64,000 nucleotides of DNA from an uncultured candidatus Brocadiaceae bacterium (lineage in GTDB: Bacteria > Planctomycetota > Brocadiia > SM23-32). The stretch covers positions 20,985-84,984 of the forward strand of contig CAYSWA010000003.1 of NCBI GenBank assembly GCA_964434535.1, given 5' to 3'. How positions within the stretch are numbered: position 1 is the first letter of the stretch; each line of letters opens with the position of its first letter. Below the pieces are notes generated by a model, which saw only the letters and a list, made by a program, of their open reading frames with translations, searched no databases and was not told the DNA's origin. The position numbers were made by a program, and so were the translations under genes. Shown one piece after another: positions 1 to 64,000 of the stretch.

Positions 1-26
1 GAAAAAGGAGCGTCGCGATCTGATGC

Positions 27-362
27 CTAATCGCCGTGCGCGATAACCGTGAACTGCTGGAAGAGCCCGCCAAGGATGTTCAGGTACGAGAAGTCGCAGT
101 ACTTGATGGTCCGCAGATTACCCTCTTCGGCGGCCTCGTGCAGGCTACAGTCCCCGAACGAGAAAAGACCCAAAACACAGATCACAGAGCCCTCTCCGCT
201 CTTTGTGGCGACTGTTTGTCCCCCGGGCTCGGTGCTCAATGGAGCCTTATAGCTGGTGAAGCCGATACCCGTGGGCGGAATCACCGGCGCCAGGTAACCG
301 CAACCGGCCGTCACGGCCAGCATCGCACAGCACACCCCAACCAAACCTATCCGACTACTCAT
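27..362 (-). CDS. TRL-like small lipoprotein
   Basis: Lipobox signal peptide MSSRIGLVGVCCAMLAVTAGC. C-terminal VLGLFSFGDCS...NILGG resembles the TRL-like lipoprotein family. GGAGGA lies 6 nt upstream of the ATG at 362; the upstream in-frame M at 380 is treated as an extension. Confidence 0.55.
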   Translation of the reverse strand: MSSRIGLVGVCCAMLAVTAGCGYLAPVIPPTGIGFTSYKAPLSTEPGGQTVATKSGEGSVICVLGLFSFGDCSLHEAAEEGNLRTIKYCDFSYLNILGGLFQQFTVIAHGD

Positions 363-425
363 CTGCGTCCTCCATAGCATTAGTGTAATCAGCCGCAGTC
401 CAGGCCAGCCAGCACCGACCTGCCG

Positions 426-841
426 CTAACGTTGCCGGAAATCCACATGGACCTCGTCCGGGTCAAGCTTCCACATGGCGCCAGTGAGGGGGTCCACACC
501 CAGCCATCCCACAATCCCGCCGAAGATGAAGTTACCGCCCAGGTACCACATGCTCAGCTCGCTGTCTATCCCCTGATCGACGGAGCCGTACCCGGGCTTC
601 CTGACCGACACCTTGTACTCGGCGCCACGGAAGTAGCGCGCGCCCCGATCCAGGCGACCTGACAGGGGGTCTCGTCCTCGGCCACGACCCTGTCGCGGGC
701 GTCGTAGACCACCACGGAAGCCCCCGTCGGCTCCGAGGTGATCCGGACCTTCTGCGTGCTACCCTGCACGATCGTGGCACAACCCCAGCTCGTCGAAAGC
801 AGCAGCGCCAGCCCAACCAGTGCCGTTAACCTGATCCGCAT
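426..841 (-). pseudogene. PEGA-like lipoprotein, frameshifted at a G5 homopolymer (~653-657)
   Basis: ORF 566..841 has a signal peptide plus lipobox (LLLSTSWGC) and a PEGA-like TIVQGSTQKVRITSEPTGASVVV. ORF 426..611 continues the same protein in another frame (GAEYKVSVRKPGYG...DPLTGAMWKL). Adding one G to the GGGGG run restores a single 139-codon frame. Confidence 0.5.
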
Positions 842-939
842 GCGCCACCTCCCTCAGGAAGAAGGTCATACGCCCATCGAAGCCCTGCCGTGCAGAGACG
901 CCCGGTCCTCCCGGCCGGCCACGCCCGGTCAGGCCGCCG

Positions 940-968
940 ATTGTAGAGGCAATATAGAGAGTTGTCAA
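940..968 (-). promoter_or_regulatory. sigma70-like promoter TTGACA-N17-TACAAT (minus strand) upstream of the lipoprotein genes
   Basis: AT-rich island in GC-rich DNA. rc(963-968)=TTGACA, rc(940-945)=TACAAT, 17-bp spacer. About 95 nt upstream of the start at 841. Confidence 0.4.
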
Positions 969-1024
969 GACTTTTCCCGGCTGGTCCCACGCGTCATGGC
1001 TCGCGCCGGGCGCCCGCGAGGAGC

Positions 1025-1068
1025 GGGGCCGAAACCCGGGACTGTATCCCAATACGGCAGTCGGGAGC
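1025..1068. repeat. dispersed palindromic intergenic repeat, module 1 copy A (GGGGCCGAAACCCGGGACTGTATCCC...GCAGTCGGGAGC)
   Basis: Near-identical to the copies at 8991-9014 and 32645-32700, and related to the composite at 43036-43109. Intergenic. Confidence 0.6.
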
Positions 1069-1343
1069 AGGCAGCACGGCACGCCGCGCTGCGCGGTCAG
1101 GCCCCCCGCACCGACGATCAACGAACAACGAGCAACGGGACCGCGGACCGTCCCGGACTCTCGGCGGACAGAGCAGGGAAAGGACAAGCACCGCCCTCGC
1201 CGCGAGCACTCTGCCGTGGCAACGCGAAGTGTCCGGTCGGAGATGCTTCGCCCCGCCGTCGGCGGGACTCAGCATGACGAGGGGCGGGCGCCCACAGGCT
1301 GCCGCCCTGAACCGATCACCCGAGCCGATGGTATGATGGAAGC

Positions 1344-2951
1344 ATGCGCGGGGATGCGACGAGCAGGAGCGAACGGGCCGATGGCCCTGTTCGGGGCGAG
1401 CGCGGCAGGCGGCTGATGGTCACCGTCGCCGCGGGGCTGCTCGTGCTGATCGCCGTCGCGGCGATCGCCTGGCGGCTCTACGAGTGGCAGTATCAGCGCC
1501 GGGTCGAGGCCCGCCTGGGCCGGCTGCGCGCCGCCGGCAAGCCGACGAGCATCGAGGAGGTCCACGCCCGCCGCGAGCCGCTGCCGCCGGACGAGAACTC
1601 CGCGCTGATCCTGCTGAAGGCGTTGGAGCAGATGCGCGGCGTCGCGGCCCCGTACGCGGGGCCCACCATCGAGAAGCTCGTGGCCCACGTCGAGCTGGGC
1701 CGGCGCTGGTCGCCGGGGCTGAGGAAGGTCGTCGCACGCTACTTGGGCCCTTACGGCGCGATGATCGAGACCGTCCGGCACGCCGCCCGGCTGGAGCAGG
1801 GCGCTTATCGGCCGGAGGATCCGCTCTCGCCGCCGCGCGGCAGGCTCTCCGCCATGGCGGAGCTGTTCCACCTGGGCCAGATCTGCTGGCTTGCTTCGGC
1901 GGCGCGCTCGGAGGCCGCTGCCCCGCCGGTGGCCAAGGAGGGCGTCGAGGTCTGCGCGCGGCTGGCGGCCTCGGTCGGGGACGACCCCTTCCTGCGCCCC
2001 GTGCTGACGCGCCGCCGCCTGGACGCCACGTTCGTCAACGCCCTGGTGCGGCTGCTCGCCTTCGCGGAGCTGAGGCCGCAGGAGGTGGAGGAGCTGCGCG
2101 CCGAGGTGCAGCGGGAGCTCGACGTCATCGACCTGGGCGCGGCGCTCGCTGCGGAGCGCGTCCTCTGGCACGAGAAGCTCGCTCTGCGCCCCGCCCCCAG
2201 TCCCCCCGGCCCCGGCTGGTCGCCCTGGTGGGAGCGCCTGGCGCAACGCGGCGGCCGGCGCCTGGCCCCCTGGCGCCAGAGGGACCTGCTGGCGTGGCAC
2301 GACGCGCTGGACCGCATAGAGCCGCTGGCCGACCTGGCCCCACGGGAGCGGCTGCTGCGCCTGAAGCATCTGGAGGCCCAGGTCGCCGCCGGGACCCCGG
2401 CCGAGGGCGGCGCTTCTGCGGCGGTCTCCGCCCTGCTGAGCGACCTGCAGCGAGAGCTCTACGAGTGGACCCGGCTGCGGGTGGCGGACGCGGCGCTCGC
2501 CGTGGAGCTCTACCGGCTGCGGGAGGGCCGCTGGCCCGATTCCCTGGAGGATCTGGCGCCGGACCTGCTCGCGGAGGTGCCGCGCGACCCCTTCTCCGAT
2601 GGCCATCTTCGTTACCGTCGCAGGGCGTGGGGCGCCGTCGTCTACAGCGTGGGACCCGACGGGCGGGATGAGGGCGGGACCCATCGCCATGACGCCAACA
2701 AGGCCGCCGGGCCCGGCTCGCGCGTGGTGACGGGCTTCGACATCCCGTTCCGTCTGTTCCATCGCCAGCGGCGGTCGGCGCAGCCGGCCGATTTCGTGGA
2801 CGAGATCCTGCACGCCGCGGTGACCAGGCGCGAGCTGGAGATGGCCGGGCTGGACCGGGAGGAACTCACGCGGCTCGGGCTAACCGCGGCCGACCTGGCG
2901 CGCCTGGGCTTCGACGGCGCCCGCGAAGGCGCGGTCCGGCCGAACCCGTAG
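1344..2951 (+). CDS. hypothetical membrane-anchored protein with pseudopilin-like C-terminal motif
   Basis: N-terminal TM helix LMVTVAAGLLVLIAVAAIAW (alternative start 1416). Protein-like composition. C-terminal PRDPFSDGHLRYRRRAWGAVVYSVGPDGRDEGG resembles the GspG-type DPWGNxY...S.GPDG..GG motif. The overlapping antisense ORFs are R/G/P-rich junk. Confidence 0.5.
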   Translation: MRGDATSRSERADGPVRGERGRRLMVTVAAGLLVLIAVAAIAWRLYEWQYQRRVEARLGRLRAAGKPTSIEEVHARREPLPPDENSALILLKALEQMRGVAAPYAGPTIEKLVAHVELGRRWSPGLRKVVARYLGPYGAMIETVRHAARLEQGAYRPEDPLSPPRGRLSAMAELFHLGQICWLASAARSEAAAPPVAKEGVEVCARLAASVGDDPFLRPVLTRRRLDATFVNALVRLLAFAELRPQEVEELRAEVQRELDVIDLGAALAAERVLWHEKLALRPAPSPPGPGWSPWWERLAQRGGRRLAPWRQRDLLAWHDALDRIEPLADLAPRERLLRLKHLEAQVAAGTPAEGGASAAVSALLSDLQRELYEWTRLRVADAALAVELYRLREGRWPDSLEDLAPDLLAEVPRDPFSDGHLRYRRRAWGAVVYSVGPDGRDEGGTHRHDANKAAGPGSRVVTGFDIPFRLFHRQRRSAQPADFVDEILHAAVTRRELEMAGLDREELTRLGLTAADLARLGFDGAREGAVRPNP

Positions 2952-2957
2952 CGCCGC

Positions 2958-3025
2958 CGACGCTGGAGGGACGCGCTCTGGCCTGCCTTCCGAAGCCCGG
3001 TGGGGCGAAGGAGGGTCGCGTCCGG
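2958..3025. repeat. intergenic repeat, module 2 (two tandem copies of GGAGGGACGCGCTC-like motif)
   Basis: GCTGGAGGGACGCGCTCTGG and GCGAAGGAGGGTCGCGTCCGG. The same module occurs at 9033-9051 (rc) and 32693-32722. Sits between convergent genes. Confidence 0.5.
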
Positions 3026-3044
3026 CCGTTGCCGCGCGCCCCGC

Positions 3045-4208
3045 TCATATCCGCCGGCGGCGGGGTTCCAGGTCGATCTTGAGGGCGAGGAACTGGAGCA
3101 GGTCGCGCAGGCTGACGATGCCGACCGGGCGGCCGTCCTCGACGATGACGGCCCGGGGCTCCTCGCGCTGGCGCAGCTCGGCGAGCACGTCCACGGCGTC
3201 GGCTTCGGGGCCGATGGTGAGCACCTCGTCCATCTCCCGCATCAGTTCGCCGACGGTGGTCTCGGGCCATCGGCCGCGTTCGACGTCGCCGGGCGCACGC
3301 GCGCTCATCAGCCCCGCCATCCGCCCGTCCTCGTCCACCACGGGGTAGTAGGTGAAGCGGTGATGGAAGACGCAGTCCTCCACGAACTCGTCGACGGGCA
3401 TCTCGCGCGGCACCGTCACCAGGTCGGTGGTCATGAAGCGGGCGACCCGCTCCCCCTGGAGCTGCTGGCGGATGGTGACCATCTGGAGGCTGCCGGCGGC
3501 GGCCTGGCGCAGGAAGAAGCCGATGATGGCGAGCCAGACGCCGGTGATGACCACGTTGTTCAGCAGCAGGAAGACGCCGAGCATGATCAGCCCGAACCCG
3601 AAGAACGATCCGATGGCCACGGCCACGCGGGTGGCCGTCTGGAGGTCGTCGGTCACGCCCCAGAGGATGCTTCGCAGCACCCGCCCGCCGTCCAGCGGGA
3701 AGGCCGGCATGCTGTTGAAGCCGGCGAGCATGAAGTTCATGTAGCAGAGCAGGCCGAGCAGCGCGCGCACGGCGCCGTGCCACTCCGCATAGCGCGCGAC
3801 GAGCCAGAGGCCGAGGAAGGCGATGCCGATCAGCACGCTGGAGAGGGGCCCGACGACGGCCATGAAGAACTCCGTCCCCGCCGTCGGCGGCTCGTCCTCG
3901 AGCTGGCTCACCCCGCCGAAGATGAACAGCGTGATCCCGGAGACCGGCATGCCCGTGGCGCGCGCCACCAGCGAGTGGCAGAGCTCGTGGGCGATGAGCG
4001 AGGCGAACAGCCCGACCGTGCCGATCGCCGCCAGCCCCCAGCGAAGCTGCCAGCCCGCCTCCATGTCGAGCTTGCCCAGCCGCTGCGGGAAGTACCAGTT
4101 CGCCAGGCTGAACATGACCAGCGCGACCAGGAACAGCCAGGACAGGTTCGCCTTGATGGGCAGCCCGAACAGACGGAACAGCGTCTTGTCTCGTCCGATC
4201 AGCGGCAT
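3045..4208 (-). CDS. site-2 protease family (M50) zinc metalloprotease with C-terminal CBS pair
   Basis: HEXXH (HELCHS), LDGG motif, multiple TM helices, CBS-domain-like C-terminus. Start taken at MPLIGRDK. Confidence 0.85.
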   Translation of the reverse strand: MPLIGRDKTLFRLFGLPIKANLSWLFLVALVMFSLANWYFPQRLGKLDMEAGWQLRWGLAAIGTVGLFASLIAHELCHSLVARATGMPVSGITLFIFGGVSQLEDEPPTAGTEFFMAVVGPLSSVLIGIAFLGLWLVARYAEWHGAVRALLGLLCYMNFMLAGFNSMPAFPLDGGRVLRSILWGVTDDLQTATRVAVAIGSFFGFGLIMLGVFLLLNNVVITGVWLAIIGFFLRQAAAGSLQMVTIRQQLQGERVARFMTTDLVTVPREMPVDEFVEDCVFHHRFTYYPVVDEDGRMAGLMSARAPGDVERGRWPETTVGELMREMDEVLTIGPEADAVDVLAELRQREEPRAVIVEDGRPVGIVSLRDLLQFLALKIDLEPRRRRI

Positions 4209-4241
4209 GCGTCGCCCCCTTCCGTGGAATCTGCCCACTGC

Positions 4242-4247
4242 ATTATA
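4242..4247 (-). promoter_or_regulatory. -10 box TATAAT (minus strand) upstream of S2P protease gene
   Basis: rc gives CCGCTATAATGCAG about 30 nt upstream of the ATG. Same GCTATAAT box as at 16793 and 21137. Confidence 0.35.
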
Positions 4248-4283
4248 GCGGCTGCGGGAAGGGCATGCGGGGGACGGGCGGGG

Positions 4284-5717
4284 TCATCGCCGGCGCCCTT
4301 TCGCCGCCTTCAGGACCTTTGCCTCGGCCCGCTCGCGGTAGAAGGGGTCGAGCGGATAGCAGCCCGAGACCAGGCCCATGCGCGGCGCGCTGGTGCAGTC
4401 GCCGAAGGTGCGGCAGATGCGCCGCCGCTCGAGCGCCCGGCCGGCCAGCACGTCGGCCGGCAGCTCGGGGTAGGAGAGCATCATCCGGCCGAGGCCGGCA
4501 AAGTCCGCCATGCCCCTACGCACCGCCGCCTGGGCCACGTGCGGCAGCCACTCCTGCAGGTAGGTGTAGCCCGAGCCGACAATCGTCAGGGCGGGCAAGC
4601 GCGCCTTGAGCGCTGCGGTAAGCGCGACGTGCCGCGCCACGCCGAGGAGCGGGTCCTCCGGCGGCGGGTAGCCGTCGCTCGGCGGATAGAGGGCCGGGCG
4701 GGTAAGGTGCGGATTGTAGTAGGGGCTGCCGAGCGAGACGTTCACGAGGCGCACGCCGAGCTCCTCCAGCAGGCCGAGCAGGCGGAGCGGCTCCTCCAGC
4801 GCGGGCCGGAGCGGATCGTCCGGGTCCGCCCCGAAGGCGTAGGGATAGGGGACCGGGAAATCGACCGGCGCGCCCGTGCCGTCCGGGCCGGCGGCGAACG
4901 GCGGCGTGTCGAAGGCGCTCAGCCGCACGCCCACGCGCAGCCCCGGCACGCGCCGCCGGATGCCCTCCACGATCATGCGCAGGAACCGCGTGCGGTTCCC
5001 GAAGCTCCCGCCGAAGGGGCCGGGCCGCTCGTGCGCGGTGAGCAGCTCGTGCGCGAGGTAGCCGTGGCAGTGCTTGACGTCCACGAAGGCGAAGCCGGCT
5101 CCCGCGGCGAGGGCCGCCGCTTCGACGAAGCGCCCGGCGATGCCTTCGATCTCGGGGTCGGTCAGCACGGGCAGCTCGGGCGGCGCGCCGAACCGCGCGT
5201 CGAGCAGCGGGTGGCGGTAGGCGATGCGGGGCGCGGGGCGGCCGTCGGGCCGCGCGAAGCGGCCGGAGTGGGTGAGCTGGAGTCCGACGAGCAGGTCGTC
5301 CGTCCGCCCGCATGCCTCCCGGTGGGCCTCGACGAGCAGCTCGCGCAGCTCGGCGAGGGCCGGCAGGTTCGCCTCGCTGATGAGGAGCTGGCGGGGGTTC
5401 GCGCGGCCCTCGCGCATGACGGCGACGGCCTCGCCGCCCCAGACGAGCTTGGCGCCGCTGCGGCCGAAGTTGCGCCATCGGCGGCGCGTCAGCTCGCTCG
5501 GCCGCCCGTCCCGGGTGCCGTCCCAGCCCTCCATCGGTTGCACGCAGAAGCGGTTGCCGACGACGGGGCCGTCGGCGAGCTCCAGCGGCCGCGCGAGCGG
5601 CGCGGCGGGGCCGGACTCGATCTCGTCGTCGACCGGCAGTTCGAGGCCGAGGGAGGCCGCGTAGTCCCGCAGCTCCTCGGCGCTCTCGATGCTGGCCAGG
5701 CGGCGGCAGTCGGGCAT
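4284..5717 (-). CDS. NADH:flavin oxidoreductase, Old Yellow Enzyme family
   Basis: [19 protein letters not shown] and TIM-barrel OYE motifs. Confidence 0.85.
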
Positions 5718-5730
5718 GGCGGTAGCGGGG

Positions 5731-6516
5731 TCAGAGCCGGCACAGGTGGAAGCCGCCGTCCACGTCGATCACCTCGCCGGTCGAGAACGGGAGGCGGCCT
5801 TCGGCGATGGCGGCGACGGCCAGGGCGACCTCCCGCGGCTCGCCCCAGCGCGGGATCGGGGTCAGGCCGCCGGCGATCAGGGCCTCGTAACGCTCGGCGA
5901 CGGGCGCCGTCATGTCGGTGCGGATGAGGCCGGGGCGGACCTCGTAGACGTTGATCCCGTGGCCGGCCAGGCGCGCCGCGAAGAGCCGCGTCACCATGGC
6001 GAGGCCGGCCTTCGAGATGCAGTACTCGGGGCGGTCGGGGCTGGCGGCGTAGGCGCTGACGGAGCCGACGTTGACGATGTCCGCCCGCTCGATCGCCCCC
6101 GACTCGATCAGCCCGATCATGGCGCGGGCGACCCGCTGGGTGAGGAAGAAGGCGCCCTTCAGGTTCACGGCCACGATGCGGTCGAAGGACTCCTCGCTCG
6201 TCTCGAGCAGGTCGAGGCGCCGGGCGGGGGCGGCGCCGGCGTTGTTGACGAGCATGTCGATGCGGCCCAGCGCCCCCAGGGCCTCCCCGACCAGCCGCTC
6301 GCGGTCGGCGGCGCCGGCCACGTCGGCCCGGAGGGTCAGCGCCTCCCCGCCGGCCTGCTCCACCAGGCGGGCGGCCTCGGCGGCGGCCTCCTCGTCGGCC
6401 CGGTAGTTGACGGCCACCCGCCATCCCCGCTCGCCGAGCGCCACGGCGATCGCCCGCCCGATCCCCCGCCCGGCGCCCGTCACCAGCGCGACCCGCGCTT
6501 CGTCGTCAGCTCTCAT
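5731..6516 (-). CDS. SDR-family oxidoreductase (3-oxoacyl-ACP reductase-like)
   Basis: [12 protein letters not shown] Rossmann motif, NNAG, YxxxK (YCISKAG). Confidence 0.85.
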
Positions 6517-7603
6517 CGGCCAGCACCTTGCTCAGTGTCTCCAGGAAGAAGTAGTCGCCCCACATGACGCTCTCGTCCACGCCGAGCCCCTTGCGCTCGT
6601 GGTAGATGGCATGCTTGAGCACGCCCTCCCAGCCGGGCGTCTCGACGGCGAGGAACTGCGGCGTGCAGAGCGTGGCGAGGATGCGCAGCGCGTAGTCGCG
6701 GTATCGCCCGCCCGCTTCGCCGAGCATCTCCGAGAGCCTCCACATCCCGCCGGCGGCCACGGCGGCGGCGGACGACTCGTAGGGGAGGGCCGGATCCGGC
6801 TCGTCCCAGTCGTTCGGCGGCACCCCGTGGGCGCCAGTCCGCTCGATGTAGTAGTCGGCGCAGCGGCGGGCCGTCTCGAGCAGGCGCGCGTCGCCGCTGA
6901 AGGAGTAGGCCGTCCCGAACCCGTAGACCGCCCATGCCTGTCCGCGCGCCCAGCACGAGTCACCGCGCCAGCCCTGGCGGGTCTGCTGGCGCAGGAACTC
7001 GCCGGTGCGCAGCGCGAAGATGCCCTCGTGGGCCGTGCTCCCGTCCCCGCGCACCAGCCGGCGCCGGGTTGTCCGGCAATGCTGATCGGCGATGCGCCGG
7101 AGGGCCTCGTCGCCGGCCTGCTCGGCGGCGTAGAAGACGATCCCCACGTTCATCATGATGTCGATAAACAGGCTCTGCTCGCCGAGGAAGGAGCAGAGGT
7201 ATCCGCCCGGTTCCTGGAAGCGGAGGGCGAGGGTGCGGCCGGCCTCGACGACGACCCGGCGCGTGCGCTCCTCGCCGGTCAGGTCGTGCCAGCGCTTCCA
7301 GGTCGGCCAGAACAGGAAGCCGAGGTCGTGCACCGAGCGGTCGGCCTTGCGCGGCTCGATCAGGCGCGAGCAGCGCTCGGCCTGCCGGCGCCACCACTCC
7401 TCGCCCGTGCGCTCGTAGATGAGCCAGAGCTCGCCGCCGAGGAAGCCCTCGCACCAGTTGGTCCACCGCTCGCCCTCGTGGCGCCACCGGCCGCAACGGC
7501 TGTAGGTGGGGAAGAAGCCGGGGTGGCGCTCGACGAGCCGGCGCACCTGCCCGGCGGCGAACTCGAAGGCGCGCGCGGCCCGCTGCCTGAAGTCCTCGGC
7601 CAT
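6506..7603 (-). CDS. unsaturated glucuronyl/rhamnogalacturonyl hydrolase, GH88/GH105 family
   Basis: [20 protein letters not shown] and [10 protein letters not shown] motifs are typical of GH88/GH105. Confidence 0.8.
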
Positions 7604-7694
7604 CCTCTCCTCCCGCTGCGTTCCGGCCGGCCATCTTACGGGCGCCGCGAGAGGCCGTCAACGCGGGCTGGCGCCGACCCGTAGCACAGGCCCC

Positions 7695-8900
7695 CTACGG
7701 GCGCCAGATGGTGCCGTCGGGCAGGCGGCTCACCGTCCAGGTGGGGTTGGCCTCGTCGGCGGGGAACCTGGCGGCCAGCTCCTCGTCGAACTCGATCCCC
7801 AGCCCCGGCCGGTCGTTGGGGTAGGCGTAGCCTTCGCGCACCTCGGGCATGCCGGGGAAGAGGTCCCGCTCGGCCTGGCCGCGGCGGCTCCACTCCTGCA
7901 CGCCGAAGTTGTGGCAGGCCAGGTCCAGGTGCACGTTGGCCGCCATGCCGACCGGCGAGACGTCGCCCGGCCCGTGCCAGGCCGTGCGCACGCCGAACGC
8001 CGCGCACGTGTGCGCCAGCTTAAGCGCCGGCGTGATGCCGCCGATCTGGGAGACGTGCACGCGGATGAAGTCGATGAGCCGCTCGGCGATGATCGGCGTC
8101 ATCTCGCGCGGGTTGTTGAACAGCTCGCCCATGGCGATCGGCGTGGCGCAGACGGCGCGGATCTGCCGCAGCCAGTCCAGGTCCTCCGGCGCCACCACGT
8201 CCTCCAGGAAGAAGAGGCGGTAGGGCTCGAGCGCCCTGGCCAGATAGACGGCGTCGATCGGGGCGAGGCGCTCGTGCACGTCGTAGAGCAGCTCGACCTC
8301 GTCGCCGAGCTCGGCCCGCAGGTAGTCGAAGAAGTCGGGGATGCGGCGGACCTTCTCGCGGGGGTCGAAGTAGTCGCCGGGCGGGGCGCCTTCGGGACGC
8401 GCCATGTCCGCCCCTTCGGTCCCCGGGTAGCCGCCGAGCTGACAGCGCACGTAGCGGAATCCTTCGGCCATCAGCGCCTCGGCCCGTTCGGCCACCGCGC
8501 GGGGCTCGGGGCCGTCGGCATGGACGTAGACGGCCGCCGCCGGCCGGCACGCCCCGCCCCAGAGCCGGTAGCAGGGCATCCCGGCCAGCTTGCCCAGGAT
8601 GTCCCAGAGCGCCATGTCGACCCCGCTGATGGCGTTGTTGAGCACCGGCCCGTTGCGCCAGTAGCCGTTGACCATGGCGCACTGGTAGATGTCCTCGATG
8701 TCGCGCGGGTCGCGTCCGACGACGAAGGGGCCGACGTGGCCGTCGAGCGCCGCCTTCACCGCCAGGTGGCGCTGGGTGAACGTGGCGCAGCCGAGGCCGT
8801 AGAGCCCGTCCTGGTTGGTGAGCACGCGGACGACGACGAGGCGGGCGCGGCCGGGCTGGGTGACGGTTGTGCGGACCTCGGCGATCTTCAGCTCGCTCAT
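7695..8900 (-). CDS. enolase-superfamily D-mannonate/galactonate dehydratase (ManD/RspA-like)
   Basis: Mandelate racemase/muconate lactonizing enzyme fold motifs (KIAEVRTTVT..., LLYDVHERL, FFLED, HGPGDVSPV). Confidence 0.85.
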   Translation of the reverse strand: MSELKIAEVRTTVTQPGRARLVVVRVLTNQDGLYGLGCATFTQRHLAVKAALDGHVGPFVVGRDPRDIEDIYQCAMVNGYWRNGPVLNNAISGVDMALWDILGKLAGMPCYRLWGGACRPAAAVYVHADGPEPRAVAERAEALMAEGFRYVRCQLGGYPGTEGADMARPEGAPPGDYFDPREKVRRIPDFFDYLRAELGDEVELLYDVHERLAPIDAVYLARALEPYRLFFLEDVVAPEDLDWLRQIRAVCATPIAMGELFNNPREMTPIIAERLIDFIRVHVSQIGGITPALKLAHTCAAFGVRTAWHGPGDVSPVGMAANVHLDLACHNFGVQEWSRRGQAERDLFPGMPEVREGYAYPNDRPGLGIEFDEELAARFPADEANPTWTVSRLPDGTIWRP

Positions 8901-8990
8901 CGGCGGTCCTCGCGCGGGCGTGGTTGGGCGCAGACGCGGGCATTGTAGGGCCGCCCGCCGGCGCCGTCAACGCCTCTGCCGGCAGGGAAC

Positions 8991-9051
8991 GGAGCCGAAA
9001 CCCGGGACTTTCGGCGGCCAACCGGACGCGACGGGGCGCGTCCCTCCGAAG
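8991..9051. repeat. dispersed intergenic repeat copy B (module 1 forward + module 2 reverse)
   Basis: GGAGCCGAAACCCGGGACTTTCGG followed by GGGGCGCGTCCCTCCGAAG. In the divergent manD/mutY intergenic region. Confidence 0.6.
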
Positions 9052-9075
9052 CAAGATGCCGGCGCTACCCGCGCC

Positions 9076-9104
9076 TTGAGCGCGGCGGGGCGGCCGCGTA
9101 TCCT
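9076..9104 (+). promoter_or_regulatory. candidate promoter TTGAGC-N17-TATCCT for mutY
   Basis: Best hexamer spacing upstream of the ATG at 9112; weak matches. Confidence 0.25.
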
Positions 9105-9111
9105 GCCGCGA

Positions 9112-10188
9112 ATGGACCCCCGCACCGCCAGGCTCATCGGACGCCGCATCGTGCTCTGGTACGGGCGCAACGCGCGCGACCTGCCGTGGCGTGCCGACCC
9201 GACGCCCTACTCGGTCTGGGTCAGCGAGGTGATGCTCCAGCAGACCGTCGTGGCCACCGTCGGGCCCTACTTCCGGCGCTGGATGGAGCGGTTCCCGGAC
9301 GTGGCGACGCTGGCGGCCGGCCCGGAGCGGGCGGTGCTCGCCGCCTGGGAGGGGATGGGCTACTACCGGCGCGCGCGGCGCCTGCACGCCGCCGCCCGGC
9401 TGATCGTCGAGCGGCACGGCGGCCGGGTGCCCTGCGCCCGTGAGGACCTCCTCGCCCTGCCGGGCGTCGGGCCCTACATCGCCGCCGCCGTCCGCAGCAT
9501 CGCCTTCGGAGAGGACGAGGTGGCCCTCGACGCCAACGTCGTGCGCGTCTTCATGCGCCTGCTCGCCCTGGAGGGGACGGGCGCGGAGGCGGACGTGCGC
9601 CGCGAGGTGCGCGCGGCGGCACGGGCCGCCCTGCCCCCGGGCCGCTCGGCCGAGCTGAACCAGGGACTGATGGACTTCGGGAGCCTGATCTGCCGGGCCC
9701 GCGCGCCGCTCTGCCCCGGCTGCTTCCTGCGCGGCCGGTGCGCCGCCTTCGCCGGAGGGCGCCAGCACGAGATCCCCCGCCGCGACCCGCGCAGGCTGAA
9801 GAAGATCCGCACGGCCGTCGCCGTCATCCGCCGGGACGGGGAAGTCTTCCTCCAGCGTCGCCCGGACGACGGTCTATTCGCCGGGATGTGGGAGTTCCCC
9901 GGCGGCAAGCTGCGCGAGGGCGAGTCGCCGCGCGAGGGGCTGGCGCGGGAGTGCCGCGAGGAGCTCGGCGTCGCGGTGCGTCCGGGGCCGAAGCTGATCG
10001 AGCTGACGCACTACTACACGGCCTTCCACGTGCGCCTGCACGCATTGCTCTGCCCCGACCCCGGCGGCCTGCCGCTCGATGACGATCACTGCTGGGTGGC
10101 GGCCGACAAGCTGTCGGATTACCCCATGCCGTCGGCCAACCGGCGGGTGGTCGAGGCGCTGGCGGAGCGGCAGGCCGGGGGCCGCTAA
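9112..10188 (+). CDS. mutY: A/G-specific adenine DNA glycosylase MutY (HhH-GPD + 4Fe-4S + NUDIX-like domain)
   Basis: [34 protein letters not shown], CxxxxxxCPxC cluster, [13 protein letters not shown]-like C-terminus. Confidence 0.85.
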
Positions 10189-10982
10189 CCGGCGCAGGCC
10201 GCCGCGAGCGCGCGGGTGGCGGCTTCGACGTCGTCGGCGCGCATCAGCGTCTCGCCGATCAGGACGGCCTTGACGCCGCATTCGGCGAGGCGGCGCACGT
10301 CCTCGGGGCCCTTGATGCCGCTCTCGGCGACCAGGAGCGCCCCCTCCGGCGCCCGGGGCGCCAGCCGCTCGCAGGTGGCCAGGTCCACCTCGAAGGTGCG
10401 CAGGTCACGGTTGTTGATGCCGATCAGGTCGGCGCCGGCCGTGACCGCCACGTCCATCTCGCGCTCGTCATGCACCTCGACCAGAGCGTCCATGCCGAGG
10501 TCGCGCACGCCGGCGGCCAGCCGCTTCAGCCGCGCCGGCTCCAGCGCCGCCGCGATCAGCAGGCAGGCGTCCGCCCCGAGCACGCGCGACTCGAGCACCT
10601 GCACCTCGTCCAGGATGAAGTCCTTGCGCAGCACGGGCAGGCCGACCGCCCGGCGGACCCGCCTCAGGTAGTCCGCCTCGCCCTGGAAGAACCGCCGGTC
10701 GGTGAGCACGCTGACGCAGGCCGCCCCGCCCCGCTCGTAGGCGCGGGCGATGGCGACGGGGTCGAAGTCCTCGCGGATCAGTCCGGCGGAGGGCGACGCC
10801 TTCTTGGCCTCGGCGATGAGGGCCACGCCGCTCGCCCCGGCGAGGGCGGCCCGGAAGCCGCGCGGCGCCCCGGCCGCCCGCGCCCGGCGGGCGAGCCCGT
10901 CCAGGTCGCCCGCGTGGAGGGCGGCGAGCTCCTCGCGCTTCGCCGCGCAGATGCGCGCCAGTATGTCGGGCATCTCGCTCAC
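10185..10982 (-). CDS. trpC: indole-3-glycerol phosphate synthase
   Basis: [32 protein letters not shown] and LVEVH motifs. 4-nt overlap with upstream thiE. Confidence 0.9.
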
Positions 10983-11641
10983 GGTGCTTCGCTCCCTGCC
11001 CGGGTCACCACCGCGCGCAGCTCACGGGCGGCGGCTTCGGGGTCGTCGGCGCCGCAGAGGGCCGAGCAGACGGCCACGGCCGTCGCCCCGGCGCGGACGG
11101 CCTGCCCCGCATTCTCGCGCGTAATCCCGCCGATGGCGACGCGGGGCAGGCCCACGTCGGCCGCTACCTTGCGCACAAGCTCCGGCCCCTTGCCCTCGGC
11201 GTAGCCCTTCGTGGCGGTCGGCGCGAAGGGCCCGACGCCGATGTAATCGACGGGCAGTTCAAGCGCCGTGCGGGCCTGCCCCACAGAGTGCGTGGACCAG
11301 CCGATCAGCATTTCCGGCCCGACCACGGCCCGCACGGCCGCCGGCGGCAGGTCGTCCTGGCCCAGGTGCACGCCGTCGGCGCGGGCGATGAGCGCCACGT
11401 CGGCCCGGTCGTTGACGATCAGCAGCGCGCCGGCCTCCTCGGTCATCTCGCGCAGGGCGAGCGCCCGGCCGAGCAGCTCGGCGTCCTCCGGGTCCTTCTC
11501 CCTGAGCTGGAGCGCGTCGGCCCCGCCGGCGAGCAGGCGCTCGGCCGTCTGGCGCCAGGGGCGGCGGCAGAACCGCTCGGTCAGGACGGCGTAGAGCCTC
11601 ACGCCGGCCATGCGTGCGCGCAGCTCGCGCATCGGGCTCAC
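10979..11641 (-). CDS. thiE: thiamine-phosphate synthase
   Basis: [51 protein letters not shown]. Confidence 0.85.
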
Positions 11642-12825
11642 TCCACGGCGCGGGGCGGGGCCAGCAGGGCCTCGATGGCGCCCGTGGCGGCGCCGCGCCG
11701 GCCCAGGAAGCCGGTCAGCGCCTCCAGCCGCGGCAGCGCGTCGTCGAAGACCACGCAGTCGGAGGCGGCGCTCAGGCGCAGCTCCTCCTCCAGGCAGGCC
11801 GGCACAAAGGCCGTCTCGCCCCGCGCCAGCTCCATCTCAGCGTCGCCGGCCCGGAGCCCGACCTCGCCCTTCAGGCAGTGGAGCACGCGGTATCCGCCGT
11901 AGAGCGGCGCGAGCCCGCCCTCGCGCCCGGCGGCCAGGCGCACGCGGCTCTTGACGAAGTACGGCGTCGCCACCAGCACCTCGACCGCGTGCCCCTCGGC
12001 GACGTCCACCTGCACTGACGGCACGAACCGGAGCCCGGCGCCGGGATCGACCAGCCGGAAGCCGAGCTCGGGATACTCGCCGGGCCGCCGTCCGAAGTCG
12101 TAGATGCGCACCGTCGGGTTGGCCTGGAGGTCCTGCTCGATCTGTATCTCGCCTTCGGCGGCGGCGGCGACCGTCTCGTCGTCGGGGTGGACCTGGACGC
12201 TGAGCAGGTTGTCCTGGACGCCGAGGATCTTGCTGAGCGTGGGCAGGCGGCTCTCGCCGTAGCCCTGCTGGATCTCGTCGATGATGAGCCGACTCCCGGG
12301 GCCGACGGCGAACATGGTGTGCAGCGTGCCGGCCGGGGCGAGGAAGACCTCGCCGCCCTCCAGCGGCTCGACCACGCCGAAGAGCCGGCGCACCTCCTGC
12401 GGCCACCCTTCGACGCGCGGCGCGAGGCCCTCGCTGCGGATCAGCTCCTCCAGCCGGGTGGCGTCCTCCCGGGTGCGCGGGCCCGCCACCACGCCGGTGC
12501 GCCCCTGCGCTGCGCGGATGCACCATGCCTCCGTCTTGCCCCGGTGCACGTGCTCGGCCAGGTGCTGGAGGACCGGCTCGCCGAGCAGGGCGGCGAGCGC
12601 CTCTTCGTCTCCGGCCGCCTCATCGAGCAGCTCGGCGAGCGTGCGGCCGAGGGCCGGTTCGGCGACGGCGTTCGAGTAGTTGCCCGGCCCGGTCTGGGCC
12701 GAGGCGAGCCAGAACTCGCCCACGCCGACCCGGATGCCGGCCAGCGCGTCGGCGCCCTCGTGCACCAGGCCCCAGGGCTTCAAGACCACGGCGGGGGCCA
12801 GCTTCCACAGCGCGGGTTCGGTCAT
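11638..12825 (-). CDS. class I mannose-6-phosphate isomerase (cupin)
   Basis: KPWGLVHEG, GEFWLASAQTG, LSVQVHPDD. Confidence 0.75.
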   Translation of the reverse strand: MTEPALWKLAPAVVLKPWGLVHEGADALAGIRVGVGEFWLASAQTGPGNYSNAVAEPALGRTLAELLDEAAGDEEALAALLGEPVLQHLAEHVHRGKTEAWCIRAAQGRTGVVAGPRTREDATRLEELIRSEGLAPRVEGWPQEVRRLFGVVEPLEGGEVFLAPAGTLHTMFAVGPGSRLIIDEIQQGYGESRLPTLSKILGVQDNLLSVQVHPDDETVAAAAEGEIQIEQDLQANPTVRIYDFGRRPGEYPELGFRLVDPGAGLRFVPSVQVDVAEGHAVEVLVATPYFVKSRVRLAAGREGGLAPLYGGYRVLHCLKGEVGLRAGDAEMELARGETAFVPACLEEELRLSAASDCVVFDDALPRLEALTGFLGRRGAATGAIEALLAPPRAVE

Positions 12826-12850
12826 CTCTGTCCCTGCCTCCTTGTTCGGT

Positions 12851-13996
12851 TCACGCTTCGACGCTCGCCCGGGGCGGAAAGAGCCAGTCCAGGTATCTGT
12901 CGGCCACCCCGCCCGCCTCCGCCTGGCCGGCGTGGATCAGGACGCGGTAGCGGAAGGTGAGCTTGCCTCCGGCCGGCAGCACGTAGCTGCCGTCGCCCTC
13001 GCCGTCGGGGAAGTAGGAGAGCCCGAACGGGTTCGCCGTCATCAGCCCGTAGTCGCGCACGTGCCAGAAGGTGGGGTAGCGCAGGTTGTGCGGGTGGTCG
13101 AAGACGGCGATGCCGGCCCGATGCCCTCCGACGGTCCCGCAGTAATCGCACCAGGACGCCCGGCGTCCCCACGTCTCGGCCTCGCTCAGGCCGCCCAGGG
13201 CGTTGCGGATCAGCCCGCCCCGCCCGCCCTCCATCGGCGTGGCCACGCGCACGGAGATGATCCCGCCCTCCTTGGTGTCGCCGAAGCGGACCTCGCCCTC
13301 GCTGGCGAAGAAGGCGACGGTCAGGTCGAAGAGCCGCAAGCTCGGCGGCACGTTGTAGAAGCGGTACTCGACCAGGTCCTGCATCAGCCGGTTGCCCCCG
13401 GCGTCGACCCAGTCGTTGAGGGCGGCGATGCGCCCGAAGACGGGGCCGCTCTCGGTGGCGTCGAAGTAGCGGTGCACCATGCGCCCGGCGCCCTCGGCCT
13501 CGCCCCAGTTGTCCGACCCGTTCACGTCGCCCCACGCCACCCAGAGCGAGCGGTGGTGGACGTGGTCGGTGGAGTCGCCCTCGACCTCTTCCTGGGGGTA
13601 GGCGCGGGTCACGCCGTGGCCGTAGGGGCCGACGAGCGGGTAGAGGCAGGGCTTGGGCCGCTCGCCGCCGAACAGGTAGCGGGTGAACAGCGCCCCGCCG
13701 ATGCGCACGCTGACGCGGTCCTCGCCGGCCTTCACCTTCACCTGCGAGGAAGGCGGCGGCGCGCCCTCCTGCAGCAGGTAGGTGCGCTCCTGCCGGGGCG
13801 CGAGCGAGCGGACGATCCAGTGCAGCCTCGCCCCGCCGGCCGCCCCGCTGGCCTGGAAGGGCACGGGCACGCCCTCGCGCTCGTCGATGAGCACGCAGCT
13901 CGCCAGCTCGCGCGGCGAGCGGCTCACCTCGACGCTGACCGGGCAGAACCAGGCGGGGCGCGGCGCGGCGGTGACGGCGATCCTCAGCTTGTCCAT
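12851..13996 (-). CDS. PmoA-like / DUF6807 family protein
   Basis: HVHHRSLWVAWGDVNGSDNWGE and FWHVRDYGLMTANPFG are typical of the DUF6807 family often found beside sugar-phosphate isomerases. Confidence 0.65.
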   Translation of the reverse strand: MDKLRIAVTAAPRPAWFCPVSVEVSRSPRELASCVLIDEREGVPVPFQASGAAGGARLHWIVRSLAPRQERTYLLQEGAPPPSSQVKVKAGEDRVSVRIGGALFTRYLFGGERPKPCLYPLVGPYGHGVTRAYPQEEVEGDSTDHVHHRSLWVAWGDVNGSDNWGEAEGAGRMVHRYFDATESGPVFGRIAALNDWVDAGGNRLMQDLVEYRFYNVPPSLRLFDLTVAFFASEGEVRFGDTKEGGIISVRVATPMEGGRGGLIRNALGGLSEAETWGRRASWCDYCGTVGGHRAGIAVFDHPHNLRYPTFWHVRDYGLMTANPFGLSYFPDGEGDGSYVLPAGGKLTFRYRVLIHAGQAEAGGVADRYLDWLFPPRASVEA

Positions 13997-14041
13997 GGCG
14001 GGCTCTGCTCCCTGCTGATCGGTCGGTGCGGACGGCGGCCC

Positions 14042-14854
14042 TCAGGCGAAGACGCGGCGCAGGTAATCCAGGCTCTCGCGCGCGATCCGCTCGGGGCCTG
14101 CCGAGAAATCGAAGACCTCCACCGAGACGTAACCGTCGTAGCCGACCTCCTGGAGGGCGGCGGCGATGGGGCGGAAGTCGGTCTCGCCGAAGCCGGGGCC
14201 TTCCCGTTCGGCGTCGTTGGCATGGAAGTGCTCCACGTAGGGCGCGCACTCGCGGATGATCTCGGGCATGGGCCGCAGCTCGCCGGCCATGGCCTTCACG
14301 TCGAGCATCATCCGGAAGCCCGGCCGGTCGACGGCCTCGACCAGGTCGCGCGCCTCGGCGGCGCTGGTCACGAAGTTGGTCTCGCTGCGACCCAGCGGCT
14401 CGATGCAGAAGGTGACGCCGCGCGCGGCGGCGTGCTCTCCCAGCGCGCGGAAGACCTCCACCGAGCGGGCCCAGACCCGGCCGTAGTCCTGACCCGGGGC
14501 CACGTCGCGCTGAGCGGGCGAGCCGAAGATGAGCACCCGCCCGCCGAGGTCCGCGCAGAAGTCCACCTCGCCCTTCAGGTAGTCGGCGGTGCGCTGGCGC
14601 ACGGCGGGCTCGGGCGCGTTCAGGTGCAGCCCCTCGGGCTTGACCAGCAGCCAGTGCAGCCCCACTACCTCCAGCCCCCGCCCCTCGGCCGTCTGGCGCA
14701 GCTCGCGCCGGCCGGCCGCGTCCACGTCCTCGACGGACTCGGCGAGGGTGAAGGGGGCGATCTCGATGCCGTCGTAGCCGGCCTCGGCGGCGAGCTCGCA
14801 CGCCTGGGCGAAGCTCCAGCCCTCGCAGAACTCGTTGCACATGGCGAACTTCAT
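14042..14854 (-). CDS. sugar phosphate isomerase/epimerase (xylose-isomerase-like TIM barrel)
   Basis: MKFAMCNEF..., DGIEIAP, FCIEPL and hydrophobic barrel pattern. Start taken at MKFAMC to avoid overlapping the next gene. Confidence 0.8.
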   Translation of the reverse strand: MKFAMCNEFCEGWSFAQACELAAEAGYDGIEIAPFTLAESVEDVDAAGRRELRQTAEGRGLEVVGLHWLLVKPEGLHLNAPEPAVRQRTADYLKGEVDFCADLGGRVLIFGSPAQRDVAPGQDYGRVWARSVEVFRALGEHAAARGVTFCIEPLGRSETNFVTSAAEARDLVEAVDRPGFRMMLDVKAMAGELRPMPEIIRECAPYVEHFHANDAEREGPGFGETDFRPIAAALQEVGYDGYVSVEVFDFSAGPERIARESLDYLRRVFA

Positions 14855-14885
14855 CGGCGTTCCTCCCCTGCCGGATCGGCGCGCT

Positions 14886-15413
14886 TCAGCGCTCGGGCAG
14901 GCCGCCGTCGCCATCCTGGAGCTCGTCCTCGAGCATGTCCAGGAACGGTCCGAAGAGCCGCTCGTTGCGCCAGTTGAGGCTCACGAGCTGCTCGTGGAGG
15001 CGCTTGACGGCCTGGAGGCGCTGCGACTCGCTGCGGGGCACGGTGAACATATCCAGCGGGCGCAGCTCGATGTCCTCGGGCGGCTCGGTCTGGCCCGCGT
15101 GCAGGCAGACCAGCGCCAGCAGTCCCGTGCGCCTCAACTGGCACACGAGCCCCTCGCCGGCGTTGAGCACGACCACCGTCTTGCCCGGCCGGTGGGGGTT
15201 GGCCGTGGCGGCGTCGGCGATCACGCCCAGGAAGGTGCTGTCGACCCCCTTGCACTGGGCCAGGTCGAAAGCCACGCAGTTGCAGCCGGCCCGGAACATG
15301 GCGTTGACGAAGTCGGGCACGGCGAGGCTGTTGCGCTGCGTGGCGAACCCGATCGGCTTCAGGTAGACGGTGCGCCCGATGACGGCGCCCTCGATGTGAT
15401 CGTCCGGTGCCAA
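14886..15413 (-). CDS. STAS-domain (anti-sigma-antagonist-like) protein with C-terminal extension
   Basis: VYLKPIGFATQRNSLAVPDFVNAMFRAGCNCVAFDLAQCKGVDSTFLGVIAD fits the STAS fold pattern. Confidence 0.5.
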   Translation of the reverse strand: MAPDDHIEGAVIGRTVYLKPIGFATQRNSLAVPDFVNAMFRAGCNCVAFDLAQCKGVDSTFLGVIADAATANPHRPGKTVVVLNAGEGLVCQLRRTGLLALVCLHAGQTEPPEDIELRPLDMFTVPRSESQRLQAVKRLHEQLVSLNWRNERLFGPFLDMLEDELQDGDGGLPER

Positions 15414-15437
15414 CTTCGCTGCCTCCGCTGCTGGACC

Positions 15438-16760
15438 CTAACGGCGGGCGGCGGCGCCGGCCACGCGCCCGCAGCAATGCTTGGACTTGCGCCCGCTCCC
15501 GCACGGGCAGGGCTCGTTGCGCCCGGCCCGCGGGCCGGGCTGCGGCGCGCCGCGCCGGGCGCTCGGGCGATCCGCACCGGCATCCTCCGGGCCACGGCGC
15601 CCGGCGGCGACCTCGCGGCCGATCCGGTTCAGGAAGGCGTGGAGCCGGGGCGGCCCCGGCCCGGCGGCGACCCGCTCCAGCCGGCCGAAGACGTGCTCGA
15701 AGATCCGCTTCTTCGCCTCGCAGAGGTACGGCTCCCCGTCGGGCCCGATGCCGAGCTTGGCGCGGTGCCGGTAGCACCCGGCGTGGCAGTAGGGCAGCCA
15801 CTCGCAGCCCTCGCAGCCGGCCGGCACGTGCTCGGCCCCGGCGACGAAGTCGCGGAAGGTGCGGCCCTGGAGCATCTGGGTGAGCGTCTGCTCCCGCACG
15901 TTGCCGAGCCGGTAGCGCTCCTCCACGAAGAAATCGCAGGGGTAGACGTCGCCGTTCCACTCGATGGTGACCAGGTTCGAGCAGTCGGGCCGGTACTCGC
16001 AGCACTCCGGCGGCAGGCCGAAGAAGATGTGGAGCCAGTTGTCGATGCGGCGCACGTAATAGGAGGGATCGTCGCCGTCGAGCCATGCGTCGAAGAGCGC
16101 GATCATGAACTCGGCGTACTCGGCGGCGGTGATCGAGTGCTCGCTGAGCCGCCCGCCGCCGCCGGCCGGCTCGGTGCAGGGGATGAACTGGGCGAAATGG
16201 ATCTCGTTCTCTCGGAGGAACTCGAAGACGCGGCGGGGATGGCCCACGTTGGCGCGGCTGATCACCACCAGCACGTTGAACTCGACGCGGTGGGCCTTCA
16301 GGCGCTCCAGGGCGCCCATCGCGGCCTCGTAGGCCGGCTTGCCGCTGCGGAAGCGGCGCACCTCGTTCAGCTCCGGCGGCCCGTCCACGCTGAGGCCGAC
16401 CAGGAAGCGGTTGCGGGCCAGGAAGCGGCACCACTCATCGTCCAGCGCCGCGCCGTTGCTCTGGAGGCTGTTGCCGAAGCAGTCGCCCGGGCGGGCGTGG
16501 CGGGCCTCGACCTCGACGACCCGGCGGAAGAACTCCAGCCCCATCAGCGTCGGCTCGCCGCCCTGCCAGCCGATCTTGATCTCGCCCGGCTCCAGGCCGC
16601 GGTATTGGGCGCAGACGACGTCGAACACGTCCAGCGACATGCGCGGGCGGGGCTCATCGGGGTAGAGGCCGCAGACGCCCCGGTAGTAGCAATAGCCGCA
16701 GGCCATGTTGCAGTCATGGCTGACGGGCTTGATGAGGATGCCGAGGTTGGGTTTGCGCAT
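15438..16760 (-). CDS. radical-SAM anaerobic sulfatase-maturating enzyme (SPASM domain) with C-terminal SEC-C zinc motif
   Basis: CNMACGYCYY radical-SAM triad, GGEPTL, multiple Cys clusters of the SPASM domain, terminal NEPCPCGSGRKSKHCCG (SEC-C). Confidence 0.85.
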   Translation of the reverse strand: MRKPNLGILIKPVSHDCNMACGYCYYRGVCGLYPDEPRPRMSLDVFDVVCAQYRGLEPGEIKIGWQGGEPTLMGLEFFRRVVEVEARHARPGDCFGNSLQSNGAALDDEWCRFLARNRFLVGLSVDGPPELNEVRRFRSGKPAYEAAMGALERLKAHRVEFNVLVVISRANVGHPRRVFEFLRENEIHFAQFIPCTEPAGGGGRLSEHSITAAEYAEFMIALFDAWLDGDDPSYYVRRIDNWLHIFFGLPPECCEYRPDCSNLVTIEWNGDVYPCDFFVEERYRLGNVREQTLTQMLQGRTFRDFVAGAEHVPAGCEGCEWLPYCHAGCYRHRAKLGIGPDGEPYLCEAKKRIFEHVFGRLERVAAGPGPPRLHAFLNRIGREVAAGRRGPEDAGADRPSARRGAPQPGPRAGRNEPCPCGSGRKSKHCCGRVAGAAARR

Positions 16761-16792
16761 CGTGGCTCTGCCCCAGGTCCGGTGCCGGCTTC

Positions 16793-16801
16793 ATTATAGC
16801 A
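16793..16801 (-). promoter_or_regulatory. extended -10 TGCTATAAT (minus strand) upstream of anSME operon
   Basis: rc reads GCTGCTATAATGAAG about 35 nt upstream of the start codon at 16760. Confidence 0.4.
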
Positions 16802-16837
16802 GCGGCGCGGGGACGGTTCATCCGCAAGCGGTCCCGC

Positions 16838-19759
16838 TCAGCCGGCGGCCTCCGGCGGCCGTTCGTCGGCGCAGACCAGCGCCAGCAGCACGCGCATCAG
16901 CCAGATTGTGATCAGAAGCAGCGCCAGCAGGTGCTCCGCCCGCCACGAGCCGAGCGGCCAGCGGGCGAAGCAGGCGACCACGGCGCCGGCGAGCGCGGCG
17001 GCGAGCACGCCGCTCAGCGCCTGGAGCGCCCGCCCGGCCCAGCGCACCCGCCGCGCGGCGAGCCGGCGCAGCACGAGCCATCCCGCCAGGGCCACCGCGG
17101 GCAGGGCCAGGGCTATCCAGAGCCGGCCCTGCGCCGTGAGCAGGTCGGCAATGCGCGCTGTCCCCCGCATGGCCCCGGCCACCAGCCCCTGCGCCCACCC
17201 GGCCGCCACGCGGATGCCGGCCCGGTAGGCCGCCAAGTCGAGCAGCGCCCCGTGCAGCACGGCGAGCCCCAGCGCCAGGCAGCCGGCCAGCCCGGCCGGC
17301 CCCAGGCAGCGCGCCGGCCAGGCCGGCCCGGGGCGCTCCAGCTCGCCTCCCGCCGTGCCCCACTCCACGCCGCGCAGCCGCCACCAGCGCCGCCAGAGGG
17401 CGGCCGCGCACCCCAGGGCGCAGAGCATGGCGGCGGCGAGCGTCAGCAGGGCCCAGCCGCCCCACAGTCCCCGGCTGCGAAGGGCCGCGTGCCAGGCCGG
17501 CAGCAGGGCGGCCACGCCGGCCATCCAGACCACTGCCACCAGGGGATAGGCGGCCGGGCGGCCGCGCCAGGCCTCGTCGTGCAGGCCGATCAGCAGCAGG
17601 GCGAGCATGCCGGCCGCCGCCGCGTAGCCGGGCCAGTCCGTGCAGAGCCGCCCCGCCCGCACGCCGAGCGCCGCGAGTGCGCCCGCGACGTGGCGCAGCA
17701 GGTGCAGCGCCCCGGGCACGTCGCTGCGGGCGGGCAGCAGCGAGAGCGCCAGCCCGCACGCCAGCCCGAGCAGGCCGACCCGCACGGCGAAGACCAGCCG
17801 CGAGCCCCTGCCCGGCCCGCCGCCTCCGCCGCCGACCGTGGCCGCCGCCGGGCCGAAGACGGCGAGGGCCTCGACCCGCCACAGGCGCACCAGCGAGGCC
17901 GTCGCCTCCCACAGCCGGGCCAGCAAGCCGGCCGCCGCGACCAGCAGCAGCAGCCGCAGCGCGAAGCTCGACGTGATGGCGCGCCCGAACCGGGTCCCGA
18001 GCGTCGGGGAGGTGAGCGGCAGGAACAGCCTCGAGGCGTAGCCGAGCGCCAGCAGCGTGCCCGCGCCGAGCGGCACCGCCCACAGGGCCGCCACGGCCAG
18101 CAGGGCCCAGCCCACCCGGAGCGCCGCCAGCAGGTGCAGCAGCAGCGCCGCCGCCAGCAGCGTGGCCGCCGCCCACCCGAGCACCCCGCCCGGCAGCCGA
18201 CCCAGCAGCTCCGCCCCGCCGGCGGCCAGGCGGGCCGCCCACCGTCCGGCGGCGATGGCGAGCAGGTCCTGGCCCACGGCCCCGCAGGCGGCGAAGGCCC
18301 TCGCCACGCCCCGTCGCACCCCCGGCGTGCCCGCCGCCAGCGCCAGCAGCGCCCAGAGCAGCAGAGCCCCGGCGAGCCAGGCCGTCGAGCAGACCGCCCG
18401 CAGGTCGGCCCGGGCCGCCGCCCCCGGCTGCCGCGCCCGCAGGCGGCTGCGCCGCACCACGAGCCCCGCCACCCCGAAGGTCAGCCCCAGGCCCAGCGGA
18501 CACCAGAGCCACGCCGTGCCCAGCGCCCACAGCTCGCCGTGCGGCGCGCCGACCCGACGGGCGAACCGCGCCAGCCAGCCCAGCGCGCCGAACGTCGCCA
18601 CGACCAGGCCCACGCCGGGCACCAGCGCCCAGCGGCTCACCCAGTCCCCCTGCGTCTCGGCCAGCCAGGCCCCGGCCACGGCGGCCAGCAGCCCCAGGCA
18701 GACCAGCAGCAGCGCCAGCGGGTCGCCCCCCAGGTGCGCCGGCGCCCAGAGCGCCAGGCAGGCCAGCGCGCCGAGCGCCACCAGCGAAGTGCCGAAACCG
18801 GTCGCCTCATACATGTCCGCCCGTCCGCCCCCGACCGGGCTCCGCCTGCGCCACAGCAGGGCGATCCCCCCGAGCATGACCGGCAGGGCGCCCGCGCAGA
18901 CCCAGAGCGCGGCGAGCACCGTCAGGCGCCCGGCCGCCCCGGGCAGGCCGAACTCGAAGGCGAGCTGACGGGCGCCGAGCCCGGCCAGCAGGCCGGCCAC
19001 CGCCCAGCAGCCGGCCATGGCGACCCCGCGCACCGCGCGCCGCCCCGAGCTCTCCGCCAGCGCCGCCAGCCCCGCCACGCAGAGCGCGGGCGCCAGCGCC
19101 ACCGGCCAGTAGCGGGCGAGGAACGCGAGCGGGACGCGCGGCGGGCCGGCGAAGAGCCGGTAGCCGGTCAGCGGCTGCGCCGCCAGCAGCAGCAGGTAGA
19201 CGAGCCCCGAGAGCGCGGCCGTGCGAGCCGCCCAGCCGCGCCCACGCAGGCACTGAAGGAAGACCAGGCAGCCCGCCAGCCCGAGCAGGCCGAACACGAA
19301 CAGGTCGGTCATCAGCTCCCCGGGGGGGACGCCGAACACGAAGCCCGCGGCGCTGCGCAGCAGGACGCCGAGCAGGACGAGGACGGCCGCTGCGAGGCCC
19401 GCCACGGCGAAAGCCCGCCGGCAGAGCAGCCCCGGCGGCGTGCCGGCGGCCAGGAACTCGCGCAGCAGCAGCAGGAGCACGGCCCCGTCGAAGGCCACCA
19501 GCGGCCCGCGCCAGTCCACGGGCGTGGCGCCGGCCAGCAGGGCCGTCACGGCCGCCACGAACGCAAAGACGCAGGCGACCGTCCCCGACCAGAGCAGCCA
19601 GCGCGCCATCCACCGCGCGGGCTCGCCTGCGGGCGCGCGGAGCCTCAGGGGGACGATGGGCCGCTCGACGGTCTCGTCCTCGAAGACGACGGCGGCGGGG
19701 GTGCCCGCCGGCTCGCTCTTCGGCGCCGGGCCGTCCCAGTCGTCGGGCTCAGGGGGCAT
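16838..19759 (-). CDS. large polytopic integral membrane protein (973 aa), unknown function
   Basis: Continuous A/L/G/W-rich frame with more than 20 predicted TM helices. The opposite-strand 992-aa ORF is R/Q/P/G low-complexity, typical antisense of a GC-rich gene. Confidence 0.5.
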   Translation of the reverse strand: MPPEPDDWDGPAPKSEPAGTPAAVVFEDETVERPIVPLRLRAPAGEPARWMARWLLWSGTVACVFAFVAAVTALLAGATPVDWRGPLVAFDGAVLLLLLREFLAAGTPPGLLCRRAFAVAGLAAAVLVLLGVLLRSAAGFVFGVPPGELMTDLFVFGLLGLAGCLVFLQCLRGRGWAARTAALSGLVYLLLLAAQPLTGYRLFAGPPRVPLAFLARYWPVALAPALCVAGLAALAESSGRRAVRGVAMAGCWAVAGLLAGLGARQLAFEFGLPGAAGRLTVLAALWVCAGALPVMLGGIALLWRRRSPVGGGRADMYEATGFGTSLVALGALACLALWAPAHLGGDPLALLLVCLGLLAAVAGAWLAETQGDWVSRWALVPGVGLVVATFGALGWLARFARRVGAPHGELWALGTAWLWCPLGLGLTFGVAGLVVRRSRLRARQPGAAARADLRAVCSTAWLAGALLLWALLALAAGTPGVRRGVARAFAACGAVGQDLLAIAAGRWAARLAAGGAELLGRLPGGVLGWAAATLLAAALLLHLLAALRVGWALLAVAALWAVPLGAGTLLALGYASRLFLPLTSPTLGTRFGRAITSSFALRLLLLVAAAGLLARLWEATASLVRLWRVEALAVFGPAAATVGGGGGGPGRGSRLVFAVRVGLLGLACGLALSLLPARSDVPGALHLLRHVAGALAALGVRAGRLCTDWPGYAAAAGMLALLLIGLHDEAWRGRPAAYPLVAVVWMAGVAALLPAWHAALRSRGLWGGWALLTLAAAMLCALGCAAALWRRWWRLRGVEWGTAGGELERPGPAWPARCLGPAGLAGCLALGLAVLHGALLDLAAYRAGIRVAAGWAQGLVAGAMRGTARIADLLTAQGRLWIALALPAVALAGWLVLRRLAARRVRWAGRALQALSGVLAAALAGAVVACFARWPLGSWRAEHLLALLLITIWLMRVLLALVCADERPPEAAG

Positions 19760-19836
19760 GGCCGCTTCCCGTCTCGGGGCGCAGGCGTGGGGCCCGGGGC
19801 GTGCTCGGGCATGGGGGCGCGGTGCGCGGCGAGGCT

Positions 19837-20613
19837 TCAGGGCTCCCGGCCGGGGGTGCGCCCCCTCAGGACGTTGATCTTGTCCCTCAGCCGGGCGGCC
19901 ATCTCGTAGTTCTCCCGGCGGATGGCGATCTCCTGCTCCACCTCGAGGCTGTGCATCAGCTCCTCGTCGTTGAGCGGCACGTTGTGCCTCTCGCGCAGGC
20001 TTCGGCGCAGGTCCACCAGTATCTGCCGCTCGGTGCTGTCGGGGGCCTGGTCCTCGATCTCGTAGTCGACGTGGAAGCGCTCGATGTCACGCACGCCCCG
20101 GTTCAGCGCGTCGAGCGCGCCCCGCACGTTGCCGGCCTGGAGGTGCAGCAGCATGGCCGAGCGGGCCCGGTCCATAGTCAGCCCCGGGCGGTAGCGATCG
20201 TAGCTGTAGACGGCCGAAGCGTCGGGGTAGCTCTCGCGCAGCAGGGCCAGGATCTTCAGGTTGTGCACGGCGTCGGCCAGCGAGCGGGCGTAGTCGCCCA
20301 GCAGGAACAGGGCCCGCCCCCGGCGGTAGTAATCGAACAGCTCCTCGGCCAGCTCCTCGACCCGCTCGGCGTCGAGGTGCCGCTCGGCCGGGTCGTCGGA
20401 GGCGACCTTCGCCGCGCAGTAGTCCAGCATGCTGGGGTAGCCGTGCGGCCGTCGCCCGTCGGGGCGGCCGTCGCACTCCCACTGGAGCAGCCCGCTGCGT
20501 ATGCGCAACTGGACCTTCGCCCGGCCGCCGAGGCCCGTGACCTTGCGCACGTTGTTGGCCTCCTCCTCCTCGTCGTACGGCCACTCGCCTATGATCAGGG
20601 ACAGGTCCTTCAT
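19837..20613 (-). CDS. conserved hypothetical protein with C-terminal UvrB/UvrC (UVR) motif
   Basis: LNDEELMHSLEVEQEIAIRRENYEMAARLRDKI matches the UVR motif. Protein-like composition. Confidence 0.65.
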   Translation of the reverse strand: MKDLSLIIGEWPYDEEEEANNVRKVTGLGGRAKVQLRIRSGLLQWECDGRPDGRRPHGYPSMLDYCAAKVASDDPAERHLDAERVEELAEELFDYYRRGRALFLLGDYARSLADAVHNLKILALLRESYPDASAVYSYDRYRPGLTMDRARSAMLLHLQAGNVRGALDALNRGVRDIERFHVDYEIEDQAPDSTERQILVDLRRSLRERHNVPLNDEELMHSLEVEQEIAIRRENYEMAARLRDKINVLRGRTPGREP

Positions 20614-20659
20614 CGTCCGTCTCTGCGTTCCTTGCGTGGGTCTGTGCTGGCGCGACGTC

Positions 20660-21082
20660 TCAGTGCCCCCCCTGCGGCTCTTCCTTCGCCGCCGGCTGCT
20701 CGGGCGGCCCGGAGGGGGCGCTGACGAACCGCATCCGCAGATCGGTCAGCAGGCGCTGGAGGTAGTCGGCCTCCTCGTCGGTGAGGTTGCCCTCCGTCTT
20801 GTCCTTGAGCATGGCCAGGGTGTCGATCAGCAGCGCGGCCTCGCCGGGGCGGCGTTCGCGCTTGCCCGTGCGGGGCTCCTCCAGCTCGCCCAGCGCCATC
20901 AGCGTCTGGGTATAGAGGCCGGCGACGAAGCCGGCGAAGGTGACCTCGGGCGGCGCCCCGGCGCCGTGGCCCGGCCCCGCCTCCTGCTCGCGGCGCAGCC
21001 GCTCCTTCTCCTCGGCGACCGCCTCCTTCCAGTCCTCGTCGGCCTGGGGCCTCGGCTCCCGGCCCGCATCTTCCTCTGCCAT
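20660..21082 (-). CDS. DUF1844 family protein
   Basis: FAGFVAGLYTQTLMALGELEEP core typical of DUF1844, with acidic/charged flanks. Confidence 0.65.
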   Translation of the reverse strand: MAEEDAGREPRPQADEDWKEAVAEEKERLRREQEAGPGHGAGAPPEVTFAGFVAGLYTQTLMALGELEEPRTGKRERRPGEAALLIDTLAMLKDKTEGNLTDEEADYLQRLLTDLRMRFVSAPSGPPEQPAAKEEPQGGH

Positions 21083-21136
21083 CTGACTCGTCGCCTCCGG
21101 CTACTCTGAGCGGGTTACCTCACTGCTTCAGCGCCT

Positions 21137-21145
21137 ATTATAGCA
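21137..21145 (-). promoter_or_regulatory. extended -10 TGCTATAAT (minus strand) upstream of DUF1844 gene
   Basis: rc reads TCTGCTATAATAGG about 55 nt upstream of the start at 21082. Confidence 0.4.
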
Positions 21146-21404
21146 GAACGGTTCGCCGGGCCGATTTCAAGCCCCTGCGGCGGGCAGCAGGGCCACAAGA
21201 TGCCATCCTGAGCCCCCCGCCGGCCTGTCCCGGACAGGCACGTCGGCGCAGAAAGATCCCTCGCGGTTGACAGCCGAGCCGCTCGGGATGACACGAGGGG
21301 GGCAGTCGTCCGCGGGCTGCCGCCCCGGCAAGTCCCGGGCGCCATGATCGTGCCGTCGGCCGACAGCCGAATGGCCCTGGGTGGTCGGGCCCGGCGGGGC
21401 GTCG

Positions 21405-21433
21405 TTGCATCGGGCGTGGCCGCGCGCTACAGT
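21405..21433 (+). promoter_or_regulatory. candidate promoter TTGCAT-N17-TACAGT for argH
   Basis: Hexamers with 17-bp spacer, 44 nt upstream of the ATG at 21477. Confidence 0.3.
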
Positions 21434-21476
21434 AGGTCTGGACGCCAGATTGGCCACAATCCGAGGACCCACAGCC

Positions 21477-22853
<1,377 letters not shown>

Positions 22854-22997
22854 CGCCGCTCCCCCTGCGGCAGCCGTGGCGGCTGCAACGCCCGGGCGGA
22901 CAAGCGGGCCGTGCCTTGAAACGCGCCTCGCCCCAGACCATAATCATCGGCGAGCCGGGCGCCGCCCGTAGCCCGCCACCGCATGGAGCGATAGCAC

Positions 22998-23801
22998 ATG
23001 CCCGCCGAACGCATTGCGGCCCGGACCATCCTCTTCATCGTCGTGGTCTTCCTGGCGCTGGTCGTCGTGCACCTGCGCTGGGGCACCGACGTGGAGGAGG
23101 AAGCCGCCACCGAGGCCGCCCCGAGCGTCTCGAGCATCCAGGTCGCGGAGGACGGCAAGCTGGTGGACGTAATGTCCGCCGAATGGCCGAACGAAGGGCC
23201 TGAGTCGGCCGTGCGCTCGGCGCTGGAGGAGCTGAGCAGCGAGTCGGCCGAGAGCCGGCGGGCCGTCGCCATCCAGCTCTCCTTCCTGACCAACGACCCG
23301 GCCGCGCGCGAGCGCCTGCTGGCGCTGCCGGAGGAGCTGGCCGCGCAGGTGCGGGCGGCGCTGCTGGAGGGGCTGCACGACCCCGACCCGGTCGTGGCGG
23401 CCAACTGCGCCGAGGCGCTGATCGGATGGTGGCGCATCTCGCCGAGCGGCACGGCCACCCGCCACTTCCAGCGCGGGCTGGCGCAGTTCGAGGCCGGCCG
23501 GCTGGAGGCGGCCCTGGAGACCTTCGAGGGCGTGGAGGGCCTCGGCGGGGCGGTGCCGCCGGAGCTCTACCGGATGAAGGCGGAGGTCCACCTGGCGCGT
23601 GGCGAGCCGCAGAAGGCGCTGGACGAATGCCGCCGCGCGCTGCGCGCCGAGCCGAGGGAGTTCCCCGCGCTTTACGCCCGCGCCCGCGCGCAGGTCAAGC
23701 TCGGCCACGTCGGCGAGGCCGTCCGCTCGCTGGAGCAGGCCCTCGCCATCTACGGCTCGTATCAGGCCGCGCGCGAACTGCGCGAGGAGCTGGCGGGCTG
23801 A
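22998..23801 (+). CDS. membrane-anchored HEAT/TPR-like repeat protein
   Basis: N-terminal TM helix ILFIVVVFLALVVV followed by HEAT-like (LHDPDPVVAANCAEAL) and TPR-like helices. Confidence 0.6.
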   Translation: MPAERIAARTILFIVVVFLALVVVHLRWGTDVEEEAATEAAPSVSSIQVAEDGKLVDVMSAEWPNEGPESAVRSALEELSSESAESRRAVAIQLSFLTNDPAARERLLALPEELAAQVRAALLEGLHDPDPVVAANCAEALIGWWRISPSGTATRHFQRGLAQFEAGRLEAALETFEGVEGLGGAVPPELYRMKAEVHLARGEPQKALDECRRALRAEPREFPALYARARAQVKLGHVGEAVRSLEQALAIYGSYQAARELREELAG

Positions 23802-23815
23802 GCCATCCGCATCCC

Positions 23816-24832
23816 TCAGGCGCCCTGCTGCGAGATGGCCACGAGGCGCTCAAGCGCCTCCTTCGCGCGCCCCGCGTCGATCGACTCGGCGGCCGCCTCG
23901 GCCCCCGCGCGCAGTGTCTCGGCGCGGCCCCCCACGTGGACGGCCGCCCCGGCGTTGAGGAGGACCATGTCGCGGCGCGGCCCCGTCGCGCCGTCCAGGA
24001 CGGCGCGGATGGCGGCGGCGCTCTCCTCCAGGCTGCCGACCGAGAGGTCCTCCAGATCGGCCCGCTCCACGCCGAAGTCCTCCGGGGCGATCCGTTCCAC
24101 CGTCACCTCGCCCTCGCGCACCCGGGCGGCGAGGGTCTCGGCGCAGAGGCTGATCTCGTCCATGCCGTCCAGGCTGTGCACGACCATGGCCCGCACGGCG
24201 CCGAGGTTGCCCAGCACGCGGGCCAGCGGCTCGACGAGCGCCTCGCTGAAGACGCCCAGCACCTGGCGTCGCGCCCCGGCGGGGTTGGTCAGGGGCCCGA
24301 GCACGTTGAAGACGGTCCGGATGGCCAGCTCGCGCCGGGGGCCGATGGCGTGCTTCATGGCCGAGTGGAGCGCCGGGGCGAACAGGAAGCCGATGCCGGC
24401 CTCGCGGATGCTGCGTTCGACGACGGCCGGCTGGGCGGTCAGGTTCACCCCGAGCGCCTCCAGCACGTCGGCGCTGCCCCAGCGCCCGGAGGCGGCGCGG
24501 TTGCCGTGCTTGGCCACCGGCACGCCCGCGCCCGCCGCCACCAGGGCGGCGGCGGTCGAGACGTTGAAAGTCACCTTGCCCGTGCCGCCCGTGCCGCAGG
24601 TGTCCACCACGTCCAGCTCGCCCACGTCGATGCGCGTGGCCGCCTCCCGCATGGCCAACGCGCAGCCGGTGATCTCCTCCACCGTCTCGCCCTTGACGCG
24701 CAGCGCCACCAGGAAACCGGCGACCTGCGACGGCGTGGCCCCGCCGGACATGATGACAGACATGGCCTCGCGGGCCTCCTGCGCCGCGAGGTCGTCTCCT
24801 TCAACGAGCCTGGCGATGTAGCTCTGGAGCAT
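23816..24832 (-). CDS. trpD: anthranilate phosphoribosyltransferase
   Basis: GCALAMRE, VDTCGTGGTGKVTFNVSTAAA, KHGNRAASG. Start taken at MLQSYI. Confidence 0.9.
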   Translation of the reverse strand: MLQSYIARLVEGDDLAAQEAREAMSVIMSGGATPSQVAGFLVALRVKGETVEEITGCALAMREAATRIDVGELDVVDTCGTGGTGKVTFNVSTAAALVAAGAGVPVAKHGNRAASGRWGSADVLEALGVNLTAQPAVVERSIREAGIGFLFAPALHSAMKHAIGPRRELAIRTVFNVLGPLTNPAGARRQVLGVFSEALVEPLARVLGNLGAVRAMVVHSLDGMDEISLCAETLAARVREGEVTVERIAPEDFGVERADLEDLSVGSLEESAAAIRAVLDGATGPRRDMVLLNAGAAVHVGGRAETLRAGAEAAAESIDAGRAKEALERLVAISQQGA

Positions 24833-25136
24833 GGGAGCCGTCCTGAGCGTGAGATGGCGGAACGTGCGTCCGGCCGTATTGTAGGGGCCGGGCCCGGCGC
24901 GGTCAATGCCTGCCACGCCGAGCAGACCACGACGACACGACGAGCACCAGTCCTTCGCTCGCTCTTGCCCTCGGCGGTTACGCCAGGGTCGAGCCGTTTG
25001 CGCTGATCGTAAGGTGGCGGGGGGCGCGGGGTTGGCGGGAGGGCAGAGAAGTAGTTACCCTACAAGCGGCCCGCCAGGGCCGCGCTGCCTGACCGCTCAC
25101 CGTCACGCAGTCGGGGGAGGTCGGCGTGCGTGTAAC

Positions 25137-25165
25137 TTGACAAAAGATACCGTTTTAGTTACCTT
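25137..25165 (+). promoter_or_regulatory. AT-rich leader with perfect -35 TTGACA and hairpin (GTAACT...AGTTAC) upstream of metY; possible promoter/SAM-responsive leader
   Basis: The only AT-rich stretch in the 380-nt trpD-metY intergenic region. TTGACA at 25137-25142. No riboswitch class could be assigned by eye. Confidence 0.3.
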
Positions 25166-25214
25166 TCGGACGAAACGCAAGATATCTGCCGCTGCCTCGG
25201 GGAGGAAGCCGACC

Positions 25215-26507
25215 ATGACCGACGAAGGGAAGAAGCTGCGGTTCGACACCGTCGCCCTGCACGGCGGGCACACGCCCGACGCCTGCACGCACGCCCGCGC
25301 CGTGCCGATCTACCAGACCACCTCCTACCAGTTCGAGGACACCGAGCACGCCGCCCGCCTGTTCGCCCTGGAGGAGCCGGGCTACATCTACACGCGCATC
25401 ATGAACCCGACCACCGAGGTGCTCGAGACCCGCCTGGCGATGCTCGCGGGCGGCGTCGGCGGCCTGGCCTTCGCCAGCGGCATGGCCGCCACCAGCGCCG
25501 GCTGCCTGACCATCCTCGGCGAGGGCGACCACGTCGTCTCCTCCAGCGGACTCTACGGGGGCACCTACACGCTGTTCAGCCAGACCTTCCCCCGCCGGCT
25601 CGGCATCGAGGTCACCTTCACCGACAGCGACGATCCGGGCGAGTTCGAGGCGGCCCTCACCGACCGCACGAAGCTGATCTTCCTGGAGACGATCGGCAAC
25701 CCGCGCCTCACCGTGCCGCACTTCGCGGCCATCTGCGAGGTCGCCCACGCCCGCGGCATCCCCGTGATGGTGGACAACACGACCGCCACGCCCTACCTGT
25801 GCCGTCCGATCGAGCACGGGGCCGACATCGTCGTGCACAGCCTGACCAAGTGGCTCGGCGGGCACGGCAACAGCATCGGCGGCGTGCTGATCGACGGGGG
25901 GCGGTTCGACTGGGTCGCCAGCGGCCGCTTCGCCGAGATGAACGAGCCGGACCCGAGCTACCACGGCATCCGGTACGTGGAGCAGTTCGGCGAGGCGGCC
26001 TACATCGTGAAGGCGCGGGTGCAGATCCTGCGCGACCTGGGCGGCTGCATCAGCCCGTTCAACGCGTTCCTGGTCCTGCAGGGCGTCGAGACGCTGCCGG
26101 TGCGCATGGCGCGCCACTGCGAGAACGCGCAGCGGGTGGCGGAGTTCCTGGCCGGCCACGCGAAGGTGAGCTGGGTCACCTACCCGGGCCTGGCGGACCA
26201 TCCCACGCACGAGCTGGCCCGCCGGTACCTGTCCGGGGGCTTCGGCAGCCTGATCGGCTTCGGCATCGAGGGCGGCCTGGAGGCGGGCAAGCGGTTCATC
26301 AACGCGCTGGAGCTGGTCAGCCACCTGGCCAACATCGGCGACGCCCGCACGCTGGCCATCCACCCCGCCAGCACCACGCACCAGCAGCTCGCCGAAGAGG
26401 AGCAGCTCCAGAGCGGCGTCACGCCGGACTTCGTGCGCCTCTCGATCGGCATCGAAGACGCCCGCGACATCGTCGAGGACCTGGACCGGGCGCTGGCGAA
26501 GGCTTGA
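25215..26507 (+). CDS. metY: O-acetylhomoserine aminocarboxypropyltransferase (sulfhydrylase)
   Basis: [30 protein letters not shown] (PLP lysine). GGAGGA RBS 7 nt upstream. Confidence 0.9.
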
Positions 26508-26602
26508 GATTGCGGCGGGCGTGATGTAGCATTGTGGCTTGCGGGCGGCGCCGTGGCCGCCGCCGCACCTCATCCCTTCCCCAGGGCGATCCGGGCGAGC
26601 AC

Positions 26603-27787
26603 ATGCCGGCTGAGCACTCCGCAGGCGTCGTCCAGACCAGGACCTGGCGGTTCGCCGAGCCGCCGGGCGAGCTGGCCCTGCGCAGCGGGGTGAAGCTCGG
26701 CCCGATCGAGGTGGCCTACGAGACCTACGGCGAGCTGAGCCCGCAGCGGGACAACGCCATCTACATCTGCCACGCCCTGAGCGGCGACGCCCACGTGGCC
26801 GGCGTCCACTGCCCGGACGATGCGAAGCCCGGCTGGTGGGACACGATGGTCGGCCCGGGGAAGGGGATCGACACCGAGCGCTACTTCGTGGTCTGCGCCA
26901 ACTGCATCGGCGGCTGCAAGGGCAGCACCGGCCCCTCGTCGATCAACCCGCGCACGGGCGAGCCCTACGGGCTCGACTTCCCCATGGTGACGATCAGCGA
27001 CATGGTGAAGGTCCAGCACGCCCTGCTGACGGAGCACCTGGGGGTGGAGCGGGTGCTCGCGGTGGTCGGCGGCTCGATGGGGGGGATGCAGGTGCTCCAG
27101 TGGGCGATCGACTACCCGGAGATGGTCGCCTCGGCCATCCCCATCGCCAGCGCCAGCCGGCTGGAGGCGCAGAGCATCGCCTTCGACGAGGTGGGCCGGC
27201 AGGCCATCTACAGCGACCCGAACTGGCGGGAGGGCAGCTACTACGGCGGCGCGCCGCCGAACCGCGGCCTCGCCGTGGCGCGGATGATCGGCCACATCAC
27301 CTACCTGAGCAGCCACTCGATGCGCGACAAGTTCGGGCGCGGCCTCCAGGACCGCGACGAGGTCGGCTACGACTTCGGCCCGGCCGACTTCCAGGTCGAG
27401 AGCTACCTGCGCTACAAGGGCGACAGCTTCGTGGAGCGCTTCGACGCCAACTCCTACCTCTACATCACCAAGGCGATGGACTACTTCGACCTGGCGGCCG
27501 ACCACGGCTCGCTCATCGAGGCGTTCCGCGGCGTCAAGAGCCGCTTCCTGGTCATCTCCTACAGCGGGGACTGGCTCTTCCCCACCGAGCAGTCCAAGGA
27601 GATCGTGCGCGCCCTCCAGGCCAACGGCGTGGTCACCACGTTCCTGGAGCTTCAGAGCGAATACGGGCACGACGCCTTCCTGCTGGAGGACGAGCAGCTC
27701 AGCCAGATCCTGGCCGGCTTCCTGCGCAACGCCCTCGCCGAGGAGCGGCGCCGCGCCGCCCCCGACCCAATCGGCGCGCGCCCTTAA
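26603..27787 (+). CDS. metX: homoserine O-acetyltransferase
   Basis: alpha/beta hydrolase with GGSMGGMQVLQW nucleophile elbow and conserved MetX N-terminus (IEVAYETYGEL). Confidence 0.9.
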   Translation: MPAEHSAGVVQTRTWRFAEPPGELALRSGVKLGPIEVAYETYGELSPQRDNAIYICHALSGDAHVAGVHCPDDAKPGWWDTMVGPGKGIDTERYFVVCANCIGGCKGSTGPSSINPRTGEPYGLDFPMVTISDMVKVQHALLTEHLGVERVLAVVGGSMGGMQVLQWAIDYPEMVASAIPIASASRLEAQSIAFDEVGRQAIYSDPNWREGSYYGGAPPNRGLAVARMIGHITYLSSHSMRDKFGRGLQDRDEVGYDFGPADFQVESYLRYKGDSFVERFDANSYLYITKAMDYFDLAADHGSLIEAFRGVKSRFLVISYSGDWLFPTEQSKEIVRALQANGVVTTFLELQSEYGHDAFLLEDEQLSQILAGFLRNALAEERRRAAPDPIGARP

Positions 27788-27812
27788 AGACCCCTTGCCC
27801 CCGGGGAGAGGC

Positions 27813-28958
27813 ATGAACGACACCGACCCGCTGACGCCCTACGGCAACCGGCCGATGGTCACGCCCATCGTGGCCGCCGTCAACTACGAGTACCTCTCCT
27901 TCGAGGTGCTGCGCCAGATCACCGACGGTGAGATCGACGGCTACACCTACCATCGCGACGACAACCCCACCGTGCGCGCCGTCGAGAAGCAGGTCGCCGC
28001 CCTGGAGGGCGCCGTCGATTGCGTCATCGCCACCACCGGGATGGCCGCCATTACCATGATCTTCCTCACCTACCTGAACAAGGGCGACCATCTGATCACC
28101 TTCCACGACGTCTACGGGGCCAACTATAAGGTCTCGCTCATCCTGGAGCGCTTCGGCGTCGAGGTCACCTGGCTCGACGCCGACCGGGGCGACCTGGTGG
28201 CCGAGGCCGTGCGCGACAACACGGCGATGATCTTCTGCGAGACCCCGAGCAACCCGCTGTGCAAGACCGTCGAGATCGCCATGCTCCGCCGCGAGGCCGA
28301 CCGCGCCGGGGCCCGCCTGGTGGTGGACAACACCTTCGCCACACCCTATCACCAGCTCCCGCTGACGCTCGGGGCCGACCTGGTCGTCCACAGCGCCACC
28401 AAGGCCCTCGGCGGGCACAACGACCTGATGGCCGGGGCCATCGCCTGCTCCACGCGCGAGTACTACGACGAGCTCTGGTTCACCCGCCAGGCCATCGGCA
28501 CCACGCTGGACCCCTACTCGGCCGCCCGCCTGGAGAGGGGGCTGAAGACCTTTGCCCTGCGCGCCGAGAAGATGGCGGCGAACGCGCAGGCGATGGCCGA
28601 GTTCCTGGAAGCCCACCCCCGCGTGCCGCGCGTGCGCTACCCGGGGCTGCCCTCCGACCCGGGCCACGAGGCCGCCGCGCGGCAGATGAAGGACGGGTTC
28701 GGCGGCATGCTCGCCTTCGACGTGGGCCAGACGGAGGAGGACGCCAGGCGCTTCGTCGAAAGGCTCAAGGTCATGTATCACGCCGTCAGCCTGGGGGCGA
28801 CGGAGACGCTGGTCTGCGTGCCCTACCTGAGCACCATGCTGTACCTGCCGCAGCAGCGGCGGACCACCTTCGGCGTGCGGCGCAACACGGTGCGCCTCTC
28901 GGCGGGAATCGAACCGATCGGGGACCTGATCGCCGACCTCGAGCAGGCCCTCGCCTGA
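27813..28958 (+). CDS. PLP-dependent Cys/Met metabolism enzyme (cystathionine gamma-synthase/beta-lyase-like)
   Basis: HSATKALGGHNDLMAG (PLP lysine), YTYHRDDNPT, cystathionine-family fold. Confidence 0.8.
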   Translation: MNDTDPLTPYGNRPMVTPIVAAVNYEYLSFEVLRQITDGEIDGYTYHRDDNPTVRAVEKQVAALEGAVDCVIATTGMAAITMIFLTYLNKGDHLITFHDVYGANYKVSLILERFGVEVTWLDADRGDLVAEAVRDNTAMIFCETPSNPLCKTVEIAMLRREADRAGARLVVDNTFATPYHQLPLTLGADLVVHSATKALGGHNDLMAGAIACSTREYYDELWFTRQAIGTTLDPYSAARLERGLKTFALRAEKMAANAQAMAEFLEAHPRVPRVRYPGLPSDPGHEAAARQMKDGFGGMLAFDVGQTEEDARRFVERLKVMYHAVSLGATETLVCVPYLSTMLYLPQQRRTTFGVRRNTVRLSAGIEPIGDLIADLEQALA

Positions 28959-28991
28959 ACGGGGCGGGCCACTCAAAGCGGGATCGCTGCC

Positions 28992-29594
28992 ATGCCGGCG
29001 CGGCTCGACTACCGGATGATCGAGGACCACGTGGAGCCCGGGGCCGAGGTGCTGGACCTGGGCTGCGGCGACGGTGAGCTCCTGCACGAGCTGATCGCGC
29101 AGAAGGGCTGCCGGGGCTGCGGGGTCGACGTGGACCTGGCCGCTGTGCAGAGGTGCATCGCCCGGGGCGTGCCGGTCTACCACGGCGACATGCAGGAGGG
29201 GCTCGCCATGTTCGCCGACGGGCGGTTCGACTGCGTGATACTGAGCCAGACTCTCCAGCAGACGGTCTCGCCGGCCCGCGTGATCCGCGAGATGCTGCGG
29301 GTGGGCCGGCGGGCGGTGATCAGCTTCCCCAACTTCGGGCACTGGCGCGTGCGGCTCCAGCTCTTGCTGAAGGGCCGCATGCCCGTCACACGGGTGCTGC
29401 CCTACAAGTGGTACGACACGCCCAACATCCACCTGCTCACCGTCAAGGACTTCCTCAGGCTCTGCGAGGAGCTGGGGCTGCGGATCGTCGACAGGATCTA
29501 CCTGACCCCGGGCGACCGCCGCGTGCCGGCGCCGCTGGCCAACATGCTGGCCGGCGTCGCCATCTTCGTCGTCGAATCGCGCAGCAGCGCCTGA
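28992..29594 (+). CDS. metW: methionine biosynthesis protein MetW
   Basis: VLDLGCGDGELL SAM-binding motif plus conserved MetW C-terminus (ISFPNFGHWRVRLQLLLKGRMPVT). Confidence 0.85.
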   Translation: MPARLDYRMIEDHVEPGAEVLDLGCGDGELLHELIAQKGCRGCGVDVDLAAVQRCIARGVPVYHGDMQEGLAMFADGRFDCVILSQTLQQTVSPARVIREMLRVGRRAVISFPNFGHWRVRLQLLLKGRMPVTRVLPYKWYDTPNIHLLTVKDFLRLCEELGLRIVDRIYLTPGDRRVPAPLANMLAGVAIFVVESRSSA

Positions 29595-29612
29595 CCCCGC
29601 AGGAGGGGGCAG

Positions 29613-30284
29613 ATGGCCGCCGAGAAGAAGCCGCCCCGTGGCAAGATGGCGCGCAAGCGCGCGTGCGAGATACTCGACCGCCTCGAACAGGAGCACCCCG
29701 ACGCGCGCGTCTACCTCGACTACGAGACGCCGCTCCAGTTGCTCCTCGCTACCATCCTCGCCGCCCAGTGCACCGACGAGAAGGTCAACGAGATCACCCC
29801 CCGGCTCTTCGAGCGTTACCCGACGGCCGAAGAGCTGGCCAAAGCCGACCGGGAGGGGCTGGAGGCGCTGTTGCGGCCGACCGGTTTCTTCCGCCAGAAG
29901 GCCCGGAGCGTGCAGGAGGCCTGCCGCGTCATCGCCGAGGAGCACGGCGGCGAGGTGCCCGCCGACCGCGAGGCGCTCACCGCCATATCCGGCGTCGGCC
30001 GCAAGACCGCCAACATCGTGCTGATCGAAGCCTTCGGCCAGGATGCCATCGCCGTCGACACGCACGTCAAGCGCCTCGCCACGCGGCTGGGCATGACCGC
30101 CTCGAAGACGGTGGACGCGATGGAGAAGGACCTCTGCGCCCTGATCCCCGAGGAGCGCTGGGGCCGGGCGACGCTCCTGCTCGGCACGCACGGGCGGCGC
30201 GTCTGCGCGGCGAAGAAGCCCGACCACGAGGGCTGCGCCCTCAACGAGCTCTGCGCGTTCTACCGCGACATGCAGTCCCGCTAA
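29613..30284 (+). CDS. nth: endonuclease III
   Basis: HhH-GPD (LTAISGVGRKTANIVL, VDTHVKR) and C-terminal 4Fe-4S cysteines CxxxxxxCxxC. Confidence 0.9.
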   Translation: MAAEKKPPRGKMARKRACEILDRLEQEHPDARVYLDYETPLQLLLATILAAQCTDEKVNEITPRLFERYPTAEELAKADREGLEALLRPTGFFRQKARSVQEACRVIAEEHGGEVPADREALTAISGVGRKTANIVLIEAFGQDAIAVDTHVKRLATRLGMTASKTVDAMEKDLCALIPEERWGRATLLLGTHGRRVCAAKKPDHEGCALNELCAFYRDMQSR

Positions 30285-30308
30285 GCCGGCCCGAGCCGAG
30301 CCGCCGCC

Positions 30309-32597
30309 ATGGCTGAGACGACCCAGGAGCCCGCCGCCGAGCGCCGCCGCATCACCGTGCGGGGCCGCGTGCAGGGCGTCGGCTTCCGCCCCACGCTCTA
30401 TCGCGAGCTGGTGCGGCGCGGCTGCGCCGGCAGCATCCGCAACACCCCCGAAGGGGTCGCGCTCGAGGTCGAGGCGCCGCCCGACGTGCTGGACGAGGTC
30501 GTGCGCGAGTTCCCCCGGCTCGTGCCCGAGCGGGCGCGCGTGGACGAGCTGATCGTCGAGCAGGTCGAGCCCCGGGGCGAGCGGGGCTTCCGCATCGAAC
30601 GCAGCGACGCGGACGGGCGAAGCCTGCTGCCGATCCCGCCCGACCTGGCCCTCTGCGGCGAATGCGCCGCCGAGCTGGACCGGCCCGGCTGCCGGCGCGA
30701 GGGCTACCCCTTCAACACCTGCACCGACTGCGGGCCGCGCTTCACCATCGCCCGGCGCGTGCCGTTCGATCGGGAGACGAACGCCATGGCGGCCTTCCCT
30801 CCGTGCGAGGACTGCGCCCGCGAGTACGCCGAGCCGGCCGAGCGCCGCTTCCACGCGCAGACCGTCTCCTGCCCCGCCTGCGGCCCCTCGCTCGCCTTCC
30901 TCACCCCCCAGGGCGAAGAGGTGGACGAGCCGCTCCGGACCGCCCGGCGCATGCTGCGCGAGGGGCGGATCCTGGCCGTCAAGGGCATCGGCGGCTTCCA
31001 CCTCGCCTGCGACGCCACGCGCCCCGCGCCCGTCGCCCTGCTGCGCGAGCGGAAGCGACGGCCCGCCAGGCCGTTTGCGATCATGGCGGTCGATATCGAG
31101 GCGTGCCGGCGGCTCGCCGAGGTGAGCGCCGTCGAAGAGGAGCTGCTGACCTCGCCGCAGGCGCCGATCGTCCTGCTGCGCAGGCGGCCCGGTTGCCCCG
31201 TCGCCGAGGGCGTCGCGCCGGGCCTGGCGCACCTCGGCGTCATGCTGCCCTACACGCCGCTGCACCGGCTGCTCCTCGCCGGCGAGATGCCCGTCGCGCT
31301 GGTCATGACGAGCTGCAACCGGCGCGAGGAGCCGATCGCCGTCAGCCACGAGCAGGTGCTCGGGGAGCTGACCGATCTCGTGGACGGCGTGCTGACCCAC
31401 GACCGGGAGATTGTGAACCGCTGCGACGACTCGCTGGTGGCGGCCTTCGACGGGCTGCCCCTGCCGATGCGGCGCTCGCGGGGCTACGTGCCCGAACCCC
31501 TCATCCTTGAGCGCCCCGGGCCGCCCGTGCTCGCCACCGGCGGGATGATGAAGAACGCGTTCGCGCTGACCAGCGGCCGGCGCGTCTTCCTCTCCCAGCA
31601 CATCGGCGACGTCTCGGACGCCGACAACGCCGCCTACTTCGCGCGCTCCGTGCGGGAGTTCTCGCGGCTGCTGCGCGTGGAGCCGGAGGTCCTCGCCTGC
31701 GACATGCACCCGGACTACCCCACGACGGCCTTCGCCCGTGAGATGGCCGAGCGACGCGGGCTGCCGCTCCTCCAGGTGCAGCAGCACCACGCCCATGTCG
31801 TCTCGTGCCTCGCCGAGAACGGCCGCGAGGGGCCGGCCATCGGCGTGAGCTGGGACGGGGCGGGCTACGGCGAGGACGGCGCCGTCTGGGGCGGCGAGTT
31901 CATGGTCGCCGACCGGCGCGGCTACCGGCGGCGCTATCACCTGGCCTACGTGCCGATGCCCGGCGGCGAGCAGGCCGTCCTCAACCCCGTGCGCATGGCC
32001 GCCTCGCACCTGGCCTGCGCGCTCGGTCCGCAGGAGGCGCTGCGGCGGCTCGGCCCCGCGATGCGGGAAGGCGAGTGCGATCTCGCCCTGCGGGTCATGG
32101 GGCGGGAAGCGTTCTCCCCGCCCACCTCCAGCGCCGGGCGGCTCTTCGACGCCGTCGCCGCCCTGCTCGGCGTGCGCAGGCGCGCCACCTACGACGGCCA
32201 GCCGGCCGCCGAGCTCGAGGCGCACTGCGCGCCGGAGGCCGAAGGCGCCTACCCCGTTGCCTTCGAGGGCGACGAGATATCGGTAGCGCCGACCTGGGCG
32301 GCGATATGCGGGGACCTGGATAGGGGCGAGGAGCCCGGCGCCGTCGCCATGCGGTTCCACCGCGCGATGGCCGGGGTCATCCTGGAGGGCTGCCGTCGGC
32401 TGCGGGAGGAGGAGGGCCTCGGCGTCGTCGCCCTCTCCGGCGGCGTGATGCAGAACCGCACGCTGCTGGCCCTGGCCGTGCCGGCGCTGCGGGCGGAAGG
32501 GTTCGAGGTGCTGCTTCAGAGCCGCGTGCCGCCGAACGACGGGGGCCTCTGCCTGGGCCAGGCCGCCTGCGCCCTGGCGCGCCTGGCCGCGCCGTAG
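30309..32597 (+). CDS. hypF: [NiFe]-hydrogenase maturation carbamoyltransferase HypF
   Basis: Acylphosphatase (VRGRVQGVGFR), two CxxC zinc-finger pairs, YrdC-like (ILAVKGIGGFHLACDA) and Kae1-like C-terminal domains. 762 aa. Confidence 0.9.
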   Translation: MAETTQEPAAERRRITVRGRVQGVGFRPTLYRELVRRGCAGSIRNTPEGVALEVEAPPDVLDEVVREFPRLVPERARVDELIVEQVEPRGERGFRIERSDADGRSLLPIPPDLALCGECAAELDRPGCRREGYPFNTCTDCGPRFTIARRVPFDRETNAMAAFPPCEDCAREYAEPAERRFHAQTVSCPACGPSLAFLTPQGEEVDEPLRTARRMLREGRILAVKGIGGFHLACDATRPAPVALLRERKRRPARPFAIMAVDIEACRRLAEVSAVEEELLTSPQAPIVLLRRRPGCPVAEGVAPGLAHLGVMLPYTPLHRLLLAGEMPVALVMTSCNRREEPIAVSHEQVLGELTDLVDGVLTHDREIVNRCDDSLVAAFDGLPLPMRRSRGYVPEPLILERPGPPVLATGGMMKNAFALTSGRRVFLSQHIGDVSDADNAAYFARSVREFSRLLRVEPEVLACDMHPDYPTTAFAREMAERRGLPLLQVQQHHAHVVSCLAENGREGPAIGVSWDGAGYGEDGAVWGGEFMVADRRGYRRRYHLAYVPMPGGEQAVLNPVRMAASHLACALGPQEALRRLGPAMREGECDLALRVMGREAFSPPTSSAGRLFDAVAALLGVRRRATYDGQPAAELEAHCAPEAEGAYPVAFEGDEISVAPTWAAICGDLDRGEEPGAVAMRFHRAMAGVILEGCRRLREEEGLGVVALSGGVMQNRTLLALAVPALRAEGFEVLLQSRVPPNDGGLCLGQAACALARLAAP

Positions 32598-32643
32598 CGG
32601 CGCACGGCGCTACCGGACGGCGCATCCGACTGGCCATTGTCCG

Positions 32644-32722
32644 CTGAAACTCCGGGACAGTCCCCTTCGGGATACAGTCCCGGTTTTCGGCTCCGACGCC
32701 GAAGGTGGAGGGACGCGCTCCG
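32644..32722. repeat. dispersed intergenic repeat copy C (module 1 reverse + module 2 forward)
   Basis: GAAACTCCGGGACAGTCCCCTTCGGGATACAGTCCCGGTTTTCGGCTCC followed by CGAAGGTGGAGGGACGCGCTCCGG. Between hypF and hypC. Confidence 0.6.
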
Positions 32723-32743
32723 GTCTCGCCGCCGAGCCCTCCC

Positions 32744-32772
32744 GGTGACAGGGCGGGGCGGCTCTCATATAC
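32744..32772 (+). promoter_or_regulatory. candidate promoter GTGACA-N17-TATACT for hypCDE
   Basis: Hexamers in an AT-rich patch about 50 nt upstream of the hypC start. Confidence 0.3.
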
Positions 32773-32819
32773 TGGATGAAGGGCAATTCCGCGCAGCTCA
32801 AGGCCGTTGTGAGCGCCAC

Positions 32820-33059
32820 ATGTGCTGGGCCGTGCCGACACGGGTGATCGAGGTCGACGGACACGTCGGGAAGGTCGAGCTTGCCGGCACCGTCCGCGAG
32901 GTCGGGCTGCGGCTCGTGCCCGAGGTGCAGGTCGGCGACTACGTGCTCGTGCACGCCGGGTTCGCCATCCAGCGCGTCGACGAGGAGGAAGCGCGCGAGA
33001 CGCTCGCGCTCTTCGCCGAGATGGCGGCTGCCGCCGGGGGTGGCGATGAGACTGGTTGA
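32820..33059 (+). CDS. hypC: hydrogenase maturation factor HypC
   Basis: Starts MCWAVP (the conserved MC-x-A-x-P N-terminus). About 80 aa. Confidence 0.85.
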   Translation: MCWAVPTRVIEVDGHVGKVELAGTVREVGLRLVPEVQVGDYVLVHAGFAIQRVDEEEARETLALFAEMAAAAGGGDETG

Positions 33060-34143
33060 CGAGTTCCGCGCCCCGGCGGCCGCCCGCGCTCTCGCCGCCC
33101 GGATCGCCCGCGCCGTCGATGAGGCCGGCCGGCCGGTGCGCTTGATGGAGGTCTGCGGCGGCCACACCATGGCGATCCACCGCTTCGGCATCCCCGAGCT
33201 GCTGCCGGAGGCGATCGAGCTGATCAGCGGGCCGGGCTGCCCGGTCTGCGTGACGCCGACGGCCTACATCGACCGCGCCCTCGAGCTGGCCGGCCGGCCC
33301 GAGGTGACGCTGGCCACCTTCGGCGACCTCTACCGCGTGCCCGGCGGTGGCGGGAGCCTGGAGGATGCCGCCGCCGGCGGGGCCGACGTGCGGGTGGTCT
33401 ACTCGGCGCGCGACGCCCTGAAGCTCGCCGTGCGCGAGCCCGAGCGCGAGGTGATCTTCCTCGCCATCGGTTTCGAGACCACTGCCCCCGGCACGGCGGC
33501 CACGCTGCTCGAGGGGGCCGAGCAGGGGGTGGGCAACTTCCGCGTCATGTCCGGCCACAAGACGATGCCCGAGGCGCTCCGGGCGCTGACCGAGGGGGGG
33601 GAGGCGGCGCTGGACGGCTTCCTGCTGCCGGGGCACGTCTCGACGATCACCGGCCCCGCGCCCTACGAGTTCCTGCCGCGCGAGCGGGGCCTGGCCTGCT
33701 GCGTGACGGGCTTCGAGCCGACCGACATCCTGCGGGCCGTCCTCGCGCTGGTCGAGCAGGTGCGCGACGGCGAGCCGCGGGTGGAGAACCAGTACCGCCG
33801 GGTCGTCCGCCCGGACGGGAACCCCGCGGCCCGCGCCGTGATCGAAGAGGTCTTCGAGCCGGCCGACAGCTACTGGCGGGGGCTCGGGCCGATCGCCGGC
33901 AGCGGGCTCGCCCTGCGGCGGGAGTGGGAGCCATACCGCCTCGAGCCGCCGGGGCCCGAGGCGCCGGCCGGGCCGGACAGGGGCTGCCGGTGCGCGGAGG
34001 TCCTGCGCGGGCTGATCCACCCGCCGCAGTGCCCGCTGTTCGGGCGCTCGTGCATCCCCGACTCGCCGGTCGGGCCGTGCATGGTCTCCAGCGAGGGCTC
34101 GTGCGCGGCCTACTACAAGTACGGCGCCGGCCGGGGGACTTGA
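33046..34143 (+). CDS. hypD: hydrogenase maturation factor HypD
   Basis: CGGHT, GPGCPVC, FETTAP and CPVC...C motifs of HypD. 14-nt overlap with hypC. Confidence 0.9.
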   Translation: MRLVDEFRAPAAARALAARIARAVDEAGRPVRLMEVCGGHTMAIHRFGIPELLPEAIELISGPGCPVCVTPTAYIDRALELAGRPEVTLATFGDLYRVPGGGGSLEDAAAGGADVRVVYSARDALKLAVREPEREVIFLAIGFETTAPGTAATLLEGAEQGVGNFRVMSGHKTMPEALRALTEGGEAALDGFLLPGHVSTITGPAPYEFLPRERGLACCVTGFEPTDILRAVLALVEQVRDGEPRVENQYRRVVRPDGNPAARAVIEEVFEPADSYWRGLGPIAGSGLALRREWEPYRLEPPGPEAPAGPDRGCRCAEVLRGLIHPPQCPLFGRSCIPDSPVGPCMVSSEGSCAAYYKYGAGRGT

Positions 34144-34198
34144 CGGCGCCGGCGGCGGCCGATATCACAGCGCCTCTTCCGCTGAGGGGGGTCCGGCC

Positions 34199-35209
34199 AT
34201 GGCCGAAGACCACGTCAAGCTCGGGCACGGCAGCGGCGGCGTGCTGACGCGCCGCCTGACCGAAGGCACGCTGCTGCGCTTCTTCCGCTCGCCGGCGCTG
34301 GCGTCCCTGCCGGACAGCGCCCGCCTGGAGCTCGGCGGGGCCCGGCTCGCCTTCACCACCGACAGCTACGTGGTCGATCCCCTCTTCTTCCCGGGCGGGG
34401 ACATCGGGATGCTCGCCGTCTACGGCACGGTCAACGACCTGGCGGTGGCGGGGGCGACGCCGCGCTTCATCTCCTGCGCGCTGATCGTCGAGGAGGGCTT
34501 CCCGATGGCGGAGCTGGAGGCCGTGCTGGACTCCATGGCGCGGGCGGCCGAGGCGGCCGGGGTCGAGGTGGTGACCGGGGATACGAAGGTGGTGCCGCGC
34601 GGCAAGGCCGACCGGCTCTTCATCAACACGGCCGGCGTCGGGACGCTGGGCGACGGGGCGCCGGCGCCCGGTGGAAACGCCCGGCCGGGCGACGCTATCA
34701 TAGTGAGCGGCCCGGTGGGGGACCACGGGGCGGCCGTGCTCTCGCGGCGGGAAGGGCTGGAGCTGGAGAGCGGGGTCACGAGCGACTGCGCGCCGCTGAC
34801 CGAGGCCGCCGGGGCCGTCCTCGGGGCCGCGCGGCGCGTCGCCTTCATGCGCGACCTGACGCGCGGCGGGCTCGCCACGATCCTGAACGAGGCGACCGGC
34901 GAGGGCCGGCCCGGCCTGCTGCTTCAGGAGGCGGCCGTGCCCGTGCGCGAGGAGGTGCGCTCGATCTGCGAGGTGCTCGGGCTCGACCCGCTCTACCTGG
35001 CCTGCGAGGGCCGGCTGGCGGCGATCGTCGACGCCCAGAGCGCCGAGGCCGCCCTCGAGGCGCTGCGCCGGGCGCCGGGCGGCCAGCACGGGCGGGTGAT
35101 CGGCCGGGTCACGCAGCGATACGCCGGCCAGGTGGTGCTGGAGACGGAGCTGGGGACGCGGCGGCTGCTCCAGATGCTCAGCGGCGAGCAGTTGCCGCGC
35201 ATCTGCTAG
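34199..35209 (+). CDS. hypE: hydrogenase maturation carbamoyl dehydratase HypE
   Basis: AIR-synthase-like fold (LGHGSGG..., TTDSYVV, GDTKVV). Ends PRIC with the conserved terminal Cys. Confidence 0.9.
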   Translation: MAEDHVKLGHGSGGVLTRRLTEGTLLRFFRSPALASLPDSARLELGGARLAFTTDSYVVDPLFFPGGDIGMLAVYGTVNDLAVAGATPRFISCALIVEEGFPMAELEAVLDSMARAAEAAGVEVVTGDTKVVPRGKADRLFINTAGVGTLGDGAPAPGGNARPGDAIIVSGPVGDHGAAVLSRREGLELESGVTSDCAPLTEAAGAVLGAARRVAFMRDLTRGGLATILNEATGEGRPGLLLQEAAVPVREEVRSICEVLGLDPLYLACEGRLAAIVDAQSAEAALEALRRAPGGQHGRVIGRVTQRYAGQVVLETELGTRRLLQMLSGEQLPRIC

Positions 35210-35250
35210 CGGCGCGGCGCGCTCAGGAACGATCACAGGCGGAGGAAGGC

Positions 35251-36675
35251 ATGCCCGGGGAGTCCGAAGGGCGCGAAGAGCGCGTCATGGAGCAGTTGCG
35301 CGGGCACGGTCAGGAGCGGATGGTCTCCTACCTGGAGGAGGAGCTCGAGGGCGAGGAGCGCCAGCGCCTGCTGGAGCAGCTCGACGGGCTCGCGTGGCGG
35401 CGGCTGGAGGCGTTCAGGCTGCTGCTGGGCACGCCGCCGACGGACGTGAGTTTCGCCGACGTGCGCCCCGCGCCGATCGAGCGGCTGCCCCTGAACGAAT
35501 GGCAGCAGGAAGCCGACCAGAAGGCCGCCGAAGGGGGCGAGGAGGCGATCCGGGCCGACCGCCTCGCCGTGCTCACCGTGGCCGGCGGCCAGGGCACCCG
35601 CCTGCGCTACGACCACCCGAAGGGGATGTTCCCCATCACGCCGATCCGCGAGAAAAGCCTCTTCGAGCACTTCGCCGAGGCGATCCTCGCCGTGCGCCGA
35701 CGCTACGCGTGCCGGCTGCCCTGGCTGGTGATGACCAGCCTGACCAACGAGGCGCAGACGCGCGAGTACTTCCGCGACAACGACTTCTTCGCCCTCGGCG
35801 AGGAGTCGGTGCACTTCTTCGTCCAGCGCCTCAACCCCATCCTGGACGGGGGCGGGCAACTGCTGCTGGCCGAGCGCGACCGGCTCCTGGTCGGGCCGGA
35901 CGGCCACGGGGGCGTCTTCACCGCCCTGCACGAGGCGGGCCTGCTGGAGATGCTGCGCGAGGGCGGCTGGGATCTGGTCAGCTACTTCCAGGTCGACAAC
36001 CCGCTGGTGACCGTGGTCGACCCCCGCTTCATCGGCTACCACCTGAAGCGCGGGGCCGACTTCTCCTGCAAGGTCGTGCCCAAGCGCGACCCGGAGGAAG
36101 GGCTCGGCCTGGCGGTCATGAAGGGCGACCACCCGGCCGTGATCGAGTACGTCGACGTGCCCCACCACATCGCCGCCGCCCGGCTGCCCTCCGGCCAGCT
36201 CAAGCTGCGCTACGGGAGCATCGCCATCCACATCCTCGACGTGCCGTTCGCCGAGCGCGTGGTCGCCGAGCCGGAGGGGCTGCCCTGGCACATGGCCCGC
36301 AAGCAGTACGAGATCGTCGGCCCCGGCGGCGAGAAGCGGCTCTCCGAGCCGGAGGCCTGCGTCAAGTTCGAGCGGTTCATCTTCGACGCCCTCCGGTTCG
36401 CCGACGAGTGCGCCTTCGTCGAGGTGCGCCGCGACACGGAGTTCGCCCCGGTGAAGAACTACGAGGGCGAGGACAGCCCGCAGACGGCCCGTGAGCTGCT
36501 CCAGCGCTGCTGGCTCCAGTGGCTGCGCGAGGCCGGAGCCGAGGTCGAGCTGCCGCGCGACTTCTGCGAGCCCGTCATCGAGATCAGCCCGCTCTACGCC
36601 GTGGGCGCCGCCGAGCTCAAAGAGAAGATCGAGCCCGGCTGGGAGCCCGAACTGCCGCTCGTGCTCGAACCCTGA
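35251..36675 (+). CDS. UDP-sugar pyrophosphorylase, UDPGP family (UAP1/UGP-like)
   Basis: LTVAGGQGTRLRYDHPKGMF, LVMTS, YFQVDN, MKGDHPAVIEY. Alternative start MEQLRGH at 35287. Confidence 0.8.
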   Translation: MPGESEGREERVMEQLRGHGQERMVSYLEEELEGEERQRLLEQLDGLAWRRLEAFRLLLGTPPTDVSFADVRPAPIERLPLNEWQQEADQKAAEGGEEAIRADRLAVLTVAGGQGTRLRYDHPKGMFPITPIREKSLFEHFAEAILAVRRRYACRLPWLVMTSLTNEAQTREYFRDNDFFALGEESVHFFVQRLNPILDGGGQLLLAERDRLLVGPDGHGGVFTALHEAGLLEMLREGGWDLVSYFQVDNPLVTVVDPRFIGYHLKRGADFSCKVVPKRDPEEGLGLAVMKGDHPAVIEYVDVPHHIAAARLPSGQLKLRYGSIAIHILDVPFAERVVAEPEGLPWHMARKQYEIVGPGGEKRLSEPEACVKFERFIFDALRFADECAFVEVRRDTEFAPVKNYEGEDSPQTARELLQRCWLQWLREAGAEVELPRDFCEPVIEISPLYAVGAAELKEKIEPGWEPELPLVLEP

Positions 36676-36701
36676 GCATCGCCCGCGTGGAAGGGGGAGG
36701 C

Positions 36702-37622
36702 ATGCCCCGGTTCGTCTACTCCAGCCACTACTACTGCGACCTGGGGCACCACGTCTTCCGCACCGAGAAGTACCGCCTCCTCCACGACCTCATCGTCGAG
36801 GGCGGCCTGGCCGCGCCCGACGAGTTCCTCGCCCCCGAGCCGGCCACGCGCGAAGACGTGCTGCTCGTCCACACCCCCGAGTACCTGGACGACCTGCTCG
36901 CGGCCCGCCCGACCTCCCGCACGGCCCTGAGCGAGATGCCCATCTCGCGCGAGATCATCGGCGCCTTCATGCTCGGCGCCGGCGGCACCATCCTGGCCTG
37001 CCGCAGCGCCATCCGCGAGCACGAGTTCGCCATGAACCTGGCCGGCGGCTTCCACCACGCCATGCCCGACCGCGCCGAGGGATTCTGCTACATCAACGAC
37101 GTGGCCGTCGGCGTGCGCCGCGTGCGGGAGGACGGCCTGGCCCGCCGCGTCATGATCGTGGACTGCGACCTGCACCAGGGCAACGGCACGGCCGTCATCT
37201 TCGCCCACGAGCCCGAGGTCTTCACCTTCAGCATCCACGAAGAGGCCATCTATCCGCTGAAGCAGCGCAGCGACCTCGACGTCGGGCTGCCCAGCTTCTG
37301 CGCAGGTGAGCAGTACCTGCGCCGCCTCGCAGCGCGCCTGCCCGACGCGCTCGACCGGCACGAGCCGGACTTCGTCCTCTACGTGGCCGGCGCCGACCCC
37401 TACGCCGACGACCTGCTCGGCACGCTGATGCTGAGCATCCAAGACCTGTGGCGGCGCGACCAGGCCGTCCTCGGCGCCTGCGCCGAGCGCGGCATCCCGG
37501 CGGCGGTGACCCTGGCCGGCGGCTACAGCCCCGACGTGCGCGACACCGCCCGCATCCACTACGGCACGGCGCGCGCCATGTGCGAGCTCTCCGAGCGCCT
37601 CGCCGCCCCGAGCCATGGTTGA
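36702..37622 (+). CDS. histone deacetylase-family amidohydrolase (AcuC/HDAC-like)
   Basis: GGFHHA, FCYINDVAV, IVDCDLHQGNGT, GGGY-like zinc-site motifs. GGGGGAGG RBS. Confidence 0.85.
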   Translation: MPRFVYSSHYYCDLGHHVFRTEKYRLLHDLIVEGGLAAPDEFLAPEPATREDVLLVHTPEYLDDLLAARPTSRTALSEMPISREIIGAFMLGAGGTILACRSAIREHEFAMNLAGGFHHAMPDRAEGFCYINDVAVGVRRVREDGLARRVMIVDCDLHQGNGTAVIFAHEPEVFTFSIHEEAIYPLKQRSDLDVGLPSFCAGEQYLRRLAARLPDALDRHEPDFVLYVAGADPYADDLLGTLMLSIQDLWRRDQAVLGACAERGIPAAVTLAGGYSPDVRDTARIHYGTARAMCELSERLAAPSHG

Positions 37623-38379
37623 GACCACCGCCCGCCCGATCGCGGCCCTGCGCGCGGCCTTCGAGGCGGGGCTCGATTGGCTCTACCCCCGGCACTGTTA
37701 CCACTGCGGCCGCTCGCTCGCGCACGTCCGCTCGCAGATGCTCTGCCGCCGGTGCCTGGCGGAGCTGGAAGACCTGCGCGTGAGCGGGGCGCTCTGCGCC
37801 ACATGCGGCCTGCCGCTGGCGGGCGAGCCGGCCCCCGAACTGGTCTGCATGGCATGCCGCGTCGAGCGGCGGCACTTCGAGCGGGCCCGGGCCTTCGTCG
37901 CCTACGCCGGTCCGGCCGCCTCCCTGATCCGCGCCTACAAGTTCGACGGCGACTACATGCTCGGCCCGCGCGCTCTGCGGGCGATGATGGACCGGGGCTG
38001 GACGCCGCCGGACGTCGAGCCGGCCCACCTGGTGGTGCCCGTGCCCCTGCACCGGCGGCGCCGGCGGGAGCGCGGCTACGACCAGGCCCTGCTGCTGGCG
38101 GAAGTGGTGGCCGAGCGGATCGGCGGCGAGTTGCGCCCGCGCGTGCTCGCCCGCACGCGCTACACCTCGCAGCAGGCGCTGCTGCCGATGGGCCGCAGGT
38201 GGGACAACGTGCGGGCTGCGTTCGCCGCGCGGCGTCCCGACCAGGTCGAGGGGCGGAGCGTGCTGCTGGTGGACGACGTGCTGACCACGGGGGTGACGGC
38301 CGACGAATGCGCGCGGGAGCTGAAGGCGGCCGGCGCCGCCCGCGTCCACGTCCTCACCCTCGCCCGCACCGCACCGTGA
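37615..38379 (+). CDS. comF: ComF family protein (phosphoribosyltransferase-like, N-terminal zinc ribbon)
   Basis: CxxC...CxxC N-terminus and PRTase motif VLLVDDVLTTGVT. Confidence 0.8.
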   Translation: MVETTARPIAALRAAFEAGLDWLYPRHCYHCGRSLAHVRSQMLCRRCLAELEDLRVSGALCATCGLPLAGEPAPELVCMACRVERRHFERARAFVAYAGPAASLIRAYKFDGDYMLGPRALRAMMDRGWTPPDVEPAHLVVPVPLHRRRRRERGYDQALLLAEVVAERIGGELRPRVLARTRYTSQQALLPMGRRWDNVRAAFAARRPDQVEGRSVLLVDDVLTTGVTADECARELKAAGAARVHVLTLARTAP

Positions 38380-38414
38380 AGGCGCCGCTGTTCAACAGCC
38401 GGTTTGGATCTGCG

Positions 38415-38442
38415 ATTGACAAGGGGCCGCTCTGCTGTATAG
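38415..38442 (+). promoter_or_regulatory. sigma70-like promoter TTGACA-N16-TATAGT for the R-M pair
   Basis: Perfect -35, near-perfect -10, within a 100-nt AT-richer gap immediately upstream of the methyltransferase gene. Confidence 0.5.
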
Positions 38443-38480
38443 TGTATGCAACGACGAACGGATAAGGGACGGGATCGGTC

Positions 38481-40031
38481 ATGGCCACGCGACGGGCAAC
38501 CGAAAAAGACAGCAGTGCGGCTCCGTGCCTGACCGAAGCAGTTCACGCCGCAGGTCGTGATGCGGTTGCCCCGACCGGCCGGGGACAGAAGAAGGGCCTT
38601 GCGCAATACCTGACCCCTGCGCCCGTCGCGCGGCTGATGGCCGGCATGTTTGAGGAGCGTCGCTCGCGTGAGGTCTGTGTCTTCGACCCGGGCGCCGGCG
38701 CCGGCATCCTGACGGCGGCCGCCGTAGAGGCCGTCAGTCAGTGGACGAGTCCCCCTTCGCGGATCAGGGCTTCAGCCTTCGAGCTGGACGAGGACATGGC
38801 GCCCCGGATCCGCGATACGTTCCATCTCTGCGCCGAACACTGTCGCCGGCGGGCAATCGCCTTCACGGGAGAGCTGCATCAGGGCGACTTCCTGGAGAGG
38901 GCCTCTGCAGTGGTAGGCCGTCCCTTGTTCCAGCAGCGCCTGTCCCCGGCGGACATGGTGATCATGAACCCTCCCTTCCGCAAGATCCGCACCGATTCAC
39001 GGGAGCGCAGACTGCTGGAGAGCGTGGGGATCGAGACTTCGAACCTCTATTCTGGATTCGTGGCCCTGGCGATCCGCGCGCTCAGGCCGGGCGGCCAGTT
39101 GGTGTTCATCTCGCCACGCAGTTTCTGCAACGGGACGTACTTCCGGCAGTTCCGAGAGATGCTCTTGTGCCAGACGGCCCTGCGGCGCGTTCACCTCTTC
39201 GAGTCCCGCACGGAGGCGTTCCGGGACTACAGCGTGATCCAGGAGACAGTGGTGTTCCACGCGGTCAAGGGGGACTCGCCCGCCCCCGTGCGCATCACGT
39301 CAAGCCGGGGCGGGGAGGAAGACGAGATTACGTCGCGCCAGGTTGCCTTCGCAGAAGTGGTCCGGCCCGACGATCCCCGCAAGTTCATCCACCTGCCCAC
39401 CGATGAGGCCGGGCTGGAGGCCGGGCACAAGATACGGCTGCTGACACACTCGCTGCGGGATCTGGGCCTGCGGGTGTCCACGGGCCGCGTCGTGGCGTTT
39501 CGTGCGGCTGATCACCTTCTGGACAGTCGACAGCCCGGATCAGTGCCCTTGATACAGCCGGGTAACATCTGCTCTGGTCGCGTTGTCTGGCCTGACTACC
39601 GGCTGGGCAAACCTGCGGCGCTGGAGGCGAACGACGCCACGCGCGACCTTCTGGTGCCGGAGGGCACTTACGTCCTTGTGAGACGCTTCAGCGCCAAGGA
39701 GGAGCGCCGGCGGATCGTGGCAGGGGTCTACGAGTCCTGTGCCTGTCCCGGCTCCGCCGTTGCCTTCGAGAACCACCTCAACTACTACCACGCCCGCGGA
39801 GGCGGCCTGAACCCGGACCTCGCGCGCGGCCTCTCGGCCTTCCTGAATTCGACCGTGGTCGATCGGTACTTTCGGACCTTCAACGGTCATACCCAGGTCA
39901 ACGCTGCGGACCTACGTAGCTTGCGATACCCCTCGCTTGAGACGCTTGTGGCCCTCGGGCAACGTGTTGGTCCCAAGGAGATTGACCAGGGCGCCCTTGA
40001 CGCGGCAGTTGGGGAGGAGTGCTTTCTTTGA
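38481..40031 (+). CDS. gamma-class N6-adenine DNA methyltransferase (M.PstI/M.BsuBI-like) of a type II R-M system
   Basis: AQYLTPAPVARLM (motif X), VFDPGAGAGILT (motif I), MNPPF (motif IV). 516 aa. GC content visibly lower than the flanks. Confidence 0.8.
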   Translation: MATRRATEKDSSAAPCLTEAVHAAGRDAVAPTGRGQKKGLAQYLTPAPVARLMAGMFEERRSREVCVFDPGAGAGILTAAAVEAVSQWTSPPSRIRASAFELDEDMAPRIRDTFHLCAEHCRRRAIAFTGELHQGDFLERASAVVGRPLFQQRLSPADMVIMNPPFRKIRTDSRERRLLESVGIETSNLYSGFVALAIRALRPGGQLVFISPRSFCNGTYFRQFREMLLCQTALRRVHLFESRTEAFRDYSVIQETVVFHAVKGDSPAPVRITSSRGGEEDEITSRQVAFAEVVRPDDPRKFIHLPTDEAGLEAGHKIRLLTHSLRDLGLRVSTGRVVAFRAADHLLDSRQPGSVPLIQPGNICSGRVVWPDYRLGKPAALEANDATRDLLVPEGTYVLVRRFSAKEERRRIVAGVYESCACPGSAVAFENHLNYYHARGGGLNPDLARGLSAFLNSTVVDRYFRTFNGHTQVNAADLRSLRYPSLETLVALGQRVGPKEIDQGALDAAVGEECFL

Positions 40032-41005
40032 GTGAGCAAGGCCGACCGGCGGGGCCGAAGGGCGCCCGTGAGCGCATTCAAGAGGCCGTTGAGCTTCTGC
40101 GGGAACTCGGAATGCCTCCGGCCCAGCAGAACGAGCGCTCCGCCCTCGTCCTGCTGGCCCTTCTGGACCTGCGGCCGACCGACAGGTGGTCATCGGCGCG
40201 GCGGCCGATGAGGGGCGTGACCGAGATCATGCACTGGTTCGCAGAGCACTACGGCAGGGAGTATGCTCCGAATACCCGCGAGACGGTCCGACGCCATACG
40301 CTTCACCCCTTCCTGCAAGCCGGGTTCGTATTACAGAACCCCGACGAGCCGGATCGGCCTGTCAACAGCCCCAACACCGTCTATCAGATCAGTGAACCCC
40401 TTTACGATATTGTCATGAAGCGGGGTCGGCCAGGCTGGCCCCAGGCCCTTGAGGCTGCGCGCATGGAGCTGGGGTCATTGCGCGAAGCCTATGCCCGACG
40501 GCGCCAGGCGCACGGGGTTCCCGTGAAGACCGGCCGCGGCGCCGAACTGCGCCTCTCACCTGGTCCGCATAGTGAATTGATCAGGAGCATTGTCGAGGAG
40601 ATGTGTCCCCGCTTCATCCCCGGTGGTTCCTTGCTCTACGTCGGGGATACAGCCCGGAAGTTCGCCCATTTCGACGAGGAGGCCCTGCGGGCCTTGGGTG
40701 TTGTGCTTGGCGAGCATGGCAAGATGCCCGATGTCGTGGTCTACGATGAGGAGCGGGGCTGGCTGGTCCTGATCGAGGCTGTGACCAGCCATGGGCCGGT
40801 CGATCCGAAGCGCCGCGCGCAGCTGGCCGAGTTGTTCCAGGACGCCCGAGCCGGTCTGGTCTACGTCACGGCCTTCGCGAGCAGGTCCGCCGTGCGGGAG
40901 TACCTCTCCGAGATATCCTGGGAAACCGAGGTTTGGGTCGCCGATGCCCCCGGCCACATGATTCACTTCAATGGCGAACGCTTCCTCGGCCCATACGCTG
41001 ACTGA
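40019..41005 (+). CDS. type II restriction endonuclease, PstI/BsuBI-like (PD-(D/E)xK)
   Basis: 328 aa. Overlaps the MTase stop by 13 nt. Candidate catalytic core PDVVVYDEERGWLVLIEAVTSHGPVDPKRR. Size and gene order match the BsuBI/PstI pair; family assignment is from memory, not a search. Confidence 0.6.
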   Translation: MLSLSEQGRPAGPKGARERIQEAVELLRELGMPPAQQNERSALVLLALLDLRPTDRWSSARRPMRGVTEIMHWFAEHYGREYAPNTRETVRRHTLHPFLQAGFVLQNPDEPDRPVNSPNTVYQISEPLYDIVMKRGRPGWPQALEAARMELGSLREAYARRRQAHGVPVKTGRGAELRLSPGPHSELIRSIVEEMCPRFIPGGSLLYVGDTARKFAHFDEEALRALGVVLGEHGKMPDVVVYDEERGWLVLIEAVTSHGPVDPKRRAQLAELFQDARAGLVYVTAFASRSAVREYLSEISWETEVWVADAPGHMIHFNGERFLGPYAD

Positions 41006-41016
41006 ACCCGGCCGCG

Positions 41017-41454
41017 TCAGTCGCGCAGGAGCCAGCGGGCGGCCTCTTCCAGCTCGGCCAGGTCCACGTCGGTGTCCTTGCACGGGCCGTGCGGGCGCAG
41101 GTTGATCACCCCGATCGCCGGCTTGGGGAAGACGGCCTTCAGGCCCTCCTGGAGCTCCTTCTCGCAGGCGACGGCGACGACGGCCCGGATATCGCCGCTC
41201 CGGGCCAGCTCCAGCGCCAGCCGCCCCCCGGTGGCGATGGCGCAGCGCGTGCCGAGCCGCTCGGCCATCTCGACCACGTCCTTCACCTTGCAGCGCCCGC
41301 AGCGGCGGCACTTCGTGATGTCACCCGTCAGGCGCAGCTCGCACTCGCTGCTCTGAAGGCACGAGGGCACCAGGATGAGCAGTTCCTCCGGGCGGCACCG
41401 GGCGCGCCGCAGCCGGGTGAGCTTGCTGAGCAGCCTGACCATCGTCCGTCCCAT
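41017..41454 (-). CDS. cysteine-rich hypothetical protein (DUF116-like)
   Basis: CRRCGRCKVKD and several conserved Cys. Convergent with the R gene, 11 nt apart. Upstream of fmt. Confidence 0.45.
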   Translation of the reverse strand: MGRTMVRLLSKLTRLRRARCRPEELLILVPSCLQSSECELRLTGDITKCRRCGRCKVKDVVEMAERLGTRCAIATGGRLALELARSGDIRAVVAVACEKELQEGLKAVFPKPAIGVINLRPHGPCKDTDVDLAELEEAARWLLRD

Positions 41455-41474
41455 CGCTTCTTCCCCGTGTCCCG

Positions 41475-42425
41475 TCAGATGAACCGGTCGCCCGGCTCGA
41501 CGTTGTAGCCGTTGACGAAGTCGGCGGCGCCCATGGCCCGGCTGCCGGCCGGCTTGATGCGGGTGATGCGCAGCAGGCCCTCGCCGGTCTGCACCAGCAC
41601 GCCGTCGGCGTCGGTGGCCACCACCTCGCCGGGCCTGGCGTCGGCGGCCGGTGCGCCGTCGGCCGTCTCGACCTTTAGCAGCGTCACGCGGCGCATCCCC
41701 TCGGCCGTCTGGAACTCGCAGTAGGCGCCGGGCCAGGGCGTAAGGCCGCGCACGTGGTTGCGGACACCCTCGGCCGGCAGCCCCCAGTTCAGCTTGCCGT
41801 CGGCCTTGCTGAGCTTGCGGGCGAAGAACGGCGTCTCGGCCGGCTGTTGCTCCTCGGGCACCTCCTCCCCGGCGTCCAGGCGGCCCAGCACGTCGACGAG
41901 GAGCCCGGCGCCGAGCCGGGCCAGCCGCTCCTCCAGCTGGCCGGCCGTCTCGTCCGGCTCGATCGCGACCTCACGTCGGGCGAGGACGGGGCCGGCGTCG
42001 AGCCTGGGCACGACGCGGATGACGCTCACGCCGGTGGTCCGCTCGCCCCGCATCAGCGCCCAGTTCACCGGCGCCGCGCCCCGGTAGGCGGGCAGCAGCG
42101 AGGCGTGCAGGTTCACCAACCCCCGGCCCGTCACGCCGAGCAGCTCCTCGGAGAGGATAGCCCCGAAGGCGACCACCACGCCGAGCTCTGCCCGGAGGGC
42201 GCGCAGCCGGGCGACCGACTCGACCGCGTTCACGTCCTCGGGCTGGCGCACCGGCAGGCCGAGCTCGAAAGCGGCCGACTTGACGGCGGTCGGCTGGGGC
42301 CGCCGGCCGCGCCCGCTCGGGCGGTCGGGGCGGGTCACCACGGCGGCGATCCGGTGGCCGGCCGCGTGGAGCGCCCGCAGGCTCGGCACGGCGAAGTCCG
42401 GGCTCCCGAAGAACAGCAGCCTCAT
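41475..42425 (-). CDS. fmt: methionyl-tRNA formyltransferase
   Basis: MRLLFFGSPDFAVPSL, NLHASLLPAYRGAAP (SLLP motif), C-terminal domain. Confidence 0.9.
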   Translation of the reverse strand: MRLLFFGSPDFAVPSLRALHAAGHRIAAVVTRPDRPSGRGRRPQPTAVKSAAFELGLPVRQPEDVNAVESVARLRALRAELGVVVAFGAILSEELLGVTGRGLVNLHASLLPAYRGAAPVNWALMRGERTTGVSVIRVVPRLDAGPVLARREVAIEPDETAGQLEERLARLGAGLLVDVLGRLDAGEEVPEEQQPAETPFFARKLSKADGKLNWGLPAEGVRNHVRGLTPWPGAYCEFQTAEGMRRVTLLKVETADGAPAADARPGEVVATDADGVLVQTGEGLLRITRIKPAGSRAMGAADFVNGYNVEPGDRFI

Positions 42426-42454
42426 GCGCGCCCCTTGTCTGGCTGCGGCGCCGC

Positions 42455-42964
42455 TCAGCGCTCGGCCCCTGCGGCTTCCTGCTCCAGTCGGCGGAGCTGA
42501 TCGCGGAGCGCCAGGCGGCCGGCCGGCGGGATCTTGTCGATGATCAGGACGCCGTTGAGGTGGTCCAGCTCATGCTGCCAGGCGCAGGCGGCGAGCTCTT
42601 CGGCCTCGATCTCCACCCGTTCGCCCCCGAGCGTGTAGGCCACCAGCGCCACCTTCTCGGCTCGCGGCACATTGACCTGGACGCCGGGCAGGCTCAGGCA
42701 GCCTTCCTCGTGTTCCAGGTGGCCTTCGCGGGCGATGATGATCGGGTTGACGAAGACGCGCTGGCCCTCGTGCCTCAGCGCCGGGTCGAGCGTTACCACA
42801 CGGCGCGACCAGCCGATCTGCGCGGCGGCCAGCCCGAGCCCGGCGGACGCATACATGAAGTCCAGCATCTCGCGGGCGCGCTCGGCGACCTCGTCGTCGA
42901 TCTCGCGCACCGGTTTGCAGCGCTTGCGCAGCACCTGCGCCGGATAGCGCTTCAGCTCCATCAT
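42455..42964 (-). CDS. def: peptide deformylase
   Basis: GLGLAAAQIG, EGCLSLPG, HELDHLNG motifs. Start at MMELKRY. Confidence 0.9.
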   Translation of the reverse strand: MMELKRYPAQVLRKRCKPVREIDDEVAERAREMLDFMYASAGLGLAAAQIGWSRRVVTLDPALRHEGQRVFVNPIIIAREGHLEHEEGCLSLPGVQVNVPRAEKVALVAYTLGGERVEIEAEELAACAWQHELDHLNGVLIIDKIPPAGRLALRDQLRRLEQEAAGAER

Positions 42965-43035
42965 TCCGTCTCCGCGCGTCTGAAACGGGTCGAACAGCAC
43001 AGCCTAACCGAAACCACGGCCGGTAGCGAGCCCCC

Positions 43036-43109
43036 GGAAAATGGGGACAGTTCCCATTTTCAGCAAGAAAGGCACTTATGGCTCAAAATGGGAACTGTCC
43101 CCATTTTCG
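43036..43109. repeat. composite inverted repeat (two 24-bp copies AAAATGGGGACAGTTCCCATTTTC in inverted orientation, 23-bp spacer); MITE/REP-like
   Basis: Copy 2 is the exact reverse complement of copy 1, and each copy is itself palindromic. AT-rich. It supplies the last 11 codons and the stop of the Fe-ADH gene and sits 35 nt from the def start. Confidence 0.7.
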
Positions 43110-44221
43110 GTGAGGGCGGCGAGGGTCTGGCGCACGTAGGCCTCGTCGACCGGCACGGGGTTCGCCTTCGAGGAGCCGCTCCCGGTCGCGTAGTCCAGGA
43201 TGCGCTCCTCCCACTCGGGCGAGGGGTAAGGCCCGAGCTGCCGCCGCAGCCCCAGCCGCTCCTGGAGCCGCCGGAAGGTCTCCAGCGGGTCGGCGCCGAT
43301 CGCGTCGGCGAGCGCCCGGTACTTGTCCGGCGCGGCCTCCGCGTTCCGCTTCAGCACCGGCGGCATCAGCGCGGCGCAGACGAGGCCGTGGGGCAGCCCG
43401 TAGCAGAGCCCGACGGGGTGGGCCAGGCCGTGCACGGCCCCGAGCCGCGCGCTGCCGAGCGCGAGCCCGGCCATGTAGCTGCCCTCGGAGACGGCGGCCC
43501 GGGCCCCGATGTCGCCGCCGTCCTCGTAGGCGTCGGCCAGGTGCCCGGCGATCAGGCGGGCGGCCGCCAGCGAGAGCGCTTCGGTGGTGGGGATGGCGTG
43601 GACGGAGAAGAGCGACTCGACGGCCTGCACCAGCGCGTCCATGCCGGCGGCGGCCGTCACCTGCGGCGGGCAGCTCACCGTCAGCTCGGGGTCGGTGATC
43701 GAGACGGTGGGCATGACGCCCTCGGCGCGGATGCTCCTTTTCAGGTGCGTCCAGGGGTTGGTGATGACGGCGTTGCGGGTGACCTCGGCGCCGGTGCCGG
43801 CGGTGGTGGCGACGGCGACGTGGGGTAGCCCGGCGCCGGTGACCTTACGGGCGCCGTGGTAGTCGGCCGTGGGCGCCTGCTCGCGGGCGAGCGCGGCGGC
43901 CGCCTTGCCGGCGTCGATGGCGCTGCCGCCGCCGGCCTCGACCACCAGGTCGCAGCCGGCCTCCCGCAGGGCCTCGCGGGCGGCGTCCACCGTCTCCACC
44001 TCCGGCTCGGGGGGCACGCGTTCGAAGCGCTCCACCGCCACCCCGGCGTCCTCCAGCAGGGCTACCAGCCGGTCGGTGATGCCGACGCTGCGCAGCGCGT
44101 GGCGCCCGGTCACCAGCAGCGCGCGGGAGCCGAGCCGCGCGGCCTCCTTGCCCAGGAGCTCGATGGTGCCGAGGCCGACGTAGGAGGTGCCCGGGAAGCT
44201 CAGGCGCAGCGAGCGGCTCAT
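43076..44221 (-). CDS. iron-containing alcohol dehydrogenase
   Basis: [20 protein letters not shown] and GLPHG motifs of Fe-ADH. Start at MSRSLRL (382 aa); the longer upstream ORF is an R/G-rich extension. Confidence 0.8.
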
Positions 44222-44709
44222 GGCTCGTCTCCCGGGCCGGCGGCCGGCTCGGCGATCTGGTCCAGAGGCAGCACGAGAAGCTCGACCCCCGCCTGGCGCA
44301 GCATCTGGCGGGCCAGGCCGTCGGGGTAGTCCACGGCGGCCACCACGCGCGTGATGCCGGTGTTGATGAGCATCTTCGAGCAGAGGCTGCACGGCACCAG
44401 CGTGCTGTAGAGCGTGGCGCCCTGCATGGGCACGCCGTGGCGGGCGCCCTGGAGCAGCGCGTTCATCTCCGCGTGCATGCCGCGGCAAAGCTCGTGGCGT
44501 TCGCCGCTGGGCACGCCGAGCTCCTCGCGCAGGCAGCCGGTCTCGGAGCAGTGGGGCAGCCCGCTCGGGGCGCCGTTGTAGCCGGTGGACAGGATGCGTT
44601 TGTCCGCCACGACCACGGCGCCGACGCTGCGTCGCAGGCAGGTGGAGCGCTTCGCCACCTCGCGGGCGATGCGCATGAAGTACTCGTCCCAGCTCGGCCG
44701 CCCGGTCAT
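44218..44709 (-). CDS. dCMP/cytidine deaminase family (ComEB-like)
   Basis: HAEMNAL and PCSLCSKML zinc-binding motifs. Confidence 0.85.
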
Positions 44710-45770
44710 CGCTCGCCTCCCCCGCCGAGGTGCTCGGCGATCTTCTCGGCGTCCGGCTCAGGGATGACGCCCCGCTCGGTGATGATCGCGCTGATGTTCG
44801 CCGCCGGGGTCACGTCGAAGGCGGGGTTGTAGACGCCGATGCCGTCCGGCGCCGTCGGTCGATCCCCCCAGCGGGTCACCTCGGCGGGGTCCCGCTGCTC
44901 GATCGGTATCTGGTCGCCGCTCTCCAGCGAGAGGTCGAAGGTGGAGACCGGCGCCGCCACGTAGAACGGGATGCCGTGCTCGCGGGCCAGCACGCTCAGC
45001 CCGTAGGTGCCGATCTTGTTCGCCGTGTCGCCGTTGGCGGCGATGCGGTCTGCGCCGACGATCACGGCCCCGACCCGTCCCTCGCGCATGACCTGCGCGG
45101 CCATGCTGTCGCAGATCAACGTGACGGGAATGCCGGCCTGCTGGAGCTCCCAGGCGGTCAGGCGCGCGCCCTGGAGCAGCGGGCGGGTCTCGTCCACGTA
45201 GGCGCCTACGGCCTTGCCCGCCTCGTGGGCGGCGAAGAGCACCCCGAGCGCCGTCCCGTAGTCCGCGGTGGCCAGGCCCCCGGCGTTGCAGTGGGTCAGG
45301 ACGGACTCGCCCTCGGCGAGCAGCTCGGCCCCGTTGCGCCCGATGCGGCGGCAGATCTCCCGGTCTTCCTCGGCGATCTGCCGTGCTTCCTCCAGCAGCC
45401 TTCCCTTCAGTTCGGGCGGCGCCAGGTCGGCGTTCCCGCTCCCGACGCGCTCCATCCGGTCGAGCGCCCAGAACAGGTTGACGGCGGTCGGTCGGCTGGT
45501 GGCGAGGTAGTCCTTCACCCGGCGCAGCTCAGCCATGAACTCCTCGTAGCTCGCCGCCTCGACGTCCTGGACGCCGAGCACCAGCCCCATCGCCGCCGCC
45601 ACGCCGATGGCCGGCGCCCCGCGCACCTGGAGCGTGCGGATCGCCTGCCAGACGGCCTCGGGCGTCTCGCAGCGCGCATAGGCCAGCTCGCCCGGCAGCC
45701 GCGTCTGGTCGATCAGCTCGACCCGCCCGCCCAGTCCGCCCACCCATCGGATCGTCTCAACGGGGCTCAT
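44706..45770 (-). CDS. mtnA: S-methyl-5-thioribose-1-phosphate isomerase (eIF-2B alpha/beta/delta family)
   Basis: [39 protein letters not shown]. Confidence 0.9.
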
Positions 45771-45810
45771 ACGGTTCCTCAGGCGAGAGCGAGATCGATC
45801 ACACGATTCC

Positions 45811-47037
45811 CTACGCCCCGAACTTGTCCAGCAGCCCCGCGTTCGCCAGCATCAGCGGCAGCAGGTACATCGCGCGGAAGATCCCCAGCCCGCCCGCGTT
45901 GCACTCGGTCTCGGTGAAGCGCAGCCGCCCGTCCGAGCCCGAGCGCGGCGAGTGCAGCAGCAGCGGCACCGGATGCCAGCTATGCAGCTTCATGGGGCAG
46001 GGGGTGGAGTGGTCGCCGGTGACGGCCAGCACCTCCGGGCCGCCCTCCATCAGCATGGGCAGGGCGGCGTCGACCGCCTCGATGGCCTCCACCTTCCGCT
46101 CGTGCGCGCCGTCCTCGCCGGCCTCGTCGGTCGGCTTGACGTGGATGAAGAAGTAGTCGTAGTCCTCGCGGCGGTCCAGGAAGGTGCCGAACTCCTCCTC
46201 GATCGACTGGCCCGTGTCCAGCAGGTCCATGCCGACCAGGCTCGCCAGGCCGCGATACATGGGGTAGGTCGCGATCGCGCCGCAGCGCATCCCGAAGCGC
46301 TCCGGCACGCCGGCGATGTCCGGCCGCTGGCTGATGCCGCGCGTCATGACGCCGTTGATCGGCTCGCCGCCGCTCAGGGCCTGCTGCGCCTGCCGGACGA
46401 ACTGGTTGACGATCCGCGCCGTCTTCTCGGCGGCCTCGGTCTCCGGCTCGGCCTCGTGGAGCGGCTCGCCGTCCTGGTGGGGGTCGGTGTCGGTGACGCC
46501 TTCGGCGAGGCCGGGGCCGCGGAAGATGACGCCGAAGCGGTGCCCCTTGCCGGCGGCCATGATGACCTCGACGTCCTCGATGCGCCCGATCTTCTCCTGG
46601 AGGCGCTTCACCTTCTCGGCGCTGACCTCGGTCTCGGGTCGGCCGGCGCGGCGGTCGGTCACGATGCCGTTCTCGATGGTGCAGAAGTTGGCCCGCGCGG
46701 CCACGTCGCCGGGCTTGAGCGGCATGCCCATGCCGACCACCTCCATGACGCCGCGCCCGATCTCGACCCGGCGCGGGTCGTAGCCGAACAGCCCCAGGTG
46801 GGCCGGCCCGCTGCCGGGCGTGATGGCGTAGTCGACGGGGAGGATGCGCCCGAGGGCGCTCCTGGCCGCCAGGGCGTCCAGGTTCGGGCACTGGGCCTCT
46901 TCCAGCGGCGTGCGGAAGCCGTTGTCCGGGTGGCGGATGTCGCCCACGCCGTCCATCACCAGCAGCACCAGCTTCTTGCCGCTCTCGCGGACTTCGTGGC
47001 GCTTGACCAGCTCCTCGGCGATCTTGATGCCGTGCAT
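45811..47037 (-). CDS. apgM: cofactor-independent phosphoglycerate mutase, archaeal-type (ApgM)
   Basis: LLVMDGVGD, ITPGSGPAHLGLFGYDP, GDHSTP motifs of the apgM family. Confidence 0.85.
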   Translation of the reverse strand: MHGIKIAEELVKRHEVRESGKKLVLLVMDGVGDIRHPDNGFRTPLEEAQCPNLDALAARSALGRILPVDYAITPGSGPAHLGLFGYDPRRVEIGRGVMEVVGMGMPLKPGDVAARANFCTIENGIVTDRRAGRPETEVSAEKVKRLQEKIGRIEDVEVIMAAGKGHRFGVIFRGPGLAEGVTDTDPHQDGEPLHEAEPETEAAEKTARIVNQFVRQAQQALSGGEPINGVMTRGISQRPDIAGVPERFGMRCGAIATYPMYRGLASLVGMDLLDTGQSIEEEFGTFLDRREDYDYFFIHVKPTDEAGEDGAHERKVEAIEAVDAALPMLMEGGPEVLAVTGDHSTPCPMKLHSWHPVPLLLHSPRSGSDGRLRFTETECNAGGLGIFRAMYLLPLMLANAGLLDKFGA

Positions 47038-47078
47038 CGGTGCGGTTCTCCCTGGGGATGGCCTCCGGGGGAAAGGCC

Positions 47079-47107
47079 ACTATAGCCCCGCCGCGCGGGG
47101 CTGTCAA
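47079..47107 (-). promoter_or_regulatory. sigma70-like promoter TTGACA-N17-TATAGT (minus strand) for apgM
   Basis: rc(47102-47107)=TTGACA, rc(47079-47084)=TATAGT. About 42 nt upstream of the ATG at 47037. Confidence 0.5.
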
Positions 47108-47117
47108 AGCAGCGGGC

Positions 47118-47171
47118 GGCGACGGCGTGGAACCGCAGATGAACGCGGATAGACGCGGATTGCGGCGCGGG
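47118..47171. repeat. 54-bp iteron-like repeat R1 (GGCGACGGCGTGGAACCGCAGATGAACGCGGATAGACGCGGATTGCGGCGCGGG)
   Basis: Identical 54-mer at 48699-48752. Contains three 10-bp-phased direct repeats (CGCAGATGAA / CGCGGATAGA / CGCGGATTGC). Abuts the apgM promoter. Confidence 0.7.
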
Positions 47172-47293
47172 GCAGGCAGTGGCCAGTACGCGTTTGGAGG
47201 TTCTTCTCCCCATGGTTTGCCGTTCTCAGCGTTCTCTGCGCGAGCCAGACCGCAACGGCAGAGCAAGAGCATGAGCGAGATGGAGGGCCGTCA

Positions 47294-47329
47294 CTTCATC
47301 CTTCATCCTTCCCCTTCATCCTTTCCTCC
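47294..47329. repeat. pyrimidine-rich heptamer tandem repeat (CTTCATC)x3-4
   Basis: CTTCATCCTTCATCCTTCCCCTTCATCCTTTCCTCC in the 5' region of the gene starting at 47391. Confidence 0.6.
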
Positions 47330-47390
47330 GCGTGCTTTGCGGTGAAGATCGCCGTTGCGTTGGGGCGTCTGTTTTGCTCAGATGGGCGAT

Positions 47391-48647
47391 ATGAGCGAGA
47401 CGACGACCGACGCGATCACCGATGCCGAACGGACGGTCCTGCGGGGGCTGGCCGAGCGCGTGCGCGAGATCGCGGCGCTGCCGGTGATGGAGGAGCGCCG
47501 CCGGATCTGGAAGCGCCACAACGCCCTCCGGCCCGGTCGGCCGATGGTCCTCGTCTTCCCCGAGGGCGCCTGGGGCGAGCTGCTGCCCGGCTCCGAGCTG
47601 GCCTGCGAGGGCGAGCTTGCCCGCTCCTTCGAGCGGGACCTGCGCAGCCGCATCTTCTACCACGAGCGGCTCCAGGACGATACGGTCATCGAGGACGCGC
47701 TCGTCATCCACAAGGCCGTGCGCAGCAGCGGCTGGGGGCTCTCCCCGCGCTACATCCCCAGCACCGAGGAGCGCGGCGCCTGGGCGTTCGATCCCGTCCT
47801 GCACGAGCGCTCCGACCTGGCGAAGCTCCACGCCCCGGAGATCAGCGTCGATGAGGAGGCGACCGCCCGCAGGCTCGAGATCGCCGAGGACCTCTTCGGC
47901 GACATCCTCGACGTGCGCCTCAAGGGCGTCGACCACGTCTCGTTCCACCTGACGAGCCAGCTCTGCAACCTGCGCGGGCTGGGGAACGTGATGATGGACA
48001 TGGCGGCCGAGCCGGGCTTCGTCCACGAGGCGATGGCGATCCTGGAGGAGGGCAACCGCGGCCTGGTCGAGCAGTACCGGGCGCTCGACCTGCTCAGCCT
48101 CAACAACGACGGCACCTACCACAGCTCGGGCGGGGTCGGGTATACGGACGAGTTGCCGCGCGAGGACTTCGACGGGCGCGTGCGGCCGTGCGACATGTGG
48201 GCATCGGCCGAGTCGCAGGAGCTGGCCCAGGTCTCGCCGGCGATGCACGCAGAGTTCGCCCTCGACTACGAGAAGCGGCTGCTCGCCCCGTTTGGGCTGA
48301 ACGGCTACGGCTGTTGCGAGGACCTGACGCGCAAGCTCGACGACGTGCTGGCGATCCCGAACATCCGGCGCATCTCGATCGCGCCCTCGGCCGACGTGGC
48401 GGCCTGCGCCGAACGGCTCGGCGGGCGCTGCATCTTCTCCTGGAAGCCGAAGCCTCAGTATCTGGTGGGAGAGTTCGCGCCGGAGAGGATACGCGCCGAC
48501 ATCCGGCGCACGATCGAGATCGCGCAGGCCAACGGCTGCGTGCTGGAGATGATCCTGAAGGACACGCACACCTGCGAGGGCCGCCCGGAGCGCTTCACCG
48601 CCTGGACCCGGATCGCCCGCGAGCTGGTCGAGGGGGCCTCGCGCTGA
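47391..48647 (+). CDS. hypothetical protein (possible URO-D/methyltransferase-like TIM-barrel enzyme); function unassigned
   Basis: 418 aa, protein-like composition. Weak resemblance to the uroporphyrinogen-decarboxylase-family fold. Start at MSETTTD. Confidence 0.5.
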   Translation: MSETTTDAITDAERTVLRGLAERVREIAALPVMEERRRIWKRHNALRPGRPMVLVFPEGAWGELLPGSELACEGELARSFERDLRSRIFYHERLQDDTVIEDALVIHKAVRSSGWGLSPRYIPSTEERGAWAFDPVLHERSDLAKLHAPEISVDEEATARRLEIAEDLFGDILDVRLKGVDHVSFHLTSQLCNLRGLGNVMMDMAAEPGFVHEAMAILEEGNRGLVEQYRALDLLSLNNDGTYHSSGGVGYTDELPREDFDGRVRPCDMWASAESQELAQVSPAMHAEFALDYEKRLLAPFGLNGYGCCEDLTRKLDDVLAIPNIRRISIAPSADVAACAERLGGRCIFSWKPKPQYLVGEFAPERIRADIRRTIEIAQANGCVLEMILKDTHTCEGRPERFTAWTRIARELVEGASR

Positions 48648-48698
48648 CCGCGCGGCTGACGTGGCCGACGGGGACGACCCCCCGCGGCCTCAAGCCAC

Positions 48699-48752
48699 GG
48701 CGACGGCGTGGAACCGCAGATGAACGCGGATAGACGCGGATTGCGGCGCGGG
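48699..48752. repeat. 54-bp iteron-like repeat R2 (identical to R1)
   Basis: Exact 54-nt match to 47118-47171. Downstream of the 47391 gene and upstream of GH4. Confidence 0.7.
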
Positions 48753-48818
48753 CAACGGCGGAGATGCTGGCAGCCGTCAACCGAGAACCGATAACTGACA
48801 ACCGCCGTTCCCGCCGTC

Positions 48819-48858
48819 ATCCGTGATCTGCGTGTATCTGCGTTCATCTGCGGTTCCC
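48819..48858. repeat. inverted diverged partial copy R3 of the iteron repeat
   Basis: rc = GGGAACCGCAGATGAACGCAGATACACGCAGATCACGGAT, about 85% identical to the R1/R2 core. Again three ATCTGCG-type 10-bp repeats. Confidence 0.6.
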
Positions 48859-48945
48859 TCCGACTCCCCGGCACGTGCGGGGGGCGGGCCGCGCAGTTAT
48901 CCTGTGCATCCCTGTTACCCGCGCCGTTTGCCCGCGAGGTGAGCC

Positions 48946-50295
48946 ATGGCTGACGTGAAGGTGGCCCTGATCGGCGCCGGGAGCCGCAGCTTCGGCCCCG
49001 GCACCGTGCGCGACGTGCTGCTGAGCGAGCCCCTCCGCGAGCGGGGCGTCGAGCTGGCGTTGATGGACATCAGCAAGAAGCACCTGGCCGACTCGGCCGA
49101 CTACGCCCGCCGGGCCGCCGAGCGGCTCGACCACCCCGCCCGGATCACGGCCACCACCGACCTGTGCGAGACGCTGGACGGGGCCGACTTCGCCGTCGCC
49201 GCCATCGAGGTCGACCGCTTCCTCTACTGGGCGATGGACTTCCACGTGCCGCGCAGCCACGGCTTCCGCCAGGTCTTCGGCGAGAACGGCGGCCCCGGGG
49301 GCATCTTCCACGCGCTGCGCAACATGGGGCCGATGGTCGAGATCGGGCGCGCCATGGAGCAGCTCTGCCCCGAGGCCGTGCTGCTCAACTTCACCAACCC
49401 GGAGCACAAGCTCTGCGAGGCGCTCACCCGCCTGAGCTCGACCCCGACCGTCGGCCTCTGCCACGGCTACTTCATGGGCCGGGAGCAGCTCGCGCGCATA
49501 CTCGCGGTGGAGCCCGAGGAGCTGGACGCCGTCGCCTGCGGCATGAACCACTTCACCTGGTTCCAGTCGATCCGCGACCGGGCCAGCGGGGAGGACCTCT
49601 ACCCCCGGCTGCGCGAGGCCGAGCGCGAGGGCGAGTGGCTGCACGACTGGCACGAGATCGCCCTGGCCCGCGTGCTGCTGCGCCGGTTCGGGCTCTGGCC
49701 CTCGCCGGCGGCGAACCACTACGGGGAGTACATCGGCTGGGCCGAGGAGTTCGTCGCCGACGAGATGCAGTTCTTCTACGACCCGGCCGAGGGGCAGCCG
49801 TGGGAGACGGGCGAGGTGCCCGAGTTCGTCTACTCCCTGAGCCAGGGCCCGCACCAGCGCTCCTGGCGCCGGCCCGCCGATGCCACGCCCGTGGAGGACG
49901 ACGAGACACCCCTGAAGCCCTCCGGCGAGCTGGCCGTGCCGATCATGGAGGCGCTCGCCTGCGGCCTGGAGCGTGACCTGCCGGCGGTCAACGTGCCGAA
50001 CAAGGGGACGATTCCCAACCTGCCCGACGACATGGTCGTCGAGGTGCCGGCCACGGGCGACGCCGAGGGCCTGCACCCGGTGCAGTGCGAGCCGCTGCCC
50101 GAGCCGATCGCGGCGATGCTCCGCGTGCAGGCGAGCATCCACCGGCTCATCGTCGAGGCATTCGCCGAGGGCTCGCGCGACAAGCTGATCCAGGCCGTGC
50201 TGCTCGACCCGGTCGTGGACGGCTACCGCCGGGCGGTCGAGATGGTGGACGAGATGCTCCGGCTCCAGGCAGACATCCTGCCGCCGCTGGGTTGA
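48946..50295 (+). CDS. glycoside hydrolase family 4 (NAD+/Mn2+-dependent alpha-glucosidase/galactosidase-like)
   Basis: KVALIGAGSRSFG Rossmann N-terminus, NFTNP, CHGY, GMNHFTWF motifs of GH4. Confidence 0.85.
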   Translation: MADVKVALIGAGSRSFGPGTVRDVLLSEPLRERGVELALMDISKKHLADSADYARRAAERLDHPARITATTDLCETLDGADFAVAAIEVDRFLYWAMDFHVPRSHGFRQVFGENGGPGGIFHALRNMGPMVEIGRAMEQLCPEAVLLNFTNPEHKLCEALTRLSSTPTVGLCHGYFMGREQLARILAVEPEELDAVACGMNHFTWFQSIRDRASGEDLYPRLREAEREGEWLHDWHEIALARVLLRRFGLWPSPAANHYGEYIGWAEEFVADEMQFFYDPAEGQPWETGEVPEFVYSLSQGPHQRSWRRPADATPVEDDETPLKPSGELAVPIMEALACGLERDLPAVNVPNKGTIPNLPDDMVVEVPATGDAEGLHPVQCEPLPEPIAAMLRVQASIHRLIVEAFAEGSRDKLIQAVLLDPVVDGYRRAVEMVDEMLRLQADILPPLG

Positions 50296-50540
50296 GGGCG
50301 GCACGCCTTCGGCCGCAGAGCGGGCAGGGGAAGGCCAGCAGCAGGTTGAAGGCGGGAGGATGAGGGACGAAGTGACGGCTTCCCGCTCGTCCTCGTCGTG
50401 GTTCTTCTCGCCGTCTTCGGTGACCTGCGAGCCTCCGTGGTGAACCACGCCGCCGCCGGGGCGTATAGTTGCGCCGGGCGCGCCGGTGCGCCAGAATGGC
50501 GGGGCTGGCCTGATCCCATCTGAGCGAAGAGATAGGCGCG

Positions 50541-51902
50541 ATGAGAGGCGAGCTGCTCGAGCTGTGCCAGAAGCTGCCGGCCGACTACGCCGAGGTGCGC
50601 GTGCAGGAGGGCACGTCCACCAGCATCCAATACGCGGGCCGGGAGCTGGAAGACATCGGCGAGCGCACCGGCCGGGGCGGCTGCGTCCGCGTGCTCAAGG
50701 ACGGCGGCTGGGGGTTCGCCACGTTCAACGACCTGGGCCGCATCGAGCAGTACGCCCGCATGGCGCTGCGCCAGGCGGAGCTGGTCCAGGGCCACCCGTT
50801 CGGGCTGGCGCCGGTCGAGCCGGTGCAGGCGACGTACCGCACCGAGGTCGAGTGCGACCCGGCCGACGTGCCGCTCGAAGAGAAGCAGCGGATGTGCCAC
50901 CGCTACAACCGGGCCATCCTCGCCAACGAGCGCGTCCAGACCAGCATCGTCGTCTACCGCGACAGCCGGGCGAGCACCTACTACGCCAACTCCGACGGGG
51001 CCTGCATCGAGCAGCAGTACGCCTTCTGCGGGGCGCTGGTCGGGGCGATCGCCGTCGAGGGGGCGAACATCCAGCGCGCCTTCGAGTCGGTCGGCGACCT
51101 GCGCGGCTACGATAAGGTGGCCGCGATGGACGAGGACTGCGAGAAGGCCGTGCGCCGGGCGGTGGAGTCCCTGGAGGCCAGGCCCGTCGAGGCCGGCGCC
51201 TACACCGTGATCGTCGACCCCAGGCTCTGCGGCGTCTTCGTCCACGAGGCATTCGGGCACCTGAGCGAGTCGGACTTCGTCTACGAGAACCCGCGCCTGC
51301 AGGAGATCATGAAGCTCGGGCGGCGCTTCGGGCCGCAGGTCCTCAACATCACCGACGATGGCTCGATGGCCGGCGAGGCCGGCTTCGTCGCCTACGACAG
51401 CGAGGGCGTGCCCGGCTCGCGCACGCCCCTGGTCAAGGACGGCGTCCTGGTGGGCCGCCTGCACAACCGCGAGACGGCCGCCAAGATGGGCGAGGAGCCG
51501 ACGGGCAACGCCCGCGCCATCTCCTACCGCCACCAGCCCATCGTGCGCATGACCAACACCCTCATGGAGCCGGGGGAGACGAGCTTCGAGGAGATGCTCG
51601 CCGAGACCCCGGACGGCATCTACGCCGTGGGCATGCTCGGCGGGCAGACCAACATGGAGATGTTCACCTTCAGCGCCGAGGAGGCATACCGCATCCGCGA
51701 CGGCCGGGTCGCCGAGAAGGTCCGCGACGTGGTCCTGACCGGCAACGTGTTCAAGACGCTCCAGAACATCGACCGGGTCGGCAGCGACTTCAAGATGCAC
51801 GGCGGCCTGGGCGGCTGCGGCAAGGGCGGCCAGAGCCCCCTGCGGGTCGGCGACGGCGGGCCCCACTGCCGCATACGGGACGTGGTCATCGGCGGGCGGT
51901 GA
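50541..51902 (+). CDS. tldD: TldD-family zinc metalloprotease
   Basis: HEAFGH zinc motif, GGxGxC-containing C-terminus (GGLGGCGKGGQ). 453 aa. Confidence 0.9.
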   Translation: MRGELLELCQKLPADYAEVRVQEGTSTSIQYAGRELEDIGERTGRGGCVRVLKDGGWGFATFNDLGRIEQYARMALRQAELVQGHPFGLAPVEPVQATYRTEVECDPADVPLEEKQRMCHRYNRAILANERVQTSIVVYRDSRASTYYANSDGACIEQQYAFCGALVGAIAVEGANIQRAFESVGDLRGYDKVAAMDEDCEKAVRRAVESLEARPVEAGAYTVIVDPRLCGVFVHEAFGHLSESDFVYENPRLQEIMKLGRRFGPQVLNITDDGSMAGEAGFVAYDSEGVPGSRTPLVKDGVLVGRLHNRETAAKMGEEPTGNARAISYRHQPIVRMTNTLMEPGETSFEEMLAETPDGIYAVGMLGGQTNMEMFTFSAEEAYRIRDGRVAEKVRDVVLTGNVFKTLQNIDRVGSDFKMHGGLGGCGKGGQSPLRVGDGGPHCRIRDVVIGGR

Positions 51903-51955
51903 TCCGCTCGTCCTCGTCGTCGTCCTCGTTCTCGTCCTCGAAGGCGAGAGGGATC

Positions 51956-52474
51956 ATGCTGGACCACGAGAAACTGGATGTCTACCAGGCGGAACTGCGA
52001 TTCATGGCGTGGACCAACACGCTCCTTAACGAGCTGGAGGGGGGCTGTGCGCGAAGCGTTGCGCACATTGTCGATCATCTGCGACGAGCCAGCCTGAGCG
52101 CGCTGCTGAACACGGCCGAAGGCAACGGGAAGCGACAGAGGCCCGTGCGTGCGCGGTTCTTCGACGACGCGCGGGGTTCCGCCGCCGAGTGCGCCGCCTG
52201 TCTGGACGCACTTGTCAGCATCAGCGCCGTGGACGCCGGACGCGTCGCAGAGGGGAAGGACCTGGTTGTCCGCATCGTTTCCATGCTGACGAAGCTCGTA
52301 AGCCTTTACTCAGCGCGTCAGGGTCGAGTGCGGGAGAACGGTGCCCCGTACGATCTGGATGCCGAATGCCTTGCCCATGTGGACGCGGCTGGGCCGGCAC
52401 GGCTGGACGAGGACGACGACGAGGACGACGACGAGCGGGTCAACTCACCTGATTCCCGTGGAAGAAGGCAATGA
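51956..52474 (+). CDS. four-helix-bundle protein (23S rRNA intervening-sequence / Avd-like family) with acidic C-terminal tail
   Basis: Starts MLDHEKLDVYQ (family N-terminal pattern), about 120-aa helical core, then DEDDDEDDDE tail. GAGAGGGA RBS. TGA overlaps the tldE ATG (ATGA). Confidence 0.7.
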   Translation: MLDHEKLDVYQAELRFMAWTNTLLNELEGGCARSVAHIVDHLRRASLSALLNTAEGNGKRQRPVRARFFDDARGSAAECAACLDALVSISAVDAGRVAEGKDLVVRIVSMLTKLVSLYSARQGRVRENGAPYDLDAECLAHVDAAGPARLDEDDDEDDDERVNSPDSRGRRQ

Positions 52475-53787
52475 ACGACGGCATCGCTGAACGCATCCTG
52501 GCGGCGGCCGCCGCGCGGTTCGACGCCGCCGAGCTCTACGAGGAGAGCGGCGAGTCCGTCTCGGTCAGCTTCGACGACAACCGCCTCAAGGAGATCATCA
52601 CGCGCCAGACCCACGGCGTGGGCCTGCGCGTGATCCACCGGGGGCGCATCGGGTTCGCCGCCACCAGCGACCTGCGCGACGCCGACCGCCTGCTCGATAT
52701 GGCCGAGGCGAGCGCCGCCTACGGCGACGAGGCCAGGTTCGAGCTTCCGCCGCATCCGGTCGACCTGCCCGACGTCGAGACCTACGACGAGGCCGTGCTC
52801 GGCGTCGGCGCCGAGCAGATGACGGCGATGGGCCGCGAGGCCCTGGCGATGAGCCGCGAGGCGAACGACGACTACCTCTACGGCTGCGGGCTGACGCGCT
52901 CGGCCGGCGCCTGCCGCATCCTCAACACGGCGGGCCTCGCCGTCGCCTACAGCTCCACCAGCATGTCGGGCCACGTCGGCGTCCAGCTCGTCAGCGACGA
53001 CGGCCTGCTTCAGGTCTACGAGTACAAGAGCTGGAGCCGGCCGTTCGAGAGCGTCACCGACCTGGCCCGCACCGTGCTGCGGAAGATGGCCGCGGCCCGG
53101 ACCATCGTGCCCGCCCGCCTGGAGGCGATGCCGATGGTCTTCACGCCGAAGGCGCTGGGCAACCTGTTCGGCCCGCTCGGCATCGCGCTCAACGGCAAGC
53201 ACGTCCACAAGGGCAGCTCCGTGCTGGCCGGCCGCATCGGCGAGCAGGTGCTCGACCCCCGGCTGACGATCACCGACGACCCGACCGTGCCCTTCGCGCC
53301 GGGCACTTGCCCGGTCGACGACGAGGGCCTGCCCGCGCGGCGCCAGCACCTGTTCCAAGCGGGGGTGCTCAGGACCTACATGACCGACCTCCAGACGGCC
53401 GCCCTGCTCGGGGTGGAGCCGAGCGGCCACGCCTCGCGCAGCTACTCCAGCCGGCCCGCCCCCTCGCCGACCAACGTCATCGTGGGTGAGGGCGATGCCT
53501 CCTACGACGAGATGGTGGCGGGCATGGAGCGCGGGCTCATCATCGAGCAGACGCTCGGCGCGGGCCAGAGCAACGTGCTCGCCGGCGAGTTCAGCGTCAA
53601 CGTCGAGCTCGGCTTCCTGGTCGAGGACGGCCAGGTGCGCGGGCGGGTCAAGGACTGCATGGTCGCCGGCAACGTCTACGAGGTGCTCGCGCGCGTCGAG
53701 GCGATCGGCAGCGAGCCGGCCTGGCTCGGCAGCCGCTGCGCCCCGCCGCTGATGGTCGGCGGGCTCAAACTCGCCGCGCAGGGATAG
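52471..53787 (+). CDS. pmbA: TldE/PmbA-family protein (partner of TldD)
   Basis: PmbA/TldE fold; lacks HExxH. Conserved GxGxS-like and C-terminal GG motifs. Translationally coupled to the preceding gene. Confidence 0.85.
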   Translation: MNDGIAERILAAAAARFDAAELYEESGESVSVSFDDNRLKEIITRQTHGVGLRVIHRGRIGFAATSDLRDADRLLDMAEASAAYGDEARFELPPHPVDLPDVETYDEAVLGVGAEQMTAMGREALAMSREANDDYLYGCGLTRSAGACRILNTAGLAVAYSSTSMSGHVGVQLVSDDGLLQVYEYKSWSRPFESVTDLARTVLRKMAAARTIVPARLEAMPMVFTPKALGNLFGPLGIALNGKHVHKGSSVLAGRIGEQVLDPRLTITDDPTVPFAPGTCPVDDEGLPARRQHLFQAGVLRTYMTDLQTAALLGVEPSGHASRSYSSRPAPSPTNVIVGEGDASYDEMVAGMERGLIIEQTLGAGQSNVLAGEFSVNVELGFLVEDGQVRGRVKDCMVAGNVYEVLARVEAIGSEPAWLGSRCAPPLMVGGLKLAAQG

Positions 53788-53841
53788 GAGACGATCCCGC
53801 TCGTCGTGCTCGTGGTGTCGTCGTGGTGAGGGAAGGCCGTG

Positions 53842-54660
53842 ATGGATGAGGGCGACTGGCTCGATCGCATCCACTGCGAGGACTGCCTGACCGGGATGCG
53901 CCGGCTCCTGCCCGACGAGTCCGTCGACGTGATCGTCACCTCCCCGCCTTACAACATCGGCGTCGCCTACGACGCTCACGACGATAACATGCCCCTGAGC
54001 GAGTACCTGGACTGGATCGGCGAGGTGGCCGCCCAGTGCCGCCGCGTGCTCAGGCAGGACGGCTCGTTCTTCCTCAACGTCGGGGACCGGCCGTCGGACG
54101 AGCTGCGCTCGCTGCGCGTGGCCGAGCGGGCCATCGGCGCCGGACTGCGGCTCCAGAACACGATCCACTGGATCAAGTCCATCGCCGCGCCCGAAGAGGG
54201 CGTCAACATGGGCCACTACAAACCGGTCAACAGCCCCCGCTTCCTGAACAACGGACACGAGTTCATCTTCCACCTCACGCGCACCGGCTCGGTGGGGCTG
54301 GACAAGCTCGCCGTCGGCGTCCCTTACCAGGACAAGAGCAACATCGGCCGCTGGAAGTCGGCCCGGCGGGACTGCCGCGACCGGGGCAACACGTGGTACA
54401 TCCCCTACGAGACGGTGACCGGGGCCAAGCCGCACCCGGCGGCCTTCCCCGAGAGGCTGCCCGAGATGTGCATCCGCCTCCACGGGCTGCGGCCGGGCCT
54501 GGCGGTGCTCGACCCCTTCCTGGGCACGGGCGCGACGGCCCTGGCCGCCCGCCGGCTCGGCTGCCGCTGGGTCGGGTTCGAGGTAAGCAGCGAGTACGCG
54601 GCCGAGGCGCGCCGGCGGCTCGCCCGCGTGGCGAGCGAGACCGGCCTCTTCCCCACCTGA
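53842..54660 (+). CDS. beta-class DNA methyltransferase (N4-cytosine or N6-adenine), apparently orphan
   Basis: TSPPY (motif IV) near the N-terminus and FLGTGAT (motif I) near the C-terminus: the beta-class order. 272 aa. No nuclease gene nearby. Confidence 0.8.
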   Translation: MDEGDWLDRIHCEDCLTGMRRLLPDESVDVIVTSPPYNIGVAYDAHDDNMPLSEYLDWIGEVAAQCRRVLRQDGSFFLNVGDRPSDELRSLRVAERAIGAGLRLQNTIHWIKSIAAPEEGVNMGHYKPVNSPRFLNNGHEFIFHLTRTGSVGLDKLAVGVPYQDKSNIGRWKSARRDCRDRGNTWYIPYETVTGAKPHPAAFPERLPEMCIRLHGLRPGLAVLDPFLGTGATALAARRLGCRWVGFEVSSEYAAEARRRLARVASETGLFPT

Positions 54661-54754
54661 GCCGCGTGCGGACCCCTTGCGCGGCGCCAGCGGCCCGACT
54701 ACCATGCCGGCCGGCGAATCCGCGTTCTTACCGAACACGAAGGGGAGGGGCACG

Positions 54755-55471
54755 ATGCTGATGGAAGGGAAGGTCGCGCTGATCACCGGGGCGAACCGCG
54801 GGCTGGGGCGCGCGCTCTGTAAGGCGCTCGCCGAGCGGGGCGCCACGGTGCTGATGGTCTGCCGCGACGAAGAGGCCGGCGCCGAGGCCGCGCGCCGGCT
54901 CTGGGAGCGCGAGCTCGACGTCGCCCTCCACGTCGCCGACGTGGCGAGCATCAGCGACATCGAGCGGCTCTACGACGAGGTCTCGGCCAAGTTCGACCGG
55001 CTCGACGCGCTGGTCAACAACGCGGGGGTGAACCTGGACGAGGCCGACACCACCATCGAGACGCTGCCGCTGGCCACGCTGGAGATGACGCTGGACATCA
55101 ACTTCCGCGGGCCGGTCTGGCTCTGCCGCATGTTCCTGCCGCTGCTGAAGCGCTCGCAGTCCGGCCGCATCATCAACTACACCTCGGGGCTCGGCCGGCT
55201 CACCATCGAGCAGGCGGGCAGCTACCCCGCCTACAGCATGTCCAAGACGGCGATCAACGCGCTGACCAAGGTGCTGGCGGCGGAGGTGGAGGCGGACGGC
55301 ATCATCGTCAACTCGGTCGATCCGGGCTGGTGCCGGACGGACCTGGGCGGCGCCGGCGCGCCGCGCCCGGTCGAGGAGGGGATCACCGCCGCCCTCTACC
55401 TGGCCACGGCCGACGCGGGCGAGCTCCAGACCGGCTGCCTCTACTACGACCGCGAGGTCATCAGCTGGTAG
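54755..55471 (+). CDS. SDR-family oxidoreductase (carbonyl-reductase-like)
   Basis: ITGANRGLGRA, NNAG, YSMSKTA (YxxxK). GGGGAGGGG RBS. Confidence 0.85.
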   Translation: MLMEGKVALITGANRGLGRALCKALAERGATVLMVCRDEEAGAEAARRLWERELDVALHVADVASISDIERLYDEVSAKFDRLDALVNNAGVNLDEADTTIETLPLATLEMTLDINFRGPVWLCRMFLPLLKRSQSGRIINYTSGLGRLTIEQAGSYPAYSMSKTAINALTKVLAAEVEADGIIVNSVDPGWCRTDLGGAGAPRPVEEGITAALYLATADAGELQTGCLYYDREVISW

Positions 55472-55500
55472 GGGGGGTGCTGCAGTGCTCTGCTCACGCG

Positions 55501-55529
55501 TTGACACCGGGGATGCCGTGCATTACATT
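55501..55529 (+). promoter_or_regulatory. candidate promoter TTGACA-N17-TACATT in the 250-nt leader upstream of smpB
   Basis: Perfect -35. No tmRNA-like sequence found in this gap. Confidence 0.3.
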
Positions 55530-55721
55530 GTGCAGTCCAGCACGTGCTGCTACTGGTGGATTCTGCCGCCGATCTCGTTCGTGGTGCAGCCCGTCGTCGG
55601 CAACGTGGCGGGCGACACCCGCTGACTCAGGCGTCCGGCGCGACCCCCGGCCGGCTCGCGCTGGCCCGACGCCGTCCCGCCCCGCATAGCTCGCGCCCCG
55701 GGCCTTGCCCGTGGAGCCGCC

Positions 55722-56189
55722 GTGAAGCCACGCGAAGCCAACATCCAGCCGGTCGCGCGGAACCGCCGCGCCCTGCGCGACTTCGTCATCGAGGAGACCT
55801 ACGAGGCGGGCATGGAGCTGGTGGGCACCGAGGTGAAGAGCCTGCGCAACGGCAACTGCTCCCTGGCCCAGGCATACGCCCGCCCGCGCGGCGAGGAGCT
55901 CTACCTGATCGACGTGCACATACCGCCCTACGAGCAGGGCAACATCCAGAACCACGAGCCGACCCGCCCCCGCAAGCTGCTGCTGCACCGGCGCGAGATC
56001 GACCGCATCATCAGCCAGTGCACGCAGCGCGGCTACACGCTGATCCCCCTGCGCGTCTACTTCAAGGACGGCTACGCGAAGGTGGAGATCGGCCTGGCGC
56101 GCCGGCGGCAGAAGTGGGACAAGCGCCAGAAGAAGGAGGCCGAGCAGCGCCGCAAGGACGCCCGCGACGCCCTGCGCCGCCGCCGGTGA
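55722..56189 (+). CDS. smpB: SsrA-binding protein
   Basis: RRALRDFVIEETYEAGMELVGTEVKSLR, KLLLHRREI and basic C-terminal tail. GTG start. Confidence 0.9.
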   Translation: MKPREANIQPVARNRRALRDFVIEETYEAGMELVGTEVKSLRNGNCSLAQAYARPRGEELYLIDVHIPPYEQGNIQNHEPTRPRKLLLHRREIDRIISQCTQRGYTLIPLRVYFKDGYAKVEIGLARRRQKWDKRQKKEAEQRRKDARDALRRRR

Positions 56190-56205
56190 AGACAGACGGC
56201 GCCTG

Positions 56206-57168
56206 TCAGGTGTCGTTGCCGTCGCGCAGGTCCAGCCAGGCGGCTTCCTCGTCGCTCAGGTCCAGGTAGAGCGCCTCGATGTTCTCCTCCAGCTCGCGCC
56301 GGCTCATGCAGCCGACCAGGGGGAAGACGTTCAGGCCCAGGCTCATCACGTAGGCCATCGCGACCTGGGGCACCGTGACGCCGCGCCGCTGGGCCAGCTC
56401 GCGGGCGCGGTCCAGGCGGCGGAAGTTCCGTTCGTGGGCGAATCCCCGGCGGGCCGCCTCGTCGAGCACTTCCTCGTAGTTCTCTCGCGTGACGCGGCCC
56501 GAGAAGAGCCCCCGCGCCAGGCTCGACCAGGCGAAGACGGGCATCTGGCTGGCGCGGTACCATTGCCGCGCATCGCGGCCCTGCGGCCCGCCGATGCTCA
56601 GGCATCCGCCCCAGGGCTCGCCGACCTGCTCGGCGAGGGTAAGGTTCGGGCTGCTGGCGGTGAAGGGCGTGAGGCCGTGCTCGGCGGCGTAATCGTTCGC
56701 CTCCTGGATGCGCTGGTGCGACCAGTTCGAGCCGCCGAAGGCGTTGATCAGCCCGGCCGCCAGGTGCCGGTTGAGCACCTCCACGATGGGCCCGACCGCC
56801 GCGCCCGCATCGTCGCGGTGCAGCATGTAGAGGTCGATGTAGTCGGTGGCGAGCCGCTCGAGCGAATCGTGCAGGTCGGAGGTGATGCACTCGGGGTTGA
56901 CGCGCGGCTCGCCGTAGGGATGGGCGCCCTTGCCCAGGATCATGACCTGCTCGCGCACGCCGCGCTCGGCGATCCATCGCCCCAGCGTCCTCTCGGTGTC
57001 CTCGCCGTAGACGTGCGCCGTGTCGAAGGCGTTCGCGCCGAGCGCGTAGACGTCGTCCAGCAGCCCGAACGTGCCCTCCAGGTCCTTGGAGTTGACCATC
57101 ATCGTGCCCATCACCAGCCGCGAGATGGGCTTCTGGATGCCGGGCAGCTCTGCGTGCTTCATCTCCAT
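56206..57168 (-). CDS. aldo/keto reductase
   Basis: AFDTAHVYG, YIDLYMLHR, GGSNW motifs. Start at MEMKHAELPG; the upstream 330 R-rich codons of the ORF are rejected. Confidence 0.85.
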   Translation of the reverse strand: MEMKHAELPGIQKPISRLVMGTMMVNSKDLEGTFGLLDDVYALGANAFDTAHVYGEDTERTLGRWIAERGVREQVMILGKGAHPYGEPRVNPECITSDLHDSLERLATDYIDLYMLHRDDAGAAVGPIVEVLNRHLAAGLINAFGGSNWSHQRIQEANDYAAEHGLTPFTASSPNLTLAEQVGEPWGGCLSIGGPQGRDARQWYRASQMPVFAWSSLARGLFSGRVTRENYEEVLDEAARRGFAHERNFRRLDRARELAQRRGVTVPQVAMAYVMSLGLNVFPLVGCMSRRELEENIEALYLDLSDEEAAWLDLRDGNDT

Positions 57169-57200
57169 CGGTTCGGCTCCTGTGTGCGGTCGGGTGTTTG

Positions 57201-58184
57201 CTACTCGAAGGGGTATTTCAGGCCCCACTGCTGGCGGACGCTGTCCATCGTGCGCGCGATGGACAGCGATTCGCTCGGCGGCATCACCGCGCTTTCGGTC
57301 ATGCCGGCGCGCAGGCACTGCATCACCTCGGCCGCCTCGCACTGGTAGCCGTTGCCCTCGTAGGGCAGCTCCATCTCCTGCTGCTCGCCGTCGGAGGGGA
57401 CCACGGTGAGCCGGTCGGTCTTCCAGAAGGGGTGGTGGAGGCGGATGTAGCCGTCGGTGCCGGCGATGACGGCCTCGTGCGGCACGAAGGTGCGCACGGC
57501 GCAGGACAGCACGCCGAGGCGGCCGCCGGAGTGCTTGATGAGGATGGCGGCCTGCTCGTCGACGCCGGTCTCGCCGATGTGGGCCAGCGAGGCGACCTCC
57601 TCCGGTGGGCCCCCGTAGATCATCGAGGCGAGCGCCAGCGTGTAGCCGCCGACGTCGAGCAGCCCGCCGCCGGCCAGCTCGGCGTTGAGCAGGCGGCCCT
57701 CGGGGTTCCATCCGGTGCGGAAGCAGAAGTCGGCCTTCACCATGCGCACCTGGCCGATGACCCCTTCGGCGAGCAGCTCGCGCAGGCGCACGATCGCCGG
57801 CAGGAAGCGCGTCCACACCGCCTCCATCAGGAACAGCCCTTCCTCGCGCGCGCAGTCGATCAGCTTCCCCGCCTGGCGGGCGTTGACCGTGAGCGGCTTC
57901 TCGCAGAGCACGGCCTTGCCCCCGCGCAGGCAGAGCATGCTGTCCCGCAGGTGCATCGGATGGGGAGTGGCCACGTAGACGACGTCGACCTCGGGGTCGT
58001 CGGCCAGGTCTTCGTAACTGGGGTGGGCTCGGGCGACCTCCCAGCGCTCGGCGAACTGCTCGGCCGTCTCGCGGGCGCGGGAGCCGACGGCGACCAGCTC
58101 CGCCTCGTCCAGGTAGCTGAGCCCTTCGGCGAACTTCGCGGCGATGTGGCCGGTGCCGAGTATCCCCCATCGGATCGGCTCCAT
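57201..58184 (-). CDS. Gfo/Idh/MocA-family oxidoreductase
   Basis: IRWGILGTGHIA Rossmann, EKPL, dimerisation/C-terminal domain. Confidence 0.85.
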   Translation of the reverse strand: MEPIRWGILGTGHIAAKFAEGLSYLDEAELVAVGSRARETAEQFAERWEVARAHPSYEDLADDPEVDVVYVATPHPMHLRDSMLCLRGGKAVLCEKPLTVNARQAGKLIDCAREEGLFLMEAVWTRFLPAIVRLRELLAEGVIGQVRMVKADFCFRTGWNPEGRLLNAELAGGGLLDVGGYTLALASMIYGGPPEEVASLAHIGETGVDEQAAILIKHSGGRLGVLSCAVRTFVPHEAVIAGTDGYIRLHHPFWKTDRLTVVPSDGEQQEMELPYEGNGYQCEAAEVMQCLRAGMTESAVMPPSESLSIARTMDSVRQQWGLKYPFE

Positions 58185-58194
58185 GGTCTTCCTC

Positions 58195-59379
58195 CTATTC
58201 GGTGGGTAAGGCGTCGCGTTGACTGTGTATCAGCTCGATCAAGTGCGCGTCCTGCTCCGGGTCGAGCCGGCAGTGGCGGGTGAGCACCTCGTCGAAGCCC
58301 AGATCGGTCTCGCCGCTGCGGCGCGCGACGGCCACGGCCATGGCCAGGCCGGCGGCGAACGCGCGGGGCTCGATGCCCTCTGCGGCGACGGTGCGCACGC
58401 CGTGCACGAGCCGTTCCCAGGGCTTCAGCTTGCGCATGATGCCCCGTGTGCCCCTCGCCACGCTGTCGCGGAAGACCGGGCAGGTCACGCGCCGGAACAC
58501 GAAGTCGCAGTAGTTCAGATAGACGCTGCGGTTCAGCGCCCCGCCGTGCTTGCCCAGCAGCGCCGGCGCGGCCTCGCCGTAGAGCAGACGGCGCCCGAGG
58601 GCCATCGCCTCGGGCTCGGAGGTCAGCTCATGGAGCGACCCTCGGCCCCGCAGCCTGCCCCAGCAGGCGAGCACGCAGTGCAGGCCGTTGTGCGTGAGCA
58701 GCTTCGCCTCTTCGAGGGCGCGGAAGCGCTCCGGCGGGTGGCCCTCCACGGCCTGCGGCACGGCGGCCAGGCCCTCCAGGGCGTGCTGCTCGGCGTGGAT
58801 GCCGAAGAACGGGTCGGCCAGCACGGCCCAGTCCAGCCCGGGCGCAACCGGCCGCAGCGGCGGCTCAGGGTCGGCCACCACCTTGGCCGCCCGTCCCATC
58901 ATCGTGTCGGCGACGATGAGCCGGTTGCCCAGGTGCTCTGCGGCTTCGCGCTCCACGGCCGCGCGCAGCTTCTCGGCGATGCCCAGGCCGTTCTCCCCGC
59001 AGAGCACGCGCAGGGGGCGGCCCGGCGAGCGCGCGCCCGCCGCGCCGGCCAGCACGGGGCCGAGCTCGGCCAGGTGCGGCTCGCCGACGACGGTGAAGAC
59101 GAGGTCCGCCCCGGCCAGCGCGGCGAGGGCCTCGTCGGTGACCGAGCCCGGCTCCTTCCAAAGCCCGCCCCCGACCTGCACGCTCAGGGAGTGGACGGCG
59201 GGGCCCGTGCGGTTGAACGCATAGGAGCGTTCGCAGGCCAGGTGCGCGATCAGATCGGCCTTGGGCGGGATGTCGACGTAGGTGAGCCGGCAGTCCCGGC
59301 CCAGCTCGGGACCGAGGAAGCCGAGCCCGAGGGCGCCGGCGCCGAAGACGACGCACTCGATGGCGGGCTTCTCGCTCAC
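58195..59379 (-). CDS. mannitol dehydrogenase-family protein (mannitol-1-phosphate 5-dehydrogenase-like)
   Basis: VVFGAGALGLGFLG (compare MtlD ALHFGAGNIGRGFIG), VLCGENG, LLTHNGLHC. GTG start at VSEKPAIE. Confidence 0.65.
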   Translation of the reverse strand: MSEKPAIECVVFGAGALGLGFLGPELGRDCRLTYVDIPPKADLIAHLACERSYAFNRTGPAVHSLSVQVGGGLWKEPGSVTDEALAALAGADLVFTVVGEPHLAELGPVLAGAAGARSPGRPLRVLCGENGLGIAEKLRAAVEREAAEHLGNRLIVADTMMGRAAKVVADPEPPLRPVAPGLDWAVLADPFFGIHAEQHALEGLAAVPQAVEGHPPERFRALEEAKLLTHNGLHCVLACWGRLRGRGSLHELTSEPEAMALGRRLLYGEAAPALLGKHGGALNRSVYLNYCDFVFRRVTCPVFRDSVARGTRGIMRKLKPWERLVHGVRTVAAEGIEPRAFAAGLAMAVAVARRSGETDLGFDEVLTRHCRLDPEQDAHLIELIHSQRDALPTE

Positions 59380-59405
59380 GGCGTTCTCGCGGGGAGGGGC
59401 AGGTC

Positions 59406-59972
59406 TCACTCGTCGGGCAGGCGGCCGCCCTGGGCGCGGCGGGCCATGTAGAGCAGGGCCTCGCCGACCTCGTCGGTGCGGATCAGCGGGCGCCAGGGCA
59501 GCAGCCAGACGCCGAACCAGTTCGTCCACCACCACTGGGGATGGCGGTCCATCAGGATCTCCCGTCCCGAGCCGTCTTCCATGCCCGGCAGGCCGACGCC
59601 CGGCCTCAGGCGCAGGTAGAGGTCATAGTGGTAGGGCCCGATGGTGCCCGCGGTGAGCAGGGGGGCGGCGAGCGAGGCCGGCTCCCAGCGCAGGTAGACG
59701 GCCTCGATGTCCCTGAAGCGGATGCGGCGCAGCCGGTAGCCGCCGAGGCCGCCCCCCGAGCCGGAGCCGTAGACGTCGAGGAAGTAGTCGTCGGTGACCA
59801 GCGCATCGTCGACGATGACGGCGCCTCGGGAGTGGACCTGGTCCCACTGGAACTCGAGGATCACGCGTCGGGCCTCGGGCGGCGTCCAAGTGCGCCCCGA
59901 CCGGGGGACGTAGGTGCAGCCCAGGGCGGCCAGGCAGAGCAGGGCGATCGCGGGCGGCCTTGCGCGTGCCAT
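59406..59972 (-). CDS. hypothetical lipoprotein
   Basis: Signal peptide with lipobox LAALGCT; Trp-rich C-terminus. No recognisable domain. Confidence 0.5.
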
Positions 59973-60046
59973 GCCTCTCGCTCCTCGGTTCGGGTCGGCT
60001 CGGGCCTCACGCCGCCGGGTTGGTCGGCGTCCACTGCCCGCCTCGG

Positions 60047-61092
<1,046 letters not shown>

Positions 61093-61096
<4 letters not shown>

Positions 61097-62094
61097 GATG
61101 TCAGCACCTGCTCCATCTGGACGGGCTGTCCGGTGCGGGCCGACTCCATCAGGGCGAAGCTCATGGCCAGGCTGCGCAGGTTGTCCCGCCCGCTGGTCTC
61201 GGGCTCCCGCCCTTCGGCGAGGGCGGCGAGGAACTCGCCGAGTGCCGCCGTCTGGCCGCTGCGCGGCTGGCGGCCCAGCTCCACCTCGCTGTCCTCGTCG
61301 GGGTGGTCGGCGGGGATGACGTGCACGCGGTCGGCGCGCAGCTCGATGACCCCCTCGGGGCACTCGACGGCCCAGTAGCCGTCCCAGCTCGTCTCCCGCC
61401 CGCGGGTGACCCACGTGCCCTCGTAGAGGACTTCCATGCCGCCCTCGAACTCGAAGAGGGCGGCGGCCGAGGGGTCGTCCTTGAACCAGCTCCACTGCGG
61501 CTGCCAGGTGCGCCCGTAGACCAGCAGCGGCTCGCGCCCCGTGACCGCCCGCATCAGGTCGAAGTGGTGGATGCTCATGTCCCGCACCAGGGGGTGGGCC
61601 GCGATGGCCGGCGCGCCCTCCAGGTGCAGGGCCCGAGCGAAGCGGACCGAGACGTTGTCCGGCGGCCCGAACCGCCCGCTCCCGATCAGTCGGCGCATGG
61701 TGCGCGCCCACGGGCGGTAGCGGTAGTTCTGGCTGACCATCAGCGTGCGTCGGCTATCGCGCGCCGCCGCCACCATCCGGCGCCCGTGGGCCATGGTGTC
61801 GGCGATCGGTTTCTCGGTCAGCACGTGCAGCCCGCGCTCGAAGGCGGCGAGGGCCACCTCGTGGTGCACGGCGGGGGGCGTGGCGTTCAGCACGGCGTCC
61901 GCCTCGATCCGGTCGAACGCCTCCTCGAAAGAGGCGAAGCAGCGCGCGGCGGCCAGGCCCGTCTGCTGGCGGGCCTCCTGCCGCGCCGCCTCGTTCACGT
62001 CGACCAGGGCGACCAGCGACGCGTCGGGGTGGCGCTGCACCCGGGGCAGCCACGACCGCCCCCAGCCGCCGACGCCGACCTGTATGATGTTCAT
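61093..62094 (-). CDS. Gfo/Idh/MocA-family oxidoreductase
   Basis: [15 protein letters not shown] Rossmann, EKPIA, C-terminal alpha/beta domain. Confidence 0.85.
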
Positions 62095-62127
62095 AACCCT
62101 CGCGCCTCCGTGCCGTTGCGCCCGGCG

Positions 62128-62157
62128 ATTCTAACCCAGCCCCGGCCGGGCTGGCAA
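62128..62157 (-). promoter_or_regulatory. candidate promoter TTGCCA-N18-TAGAAT (minus strand) for the oxidoreductase-MoxR pair
   Basis: rc(62152-62157)=TTGCCA, rc(62128-62133)=TAGAAT. About 35 nt upstream of the ATG at 62094. Confidence 0.35.
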
Positions 62158-62253
62158 GCACACGCCGGGCGCAGCGCTTGACACCGTCCGCCCCGTGGGC
62201 TACCCTATCATGGCCTGCTCCGCGCGGGCAGCCCCTCCGGCCGGGAACACGCC

Positions 62254-63600
62254 ATGGCTGTCGACGACCTCTACAAAAGGGCCTGTGAGGCGATCGAGCG
62301 TGCCAACTACGACTACGCCATCCGGCTGCTGCGCGACGTGCTGCGCCAGGATCCGGAGCACCCCAACGCCCGCTCCGCGCTGCGCGGCACGGAGCGGCGC
62401 CGGGCCGAGGAGGGCAGCACCCTGGCCCGCCTGATCGGCTGGCCCCTGCGCGCGCTGGTGACCCTGGTCAAGAGCAAGCTCGCGCGCGGGCGCAAGAAGC
62501 TGGAGCTCTTCGAAGACTACCTGGAGAAGAACCCGAACAGCTTCTGGGGGCTGGTGCACGTGGCCCGCACCTGCCGCGCCATGGGCTTCCAGGAGGAGGC
62601 GCTCAACAGCTACCGCGACGCCCTCAGGCAGAAGCCGCAGGACAAGGCCGCCCTGCGCGAGATCGGCGACCTGCTGAAGGCGCGCGGCGAACATGCCGAG
62701 GCCCTCAAGTACCTCCAGCGCCTGCTCGACCTCCAGCCCGCGGACCGCGATCTGGACAAGGAAGTGCGCGACCTGACCGCCACCCAGCACATGTCCGTGC
62801 ACGACATGGAGGGCGCCGAGAGCTTCCGCGACCTGATACGCGACCGCGACGAGGCCGATCGCCTGGAGCAGGAAGGCCGCATCGCCATGACCGTCGAGGA
62901 CGTGCGCGGCCAGATCCCGGCCGCCGAGCATGCCCTCGCCGAGCACCCGGACAACGTCAACCGCATACTGACACTGGCCCGGCTCTACGTCGAGGGCGAC
63001 CAACTGCCCAAGGCCCAGAAGCTGCTGCGCGAGCGGCACCAGGCCAACCCGCAGAACTACGAGCTGCGCGAGGCGCTCGGCGAGGTGCAACTGCGCATCT
63101 ACGACCGGGCCATCCAGCAGACCGAGCAGGCCGCCAAGGCCGGCGACCAGGACGCCGCCGCCAAAGCCGAGGAGCTGAAGGCGCGACGGCAGCACTTCGC
63201 CGTCAAGGAGCACACCTGGCGGCTGGAGCAGCACCCGACCGACCGCGAGCTGCATCTCAAGCTCGGGCGCGTCCACTACTCGGCCGGCGACTACAACGAG
63301 GCGATCGCCGCCTTCCAGAACGCCGCCCAGGACAGCCGCTTCGCCCTGGAGAGCCGCAACATGCTCGGCCTCTGCTTCATGGCCAAGGGGCAGCACGACC
63401 TGGCCATCGAGCAGTTCGAGTACGCCATCAAGGTCCACCCCGAGATGGACGAGATGGGGAAGGAAGTCCGCTACAACAAGGCCCTCGCCTGCGAGGCGAT
63501 GGGCAAAGCCGACGAGGCCCTCGCCATCTACAAGAGGCTCTACAGCGAGGACATCAACTTCCGCGACGTGGCCGCCAAGGTGGACGCCCTGAGCGGCTGA
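62254..63600 (+). CDS. TPR-repeat protein
   Basis: Multiple 34-aa TPR-like helical repeats (YDYAIRLLRDVLRQDPEHPNARSAL... etc.). Candidate TTGACA at 62178. Confidence 0.75.
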   Translation: MAVDDLYKRACEAIERANYDYAIRLLRDVLRQDPEHPNARSALRGTERRRAEEGSTLARLIGWPLRALVTLVKSKLARGRKKLELFEDYLEKNPNSFWGLVHVARTCRAMGFQEEALNSYRDALRQKPQDKAALREIGDLLKARGEHAEALKYLQRLLDLQPADRDLDKEVRDLTATQHMSVHDMEGAESFRDLIRDRDEADRLEQEGRIAMTVEDVRGQIPAAEHALAEHPDNVNRILTLARLYVEGDQLPKAQKLLRERHQANPQNYELREALGEVQLRIYDRAIQQTEQAAKAGDQDAAAKAEELKARRQHFAVKEHTWRLEQHPTDRELHLKLGRVHYSAGDYNEAIAAFQNAAQDSRFALESRNMLGLCFMAKGQHDLAIEQFEYAIKVHPEMDEMGKEVRYNKALACEAMGKADEALAIYKRLYSEDINFRDVAAKVDALSG

Positions 63601-63623
63601 TCACCTAAAGGAGAGAGAACGCC

Positions 63624-63896
63624 ATGGCTCACCGCCCCGCAGCACTGAAGAGCCTGCGCCAGGACGCCAAGCGCCGGCTGCGCAACAAGGTCGTCAAGAG
63701 CCGCCTGCGCACCGAGCGGAACAAGTTCGACCGCATGATCCAGCGCGGCGAGCTGGAGCAGGCGCGCGAGCAGCTCGCCCTGCTGACCAGGCTGCTGCAC
63801 AAGGCCGGCTCGCGCAACGTGATCCACCCCAACAAGGCGGGCCGCCTCCAGGCGCAGTGCCAGCGCATCCTCAACGAGGCGGAGGCGGCCCTCTGA
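63624..63896 (+). CDS. rpsT: 30S ribosomal protein S20
   Basis: 90-aa basic helical protein with the conserved S20 N-terminus (KSLRQDAKRRLRNK) and C-terminus. GGAGAGAG RBS. Confidence 0.9.
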   Translation: MAHRPAALKSLRQDAKRRLRNKVVKSRLRTERNKFDRMIQRGELEQAREQLALLTRLLHKAGSRNVIHPNKAGRLQAQCQRILNEAEAAL

Positions 63897-63917
63897 CCGA
63901 CGCCCGGCGGGCGCGGC

Positions 63918-64000
63918 TCACCCTTCGGTAAGGTGCGTCGCCCGCACGAACTCGGCGAGCCGCGCCTCGAGCGCCGCCGCGTCGAGCCCCTCCAGCGCGG
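63918..64000 (-). CDS. 3' end of an unidentified gene truncated by the window edge
   Basis: Minus-strand frame ...ALEGLDAAALEARLAEFVRATHLTEG* stops at about 63918. Too short to assign. Confidence 0.3.
   Translation of the reverse strand, partial: ALEGLDAAALEARLAEFVRATHLTEG

Follow-up and report, generated by a model that had tools for sequence, protein, structure and literature searches.

Bacterial MITEs, such as the Correia elements of Neisseria, and the ERIC/IRU sequences are non-coding elements of about 50–150 nt that have imperfect inverted ends and occur as long and short variants. Elements of the Correia/ERIC/IRU type insert near promoters and gene ends and can supply stop codons. The REP/REPIN elements are also small palindromic repeats and include 'untagged' REP-like stem-loop repeats (PMC3733652, PMC2817692, PMC3116915). 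Published REPs are found mostly between unidirectional or convergent genes and are thought to act at the RNA level, as 3'-end hairpins, stabilisers or the like (PMC3733652). The BIMEs of E. coli are characterized by regular spacing, defined linker motifs, and the binding of IHF or gyrase (PMC2817692).

Here, we describe two palindromic modules, module 1 (M1) and module 2 (M2), in a 64-kb stretch of DNA with a GC content of 72%, referred to below as the window. The modules occur at four loci: A (M1), X near position 3000 (M2), and the composite loci B and C (both modules). The initial annotation had proposed a dispersed modular family with at least five loci, either a lineage-specific REP/MITE-like repeat or a set of shared operator sites. 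On the evidence of sequence comparison, M1 and M2 are probably two small lineage-specific families of imperfect palindromic non-coding insertions, REP/MITE-like in character and arranged in BIME-like mosaics, with a hairpin at 43 kb (element D) as a third, unrelated element. The source-genome DNA that was scanned consists of the window and about 3 kb of Logan extensions (SRR7048218), and these extensions, which add 2.4 kb on the right side of the window and 0.5 kb on its left, gave no new M1 or M2 copies. Loci A, B, and X are reproduced exactly in the independent Logan assembly SRR7048218, and locus B is identical in the independent Logan contig L049; the presence of A, B, and X in the independent assembly indicates that they are not assembly artefacts.

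Copies and architecture of the modules

The M1 motif GCCGAAACCCGGGACT, with up to two mismatches allowed, matches the window at positions 1028, 8994, and, on the minus strand, 32676. These three matches compare with 0.07 expected, none of 100 shuffles reaches three, and a 23-mer of M1 gives two matches against 0.00 expected. M1 is thus present and non-random, and it occurs at three loci as first annotated, but the extents noted there were too narrow: the copies span 1024–1170, 8990–9019, and 32638–32695.

Copy A (1024..1170, plus strand) is the long form, with a left arm at 1024–1050 (CGGGGCCGAAACCCGGGACTGTATCCC) and a right arm at 1145–1170 (GGACCGTCCCGGACTCTCGGCGGACA) that are separated by a unique 94-nt centre not seen in B or C. 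Over 27 nt, the left arm matches positions 32695–32669 with 93% identity; the right arm, with 85% identity across 26 nt, corresponds to positions 32663–32638, the second half of locus C. Copy A is placed between two divergently oriented genes, a small lipoprotein-like gene (566–841, minus strand) and a 511-aa gene of unassigned function (1416–2951, plus strand), and it begins 55 nt upstream of the -35 box of a promoter at 968..940 (minus strand). Copy C (32638..32695, minus strand) is the compact full element of 58 nt, reads CGGAGCCGAAAACCGGGACTGTATCCC-GAAGG-GGACTGTCCCGGAGTTTCAGCGGACA on the minus strand, and begins 41 nt past the hypF stop codon (32595–32597). Copy B (8990..9019, plus strand; CGGAGCCGAAACCCGGGACTTTCGGCGGCC) is a collapsed form in which the left arm is fused to the tail of the right arm, as would be expected if DNA had been lost internally between CCGG(G)AC direct repeats in the two arms. 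It sits between back-to-back divergent promoters, with one -35 box at 8970 (minus strand) and the other, TTGAGC, at 9076 (plus strand; identified by eye).

The M1 centre is therefore 94 nt in A, 5 nt in C, and collapsed in B, while the arms themselves are about 94 nt apart, about 19 nt apart, and overlapping, respectively. The left arms have CGGRGCCGAAAMCCGGGACTGT in common and the right arms TGTCCGCYGARAsTCCGGGACrGT, with one extra base. Both arm types are present in A and C and truncated in B, which indicates that the copies descend from one asymmetric element and not from independent half-sites. As judged from these alignments, M1 is a single, self-contained element of about 58 nt. Its left end differs from its right end, all three copies have both ends in common, and they differ from one another by internal insertion or deletion. 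The ends form imperfect inverted repeats of 15–18 nt (GCCGAAAnCCGGGAC and GTCCCGGAnTTTCrGC), the arms are 85–100% identical between copies, and pairwise local alignment gives z-scores of 6.8 (A–C), 4.9 (B–C), and 3.7 (A–B). Inspection of the A, B, and C flanks by eye revealed no consistent direct repeat that would represent a target-site duplication, with GAGGAG/GAGCAG at A only, and no conserved tag precedes the left ends, where the adjoining bases are GGAG (A), GGAA (B), and CGTC (C).

The 12-mer core of M2, GGAGGGACGCGC, occurs exactly at 2965 (plus strand), 9036–9047 (minus strand), and 32707 (plus strand), that is, in three exact copies against 0.16 expected and with none of 100 shuffles reaching this number, which upholds the second module as well; the M2 loci are placed at 2952–3027, 9022–9051, and 32694–32755. 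Copy X (2952..3027, plus strand) is the long form and consists of GGAGGGACGCGC (2965–2976) and a diverged second unit, GGAGGGTCGCGTCCGG (3010–3025), around a 38-nt centre. It occupies the 93 nt that separate the 511-aa gene from an M50/CBS peptidase gene convergent with it, and is headed by GTAGCGCCG (2948–2956), which includes the TAG stop codon of the upstream gene. Copy B of M2 (9022..9068, minus strand) is a short form that reads GTAGCGCCG...GGAGGGACGCGC-CCC-GTCGCGTCCGG on the minus strand; it has both arms of copy X without the 38-nt centre, and its 7-bp hairpin stems, GGACGCG/CGCGTCC, enclose a 6-nt loop. Copy C of M2 (32694..32755, plus strand) aligns to 2952–3007, carries the exact 12-mer at 32707–32718, and reaches the -35 box of the hypC promoter, into which it extends. 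The similarity between X and C spans about 56–62 nt (local alignment score 48; null mean 18.6; z = 10.6). The inverted arms of M2 are GGAGGGACGCG and CGCGTCC, and GTAGCGCCG is found 8–12 nt before the core in only two of the three copies (X and B). Membership in the GTAG-/CGTC-tagged REPs was considered and rejected, with no tag directly beside any stem and with the 9-mer GTAGCGSCG not enriched (five matches against 2.6 expected).

The varied order and orientation of the modules that had been noted before holds for the best matches, although the orientation calls are partly ambiguous because both modules are near-palindromes.

Element D (43037..43108, unstranded) is a 72-nt hairpin in which two inverted copies of GAAAATGGGGACAGTTCCCATTTTC form a perfect 24-bp stem. 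It folds far more stably than shuffled sequence (RNA, -56.5/-59.7 kcal/mol, z = -8.3/-9.3; DNA, z = -8.9), and it lies 73 nt upstream of the def ATG (42964, minus strand). The initial annotation had treated it as a composite related to the modules; the inverted repeat is real, but as a relative of M1 and M2 it was rejected, with local-alignment z-scores of at most 1.8 against every other locus. D has only the 8-mer GGGACAGT in common with the modules, and GGGACWGT occurs eight times in the window against 3.35 expected. Since D is not similar to the other loci, the family comprises four loci rather than at least five. All M1 and M2 copies are intergenic, as had been claimed for the whole set, whereas the right arm of D is coding sequence and supplies the final 10 residues and the stop codon of an iron-dependent alcohol dehydrogenase (Fe-ADH). 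D is probably an element of the same general kind that was inserted at the very end of a gene.

The modules were searched for beyond the source genome in several collections. The exact 19-mer GGRGCCGAAAMCCGGGACT gave 11 matches in 185,579 GTDB representative genomes and 24 in JGI metagenomes, all of them single and in unrelated taxa; no multi-copy matches were found in either collection, and similarity ended at the pattern. These single matches without similarity beyond the pattern are taken as chance matches. The IMG/VR scan returned one chance match for M1 and none for the D arm, and no copy of M1, M2, or D is present in the loci compared from relatives, which total 162 kb, or about 130 kb once redundancy is removed. 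Rfam gave no matches for the elements at gathering thresholds, and at E <= 1 only sub-threshold mir-373 hairpin matches on D that were judged spurious, so that the Rfam search yielded no relevant family. No described planctomycete family with these motifs was found in the literature, and no transposase or RAYT domain was detected among the window genes scanned with Pfam. The window also holds a 23S_rRNA_IVP gene between 34–37-nt inverted repeats and one solo copy of that repeat; other inserted or repeated DNA of this sort fits a repeat-tolerant genome.

Orthologous sites in syntenic relatives

Syntenic relatives with about 70% protein identity were compared at three sites: hypF–hypC, the region upstream of mutY, and ADH–def. 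The flanking promoters served as anchors and are not part of the repeats. The hypC promoter GTGACA-17-TATACT (32745..32773, plus strand) is conserved in relatives L036, L039, and L040, and the leftward promoter TTGACG-17-TACAAT at locus B (8942..8970, minus strand) is conserved in L041 and L043. The hypF–hypC gap of L040 is 60 nt long, and its hypC promoter (GTGAAA-17-TATACT) overlaps the stop codon of hypF, whereas in the window hypF ends 147 nt before the hypC promoter, with M1 and M2 in the intervening DNA. Locus B was compared with L041 by anchoring on the promoter hexamers from a promoter scan. In L041, the divergent -35 boxes are 6 nt apart and the -35 box lies 44 nt from the mutY ATG; the corresponding distances in the window are 105 nt and 142 nt, and the extra DNA consists of M1 and M2. 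At the third site, the ADH of L040 ends in ...RQILSQVCW*, two residues past the last aligned residue, and its ADH–def spacer has no inverted repeat, whereas the ADH of the window has 11 further residues, 10 of them from the arm of hairpin D.

Every tested site is thus empty in a syntenic relative that keeps the flanking promoters or gene end. With only about 70% amino-acid identity, these relatives are distant, and the empty sites show that the gain was lineage-specific without dating it or proving transposition. Other relatives have different insertions at the same junctions: between the mutY promoters of L043 lies an inverted-repeat element of about 230 nt that is unrelated to M1 and M2, L036 has an inverted repeat and a 161-aa ORF after hypF, and L039 has a PAS gene at that spot. 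Homologues of the 511-aa gene beside loci A and X reach at most 37% identity, and their neighbourhoods differ.

The lineage-specific REP/MITE-like proposal of the initial annotation is supported by the empty sites, the absence of the elements from relatives, the lack of multi-copy matches in the genome and metagenome scans, the unrelated palindromic insertions of other relatives at the same junctions, and the existence of long and short variants. The elements would have settled where insertion is harmless, that is, between divergent promoters, between a stop codon and a promoter, and between convergent genes. A transposase gene at another place in the genome may have mobilised them in trans, a candidate enzyme being of the DDE type acting on inverted ends or IS200/RAYT-like acting on hairpins. 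The short forms, as at locus B, could have arisen when short direct or inverted repeats within an element slipped against each other, and any present-day role would be secondary. Downstream of hypF and in the convergent gap, for example, the elements might serve as U-tract-less terminators or 3' hairpins, and between divergent promoters as spacers. Several observations count against a mobile origin: each module is present at only three loci in the 64-kb window and about 3 kb beyond it; the window has no transposase or RAYT gene, no target-site duplication is visible at the M1 ends, and no tag adjoins a stem; and the orientation of M1 relative to promoters is constant, as in a regulatory module.

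If this reading is true, the modules would add another lineage-specific family of small palindromic repeats, in an uncultured planctomycete whose closest sequenced relatives share about 70% protein identity. The insertions would explain why some intergenic gaps exceed those of the relatives, and the Fe-ADH gene would owe its C-terminus and stop codon to an inserted hairpin. The junctions would be hot spots for insertion, occupied by different elements in different lineages next to promoters that kept their place. Such repeats can break assemblies and are usable as strain markers.

Alternative readings of the modules

A more specific variant is that the elements belong to an undescribed, untagged class of Planctomycetota hairpins that targets sites just upstream of -35 boxes or between back-to-back promoters as a 'safe haven' and then acts as DNA spacers, insulators, or binding sites that retune promoters. 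The pattern GAAA-N(1-2)-GGGAC-N(3-4)-(G)TCCC, found in M1 and D, could mark the recognition hairpin of a single enzyme. We regard this as unlikely, and the modules would represent no new mechanism unless their promoter-proximal placement is targeted or functional.

Promoter context also bears on the proposal, made in the initial annotation, that the modules are shared operator sites. M1 and M2 would then be candidate cis-regulatory sites of a lineage-specific DNA-binding protein, with the lipoprotein gene, the sugar-acid operon together with mutY, and the hypCDE promoters as targets. All three M1 copies lie 18–55 nt (18, 49, and 55 nt) upstream of a strong sigma70-like -35 box in the same relative orientation, although the chance of the latter is 1 in 4. 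Copy B falls precisely in the interval between two divergent -35 boxes, M2 copy C directly adjoins the -35 box of hypC, and the conservation of the arms between copies (85–100% identity) would suit a binding site. A dimeric site is nevertheless a poor match to M1 arms that overlap or lie about 19 or about 94 nt apart. The spacing from the -35 box also varies, and M2 copy X is located between convergent genes with no promoter. Moreover, the relatives have the same promoters without the modules, the adjacent genes have no obvious common function, and eight other strong promoter-like sites in the window lack M1. The operator reading is disfavoured, and we consider it rather improbable.

The elements could instead act mainly as RNA, as 3'-end hairpins or U-tract-less terminators, mRNA stabilisers, or small RNAs. 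Copy C, which starts 41 nt after the hypF stop codon, folds well as a single-stranded DNA hairpin (-14.3 kcal/mol, z = -3.4, with none of 200 shuffles as stable), copy X in the convergent gap folds as a long hairpin (z = -1.7), and D forms its 24-bp hairpin at the end of the ADH gene. Against these, A, B, and X fold no better than shuffled sequence, and the intrinsic-terminator scan found none at any locus. Loci A and B are probably not transcribed, because B lies between divergent -35 boxes and A upstream of the only strong nearby promoter. Rfam, as noted, offers no relevant match at E <= 1, and covariation is not usable with three copies. A main role as RNA is improbable.

Equally improbable is the notion that the elements are scars, that is, leftover inverted-repeat ends of larger cassettes at hot spots that were lost by end-to-end recombination. 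Larger inserts do exist at the same junctions in relatives (the 161-aa ORF with its inverted repeat, the PAS gene, and the 230-nt element), the window offers a possible parallel in the 23S_rRNA_IVP gene with its inverted repeats and solo repeat copy, and 'arms only' short forms of M1 and M2 are present. However, no cassette with M1 or M2 ends was seen in the window or the relative loci, and near-identical arms at three unlinked loci need a common repeated source, so that a scar origin overlaps with that of a mobile element. Chance similarity is refuted and has next to no probability: short GC-rich words recur often in a window with 72% GC and some sub-motifs are not enriched alone, but the shuffle controls (3 vs 0.07 and 3 vs 0.16 expected; 0/100 shuffles) and alignment z-scores of up to 10.6 lie well beyond the chance level.

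Comparison with known repeat systems

High copy number is the defining trait of REP and MITE families, with tens to hundreds of REPs per genome; in the 64-kb window and about 3 kb of extensions, each module is known from three loci. The modules differ from REP/REPIN elements in that no GTAG/CGTC tag stands beside the stem and no RAYT gene was seen in the window. Two of the three M1 copies (A and B) lie in divergent gaps, unlike most published REPs, while C is in a unidirectional and X in a convergent gap, and M1 has distinct, transposon-like left and right ends instead of two identical REP units. The MITEs differ in other respects: the M1 ends show no target-site duplication, the centre of copy A is without counterpart, the window yielded no parent IS whose ends match, and there is no outward promoter inside the element, the nearby promoters being ancestral.

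As in REP/REPIN systems, the modules are short, imperfect, GC-rich extragenic palindromes in species-specific families, some copies of which overlap gene ends; inverted pairs of units can fold into a larger hairpin, and DNA is sometimes inserted between the partners. The short stem-loop palindrome of 20–40 bp that typifies a REP is seen in the M1 and M2 copies of locus B (30 nt each), each with a 7-bp stem. The adjoining of different palindromic modules in varying order and orientation at loci B and C, the only two composite loci, resembles the BIMEs of E. coli. With MITEs, the modules share the terminal inverted repeats that bound both M1 and M2, as well as presence or absence at orthologous sites (hypF–hypC and ADH–def in L040; mutY in L041), here judged against relatives of only about 70% protein identity. 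Further likenesses to MITEs are the non-coding nature and size of the modules, long and short variants set apart by internal insertion or deletion, and positions near promoters and gene ends. M1 and M2 are best read as an ordinary REP/MITE kind of selfish repeat rather than as a conserved regulatory site.

Repeat modules and their anatomy

The five reported places were read individually and every intergenic region was compared with every other, and the two short palindromic repeat modules, M1 and M2, were confirmed in this 72% GC sequence. M1 is present at loci A, B and C (near 1, 9 and 32.6 kb) and M2 at loci X (near 3 kb), B and C. With up to two mismatches, GCCGAAACCCGGGACT of M1 is found at 1028(+), 8994(+) and 32676(-), three occurrences against 0.07 expected, and an M1 23-mer is found twice against 0.00 expected. 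The exact M2 motif GGAGGGACGCGC lies at 2965(+), 9036-9047(-) and 32707(+) (three observed, 0.16 expected), and 0 of 100 shuffles held three copies. Local alignment of whole intergenic regions against shuffled sequence gave z = 10.6 for X-C, 6.8 for A-C, 4.9 for B-C and 3.7 for A-B. Loci A, X and B are reproduced exactly in independently assembled Logan contigs. The Logan contig over locus A (L038) ends inside the long M2 hairpin between convergent genes (window ~2992), which may be an assembly break at a repeat or hairpin.

The initial annotation was right that M1 is a repeat but gave its extent incompletely, missing a second half at 1145-1170. There the second half of the 32.6-kb locus, GGACTGTCCCGGAGTTTCAGCGGACA, recurs ~94 nt downstream of the left half (1024-1050), and M1 is therefore a single element with two ends. 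Its left arm, CGGRGCCGAAAMCCGGGACTGTATCCC, and right arm, GGACyGTCCCGGAsTyTCrGCGGACA, are mutual imperfect inverted repeats with systematic differences; the reverse complement of the right arm begins TGTCCGC and has one extra base ahead of CCGGGAC. Because A and C carry the same left and right arm types, the M1 copies descend from one asymmetric element and not from half-sites that were placed separately. The element is compact in C (32638-32695; 58 nt, 5-nt centre), has a unique 94-nt centre in A (1024-1170) and is collapsed in B (8990-9019), where the right-arm tail is fused onto the left arm, presumably through loss of the DNA between two CCGG(G)AC direct repeats, one inside each arm.

M2 parallels M1 in its constant arms and variable spacing: GGAGGGACGCGC and GTCGCGTCCGG are separated by 38 nt in X (2952-3027), both arms of X are present 3 nt apart in B (9022-9051), and the copy in C (32694-32755) aligns to X over ~56-62 nt. 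The modules are combined in different orders, as first described, with M2 before M1 in B (read on the minus strand) and M1 before M2 in C, and are thus independent units of a mosaic. Intergenic DNA ahead of the gene for argininosuccinate lyase contains the palindrome GCCTGTCCCGGACAGGC (21223-21239) and the 10-mer AAGTCCCGGG (21330-21339), the latter identical to part of M1 in B; these may be the remains of a degenerate M1 copy or may match by chance.

The composite at 43 kb had been taken for a related form of M1, a kinship not borne out by alignment to A, B, C and X (z ≤ 1.8). This hairpin, D (43037-43108), comprises 72 nt whose inverted arms pair perfectly over a 24-bp stem (fold z of -8 to -9), and it is situated between Fe-ADH and def-fmt. 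Its common ground with the modules consists only of GGGACAGT and a loose GAAA-N-GGGAC-N-TCCC pattern; the excess of GGGACWGT (8 observed, 3.35 expected) is only suggestive. D is a different element. In the syntenic relative locus L040, the ADH alignment with the window reaches two residues short of the L040 stop codon; the window ADH has 11 further residues, the last 10 from the right arm of D, which also supplies the stop codon. No inverted repeat was found in the ADH-def spacer of L040.

Gene context and promoters

Genes were called by third-position GC and Pfam scans. Locus A is bordered on one side by a small lipoprotein-like gene (566-841, -) and on the other by a 511-aa gene of unknown function (1416-2951, +), and X occupies the 93 nt that separate the latter from the convergent gene of an M50/CBS peptidase. 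B separates a divergent enolase-superfamily (MR_MLE) gene from mutY (ATG at 9112), and C separates hypF (stop codon 32595-32597) from hypC (ATG at 32820). No transposase gene is present within the 64-kb window.

Near-consensus sigma70-like promoters number 11 in 60 kb against ~1.1 expected, about ten times the level in shuffled sequence. Examples are 940-968(-), 8942-8970(-), 32745-32773(+), 38416-38443(+) and 47079-47107(-), and the sigma70-type promoters of the window hold their positions in relatives. M1 is located 18-55 nt upstream of the -35 boxes of three promoters, at 968(-), 8970(-) and 32745(+), in the same orientation relative to each; for three cases, such agreement would arise by chance one time in four. 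B is flanked by two divergent -35 boxes and is therefore probably untranscribed. The rightward mutY promoter, TTGAGC-17-TATCCT, was read by eye and is under the promoter-scan threshold; its -10 box ends 7 nt ahead of the ATG, so mutY is seemingly near-leaderless.

Empty and otherwise filled sites in relatives

The best matches of window proteins are at ~70% identity in Planctomycetota/'Ca. Brocadiia' MAGs, and 100% protein matches are confined to one NCBI contig and the Logan contigs of run SRR7048218. Homologues of HypF and MutY served to retrieve syntenic loci of relatives. In L040 the gap from hypF to hypC is 60 nt, and the hypC promoter, GTGAAA-17-TATACT, overlaps the end of hypF at its stop codon; the corresponding window promoter, GTGACA-17-TATACT, is 147 nt past the hypF stop, the extra DNA being M1 and M2. 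This promoter is also kept in L036 and L039, where the junction has other inserts: a PAS gene in L039 and, in L036, a 161-aa ORF plus an inverted repeat downstream of hypF, GTCATTCCGA...TCGGAATGAC (12399-12522), unrelated to the modules.

At mutY, a leftward promoter (TTGAAC-17-TACAAT) and the rightward promoter stand back to back in L041, with -35 boxes 6 nt apart and 44 nt from -35 box to ATG; the window distances are 105 and 142 nt, the filler again being M1 and M2. The divergent mutY promoters of L043 enclose an unrelated ~230-nt inverted repeat of CACGGAGACACGGAGGACACGGAGAAC units (9731-9940). In both L041 (7417-9893) and L043 (7624-9670) an additional SDR gene separates the MR_MLE gene from mutY; the window lineage (7695-8900 in the window) is without it and retains the same promoter. 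The MR_MLE gene of L041 is split by a DDE transposase.

M1, M2 and D are absent from 162 kb of relative loci (~130 kb non-redundant), and an exact 19-mer scan of 185,579 representative genomes and JGI metagenomes returned single matches only, with similarity confined to the pattern itself. These comparisons show the modules as lineage-specific additions to a conserved promoter and gene-end architecture, a gain seen against relatives at ~70% amino-acid identity only and hence undated. They also show that different lineages fill the same gaps with different palindromic elements.

The window contains other inserted or repeated DNA. A PstI/BsuBI-type restriction-modification pair (38416-41005; 65% GC against 72% for the window) consists of a 516-aa Eco57I/N6_Mtase-like methylase and a 328-aa BsuBI_PstI endonuclease, preceded by a near-consensus promoter, TTGACA-16-TATAGT. 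It is an inserted island, since in L036 and L040 the comF-like and DUF116 genes that flank it lie side by side. At 51904-52474, two pmbA/tldD paralogues enclose a 172-aa 23S_rRNA_IVP (four-helix-bundle) gene, which has inverted repeats of 34-37 nt on either side (CCGCTCGTCCTCGTCGTCGTCC... and ...GGACGAGGACGACGACGAGCGG). In L039 the paralogues are 93 nt apart and the gene is absent; in the window, a solo copy of the flanking repeat is found at 50383-50399, upstream of the first paralogue. A third repeat family (47117-47171, 48698-48752 and 48821-48857) comprises an exact 55-nt direct repeat and a partial copy, inverted and 86% identical, which contain three CGCrGAT units with a 10-nt period (GGAACCGCAGATGAACGCGGATAGACGCGGATTGCGG). 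Its first copy adjoins a -35 box, that of the strong 47107(-) promoter, and the family may represent a response-regulator-type site or a further mosaic repeat. A CT-rich repeat, GCCGTCACTTCATCCTTCATCCTTCC..., forms an inverted pair in two separate intergenic regions (47287-47322 and 50343-50379; 86% identity over 37 nt).

Interpretation and known families

With three loci per module, M1 and M2 behave like REP/MITE-type selfish repeats and BIME-like mosaics, because they are lineage-specific additions to gaps in which other lineages have palindromic elements of their own. The lineage-specific REP/MITE-like reading proposed at the outset is thus backed by module-free relatives with conserved promoters and gene ends, and the modules would have reached the gaps by transposition. 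A secondary role at the RNA level is possible for C, X and D, and it is unlikely that A and B act purely as RNA; no locus matched Rfam, and of the predicted structures only those of C and D are significantly more stable than folds of shuffled sequence. The alternative that the modules are shared operator sites is disfavoured because arm spacing and distance to the -35 box are not constant, one M2 copy has convergent genes on its two sides, and module-free relatives possess the same promoters.

Published REPs are 20-40 bp stem-loops with a GTAG or CGTC tag, are frequently arranged as head-to-head pairs, at times with DNA between the partners, and are located chiefly between unidirectional or convergent genes; REP-like families without a tag also exist (PMC3733652). 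M1 and M2 resemble REPs in size, palindromy, extragenic location and pairing but differ in the tag, for which both pattern counts and flanks were negative, and membership of the GTAG- or CGTC-tagged REPs is rejected on this test. They resemble MITEs in their distinct left and right ends, although target-site duplication was not seen. On this combination of features M1 and M2, at three loci each, are classed as a new member of the broad group of small palindromic intergenic repeats, of the untagged REP/MITE-like type, and not with the RAYT-REP families.

What the first reader, a model, noticed from the sequence alone, without database searches (positions are those of the whole stretch)
38400..41016. 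Lower-GC PstI/BsuBI-like type II restriction-modification island with its own strong promoter
Two co-oriented, overlapping genes. The first is a 516-aa gamma-class N6-adenine methyltransferase (Y-x-T-P leader, VFDPGAGAG, MNPPF). The second is a 328-aa protein with a PD-(D/E)xK-like core; size, order and motifs fit the M.PstI/M.BsuBI plus PstI/BsuBI pair. The unit sits 36 nt after comF and 11 nt before a convergent DUF116-fmt-def block. It has the best sigma70 promoter in the window (TTGACA-N16-TATAGT) and visibly lower GC and more A/T-ending codons than the surrounding ~70% GC, suggesting horizontal acquisition as a defence module. The recognition site is unknown; if PstI-like (CTGCAG), host DNA should be depleted of or methylated at that site.
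Basis: partly seen in the sequence, partly recalled or inferred. Interest (0 to 1): 0.55.

Follow-up and report, generated by a model that had tools for sequence, protein, structure and literature searches.

The report
PstI-family restriction-modification cassette, horizontally acquired
This is an ordinary two-gene bacterial defence unit, a DNA methylase plus a matching DNA-cutting enzyme of the well-known PstI/BsuBI family, inserted between two housekeeping genes of a high-GC Planctomycetota-like genome; it is a new member of a known kind.

Summary
There are two co-oriented overlapping ORFs: M at 38481-40031 (516 aa) and R at 40019 or 40028 to 41005 (328 or 325 aa). A TTGACA-N16-TATAGT promoter lies upstream at 38416-38443.

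R matches both Pfam BsuBI/PstI domains end to end (1e-46 and 2e-61). Its closest solved relative is SdaI (9e-71), and its AlphaFold model finds only SdaI (E 8.5e-32). It is 54-55% identical to the Stx2a-prophage enzyme type that a paper reports to cut CTGCAG. M has the gamma-class motif order (FDPGAGAG, then NPPF) and is 41-42% identical over its full length to the prophage and plasmid MTases.

Acquisition is well supported. GC3 is 0.77-0.79 against 0.93 +/- 0.04 for host ORFs (z -3.5 and -4.2). Seven related contigs keep the convergent DUF116/comF junction with no R-M genes.

Corrections:
- The promoter ties with two other sites for best in the window.
- CTGCAG is depleted (8 against about 22 expected), but four other palindromes are more depleted, so the depletion is not diagnostic.
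- R probably starts at TTG 40028, which gives the family-typical 4-nt overlap.
- R carries a unique Q97P change at an otherwise invariant position.

Specificity (probably CTGCAG) and nuclease activity remain inferred. Interest is low.

The parts
38380..41016 (+). Whole extra segment (2,637 nt) between the comF stop and the convergent DUF116 stop: promoter plus the M and R genes, with no mobility gene
   Evidence: GC is 0.651 against 0.73 in the flanks. Relatives L001, L002, L089, L107, L090, L094 and L097 have the same convergent DUF116/comF junction without M or R. There are no flanking repeats, tRNA genes or Rfam elements.
38416..38443 (+). Sigma-70-like promoter TTGACA-N16-TATAGT, 37 nt upstream of the M start codon
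   Evidence: It scores 11/12. It ties with two other sites in the whole window. It contains no CTGCAG site. Function is inferred.
38481..40031 (+). M gene: 516-aa gamma-class N6-adenine DNA methyltransferase (motif I FDPGAGAG at residue 68, motif IV NPPF at 163, C-terminal target-recognition region)
   Evidence: It aligns over its full length with the MTases of homologous cassettes at 41-49% identity. The ATG at 38481 is the first possible start, because the open frame begins at 38466.
38905..38910 (.). The only CTGCAG site inside the cassette, a candidate self-target that the MTase would have to protect
40013..40031 (+). M/R junction: GGAGG (40013-40017), GTG 40019, and TTG 40028 overlapping the M stop TGA (40029-40031) as TTGA
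   Evidence: Sequence. Homologous cassettes have an M/R overlap of exactly 4 nt. GGAGG lies 10 nt from the TTG but only 1 nt from the GTG, so TTG 40028 is the more likely start (inference).
40019..41005 (+). R gene: BsuBI/PstI-family type IIP endonuclease, 328 aa from GTG 40019 or 325 aa from TTG 40028. N-terminal winged-helix DNA-binding domain (residues ~18-154) and C-terminal PD-(D/E)XK catalytic domain (~167-320; D238, E253, T256, H258, K235)
   Evidence: It keeps 113 of 117 positions that are >=95% conserved. The deviations are Q97P, L129Y, F195M and E268Q.

Best explanation
A self-contained type IIP restriction-modification cassette of the BsuBI/PstI family was acquired horizontally. It sits in the 3'-to-3' gap between the convergent housekeeping genes comF and DUF116 of a ~72% GC Planctomycetota-like genome.

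Proposed mechanism:
1. One sigma-70-type promoter (38416-38443) drives a bicistronic mRNA.
2. The MTase is translated first. It uses S-adenosylmethionine to put an N6-methyl group on the adenine of its target on both strands. The target is most likely CTGCAG.
3. The endonuclease is translated by coupling across the overlapping stop/start (TTGA) from a weak non-ATG codon, so it appears later and at a lower level than the MTase.
4. The endonuclease binds DNA through its N-terminal winged-helix domain and cuts unmethylated sites with its Mg-dependent PD-(D/E)XK domain. In PstI and SdaI the cut leaves 3' TGCA overhangs.
5. Host DNA is protected by methylation. Incoming phage or plasmid DNA is cut. 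Loss of the cassette would be penalised by post-segregational cutting.

Shown here: gene structure, family membership of both proteins, fold, conserved catalytic residues, atypical composition, and empty sites in relatives.

Inferred: promoter use, translational coupling, recognition sequence, cleavage position, and in-vivo activity.
For: - Family membership of R: both Pfam domains are matched end to end (PF17728 2-138/140, PF06616 1-154/154) and well above cut-off. PADLOC REase_II scores 1.6e-126 over 5-316/317. SdaI (2ixs) scores 9e-71. The AlphaFold model has pLDDT 87, and its only significant PDB match is SdaI at E 8.5e-32.
- Conservation of R: 113 of 117 highly conserved positions are kept, including D238, E253, K235, T256 and H258.
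- Family membership of M: PADLOC MTase_II scores 9.8e-150 over 25-511. Motifs I and IV are present in gamma order. M aligns over its full length with partner MTases.
- Shared architecture: M then R with a 4-nt overlap is seen in phage TL-2011c, plasmid pG5A4Y413 and two metagenomic homologues, all in unrelated neighbourhoods. A third homologue (L085) overlaps by 23 nt.
- Specificity lead: R is 54-55% identical to the Stx2a-prophage enzyme type and 40% to SdaI. PMC3893438 reports that type as biochemically CTGCAG-specific, with 98.8% of CTGCAG sites m6A-methylated in the carrier strain. The winged-helix motifs AQQNERSAL, YAPNTRET and PDRPVNSP are shared with the prophage enzyme and not with SdaI. 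R nests with that enzyme in a tree rooted on SdaI.
- Acquisition: GC3 z-scores are -4.2 and -3.5, and codon-usage z-scores are -3.8 and -3.1. Seven related contigs have empty sites.
Against: - No experiment exists: neither methylation, cleavage nor promoter use is shown.
- R has Pro at position 97, where all 116 other sampled family members, including SdaI, have Gln. The position lies in the helix predicted to contact DNA. R sits on a long branch (median 55% identity to hits that share 66% among themselves). Altered specificity or reduced activity is therefore possible.
- CTGCAG depletion in the window (8 observed against 22.1 expected, z -3.0) is exceeded by CAGCTG, CCGCGG, AGGCCT and CTCGAG. 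It does not identify the target.
- No terminator separates R from the convergent DUF116 (11 nt), which is awkward for a strongly transcribed unit.
- The relatives used for the empty-site argument are distant (~60% protein identity). The time of insertion is unknown, and insertion versus loss rests on composition.
Confidence: 0.85

Rival explanations
1. It is the same family, but the recognition sequence is not CTGCAG. It could be the 8-bp CCTGCAGG of SdaI/SbfI or a new variant.
For: The closest solved relative is SdaI, which cuts CCTGCAGG (the site is from established knowledge). The window enzyme is a long-branch member. It has a unique Q97P change in the putative recognition helix. From memory, family members with one specificity (PstI and BsuBI) share only ~46% identity, so percent identity alone is a weak guide.
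Against: R is clearly closer to the CTGCAG-type prophage enzyme (54-55%) than to SdaI (40%), and more so in the DNA-binding domain (50-52% against 31%). It has T256/H258/K235 like 116 of 117 clade members, where SdaI has K/K/R. Three of the 8 CTGCAG sites in the window are CCTGCAGG, so the octamer shows no sign of avoidance. The numbers are too small to be decisive.
Confidence: 0.13
2. The endonuclease is attenuated or dead, so the unit now works mainly as a DNA methyltransferase with a decaying partner.
For: Four deviations occur at positions that are >=95% conserved: Q97P, L129Y, F195M and E268Q. Gln97 is invariant in all other sampled sequences. The Pro codon CCC needs two changes from any Gln codon, so it is not a single sequencing error. 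Loss of R activity is a common fate of chromosomal R-M systems (established knowledge).
Against: The ORF is intact over 328 codons. 113 of 117 conserved positions, and all candidate catalytic residues, are kept. The model folds confidently (pLDDT 87). M is also intact.
Confidence: 0.15
3. The cassette is ancestral at this locus and was lost in the relatives, not gained by the window lineage.
For: Only distant relatives (~60% identity) were available. The DUF116/comF junction is variable in content among them.
Against: GC3 and codon usage of both genes are 3-4 sd from host genes. Seven of seven related junctions lack the cassette. The closest homologues of R lie in unrelated contexts in unrelated genomes.
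Confidence: 0.04

Closest known systems
EcoGIII-type 'BsuBI/PstI' R-M cassette of Stx2a prophages (e.g. phage TL-2011c, JQ011318) and related small plasmids (e.g. pG5A4Y413)
   Same: M then R on one strand with a 4-nt stop/start overlap and no C-protein gene. R is 54-55% identical over 310 aa and M 41-42% identical over ~470-494 aa. They share winged-helix motifs and the E-x-V-T-S-H-G-P catalytic core. CTGCAG m6A methylation and cleavage are reported for this type (PMC3893438).
   Different: The window proteins are divergent, long-branch members. M is longer at the N-terminus than the prophage version (516 against 459 aa). R has Q97P. The cassette is chromosomal, in a housekeeping region of a high-GC Planctomycetota-like genome, not on a phage or plasmid. 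R starts at GTG or TTG instead of ATG.
SdaI (PDB 2ixs), the rare-cutting CCTGCAGG endonuclease and the only solved structure of the family
   Same: The same two-domain architecture (winged-helix N-domain plus PD-(D/E)XK C-domain). Sequence E-value 9e-71, 40% identity; fold-search E-value 8.5e-32.
   Different: SdaI has K/K at the columns where the window enzyme and 115 other sequences have T256/H258, and R where they have K235. DNA-binding-domain identity is only 31%. The global TM-score of 0.47 indicates a different relative orientation of the two domains in the model.
PstI (Providencia stuartii) and BsuBI (Bacillus subtilis), the name-giving CTGCAG systems
   Same: The same Pfam families for R and the same class of partner MTase. 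Sizes are similar. From memory, PstI R is ~326 aa and M ~507 aa, and BsuBI R is ~316 aa and M ~501 aa.
   Different: From memory, and unverified here, the PstI genes are divergently transcribed while the BsuBI genes are collinear M then R. If so, the window layout is BsuBI-like and not PstI-like.
Fused M-R single-chain enzymes of the same family (PADLOC model PDLC03359, 840 aa; from memory, YenI of Yersinia enterocolitica)
   Same: Both window proteins match the two halves of this model (M 4.2e-116 over model positions 27-514; R 4e-121 over 525-839).
   Different: In the window the two parts are separate ORFs in different frames, with a stop codon between them.

Membership tests
BsuBI/PstI type II restriction endonuclease family (Pfam PF17728 + PF06616) | N-terminal BsuBI_PstI_RE_N (winged-helix) domain, full length, above the Pfam gathering score | tested here: met
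   158.7 bits against a cut-off of 27; residues 18-154 match profile positions 2-138 of 140.
BsuBI/PstI type II restriction endonuclease family (Pfam PF17728 + PF06616) | C-terminal BsuBI_PstI_RE catalytic domain, full length, above the Pfam gathering score | tested here: met
   206.3 bits against a cut-off of 27; residues 167-320 match profile positions 1-154 of 154.
BsuBI/PstI type II restriction endonuclease family (Pfam PF17728 + PF06616) | Conserved PD...E-x-V-T-S-H core and other near-invariant residues | tested here: met
   D238, E253, T256, H258 and K235 are present. 113 of 117 positions that are >=95% conserved are kept. Exceptions are Q97P (otherwise invariant), L129Y, F195M and E268Q.
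BsuBI/PstI type II restriction endonuclease family (Pfam PF17728 + PF06616) | Two-domain fold as in SdaI (2ixs) | tested here: met
   The AlphaFold model has pLDDT 87.2. Foldseek against the PDB returns 2ixs_A at E 8.5e-32 and probability 1.00 as the only significant hit. TM-score is 0.47 because the domain orientation differs.
BsuBI/PstI type II restriction endonuclease family (Pfam PF17728 + PF06616) | Cleaves CTGCA^G (or a site containing it) in unmethylated DNA | not testable with these tools
   Indirect only: R is closer to the CTGCAG-type enzyme than to SdaI. The site-count statistics are not specific.
M.PstI/M.BsuBI-like gamma-class N6-adenine DNA methyltransferase | Motif I (FxGxG) N-terminal to motif IV (NPP[YF]), with a long C-terminal target-recognition region | tested here: met
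   FDPGAGAG at residue 68, NPPF at 163, and ~350 residues beyond. Pfam Eco57I 1.1e-11 and N6_Mtase 4.4e-06, both above cut-off.
M.PstI/M.BsuBI-like gamma-class N6-adenine DNA methyltransferase | Full-length similarity to MTases that partner BsuBI/PstI-family endonucleases | tested here: met
   41-42% identity to the prophage and plasmid MTases and 43-49% to three metagenomic partners, over ~470-494 aa. PADLOC MTase_II 9.8e-150 over 25-511.
M.PstI/M.BsuBI-like gamma-class N6-adenine DNA methyltransferase | Methylates the adenine of CTGCAG | not testable with these tools
   This needs a methylome or a protection assay.
Type II R-M operon (adjacent cognate M and R genes) | M and R adjacent and co-transcribable, as in homologous cassettes | tested here: met
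   The ORFs overlap on one strand. The same M-then-R order is found in five homologous loci, with a 4-nt overlap in four of them.
C-protein-controlled R-M systems | A small HTH controller gene and C-box upstream of R | tested here: not met
   There is no room for a third gene between 38380 and 41016. No HTH family was found on M. This system is not of the C-controlled kind.
SdaI-type 8-bp cutters | SdaI-like residues at the catalytic-core columns (K251/K253) and a close DNA-binding domain | tested here: not met
   The window has T256/H258 like 116 of 117 sequences, and SdaI alone has K/K. N-domain identity to SdaI is 31%.
Fused M-R enzymes (PDLC03359 / YenI-like) | M and R in a single polypeptide | tested here: not met
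   They are separate frames, with a TGA at 40029-40031.

The most novel reading that the evidence does not exclude
The window endonuclease is a long-branch family member with proline replacing an otherwise invariant glutamine (Q97P) in the predicted DNA-recognition helix. It may therefore have a recognition sequence that differs from both CTGCAG and CCTGCAGG. That would make it a natural specificity variant in a family where only these two specificities came up in this work.
Probability: 0.06. Interest if true: 0.35.

Novelty: new member of a known kind. Interest (0 to 1): 0.13.

Why it matters
It matters little beyond annotation. It adds one divergent BsuBI/PstI-family R-M pair from an uncultured high-GC Planctomycetota-like lineage. 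It is also a clean example of a bare two-gene R-M cassette, with no integrase, repeats or tRNA, sitting in a variable 3'-to-3' junction between housekeeping genes.

Practical use: anyone trying to transform or clone DNA from this lineage should expect a PstI-like barrier and m6A at CTGCAG-like sites. The Q97P variant could be a modest test case for residue function in the family's winged-helix domain.

Tried and rejected
- Exact-sequence look-ups of R and of DUF116 found nothing, so the source contig is not on record.
- CTGCAG depletion as evidence for specificity was rejected. The depletion is real under shuffles (8 against 29.6) and under an order-4 Markov model (8 against 22.1). But CAGCTG, CCGCGG, AGGCCT and CTCGAG are more depleted, so it reflects general palindrome avoidance.
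- The search for mobile-element hallmarks around the cassette found none. There were only chance-level short direct or inverted repeats, no tRNA genes in the window, and no Rfam match in 36000-43500 other than a hairpin outside the cassette.
- I considered that Thr at the SdaI-K251 column means a dead active site and rejected it. 116 of 117 family members have Thr there, and they have Lys at 235 where SdaI has Arg.
- I considered a larger defence island and rejected it. The flanks are housekeeping genes (UDPGP, deacetylase, comF, DUF116, fmt, def, Fe-ADH). Other low-GC3 ORFs in the window gave no defence-related or mobility family.
- I could not obtain the PstI, BsuBI, M.SdaI or YenI sequences, or the 1992 BsuBI paper. 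Statements about them are marked as memory.
- I ran no further search on M, because the PADLOC match and the partner alignments already show it is full length and intact.
Full report
**1. What is in the sequence**

M is at 38481..40031 (+, ATG, 516 aa) and R is at 40019..41005 (+, GTG, 328 aa).
- The M frame opens only at 38466, so ATG 38481 is the first possible start.
- The quoted motifs are present: YLTP at residue 43, FDPGAGAG at 68 and NPPF at 163 in M; PD at 237 and EAVTS at 253 in R.
- Upstream, comF (DZR_2 + phosphoribosyltransferase domains) stops at 38379.
- Downstream, a convergent DUF116 gene (3.5e-40) has its stop codon at 41017-41019, followed by fmt and def.
- The gaps of 36 nt (comF stop to the -35 hexamer) and 11 nt (R stop to DUF116 stop) are as stated.

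**2. Promoter**

TTGACA-N16-TATAGT lies at 38416-38443 and scores 11 of 12. In the 13 kb around it only two promoter-like sites occur, against 0.3 expected from shuffles. A scan of the whole window shows it is not uniquely best. Sites at 47107 (-) and 968 (-) also score 11/12, with the optimal 17-nt spacer. Use of the promoter is inferred. The 101-nt leader region has no CTGCAG site.

**3. Composition**

The segment 38380-41016 has GC 0.651, against 0.734 and 0.728 in the 5-kb flanks. Among 41 coding-like ORFs of at least 250 codons, R (GC3 0.760) is the lowest and M (0.787) is third lowest. Host ORFs average 0.931 +/- 0.041, which gives z = -4.2 and -3.5. The likelihood of their synonymous codon choices under host usage is 3.8 and 3.1 sd below the host mean. 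The composition claim is confirmed.

**4. Identity of R**

- Pfam matches both family domains end to end: BsuBI_PstI_RE_N (1e-46, profile 2-138/140) and BsuBI_PstI_RE (2.1e-61, profile 1-154/154).
- PADLOC gives REase_II at 1.6e-126 over 5-316/317.
- The only related solved structure is SdaI (2ixs, 9e-71).
- An AlphaFold model built on 56 homologues has mean pLDDT 87.2. Its only significant PDB match is SdaI (E 8.5e-32, probability 1.00). Weak hits to Holliday-junction resolvases, NucS and PspGI fit the PD-(D/E)XK half, and weak hits to MarR-type regulators fit the winged-helix half. The global TM-score of 0.47 reflects a different relative orientation of the two domains.
- More than 8,000 database proteins match at E <= 1e-10. 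The best are only 54-62% identical.
- Against 116 family sequences, R keeps 113 of the 117 positions that are at least 95% conserved, including D238 and E253.
- The Thr at the column of SdaI K251 is not a defect. 116 of 117 sequences have Thr, only SdaI has Lys, and those same sequences have Lys235 where SdaI has Arg.
- The four deviations are Q97P, L129Y, F195M and E268Q. Gln97 is otherwise invariant, in SdaI as well. It lies in helix 84-101, which carries the invariant polar residues N85, R87, E88, R91, R92 and H96. By inference this is the recognition helix of the winged-helix domain.
- The Pro codon is CCC, two changes away from any Gln codon, so it is not a single base-call error.

**5. 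Identity of M**

- PADLOC gives MTase_II at 9.8e-150 over residues 25-511.
- Pfam gives Eco57I and N6_Mtase, both above their cut-offs.
- The nearest solved structure is distant (M.BseCI, 8e-4).
- The motif order is I, then IV, then a long C-terminal region, which is the gamma arrangement.
- M is 41-42% identical over ~470-494 aa to the MTases of the E. coli prophage and plasmid cassettes. It is 43-49% identical to the MTases next to the three closest R homologues examined.
- In a six-sequence alignment it differs at 27 of the 154 columns that are invariant in the other five. Most changes are conservative, and both catalytic motifs are retained (FDPGAGAG for LDAGAGxG, NPPF for NPPY).

**6. Gene organisation**

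- In phage TL-2011c, plasmid pG5A4Y413 and the metagenomic loci L083/L084 and L086/L087, M precedes R on the same strand with an overlap of exactly 4 nt. L085 overlaps by 23 nt. The neighbouring genes are different in every case.
- In the window, TTG 40028 overlaps the M stop TGA (40029-40031) as TTGA, and GGAGG (40013-40017) lies 10 nt upstream of it. The GTG at 40019 is only 1 nt from that GGAGG.
- I therefore think R starts at TTG 40028 (325 aa). This is an inference.
- There is no room for a controller gene, no HTH family on M, and no target site in the promoter. The likely control is therefore the simple one: M first, then R by translational coupling from a weak start codon.

**7. Acquisition**

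The nearest genomes are MAGs labelled Brocadiaceae, Brocadiia or Planctomycetota, at only ~60% Fmt identity. The synteny def-fmt-DUF116 followed by convergent comF-deacetylase-UDPGP is kept in the relatives, with these junctions:

| Locus | DUF116/comF junction |
|---|---|
| L001 | the two stops overlap |
| L002 | 123-nt gap |
| L089 | ~150-nt gap |
| L107 | ~10-nt gap |
| L090 | ~720 nt, with a weak sub-threshold IS200-like match |
| L094, L097 | ~570 nt, holding an FKBP isomerase gene |

None of the 101 fetched loci has an M or R match. In the window both flanking genes are intact to the last residue, with ComF ending ...LTLARTAP as in L002. The cassette has no flanking repeats, tRNA gene or integrase. 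So it is a bare insertion into a junction that carries different cargo in different lineages. Furuta et al. (PMC2853133) describe several mobile forms of R-M systems. This one shows none of their repeat or integrase hallmarks.

**8. Recognition sequence**

- The prophage enzyme type is reported to be biochemically CTGCAG-specific. In the carrier strain 98.8% of CTGCAG sites are m6A-methylated, against none in a strain that lacks the cassette (PMC3893438).
- The window R is 54-55% identical to that type and 40% to SdaI. In the DNA-binding domain the figures are 50-52% and 31%.
- It shares the motifs AQQNERSAL, YAPNTRET and PDRPVNSP with the prophage enzyme, while SdaI differs at all three.
- In a neighbour-joining tree rooted on SdaI it falls inside a 20-member clade with the prophage enzyme.
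- CTGCAG is therefore the most likely target, at about 0.7 in my estimate. The long branch and Q97P leave room for doubt.
- Site counts do not settle it. CTGCAG occurs 8 times against 29.6 +/- 5.4 in shuffles and against 22.1 under an order-4 Markov model (z -3.0). But CAGCTG (4 against 37.5), CCGCGG, AGGCCT and CTCGAG are more depleted.
- Three of the 8 sites are CCTGCAGG, so the octamer is not avoided.
- One CTGCAG lies inside the M gene at 38905.

**9. Verdict**

This is a divergent but ordinary BsuBI/PstI-family type IIP R-M cassette that was acquired horizontally. It is a new member of a known kind and of low interest. The open points are nuclease activity and exact specificity, given Q97P.

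Noticed in passing
window 43038-43107 (between def and the Fe-ADH gene): Two copies of an AT-rich 23-nt near-palindrome (AAAATGGGGACAGTTCCCATTTT and its reverse complement) sit 47 nt apart and form a long hairpin. It gives sub-threshold Rfam hits to miRNA hairpin families on both strands. The motif occurs nowhere else in the window. It could be an operator or a bidirectional terminator.
   Followed up: partly
whole window: Several GC-rich palindromes are strongly avoided: CAGCTG 4 against 37.5 expected, AGGCCT 4 against 27.2, CCGCGG 33 against 77.6, CTCGAG 25 against 56.6, ATCGAT 1 against 10.9 (order-4 Markov). This suggests past or present pressure from other restriction systems that are not in this window.
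   Followed up: no
L094 817-1248, L097 1374-1856, L090 2551-3196: The DUF116/comF junction that holds the R-M cassette in the window carries other cargo in relatives. Two contigs have an FKBP-type prolyl isomerase gene (2.8e-24 and 6.5e-24). One has ORFs with a weak, sub-threshold IS200-like transposase match (E 0.0029).
   Followed up: partly
window 59286-60368 (+): This ORF has a coding-like GC pattern but GC3 of 0.77, as low as the R-M genes, and no Pfam match. It may be another foreign gene or not a gene at all.
   Followed up: partly
window 41006-41016: Only 11 nt and no terminator-like structure separate the R stop from the convergent DUF116 stop. Transcription from the R-M promoter may run antisense into DUF116-fmt-def.
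   Followed up: no
L086 4358-6004 (MTase of a homologous cassette): This partner MTase has an N-terminal extension of about 50 residues that the window MTase lacks. By eye it resembles an XRE-type helix-turn-helix, which would allow autoregulation. This was not tested.
   Followed up: no
database hits P0004, P0006, P0013, P0045, P0064, P0066, P0071 and PADLOC PDLC03359: Some family members are 367-559 aa, several of them annotated as adenine-specific methyltransferases, and carry the endonuclease domains. PADLOC also has an 840-aa M-R fusion model. Fused or mis-called M-R forms therefore exist in this family.
   Followed up: no
window 47107 (-) and 968 (-): Two further 11/12 sigma-70-like sites (TTGACA-17-TATAGT and TTGACA-17-TACAAT) occur in the window. 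This suggests the host uses a canonical promoter consensus despite its 72% GC.
   Followed up: no

Follow-up and report, generated by a model that had tools for sequence, protein, structure and literature searches.

A 72-bp palindromic doublet at the stop codon of an Fe-dependent alcohol dehydrogenase gene is probably a REPIN-like mobile element

A short AT-rich palindromic element coincides with the 3' end of an Fe-dependent alcohol dehydrogenase (ADH) gene in a 64,000-nucleotide stretch of GC-rich DNA from an uncultured candidatus Brocadiaceae bacterium (this whole stretch is called the window below), and the question it raises is whether such a sequence is a terminator, a regulatory site or the footprint of something mobile. 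The initial annotation described two 24-bp copies in exact inverted orientation, and exact copies are present: the left arm, GAAAATGGGGACAGTTCCCATTTT, occupies 43037-43060 as read on the plus strand, and the right arm, AAAATGGGAACTGTCCCCATTTTC, its exact reverse complement, occupies 43085-43108. The 24-mer that had been quoted, AAAATGGGGACAGTTCCCATTTTC (43038-43061), is shifted by one base and pairs with 43084-43107 with one terminal mismatch, and the spacer between the exact arms (43061-43084) is 24 nt rather than 23 bp in length. The whole doublet, 43037-43108, thus consists of 24 + 24 + 24 nt. Each arm is a near-palindrome in its own right, with 11-12-nt half-sites that are 91-92% complementary, a single central base between them and one non-complementary pair, which bears out the earlier description of each copy as palindromic. 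Read on the plus strand, the left arm contains the half-site GGGGACAG, as does the right arm when read on the minus strand. The reported AT-richness also holds, the local GC content being 0.50 and the mean over the window 0.72. In 100 dinucleotide-shuffled versions of the window, no match to the 24-mer inverted repeat arose. The identical element sequence is present in the Logan assembly of SRR7048218 (L001), an independent assembly of the same sample, and NCBI protein record P0001 (381 aa) is 100% identical to the ADH of the window.

On either strand, as RNA or as single-stranded DNA (ssDNA), the doublet folds into a single long hairpin with the spacer as its loop region, and complementarity between the arms reaches 33 nt at 91%. 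The predicted RNA folds have energies of about -60 kcal/mol (-59.9 and -59.7 kcal/mol for the two strands; z = -9.2 and -7.6), and the corresponding ssDNA folds have energies of -30 and -31.5 kcal/mol (z = -9.6 and -10.8). Single arms folded as ssDNA reach merely -8.2 and -5.7 kcal/mol. The left arm has one mismatch to the core AAATGGGGACAGTCCCCATTT of the sequence family described below, and both arms share this one departure from the family consensus in mirrored form, C to T in one and G to A in the other, such that pairing between the arms stays perfect and the hairpin of each individual arm gains a mismatch. This is the pattern expected if the doublet hairpin is the unit that is maintained (compare PMC3116915).

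The ADH gene (43076-44221, minus strand; PF00465/PF25137) encodes 381 aa, and the doublet contains its final 10 or so codons along with the stop codon. Its 3' end reads ACC GAA AAT GGG GAC AGT TCC CAT TTT GAG CCA TAA on the minus strand, in which the right arm supplies the codons for ENGDSSHF and the spacer supplies those for E and P and the TAA stop codon at 43076-43078. The element therefore encodes the C-terminal residues and the stop codon of the ADH, as had been noted at the outset. We compared this tail with those of other ADHs by means of a protein search that listed 120 homologues, and we inspected the C-terminal 45 residues of the first 70. These homologues have a common block, ...ANPxPVDExYVRxVLxxV, that is followed mostly by 2-6 variable residues, whereas the ADH of the window continues for 11 residues past ...VDExYVRxVLxxV. 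Most homologues are 371-376 aa in length, compared with 381 aa in the window, and they stop 5-9 residues sooner. The names of the nearest homologues point to a planctomycete as the probable host. The tail in the window thus differs from that of its orthologues, the nearest of which is 74% identical, and the relatives offer no truly empty site from which the point or the timing of an insertion could be reconstructed.

The gene order mtnA, dCMP deaminase, ADH, def, fmt, DUF116 is kept in relatives. In the window, def (peptide deformylase; 42455 to about 42964, minus strand) lies downstream of the ADH gene and is co-directional with it, and 3' of def are fmt, the DUF116 gene and a BsuBI/PstI-type restriction-modification pair. 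The element is absent from the syntenic ADH-def spacers of the relatives that we examined: the 120-bp spacer of locus L121, which belongs to the nearest relative, is unrelated sequence, and in locus L122 the spacer contains a 1.7-kb insertion that carries an IS200-type Y1 transposase gene. The window, L121 and L122 have in common a short block upstream of def (GGTTTC.GGTAGGCTGT). It starts approximately 25 nt after the doublet, so the doublet occupies nearly all of the spacer that is not conserved. The shorter homologues and the element-free spacers of relatives fit the earlier suggestion of an insertion into the 3' end of the ADH gene, and the simplest reading of these sequences is that the element inserted at or just before the original stop codon. 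The resulting lengthening of the ADH C-terminus by about 5-9 residues was probably tolerated, because the tail is naturally variable. As a separate observation, L121 and L122 have a common TTTSCC-17-TA(G/A)(G/C)CT pattern upstream of def; the -35-like portion of this pattern is missing from the window, for which reason we do not claim that a def promoter overlaps the element.

Could the doublet instead be a native terminator or attenuator, or a 3' hairpin that stabilises the mRNA, and have evolved where it now lies, between the ADH operon and def-fmt? Its position where the ADH reading frame ends, upstream of def, together with its very stable RNA fold, would suit such a role, and a bidirectional terminator for convergent def and ADH transcripts had in fact been put forward. 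Since both genes are on the minus strand, however, the premise of convergent transcripts is wrong. The U-run sits inside the stem of the doublet, the sequence 3' of the hairpin is CCGGGGGC, with no U-tract, and a promoter and terminator scan of 42300-43800 returned zero sites. Rfam gave no gathering-threshold match in the window, and around the element only sub-threshold matches to generic miRNA-hairpin models. An origin in place is also opposed by the unrelated sequence found in the syntenic spacers of relatives.

The arms belong to a sequence family that is found far beyond this locus. We scanned GTDB r232, with one genome per species, using the query AAATGGGRACWGTYCCCATTT, and obtained at least 118 stretches, against a random-sequence expectation that we estimate at approximately 0.3-2. 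The family core is AAATGGGGAC[A/T]GTCCCCATTT, to which each arm of the window element is a 20/21 match. By our own count, among the matches listed, these stretches represent 64 assemblies and about 15 phyla, namely Pseudomonadota (alpha, beta and gamma), Acidobacteriota, Actinomycetota, Bacillota, Bacteroidota, Caldisericota, Desulfobacterota, Elusimicrobiota, Gemmatimonadota, Myxococcota, Nitrospirota, Patescibacteria, Planctomycetota, Spirochaetota and Verrucomicrobiota. The distribution given here is that of the matches listed; the true distribution is wider and was sampled unevenly. The loci listed vary in GC content between 0.31 and 0.75; roughly 25 of the assemblies contribute more than one locus, and in one Usitatibacteraceae metagenome-assembled genome (MAG) there are at least 15. 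Nearly every listed copy is the perfect palindrome AAATGGGGAC[A/T]GTCCCCATTT, from which the window arms depart at one position, and the 13-bp centre GGGGACWGTCCCC is nearly invariant among the copies listed. The flanks are not conserved and yet co-vary, the first three flanking pairs being complementary in 59%, 51% and 40% of cases, and variants with other A/T-rich feet, such as AAAAGGGGACTGTCCCCTTTT, occur at the same loci. Pairs of copies no more than 130 nt apart number 24, of which 17 have the A...T inverted arrangement seen in the window and one has the T...A arrangement; spacings of 26-28, 47-49, 57 and 65 nt recur among such pairs.

Copies of the palindrome are over-represented at gene ends: for 64% of 147 copies, an open reading frame (ORF) of at least 120 aa has its stop codon within 45 nt, compared with 16% of random positions, and at several loci other genes, too, terminate inside a copy of the palindrome. 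In low-GC genomes, copies are framed by A- and T-runs in the manner of bidirectional terminators (L002, L022, L048 and L081). These observations lend something to the terminator interpretation, but an origin in place would not give an invariant 21-mer in 64 assemblies and about 15 phyla, nor would it account for the transposase genes that family members flank (see below). Taken together, we consider a hairpin that evolved in place to be unlikely as the origin of the doublet, and the specific proposal of a bidirectional terminator is not upheld. A secondary effect of the doublet on the transcript is possible.

Several simpler identities for the palindrome were considered and set aside. We compared it with the motifs of the sigma-32 -10 box (CCCCATnT), LexA, matS, NBS, CIRCE, SECIS and attC, each of which either mismatches the sequence or leaves unexplained a multi-copy family with no gene linkage outside Proteobacteria. 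The idea that the orientation of the central A/T tracks the flanking genes ('A' after stop codons) failed on counting. A phage or plasmid origin was likewise rejected, with no family match in IMG/VR viral contigs and a single 20-nt match in PLSDB plasmids; E. coli genomes gave no match, and a literature search for the 13-mer and 17-mer strings returned only an unrelated human antisense paper. The near-absence from these collections, together with the fact that nearly all family matches are MAGs, might be taken to indicate a chance palindrome or an assembly artefact. The shuffling result and the agreement of two assemblies speak against this, as do the names of the MAGs, which point to many projects and assembly pipelines, the location of the copies inside long contigs with differing flanks, and the occurrence of the palindrome in isolates (Gordonibacter An230 and 28C, Novosphingobium NDB2Meth1 and Peribacillus kribbensis DSM 17871). 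We therefore regard chance or artefact as extremely improbable.

We examined the genes next to the palindrome by all-against-all clustering of the ORFs within 2.5 kb of 118 family loci. No neighbour family is widespread among these loci, and the sole recurrent one is a Y1 transposase (a small cluster formed by L063, L088, L089 and L094). This result bears on the possibility, also raised initially, of a binding site for a palindrome-recognising regulator, in the form of a tandem operator with two palindromic sites for a dimeric regulator of def or ADH. The doublet does present two near-perfect palindromes with centres 47 bp apart, just upstream of the conserved block that precedes def, and the conservation of the family is sequence-specific and not purely structural. 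Half of the site lies inside the ADH coding sequence, however, the upstream regions of orthologous def genes lack it, and some genomes have tens of copies. Because the same palindrome adjoins unrelated genes in 64 assemblies, with a transposase as its sole recurrent neighbour, we consider an operator to be very unlikely.

The recurrent transposase bears on what may move the palindrome. In the Steroidobacter locus (L088), a 245-aa Y1 ORF is bracketed by the palindrome, with one copy 48 nt upstream and others overlapping and following its 3' end. The encoded protein matches PF01797 (E = 1.6e-14), and its best NCBIfam match is 'REP-associated tyrosine transposase', just below the cutoff. We searched all ORFs of the family loci with this protein and then with a profile, which identified exactly five further loci. 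RAYT-like genes adjoin or overlap palindrome copies in Caldisericota (L089), in Novosphingobium (L063) and at L034 and L094 (Usitatibacteraceae), and in Gemmatimonadaceae (L011) such a gene is flanked by variant copies of the palindrome. Altogether, 6 of 118 loci have a RAYT-like gene that the palindrome flanks or overlaps, and by our own estimate approximately 0.2 of 118 random 8-kb pieces would hold such a gene by chance if it is normally single-copy. The transposases next to the palindrome score 65-79 bits against NF047646, 'REP-associated tyrosine transposase', and among solved structures they are nearest to E. coli TnpA-REP (4ER8, E = 2e-9) and, after that, to ISDra2 TnpA (E = 2e-5). When aligned, the six proteins share 25-44% identity with the first sequence of the alignment, and the four that are complete are 208-245 aa in length. 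They share the HuH motif NH[IFV]H, WQ or FQ (WD in one), RY[VI]ExN[PA] and W-x-SS. These features are consistent with Group 1, or subclass 2.1, as judged by inspection of the motifs rather than with the HMMs of Quentin. The IS200-type Y1 transposase of L122 was also used as a probe and had no match beside any family member, being too remote from the RAYT-like proteins; the L122 insertion itself is probably unrelated to the palindrome.

The association was also examined from the side of the enzyme. We searched metagenome contigs with the transposase profile and obtained 567 relatives; 61 of the loci kept had both flanks available. An inverted repeat of at least 9 nt brackets the gene at 59 of these 61 loci, and in most of the bracketing repeats GGGGAC(A)N... 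comes after a foot rich in A, as in AAATGGGGACATTCCCGAT of L124. Among the 58 arms of at least 12 nt, GGGGWSAS occurs in 31%, compared with 0.45% in controls, and a relaxed form of this motif occurs in 79%, compared with 3.2% in controls. The strict palindrome was found at one of 80 metagenomic loci of transposase relatives, which counts against assigning the element to the repeats described in the next paragraph. The link of the strict palindrome to one enzyme clade comes from six loci with proteins that are only 25-44% identical to the first sequence of their alignment, and this, too, counts against that assignment.

A class of repeats with these properties has been described. TIRtrons consist of RAYT-like genes ('TIRYTs') with flanking terminal inverted repeats, many of which share GGGGWSAS (Di Nocera, De Gregorio & Rocco 2013, BMC Genomics 14:522; PMC3733652). 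Some TIRtron repeats are self-complementary and form moderately abundant families, dimers or clusters; TIRtrons are found in species where GTAG REPs are missing, and the planctomycete R. baltica has many tyrosine transposase genes with flanking repeats (PMC3733652). Of 26 TIRYTs, 20 fall into TnpA-Y1 subclass 2.1, which corresponds to the Group 1 of Bertels, with the repeat consensus GGGG[AT][CG]A[CG] (Quentin 2018; PMC6006769). Proteins of this subclass have NHVH or NH[YF]H, W[EQ] or FQ, YIELNP or Y[IV]HLNP and, past the core, an SS motif, and their length has a median of 238 aa (PMC6006769, Table 1), and their distribution is patchy and suggestive of horizontal transfer (PMC6006769). Group 1 is the most widely distributed RAYT group, and its flanking 16-mers are only modestly repeated (Bertels et al. 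2017). The half-site GGGGACAG fits GGGGWSAS exactly, and in other genomes members of the palindrome family flank RAYT-like Y1 genes and are, like some TIRtron repeats, self-complementary, dispersed and present as dimers or clusters. The family differs from TIRtron repeats in being a near-perfect 21-27-bp palindrome with a core that is constant in about 15 phyla, and the window copy differs in being a solo dimer that overlaps a coding sequence, with no transposase gene within 64 kb. It also counts against this assignment that no REP-like sequences were reported next to subclass 2.1 genes (PMC6006769).

The architecture of the doublet is that of a REPIN (Bertels & Rainey 2011, PLoS Genet 7:e1002132; PMC3116915), in which inverted copies and a short spacer form one long hairpin with mirrored changes. 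REPINs resemble the palindrome family further in their extragenic or gene-end location and in that family members flank a single-copy Y1 transposase gene. This identity of architecture, along with the small size, AT-richness and inverted ends of the element, would also be expected of a canonical REP or REPIN of a Group 2/3 (GTAG-type) RAYT, or of a DDE-transposon MITE with terminal inverted repeats and a target-site duplication. However, no GT[AG]G, the tag of canonical REPs, is present at the foot of the hairpin, which reads (CCG)AAAAT in the window and is rich in A throughout the family; the lack of this tag also counts against the preferred reading given below. The associated proteins (NH[IFV]H, WQ and Y[VI]ExNP; 208-245 aa) are unlike subclasses 2.2 and 2.5, resembling Group 1/subclass 2.1 and not Groups 2/3. 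A target-site duplication had been raised as a feature to look for, and none is present: there is no direct repeat at 43037/43108 (left flank ...GCCCCCG, right flank GGTGAGG...), nor is a DDE transposase found next to family members. A canonical REPIN or a DDE-type MITE is therefore quite unlikely. REPINs number in the tens to hundreds per host genome, alongside a cognate RAYT; of this organism, the 64-kb window and two short contigs were read, and the window has one exact-family doublet.

Two further comparisons concern the enzymes and the location of the element. E. coli TnpA-REP, which is associated with REP/BIME sequences (Ton-Hoang 2012; Messing 2012, PDB 4ER8), and IS200/IS605 TnpA, which is associated with subterminal hairpins, are both homologous to the transposases next to the palindrome (PF01797; E = 2e-9 for 4ER8 and E = 2e-5 for ISDra2 TnpA), and both act on hairpins of about 20-25 nt in ssDNA. 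In the palindrome family, which is known from sequence alone, the conserved part is the stem top and loop and not the foot, unlike in those systems. Rickettsia palindromic elements and intragenic REPs (Di Nocera 2013, Quentin 2018) provide a precedent for a palindromic repeat that is tolerated in an ORF and adds residues to a protein, but what the window element replaces is the very C-terminal end of the protein together with the stop codon, not an internal loop.

The window also holds other repeats. The initial annotation considered the core of the element to be shared with dispersed repeats at 1025, 8991 and 32645, and partial matches are indeed found there, although the sharing is weaker than claimed: GGGACAGTCCCC is present at 32654 and GGGACTGTATCCC at 1038, only CCGAAACCCGGGAC is shared at 8996, and GGGACAGTNCCC alone is not enriched in the window (3 matches, compared with 2.0 expected). 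The repeat at 32640-32693 (CCGGGACAGTCCCC TTC GGGATACAGTCCCGG, with CCGAAAACC feet) lies 43 nt past the stop codon of the gene at 30285-32597. It is a related but distinct hairpin repeat that resembles the flanking repeat of metagenome locus L174, and it is probably a second family of the same superfamily as the doublet arms. Other copies of this second family are found at 1026-1075 (GCCGAAACCCGGGACTGTATCCC ...; intergenic) and, in truncated form, at 8992-9015 (GCCGAAACCCGGGAC TTTCGGC; in a divergent intergenic region). The window thus has one doublet of the exact palindrome family plus three copies of the related second family, and no Y1 transposase gene was found in it. A single exact-family doublet in 64 kb that lack a Y1 gene counts against reading the element as mobile, and so does the fact that neither a transposition intermediate nor a polymorphism in presence or absence was seen.

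Given the fit of the half-site to the TIRtron motif, the resemblance of the associated proteins to subclass 2.1, the architecture of the doublet and the mirrored substitution, we classify the element as a REPIN-like dimer of a TIRYT-type repeat. Our preferred explanation, to which we assign a probability of roughly 0.7, is that two units of a TIRYT-associated hairpin repeat form a 72-bp REPIN-like dimer, and that this dimer is a mobile, non-autonomous element which came to lie on the stop codon of the ADH gene. The MITE/REP-like role suggested initially is supported, since the family to which the arms belong is dispersed and multi-copy, spans many phyla and flanks RAYT-like Y1 genes. That the element moves, and that it has a cognate enzyme in this genome, we infer by analogy. 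On the model of IS200/IS605 TnpA and of TnpA-REP in E. coli, a hairpin would form on ssDNA, either from each single copy or from the doublet as a whole, and a Y1 transposase acting in trans from elsewhere in the genome would recognise, cut and rejoin that hairpin. Cutting and rejoining would spread copies to gene-end and intergenic sites, with the doublet as the replicating unit. One copy would have inserted at the stop codon of the ADH gene or a few bases upstream, thereby removing that codon, and translation would then run through the right arm into the spacer, adding about 5-9 residues to the naturally variable tail. As a side effect, the very stable 3' hairpin on the ADH transcript, just before the upstream region of def, may stabilise the mRNA or attenuate read-through; such an effect on the RNA is not the reason for the existence of the sequence.

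A broader proposal, which we advance tentatively and at somewhat less than even odds, is that the palindrome AAATGGGGAC[A/T]GTCCCCATTT is the cognate hairpin substrate of a clade within the Group 1/subclass 2.1 RAYT-like transposases, the RAYT group that is largest as well as most widespread and that reportedly lacks REPs. The site would have stayed constant over about 15 phyla as the enzymes diverged to 25-44% identity, spreading horizontally as a pan-bacterial REPIN-like population of which the window doublet would be a member that rewrote the C-terminus of a protein.

The element is a further example of an already described kind of repeat, and it is not a canonical REP, a terminator, a DDE-type MITE or an Rfam family. 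This reading accounts both for a puzzling AT-rich palindrome and for an ADH tail of unusual length, as the probable footprint of a small mobile element, with no need for a new regulatory device. For the RAYT-like genes that resemble Group 1/subclass 2.1, the work ties to them a precisely defined 21-bp palindrome; the DNA partners of this group had been unclear, with no REP-like sequences in one account (Quentin 2018) and terminal repeats sharing GGGGWSAS in another (Di Nocera 2013). Many uncultivated lineages have the palindrome in REPIN-like doublets and mosaic arrays, and its cultured carriers, Novosphingobium sp. NDB2Meth1, Peribacillus kribbensis DSM 17871 and Gordonibacter spp., open both its biochemistry and any role at transcript 3' ends to direct test. 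The constancy of the palindrome across phyla and its link to a RAYT group give the finding a moderate interest beyond the ADH locus.

We observed that the C-terminal residues of ORFs repeatedly come from the palindrome, the 21-bp hairpin repeat, yielding tails such as ..NGD[CS]PHF.. and ..MGTVPI.. at loci from our genome scan (L088:792-832, L089:7426-7460, L034:7897-7913 and L017:7489-7520). The ORFs that end in this way include the RAYT-like Y1 transposase genes themselves as well as a GluQRS-like gene. Because the palindrome supplies C-termini repeatedly at other loci, the ADH of the window, whose tail also derives from it, is a typical case for the family.

Mobile DNA seems to land repeatedly in the ADH-def spacer. 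In a relative with the syntenic mtnA-ADH-def-fmt locus (L122; GCA_964346565.1, contig CAYFVS010000437.1), this spacer contains a 1.7-kb insertion (L122:4492-6199) carrying an IS200-type Y1 transposase gene (L122:5309-5758; PF01797, E = 8e-26) together with, apparently, the remains of the C-terminal part of a methylase of the Eco57I/type IIG kind (L122:5967-6089). Directly downstream of the def-fmt-DUF116 genes, the window encodes an Eco57I-like N6-methylase and a BsuBI/PstI-type restriction endonuclease (38481-41005), whereas a second syntenic relative, L121, has a zinc-ribbon protein at this position.

The palindrome also occurs in mosaics and arrays. In the doublets of the Usitatibacteraceae MAG JBGAQP01 (L017, L021, L030, L043, L047, L050, L052, L094, L108, L112 and L116), the copies are spaced 48-49 or 65 nt apart and enclose a second conserved module, TGTAAC(A)...(T)GTTACA, with non-conserved linkers joining the modules, a mosaic build reminiscent of E. 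coli BIMEs. Unlike the inverted doublets usual for the family, the units of a tandem array in the Vicinamibacterales MAG JBFWVR01 (L092:5731-6295) share one orientation and alternate with an 18-nt linker, CTTGAACGATGCCAGAAG. Several different palindromes, among them TTTGGCAGACAGTGTCTGCCAAA and TGGTACCTGTCACCA, cluster in a Spirochaetia MAG (L107:5980-7540), each with a GAC(A/T)GTC-like centre; two copies of a 95-nt unit, 1.4 kb apart, flank a pRiA4b-ORF3-like gene there, and a HEPN/MNT-like pair adjoins this region.

A second repeat family, GCCGAAA[A/C]CCGGGACTGTATCCC, is present in the window at 1026-1075, 8992-9015 and 32640-32693. The last copy is a hairpin of two units located 43 nt past a stop codon, and it resembles the flanking repeat, GGAAAACCGGGGACAGACGGGAA, of a metagenomic TIRYT-like gene (L174). 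Given this likeness, two repeat families that are related to each other may coexist in the window genome.

Finally, the cultured Bacillota strain Peribacillus kribbensis DSM 17871 carries palindrome copies at L049:3566-3586 and L097:2006-2026. One lies 5 nt past the hisIE stop codon, abutting a -10-like box, TGTTATAAT, and the other precedes a ribosome-binding site by approximately 10 nt. Both could serve as material for testing effects of the palindrome on transcription.

Follow-up and report, generated by a model that had tools for sequence, protein, structure and literature searches.

Repeats around an uncharacterised gene

The window, the whole 64-kb stretch of DNA that was analysed, carries a minus-strand apgM gene, an uncharacterised gene at 47391-48647, a GH4 gene, tldD and pmbA. 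An Rfam search at gathering score found no rRNA and nothing else in the window, and positions 46500-49500 gave nothing relevant in Rfam 15 at E <= 5. Two copies of a 54-mer, at 47118-47171 (R1) and 48699-48752 (R2), match with 0 mismatches, which none of 100 shuffles reproduced, and the identity in fact extends over 55 nt (Table 1). R1 and R2 are direct repeats 1581 bp apart, and R3 is inverted with respect to both. The 37-nt arms at 48710-48746 and 48821-48857 are 86% complementary with 74 nt between them, and in the fold a weaker pairing reaches outwards to about 48694 and 48872; R1 on the plus strand and R3 on the minus strand are likewise 86% complementary, with the uncharacterised gene between them. 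Each copy holds three CGCRGAT cores with a period of exactly 10 bp (47134-47160, 48715-48741 and, on the minus strand, 48826-48852); the identical pair, the inverted copy and the phased triplet described in the first-pass annotation are all real. The two-unit pattern was matched six times in the window against 0.05 expected, and a profile derived from 243 arrays of other loci detected only these three arms in the 64 kb (E 5e-10 to 2e-9), the next best match having an E-value of 0.9.

Table 1. Coordinates of the repeats, the hairpin and neighbouring features in the window
Feature	Position	Strand	Remarks
R1, solo left arm	47117..47171	+	Three decamer units; 100% identical to R2 over 55 nt; without functional partner arm
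R2, left arm of complete ORF-less element	48698..48752	+	Assigned by comparison with L210, L215 and protein N-termini
Loop/interior of ORF-less element	48753..48820	+	Self-pairs internally (fold); without detectable nuclease ORF remnant
R3, right arm	48821..48872	-	Three ATCTGCG units and GGTTCC terminus
Whole ORF-less hairpin, R2-loop-R3	48694..48872	+	Between stop codon of gene 47391-48647 and conserved GH4 leader
apgM promoter-like site	47079..47107	-	TTGACA-17-TATAGT; context only, outside element
Solo arm of IVP-type cassette	50383..50399	+	17-mer identical to 51904-51920; between GH4 and tldD
Sister cassette, PF05635 (23S rRNA-IVS protein, S23p) ORF between inverted arms	51900..52474	+	Pfam E 7e-13

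R2 starts 51 nt past the uncharacterised gene's stop codon (48647), on the strand of that gene, and together with R3 it forms a hairpin of about 175 nt. When folded as RNA this segment has a dG of -107 kcal/mol (z -7.45), and none of 200 shuffles was as stable, whereas the region around R1 (47105-47345) shows no excess stability (z +0.53). R1 also lies in a divergent spacer, which is an exception to the placement of its family. As the first-pass annotation had stated, it begins 10 nt beyond the -35 hexamer of the apgM promoter, a site that matches at 11 of 12 positions (1 site against 0.1 expected) and is kept in the relative L187. An intrinsic terminator was considered and rejected, as no U-tract follows the stem and there is no terminator-like site in 46900-49000.

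This proximity, the exact 10-bp period of three direct repeats and the position of R2 and R3 upstream of GH4 had been taken as signs of an iteron or operator array, at which a shared regulator would co-ordinate apgM, the uncharacterised gene and GH4; the candidates would be a response-regulator, IclR-type or Rep-like protein. It had also been suggested that the repeats are remnants of an element that delivered the module at 47391-50295.

Presence and absence in related genomes

The relatives are Planctomycetota MAGs. In one relative with 75% identity the order of the uncharacterised gene, GH4 and TldD is kept without any repeat. Four related lineages were examined; the uncharacterised gene is found upstream of tldD/pmbA in each, GH4 is adjacent or nearby in three, and no array was found in the 12-17 kb available for L187, L188, L206 and L207. 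In L187, the closest relative, the homologous 120-nt spacer between the uncharacterised gene and GH4 has no hairpin, and both the apgM promoter and the GH4 leader are retained without an array. The proximal GH4 leader is conserved and lies outside the hairpin, and the GC content shows no break across 47391-50295. The repeats at this locus are a lineage-specific insertion.

Since gene order is kept in a relative without the repeats, they did not deliver the module. The alternative of a composite element, bounded by R1 and R3 as inverted ends, which brought in the uncharacterised gene, or the whole of 47391-50295, draws on their complementarity across that gene, on the identity of R1 and R2 as direct repeats, on the same succession of left arm, gene, left arm and right arm around a nuclease ORF in L223 (see below), and on a parallel around tldD, where a solo arm at 50383 precedes the cassette at 51900. 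The conserved gene order, the four related loci without arrays, the uniform GC content and the intact GH4 leader make it very unlikely. The repeats are better understood as remnants of an element in a narrower sense, as the arms of a cassette that has no ORF, and to this extent the suggestion of element remnants was correct.

A second cassette of the same build, with an S23p ORF, is present in the window. Its arms (51900-51937 and 52405-52442) are 38 nt long and 87% complementary, and the point of insertion is precisely the tldD stop codon, while the cassette ends at the start codon of pmbA. A 17-mer of this IVP-type arm has three matches in the window against 0.07 expected. L188 and L206 have nothing inserted at the tldD-pmbA junction, which in L208 holds a GxxExxY pseudogene.

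A dispersed family of decamer arrays

Three CGCRGAT units at a 10-bp period were found in at least 120 stretches of genome contigs, from about 15 bacterial phyla and from archaea (Methanosarcinales, Methanoperedens and Methanobacteriota among the matches listed). In viral contigs the core gave 65 array stretches, compared with 8 for the reversed core and 4 for the shuffled core. The outer end TT-RR-C-CGCRGAT is shared by arrays at more than 180 unrelated loci in bacteria, methanogenic archaea and viral contigs. Arrays of this kind are absent from E. coli. Positions outside the search pattern are also conserved, with C at -1 in 79% of the arrays and T-T-R-R upstream, and an A precedes the internal units in about 80-84%. 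The decamers that make up the arrays are not palindromic, near-identical copies of the arrays occur within one genome, and the flanks of the copies are rich in T on the 5' side and in A on the 3' side. A subfamily-specific 20-mer had only two matches in metagenomes, both by chance and in coding DNA, and no paper was found when exact array strings were searched in the literature.

The arrays are predominantly intergenic (135 of 148) and lie mostly just 3' of genes, with a distance from host stop codon to array of mostly 1-20 nt. Arm pairs are convergent in 43 cases and divergent in 6, and solitary arrays between co-directional genes are in sense orientation in 39 cases against 16. Placement between divergent genes is rare, and no arm pair was found there among the array loci. 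Family members fit closely between cistrons, frequently with 5-20 nt to the neighbour on either side. When all ORFs of 120 of these genome loci were clustered (gene calls were crude, being the longest ORFs filtered on GC3), no DNA-binding, regulator, transposase or RAYT gene recurred as a neighbour. The neighbours are housekeeping genes, among which no integrase recurs, and the ORFs between distant inverted arm pairs are ordinary genes with no transposase; an origin by transposase was rejected on these grounds.

These findings bear directly on the regulatory reading. The same array with the same termini occurs beside unrelated genes in different phyla and domains, no regulator gene recurs near it, it lies mostly at the 3' side of genes, and the closest relative has kept the promoter and leader and lacks the array. 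In addition, the nuclease cassettes described below account for the units, which form their terminal repeats and the 5' end of their coding sequence, and the 10-bp phasing follows from terminal inverted repeats being built of tandem units. A locus-specific operator shared by apgM, the uncharacterised gene and GH4 is consequently extremely unlikely. At the level of the family the repeat is generic and not tied to promoters, which is the outcome that the first-pass annotation had itself named as refuting its proposal.

The intercistronic placement could instead reflect selection by the host on an RNA element, be it a terminator, a 3'-end stabiliser or an RNase III site, which sets the ratio of the transcripts of the uncharacterised gene and GH4, with the cassette origin being incidental. 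The exceptional stability of the stem and the tight fit of family members between cistrons would suit such a role, as would the fact that RNase III cuts IVS stems built in the same way (PMC4990558). The stem has no U-tract behind it, however, L187 lacks the hairpin in its homologous spacer, and the solo arm R1 cannot form the structure. Selection at the RNA level was not apparent in the stems either: counts of G-U against A-C mismatches in the arms (34 vs 52, p 0.07) gave no bias to the sense strand, many of the arm mismatches are unpaired transversions, and differences in folding stability between the strands did not correspond to gene orientation. We consider this explanation unlikely.

The family consensus ATTTAAC...GTTAAA is loosely like the core sites RYYYAAC and GTTRRRY of integron attC; the window copy has GGAACC and GGTTCC. 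Likenesses to 16S helix 45, the 23S/5.8S 5' region, Chi, uptake sequences, CsrA and C/D boxes were discarded as post-hoc similarities of 7-9-mers.

GxxExxY nuclease genes between inverted arrays

GxxExxY proteins (TIGR04256 / PF13366, PDDEXK_3) are minimal PD-(D/E)XK nucleases of about 125 aa, and the family comprises 28,872 clusters at 50% identity. PDDEXK_3 is listed as a family without assigned function that occurs in Archaea, Bacteria and viruses and has undergone multiple transfers (Steczkiewicz 2012, PMC3424549). In L208, a planctomycete relative, about five copies of the hairpin lie within 1.06 kb, and one of the units contains an ORF (134-511) which belongs to TIGR04256 (E 2e-43) and PF13366 and whose start, ATG AAC GCA GAT GAA, is within the array. 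Nine GxxExxY loci were read as DNA, and in every one of them the gene stands between inverted arms. The arms are decamer arrays of the CGCRGAT/CRCRGAT type at seven of these (the group counted as seven is labelled L208:134, L017, L110, L210, L212, L215, L223 and L229), degenerate at one (L209) and a sequence variant at one (L208:7464). L223 and L229, which were picked without the MNAD N-terminus as a criterion, have arms of 41 nt with 100% and 31 nt with 94% complementarity, respectively, and in L223 a further left arm stands between the gene and the right arm.

At several loci the start codon is in the left arm or within about 10 nt of it and the stop codon abuts the right arm. In several cassettes the start codon and a leader of the form MNAD(E)RR are specified by the array units, with the result that the wobble base of an Ala codon is the R of the core. 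The odd N-termini of MNADERR type are thereby accounted for as translated repeat units. M[NDH][AT]D is present within the first 16 residues in 53 of 120 close homologues, and a broader regular expression for array-encoded N-termini matches 20 of 150 diverse representatives. The coding frame ATG AAC GCR GAT GAA accounts better for the enrichment of GAA/AAA spacers than do back-up stop codons in three frames (TGA, TAA), an idea that was dropped as GGA and GCA are also common.

The window copy shows this architecture without the gene. Its arms carry inverted decamers and outer ends of the cassette form (T/G)(T/G)RRC...GYY(A/C)(A/C), the termini GGAACC...GGTTCC being identical to those of the full-length cassette L215, and the R2-R3 element is in sense just downstream of a host stop codon. 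The inner edge of R3, GTGATCTGCG, matches the junction of stop codon and arm in full-length cassettes, where TGA runs directly into TCTGCG. Within R2, ATG AAC GCG GAT AGA CGC GGA TTG is a vestige of the coding sequence, which in these cassettes begins with MNAD(E)RRL. No GxxExxY ORF lies between the arms, and the profile had no match anywhere in a six-frame translation of the 64-kb window, so that a trans-acting nuclease in this organism is conjectural. An intermediate form is seen in L033, with a 171-nt hairpin and an ORF remnant of 28 residues. Among loci ascertained by their arrays the ORF is present in only 3 of 185, and ORF-less copies could therefore also stem from repeated local deletion. 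Viral contigs yielded one GxxExxY locus only in the search for related loci, sequence searches of PADLOC, PHROGs and the PDB with the nuclease gave no match, and no paper tying a GxxExxY gene to these repeats was found in the literature searched.

Family membership, architecture, positions and presence or absence at conserved junctions are direct observations, and the explanation that covers them as a whole is that the 54/55-mer is probably the left terminal arm of a gene-less miniature derived from a GxxExxY hairpin cassette. The repeats would thus belong to what is apparently a small, selfish hairpin element distributed across many bacterial phyla and some archaea.

Comparison with known elements

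The closest known analogue is the intervening sequence (IVS) of 23S rRNA (S23p/PF05635; Coxiella, Leptospira, Salmonella). In both the IVS and the GxxExxY cassettes, terminal inverted repeats form a long stem around a small ORF, short tandem repeats lie in the 5' arm before or across the start codon, and decay of the ORF as well as ORF-less forms are found. In the Coxiella IVS the 5' arm has GACAGAT three to four times, in variable number; the IVS has been called selfish, its mode of movement is unknown, and RNase III excises it at the stem of its terminal inverted repeats (PMC4990558). The full-length relatives of the window element share this architecture and not the location, as IVS sit in helices 25 or 45 of 23S rRNA whereas the present arrays are in the intergenic spacers of mRNAs, after stop codons. 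The cargo also differs, being a four-helix-bundle protein in the IVS and a PD-(D/E)XK nuclease here, where the repeat unit is a decamer.

REP/REPIN-RAYT systems resemble the arrays in being short extragenic inverted doublets (hairpins) and singlets at the 3' ends of genes, with genome-specific subfamilies tied to one small, repeat-flanked protein gene. They are made of small palindromes with a GTAG head and depend on a Y1/HUH transposase, while the arms here are tandem arrays around a PD-(D/E)XK nuclease gene; neither GTAG-head palindromes nor a neighbouring Y1 RAYT gene was found. REPs are moreover lineage-specific, and the decamer core is common to phyla and domains. MITEs (Correia/NEMIS, RUP, Nezha) likewise lack an ORF and retain the terminal inverted repeats that a longer, coding element carries, and both they and the present elements are 70-220 nt long and inserted between genes. 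The window element has such inverted repeats and the small ORF-less size; no target-site duplication and no DDE transposase parent were found, and its autonomous partner is only about 0.5 kb long. No direct repeat flanks the four L152/L159 copies or those of L210, L215 and L223; the boundaries of the window copy are blurred by divergence from L187. The extragenic doublets and singlets, and the near-identical copies within a genome, could also come from a conventional REP/REPIN or IS-derived MITE family that is moved by a RAYT or DDE enzyme, is unrelated to GxxExxY and encloses nuclease genes by chance. With no transposase or RAYT recurring near the arrays or between distant arms, no target-site duplication, and an ORF between the arms in all nine loci, in several tied to them by its start and stop codons in a way that chance nesting does not account for, we find this highly improbable.

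Free-standing homing endonuclease genes are comparable in that they too are small nuclease genes of sporadic, horizontal distribution which lie between conserved genes and need host transcription. Known examples have neither inverted arms of tandem repeats nor abundant ORF-less copies, and in this the GxxExxY loci differ. Iterons and OmpR/PhoB-type operators likewise repeat a 7-bp core in direct orientation once per helical turn, which is found here as three units at 10 bp. There is no single origin or regulon to match, neither an origin nor a regulator being present, and the arrays are dispersed over many phyla, where they lie 3' of unrelated genes.

Proposed mechanism and implications

A full-length cassette is about 0.5 kb long and consists of an arm of 2-5 tandem decamers of the form [RRM]CGCRGAT with the outer end TT-RR-C, the nuclease ORF and the same array in inverted orientation. 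In several copies the array units supply the ATG and the first codons (MNAD-E/K/G-R-R/G); in others the ATG is just inside the arm, and in some the right array starts at the stop codon. Placed in sense a few nucleotides past a host stop codon, often inside operons, the cassettes are presumably transcribed by read-through. Copies without the ORF persist as long hairpins or as solo arms, and in the window R2 and R3 are one such hairpin in the spacer between the uncharacterised gene and GH4, with R1 a solo arm.

For mobility, past or present, we infer that the nuclease acts on the arms and that copies arise by cut-and-repair in a homing-like manner and not by DDE transposition. To our knowledge, a lone PD-(D/E)XK hydrolase cannot perform strand transfer by itself. 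An exact pair of filled and empty sites from near-identical genomes was not obtained. In transcripts, the stem of about 50 bp may act as an element of dsRNA processing or stability, by analogy with the 23S rRNA IVS.

As a tentative extension, GxxExxY genes with inverted decamer-array ends may be ultra-small autonomous selfish cassettes (about 0.5 kb) in both prokaryotic domains, sister to the S23p cassettes, whose nuclease recognises the phased CGCRGAT arrays, or their cruciform or hairpin form, and brings about their spread through cutting and repair. The hairpins and solo arms without an ORF that occur in their thousands at gene 3' ends, those in the window included, would then be non-autonomous progeny of the cassettes. 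We regard this as possible rather than probable. No description of such a class of cassettes was found in the literature searched.

For the locus itself a false regulatory lead is removed, as co-regulation of apgM, the uncharacterised enzyme and GH4 cannot be read from the phased repeats. The repeats also present hazards for annotation, in the form of false N-terminal extensions, spurious small ORFs and breaks in assembly. The decamer array is conserved from cyanobacteria to methanogens, and the abundant intergenic hairpins break metagenome assemblies. Three things that are apparently unlinked in the literature searched, namely the decamer array, the intergenic hairpins and the GxxExxY / PDDEXK_3 family, are here connected. 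This suggests that the 23S rRNA IVS is a special case of a wider group of hairpin-borne small-ORF cassettes which usually reside between protein-coding genes and, if the cassettes are indeed autonomous, the GxxExxY family would gain both a role and a cis-acting site.

Structure of the window repeats

The two direct copies of the 54-mer, R1 and R2, agree without mismatch, exact identity extending over 55 nt, and the shuffled window never gave a match. R3 is an inverted partial copy, and each copy carries three CGCRGAT cores at a period of exactly 10 bp; the two-unit CGCRGAT pattern was matched six times in the window against 0.05 expected. The exact pair and its inverted partner are as described in the first-pass annotation, as are the surrounding genes and the start of R1 just beyond the -35 hexamer of the apgM promoter. 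A profile of 243 arrays (tandem CGCRGAT decamers) from elsewhere matched only these three arms across the 64 kb. The 100% identity of R1 and R2 over 55 nt implies a recent duplication or gene conversion.

R2, a 68-nt interior and R3 form a stem-loop (RNA dG -107 kcal/mol, z = -7.45), and none of 200 shuffles was equally stable. Folding of the R1 region gave no excess RNA structure (z +0.53), and R1 is therefore a solo arm. As no GxxExxY ORF remains anywhere in the 64-kb window, R2-loop-R3 is an ORF-less copy of the cassettes described below. R2 can be read as ATG AAC GCG GAT AGA CGC GGA TTG, a relic of an MNAD(E)RRL 5' coding end, and the inner edge of R3, GTGATCTGCG, agrees with the stop-codon/arm junction TGA/TCTGCG of the L210 cassette.

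L186, a Logan short-read contig (public run SRR7048218) encoding an identical GH4, starts inside R2 (L186 1-140), where the 55-nt repeat may have broken the assembly. A third inverted pair, containing GGATGAAG repeats, brackets the 418-aa gene and GH4; by a rough estimate about 0.01 such pairs are expected by chance in 6 kb. The pair may be what is left of a related element's arm after decay.

Features of the window and of the GxxExxY loci (E, E-value; a slash within sequence marks an arm junction)
Feature	Position	Strand or location	Details
apgM	45811-47037	minus	
Promoter-like site TTGACA-17-TATAGT	47107-47079	minus	R1 starts 10 nt beyond the -35 hexamer
R1, R2 (54-mer)	47118-47171, 48699-48752		Exact 55 nt: 47117-47171, 48698-48752
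418-aa gene	47391-48647		No Pfam match
R2/R3 arms	48710-48746 / 48821-48857		Inverted, 37 nt, 86% complementary, gap 74 nt
R2-R3 stem-loop	~48694-48872		
Third inverted pair	47287-47312 / 50354-50379		GCCGTCACTTCATCCTTCATCCTTCC / GGGAGGATGAGGGACGAAGTGACGGC; 26 nt, 88% complementary
GH4	48946-50295		TldD and PmbA downstream
Solo 17-mer CCGCTCGTCCTCGTCGT	50383-50399		Identical to S23p left arm, 51904-51920
S23p ORF (PF05635, '23S rRNA-intervening sequence protein')	51899-52474	exactly between tldD stop and pmbA start codons	E 7e-13
S23p cassette arms	51900-51937 / 52405-52442		Inverted, 38 nt, 87% complementary
L210		between gspE and gspF	GGAACCGCAG/ATGAACGCAGATGAACGCAGAT...ORF...TTCTGA/TCTGCGTTTATCTGCGTTCATCTGCGGTTAA
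L215			Termini GGAACC...GGTTCC, same as window
L212			Same architecture
L110			Same architecture; CACAGAT variant
L017			Same architecture; five units left, two or three right
L209			Degenerate arms
L208 pseudogene	7264-7735	between tldD and pmbA	Variant arms TAACCACAACGACAC...GTGTCGTCGTGGTTAA
L223			Arms 41 nt, 100% complementary
L229			Arms 31 nt, 94% complementary

Cassettes encoding a GxxExxY nuclease

The planctomycete contig L208, read for synteny of the 418-aa gene, has about five copies of the hairpin within 1.06 kb. These are tandem units of ~125 bp at the contig end (L208 1-1063), one of them with a GxxExxY ORF. The start of this 125-aa ORF is encoded by the array (...GGGAACCGCGG ATG AAC GCA GAT GAA CTC..., giving MNADELN...), and the next bases, GAACTTAAC, are common to the ORF unit and its hairpin-only neighbours, as would be expected if the latter were internal-deletion derivatives. 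An intermediate was found in L033, where a 171-nt hairpin retains 28 residues of the ORF. The L208 protein belongs to TIGR04256 'GxxExxY' (E 2e-43) and also to Pfam PF13366, PDDEXK_3.

Every GxxExxY gene for which DNA could be obtained was surveyed, giving nine loci, two of which (L223 and L229) were picked for proteins lacking the MNAD start. Inverted flanking arms were present in all nine and CGCRGAT-type decamer arrays in seven, the remaining two being degenerate (L209) and a sequence variant (the L208 pseudogene). As the arms of this pseudogene differ in sequence, subfamilies keep one architecture with differing arm sequences. The window element belongs to this family and has its architecture.

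Among 120 close homologues, M[NDH][AT]D occurs within the first 16 residues of 53 and an MNADERR-type N-terminus in 24. Diverse representatives begin (E)PQ(M/I)NADERR, corresponding to CCG CAG ATG AAC GCA GAT GAA CGC AGA, so that this N-terminus is the array read in frame; the R of CGCRGAT is the third, wobble base of the Ala codon. The family comprises 28,872 clusters at 50% identity (E <= 1e-3; 10,828 at E <= 1e-10), and among the matches listed many close homologues lie on contigs of ~0.5-2 kb. The sole functional statement found for PDDEXK_3 is 'Unknown; Prokaryota and viruses; multiple transfers' (PMC3424549), and no paper tying the GxxExxY family to repeats was found in the literature searched.

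Distribution and placement of the array

When one genome per species was scanned for three CGCRGAT units repeating every 10 bp, at least 120 stretches were obtained. The matches listed include Chloroflexota, Planctomycetota, Acidobacteriota, Cyanobacteriota, Verrucomicrobiota, Nitrospirota, Gemmatimonadota, Latescibacterota, several classes of Pseudomonadota, Desulfobacterota, NC10, Spirochaetota, Chlamydiota and Lentisphaerota, and among archaea Methanosarcinales, Methanoperedens and Methanobacteriota. IMG/VR held 65 stretches with the array, against 8 for a reversed and 4 for a shuffled core. This spread across many phyla, archaea and viral contigs argues against the initial reading of the repeats as a local operator or iteron array. 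Arbitrary 10-bp triplets do occur, and the CGCRGAT triplet is enriched 8-16x over control cores. Positions outside the search pattern are also conserved, with 79% of arrays having C ahead of the first unit and 79-84% having A ahead of inner units; spacers are chiefly GAA or AAA, with T-T-R-R upstream. None of 5,426 complete E. coli genomes carries the array, and cultured-phage records lack it as well; it has no Rfam model, and no paper matching the exact array strings was found. Nostocales plasmids carry it unannotated.

All figures in this paragraph are based on crude gene calls made in this analysis. Of 148 arrays, 135 were intergenic. Arm pairs were convergent in 43 cases and divergent in 6, often occupying the entire spacer to within 5-20 nt of each flanking gene. 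The pairs lay between co-directional or convergent genes, and none was found between divergent genes. Solitary arrays between co-directional genes were mostly in sense (39 vs 16) and mostly began 1-20 nt past the upstream stop codon. Within one genome or contig, copies are near-identical including their loops and have different flanks. No recurrent protein family of at least 80 aa was found beside arrays, and the ORFs lying between distant arm pairs were ordinary genes. On the sense strand, arm mismatches were not biased towards G-U (34 vs 52), and many were transversions; strand-specific hairpin stability was independent of gene orientation. These measures therefore give no evidence of selection on RNA pairing.

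In a Wenzhouxiangellaceae chromosome (L050 5391-6597), a 309-bp unit with one hairpin is repeated 3.9 times in tandem between two genes (92% matches). Some IMG/VR contigs classed as viral (L150, L152/L159, L166, L176) have 4-7 hairpin copies, each exactly between a stop and the next start codon with ~5 nt on either side. Nostocales of different genera carry arrays at orthologous sites within larger conserved palindromes (L014 3580-3700 / L029 7750-7860; L204 / L205 1440-1580), with four units versus three and CGCAGAT decayed to CACAGAT in Anabaena cylindrica; these copies are old and not strongly constrained.

Synteny and the neighbouring S23p cassette

In the relative L187 (75% protein identity) the order is apgM, three extra glycan-active genes, then 418-aa gene - GH4 - TldD - x - PmbA, and the 13 kb of this locus hold no array. 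Its 120-nt spacer between the 418-aa gene and GH4 aligns with the window in the GH4-proximal part, the hairpin being extra in the window, and the apgM promoter is kept while R1 is missing. The 418-aa gene also lies upstream of tldD/pmbA in L188, L206, L207 and L208, and GC content is flat over the module (47391-50295). Since gene order is conserved without the array and GC is flat, the repeats arrived after this order was set. The suggestion that they are remnants of an element that delivered the module was right in kind, the window holding an ORF-less hairpin copy, but delivery itself is contradicted, as the module predates the repeats.

Homologues of the 418-aa protein number more than 3,300 (top matches 65-75% identity); it falls into no Pfam family and has no sequence relative in the PDB. 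Planctomycete relatives keep its gene upstream of tldD/pmbA, amid GH4, GH5, GH38, sulfatase and GDSL genes, and the protein looks like a conserved, uncharacterised glycan-related enzyme family. Just 5' of GH4, TATCCTGT(G/C)CATCCCTGTTACC (48897-48919) is kept in L187 (7311-7343), which has two tandem copies of TATCCTGTC; this motif, and not the 54-mer, is the candidate GH4 promoter/operator.

A sister cassette fills the tldD-pmbA junction, where arms made of short CGTCCT/CGTCGT units surround an S23p ORF, the left arm beginning at the tldD stop codon. With the solo 17-mer, tldD has a direct arm copy on either side, just as the 418-aa gene has R1 and R2. A solo arm 5' of the host gene and a full element 3' is a recurring geometry in the window. 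In L188 and L206 nothing is inserted at this junction, and in L208 it holds the GxxExxY pseudogene, a pattern of presence and absence at one conserved site.

Comparison with known systems

The cassettes share their architecture with the Coxiella 23S IVS, a 428-nt element described as selfish, which has three or four GACAGAT tandem units (variable) just 5' of the ATG, is removed by RNase III, and whose means of mobility is unknown (PMC4990558). Unlike this IVS, they occupy mRNA spacers and their cargo is a nuclease. They behave like REPIN/RAYT systems and MITEs, but have neither a Y1 or DDE transposase nor a target-site duplication. We infer that the GxxExxY nuclease would mobilise the cassettes and that RNase III-type processing would act on the stem.
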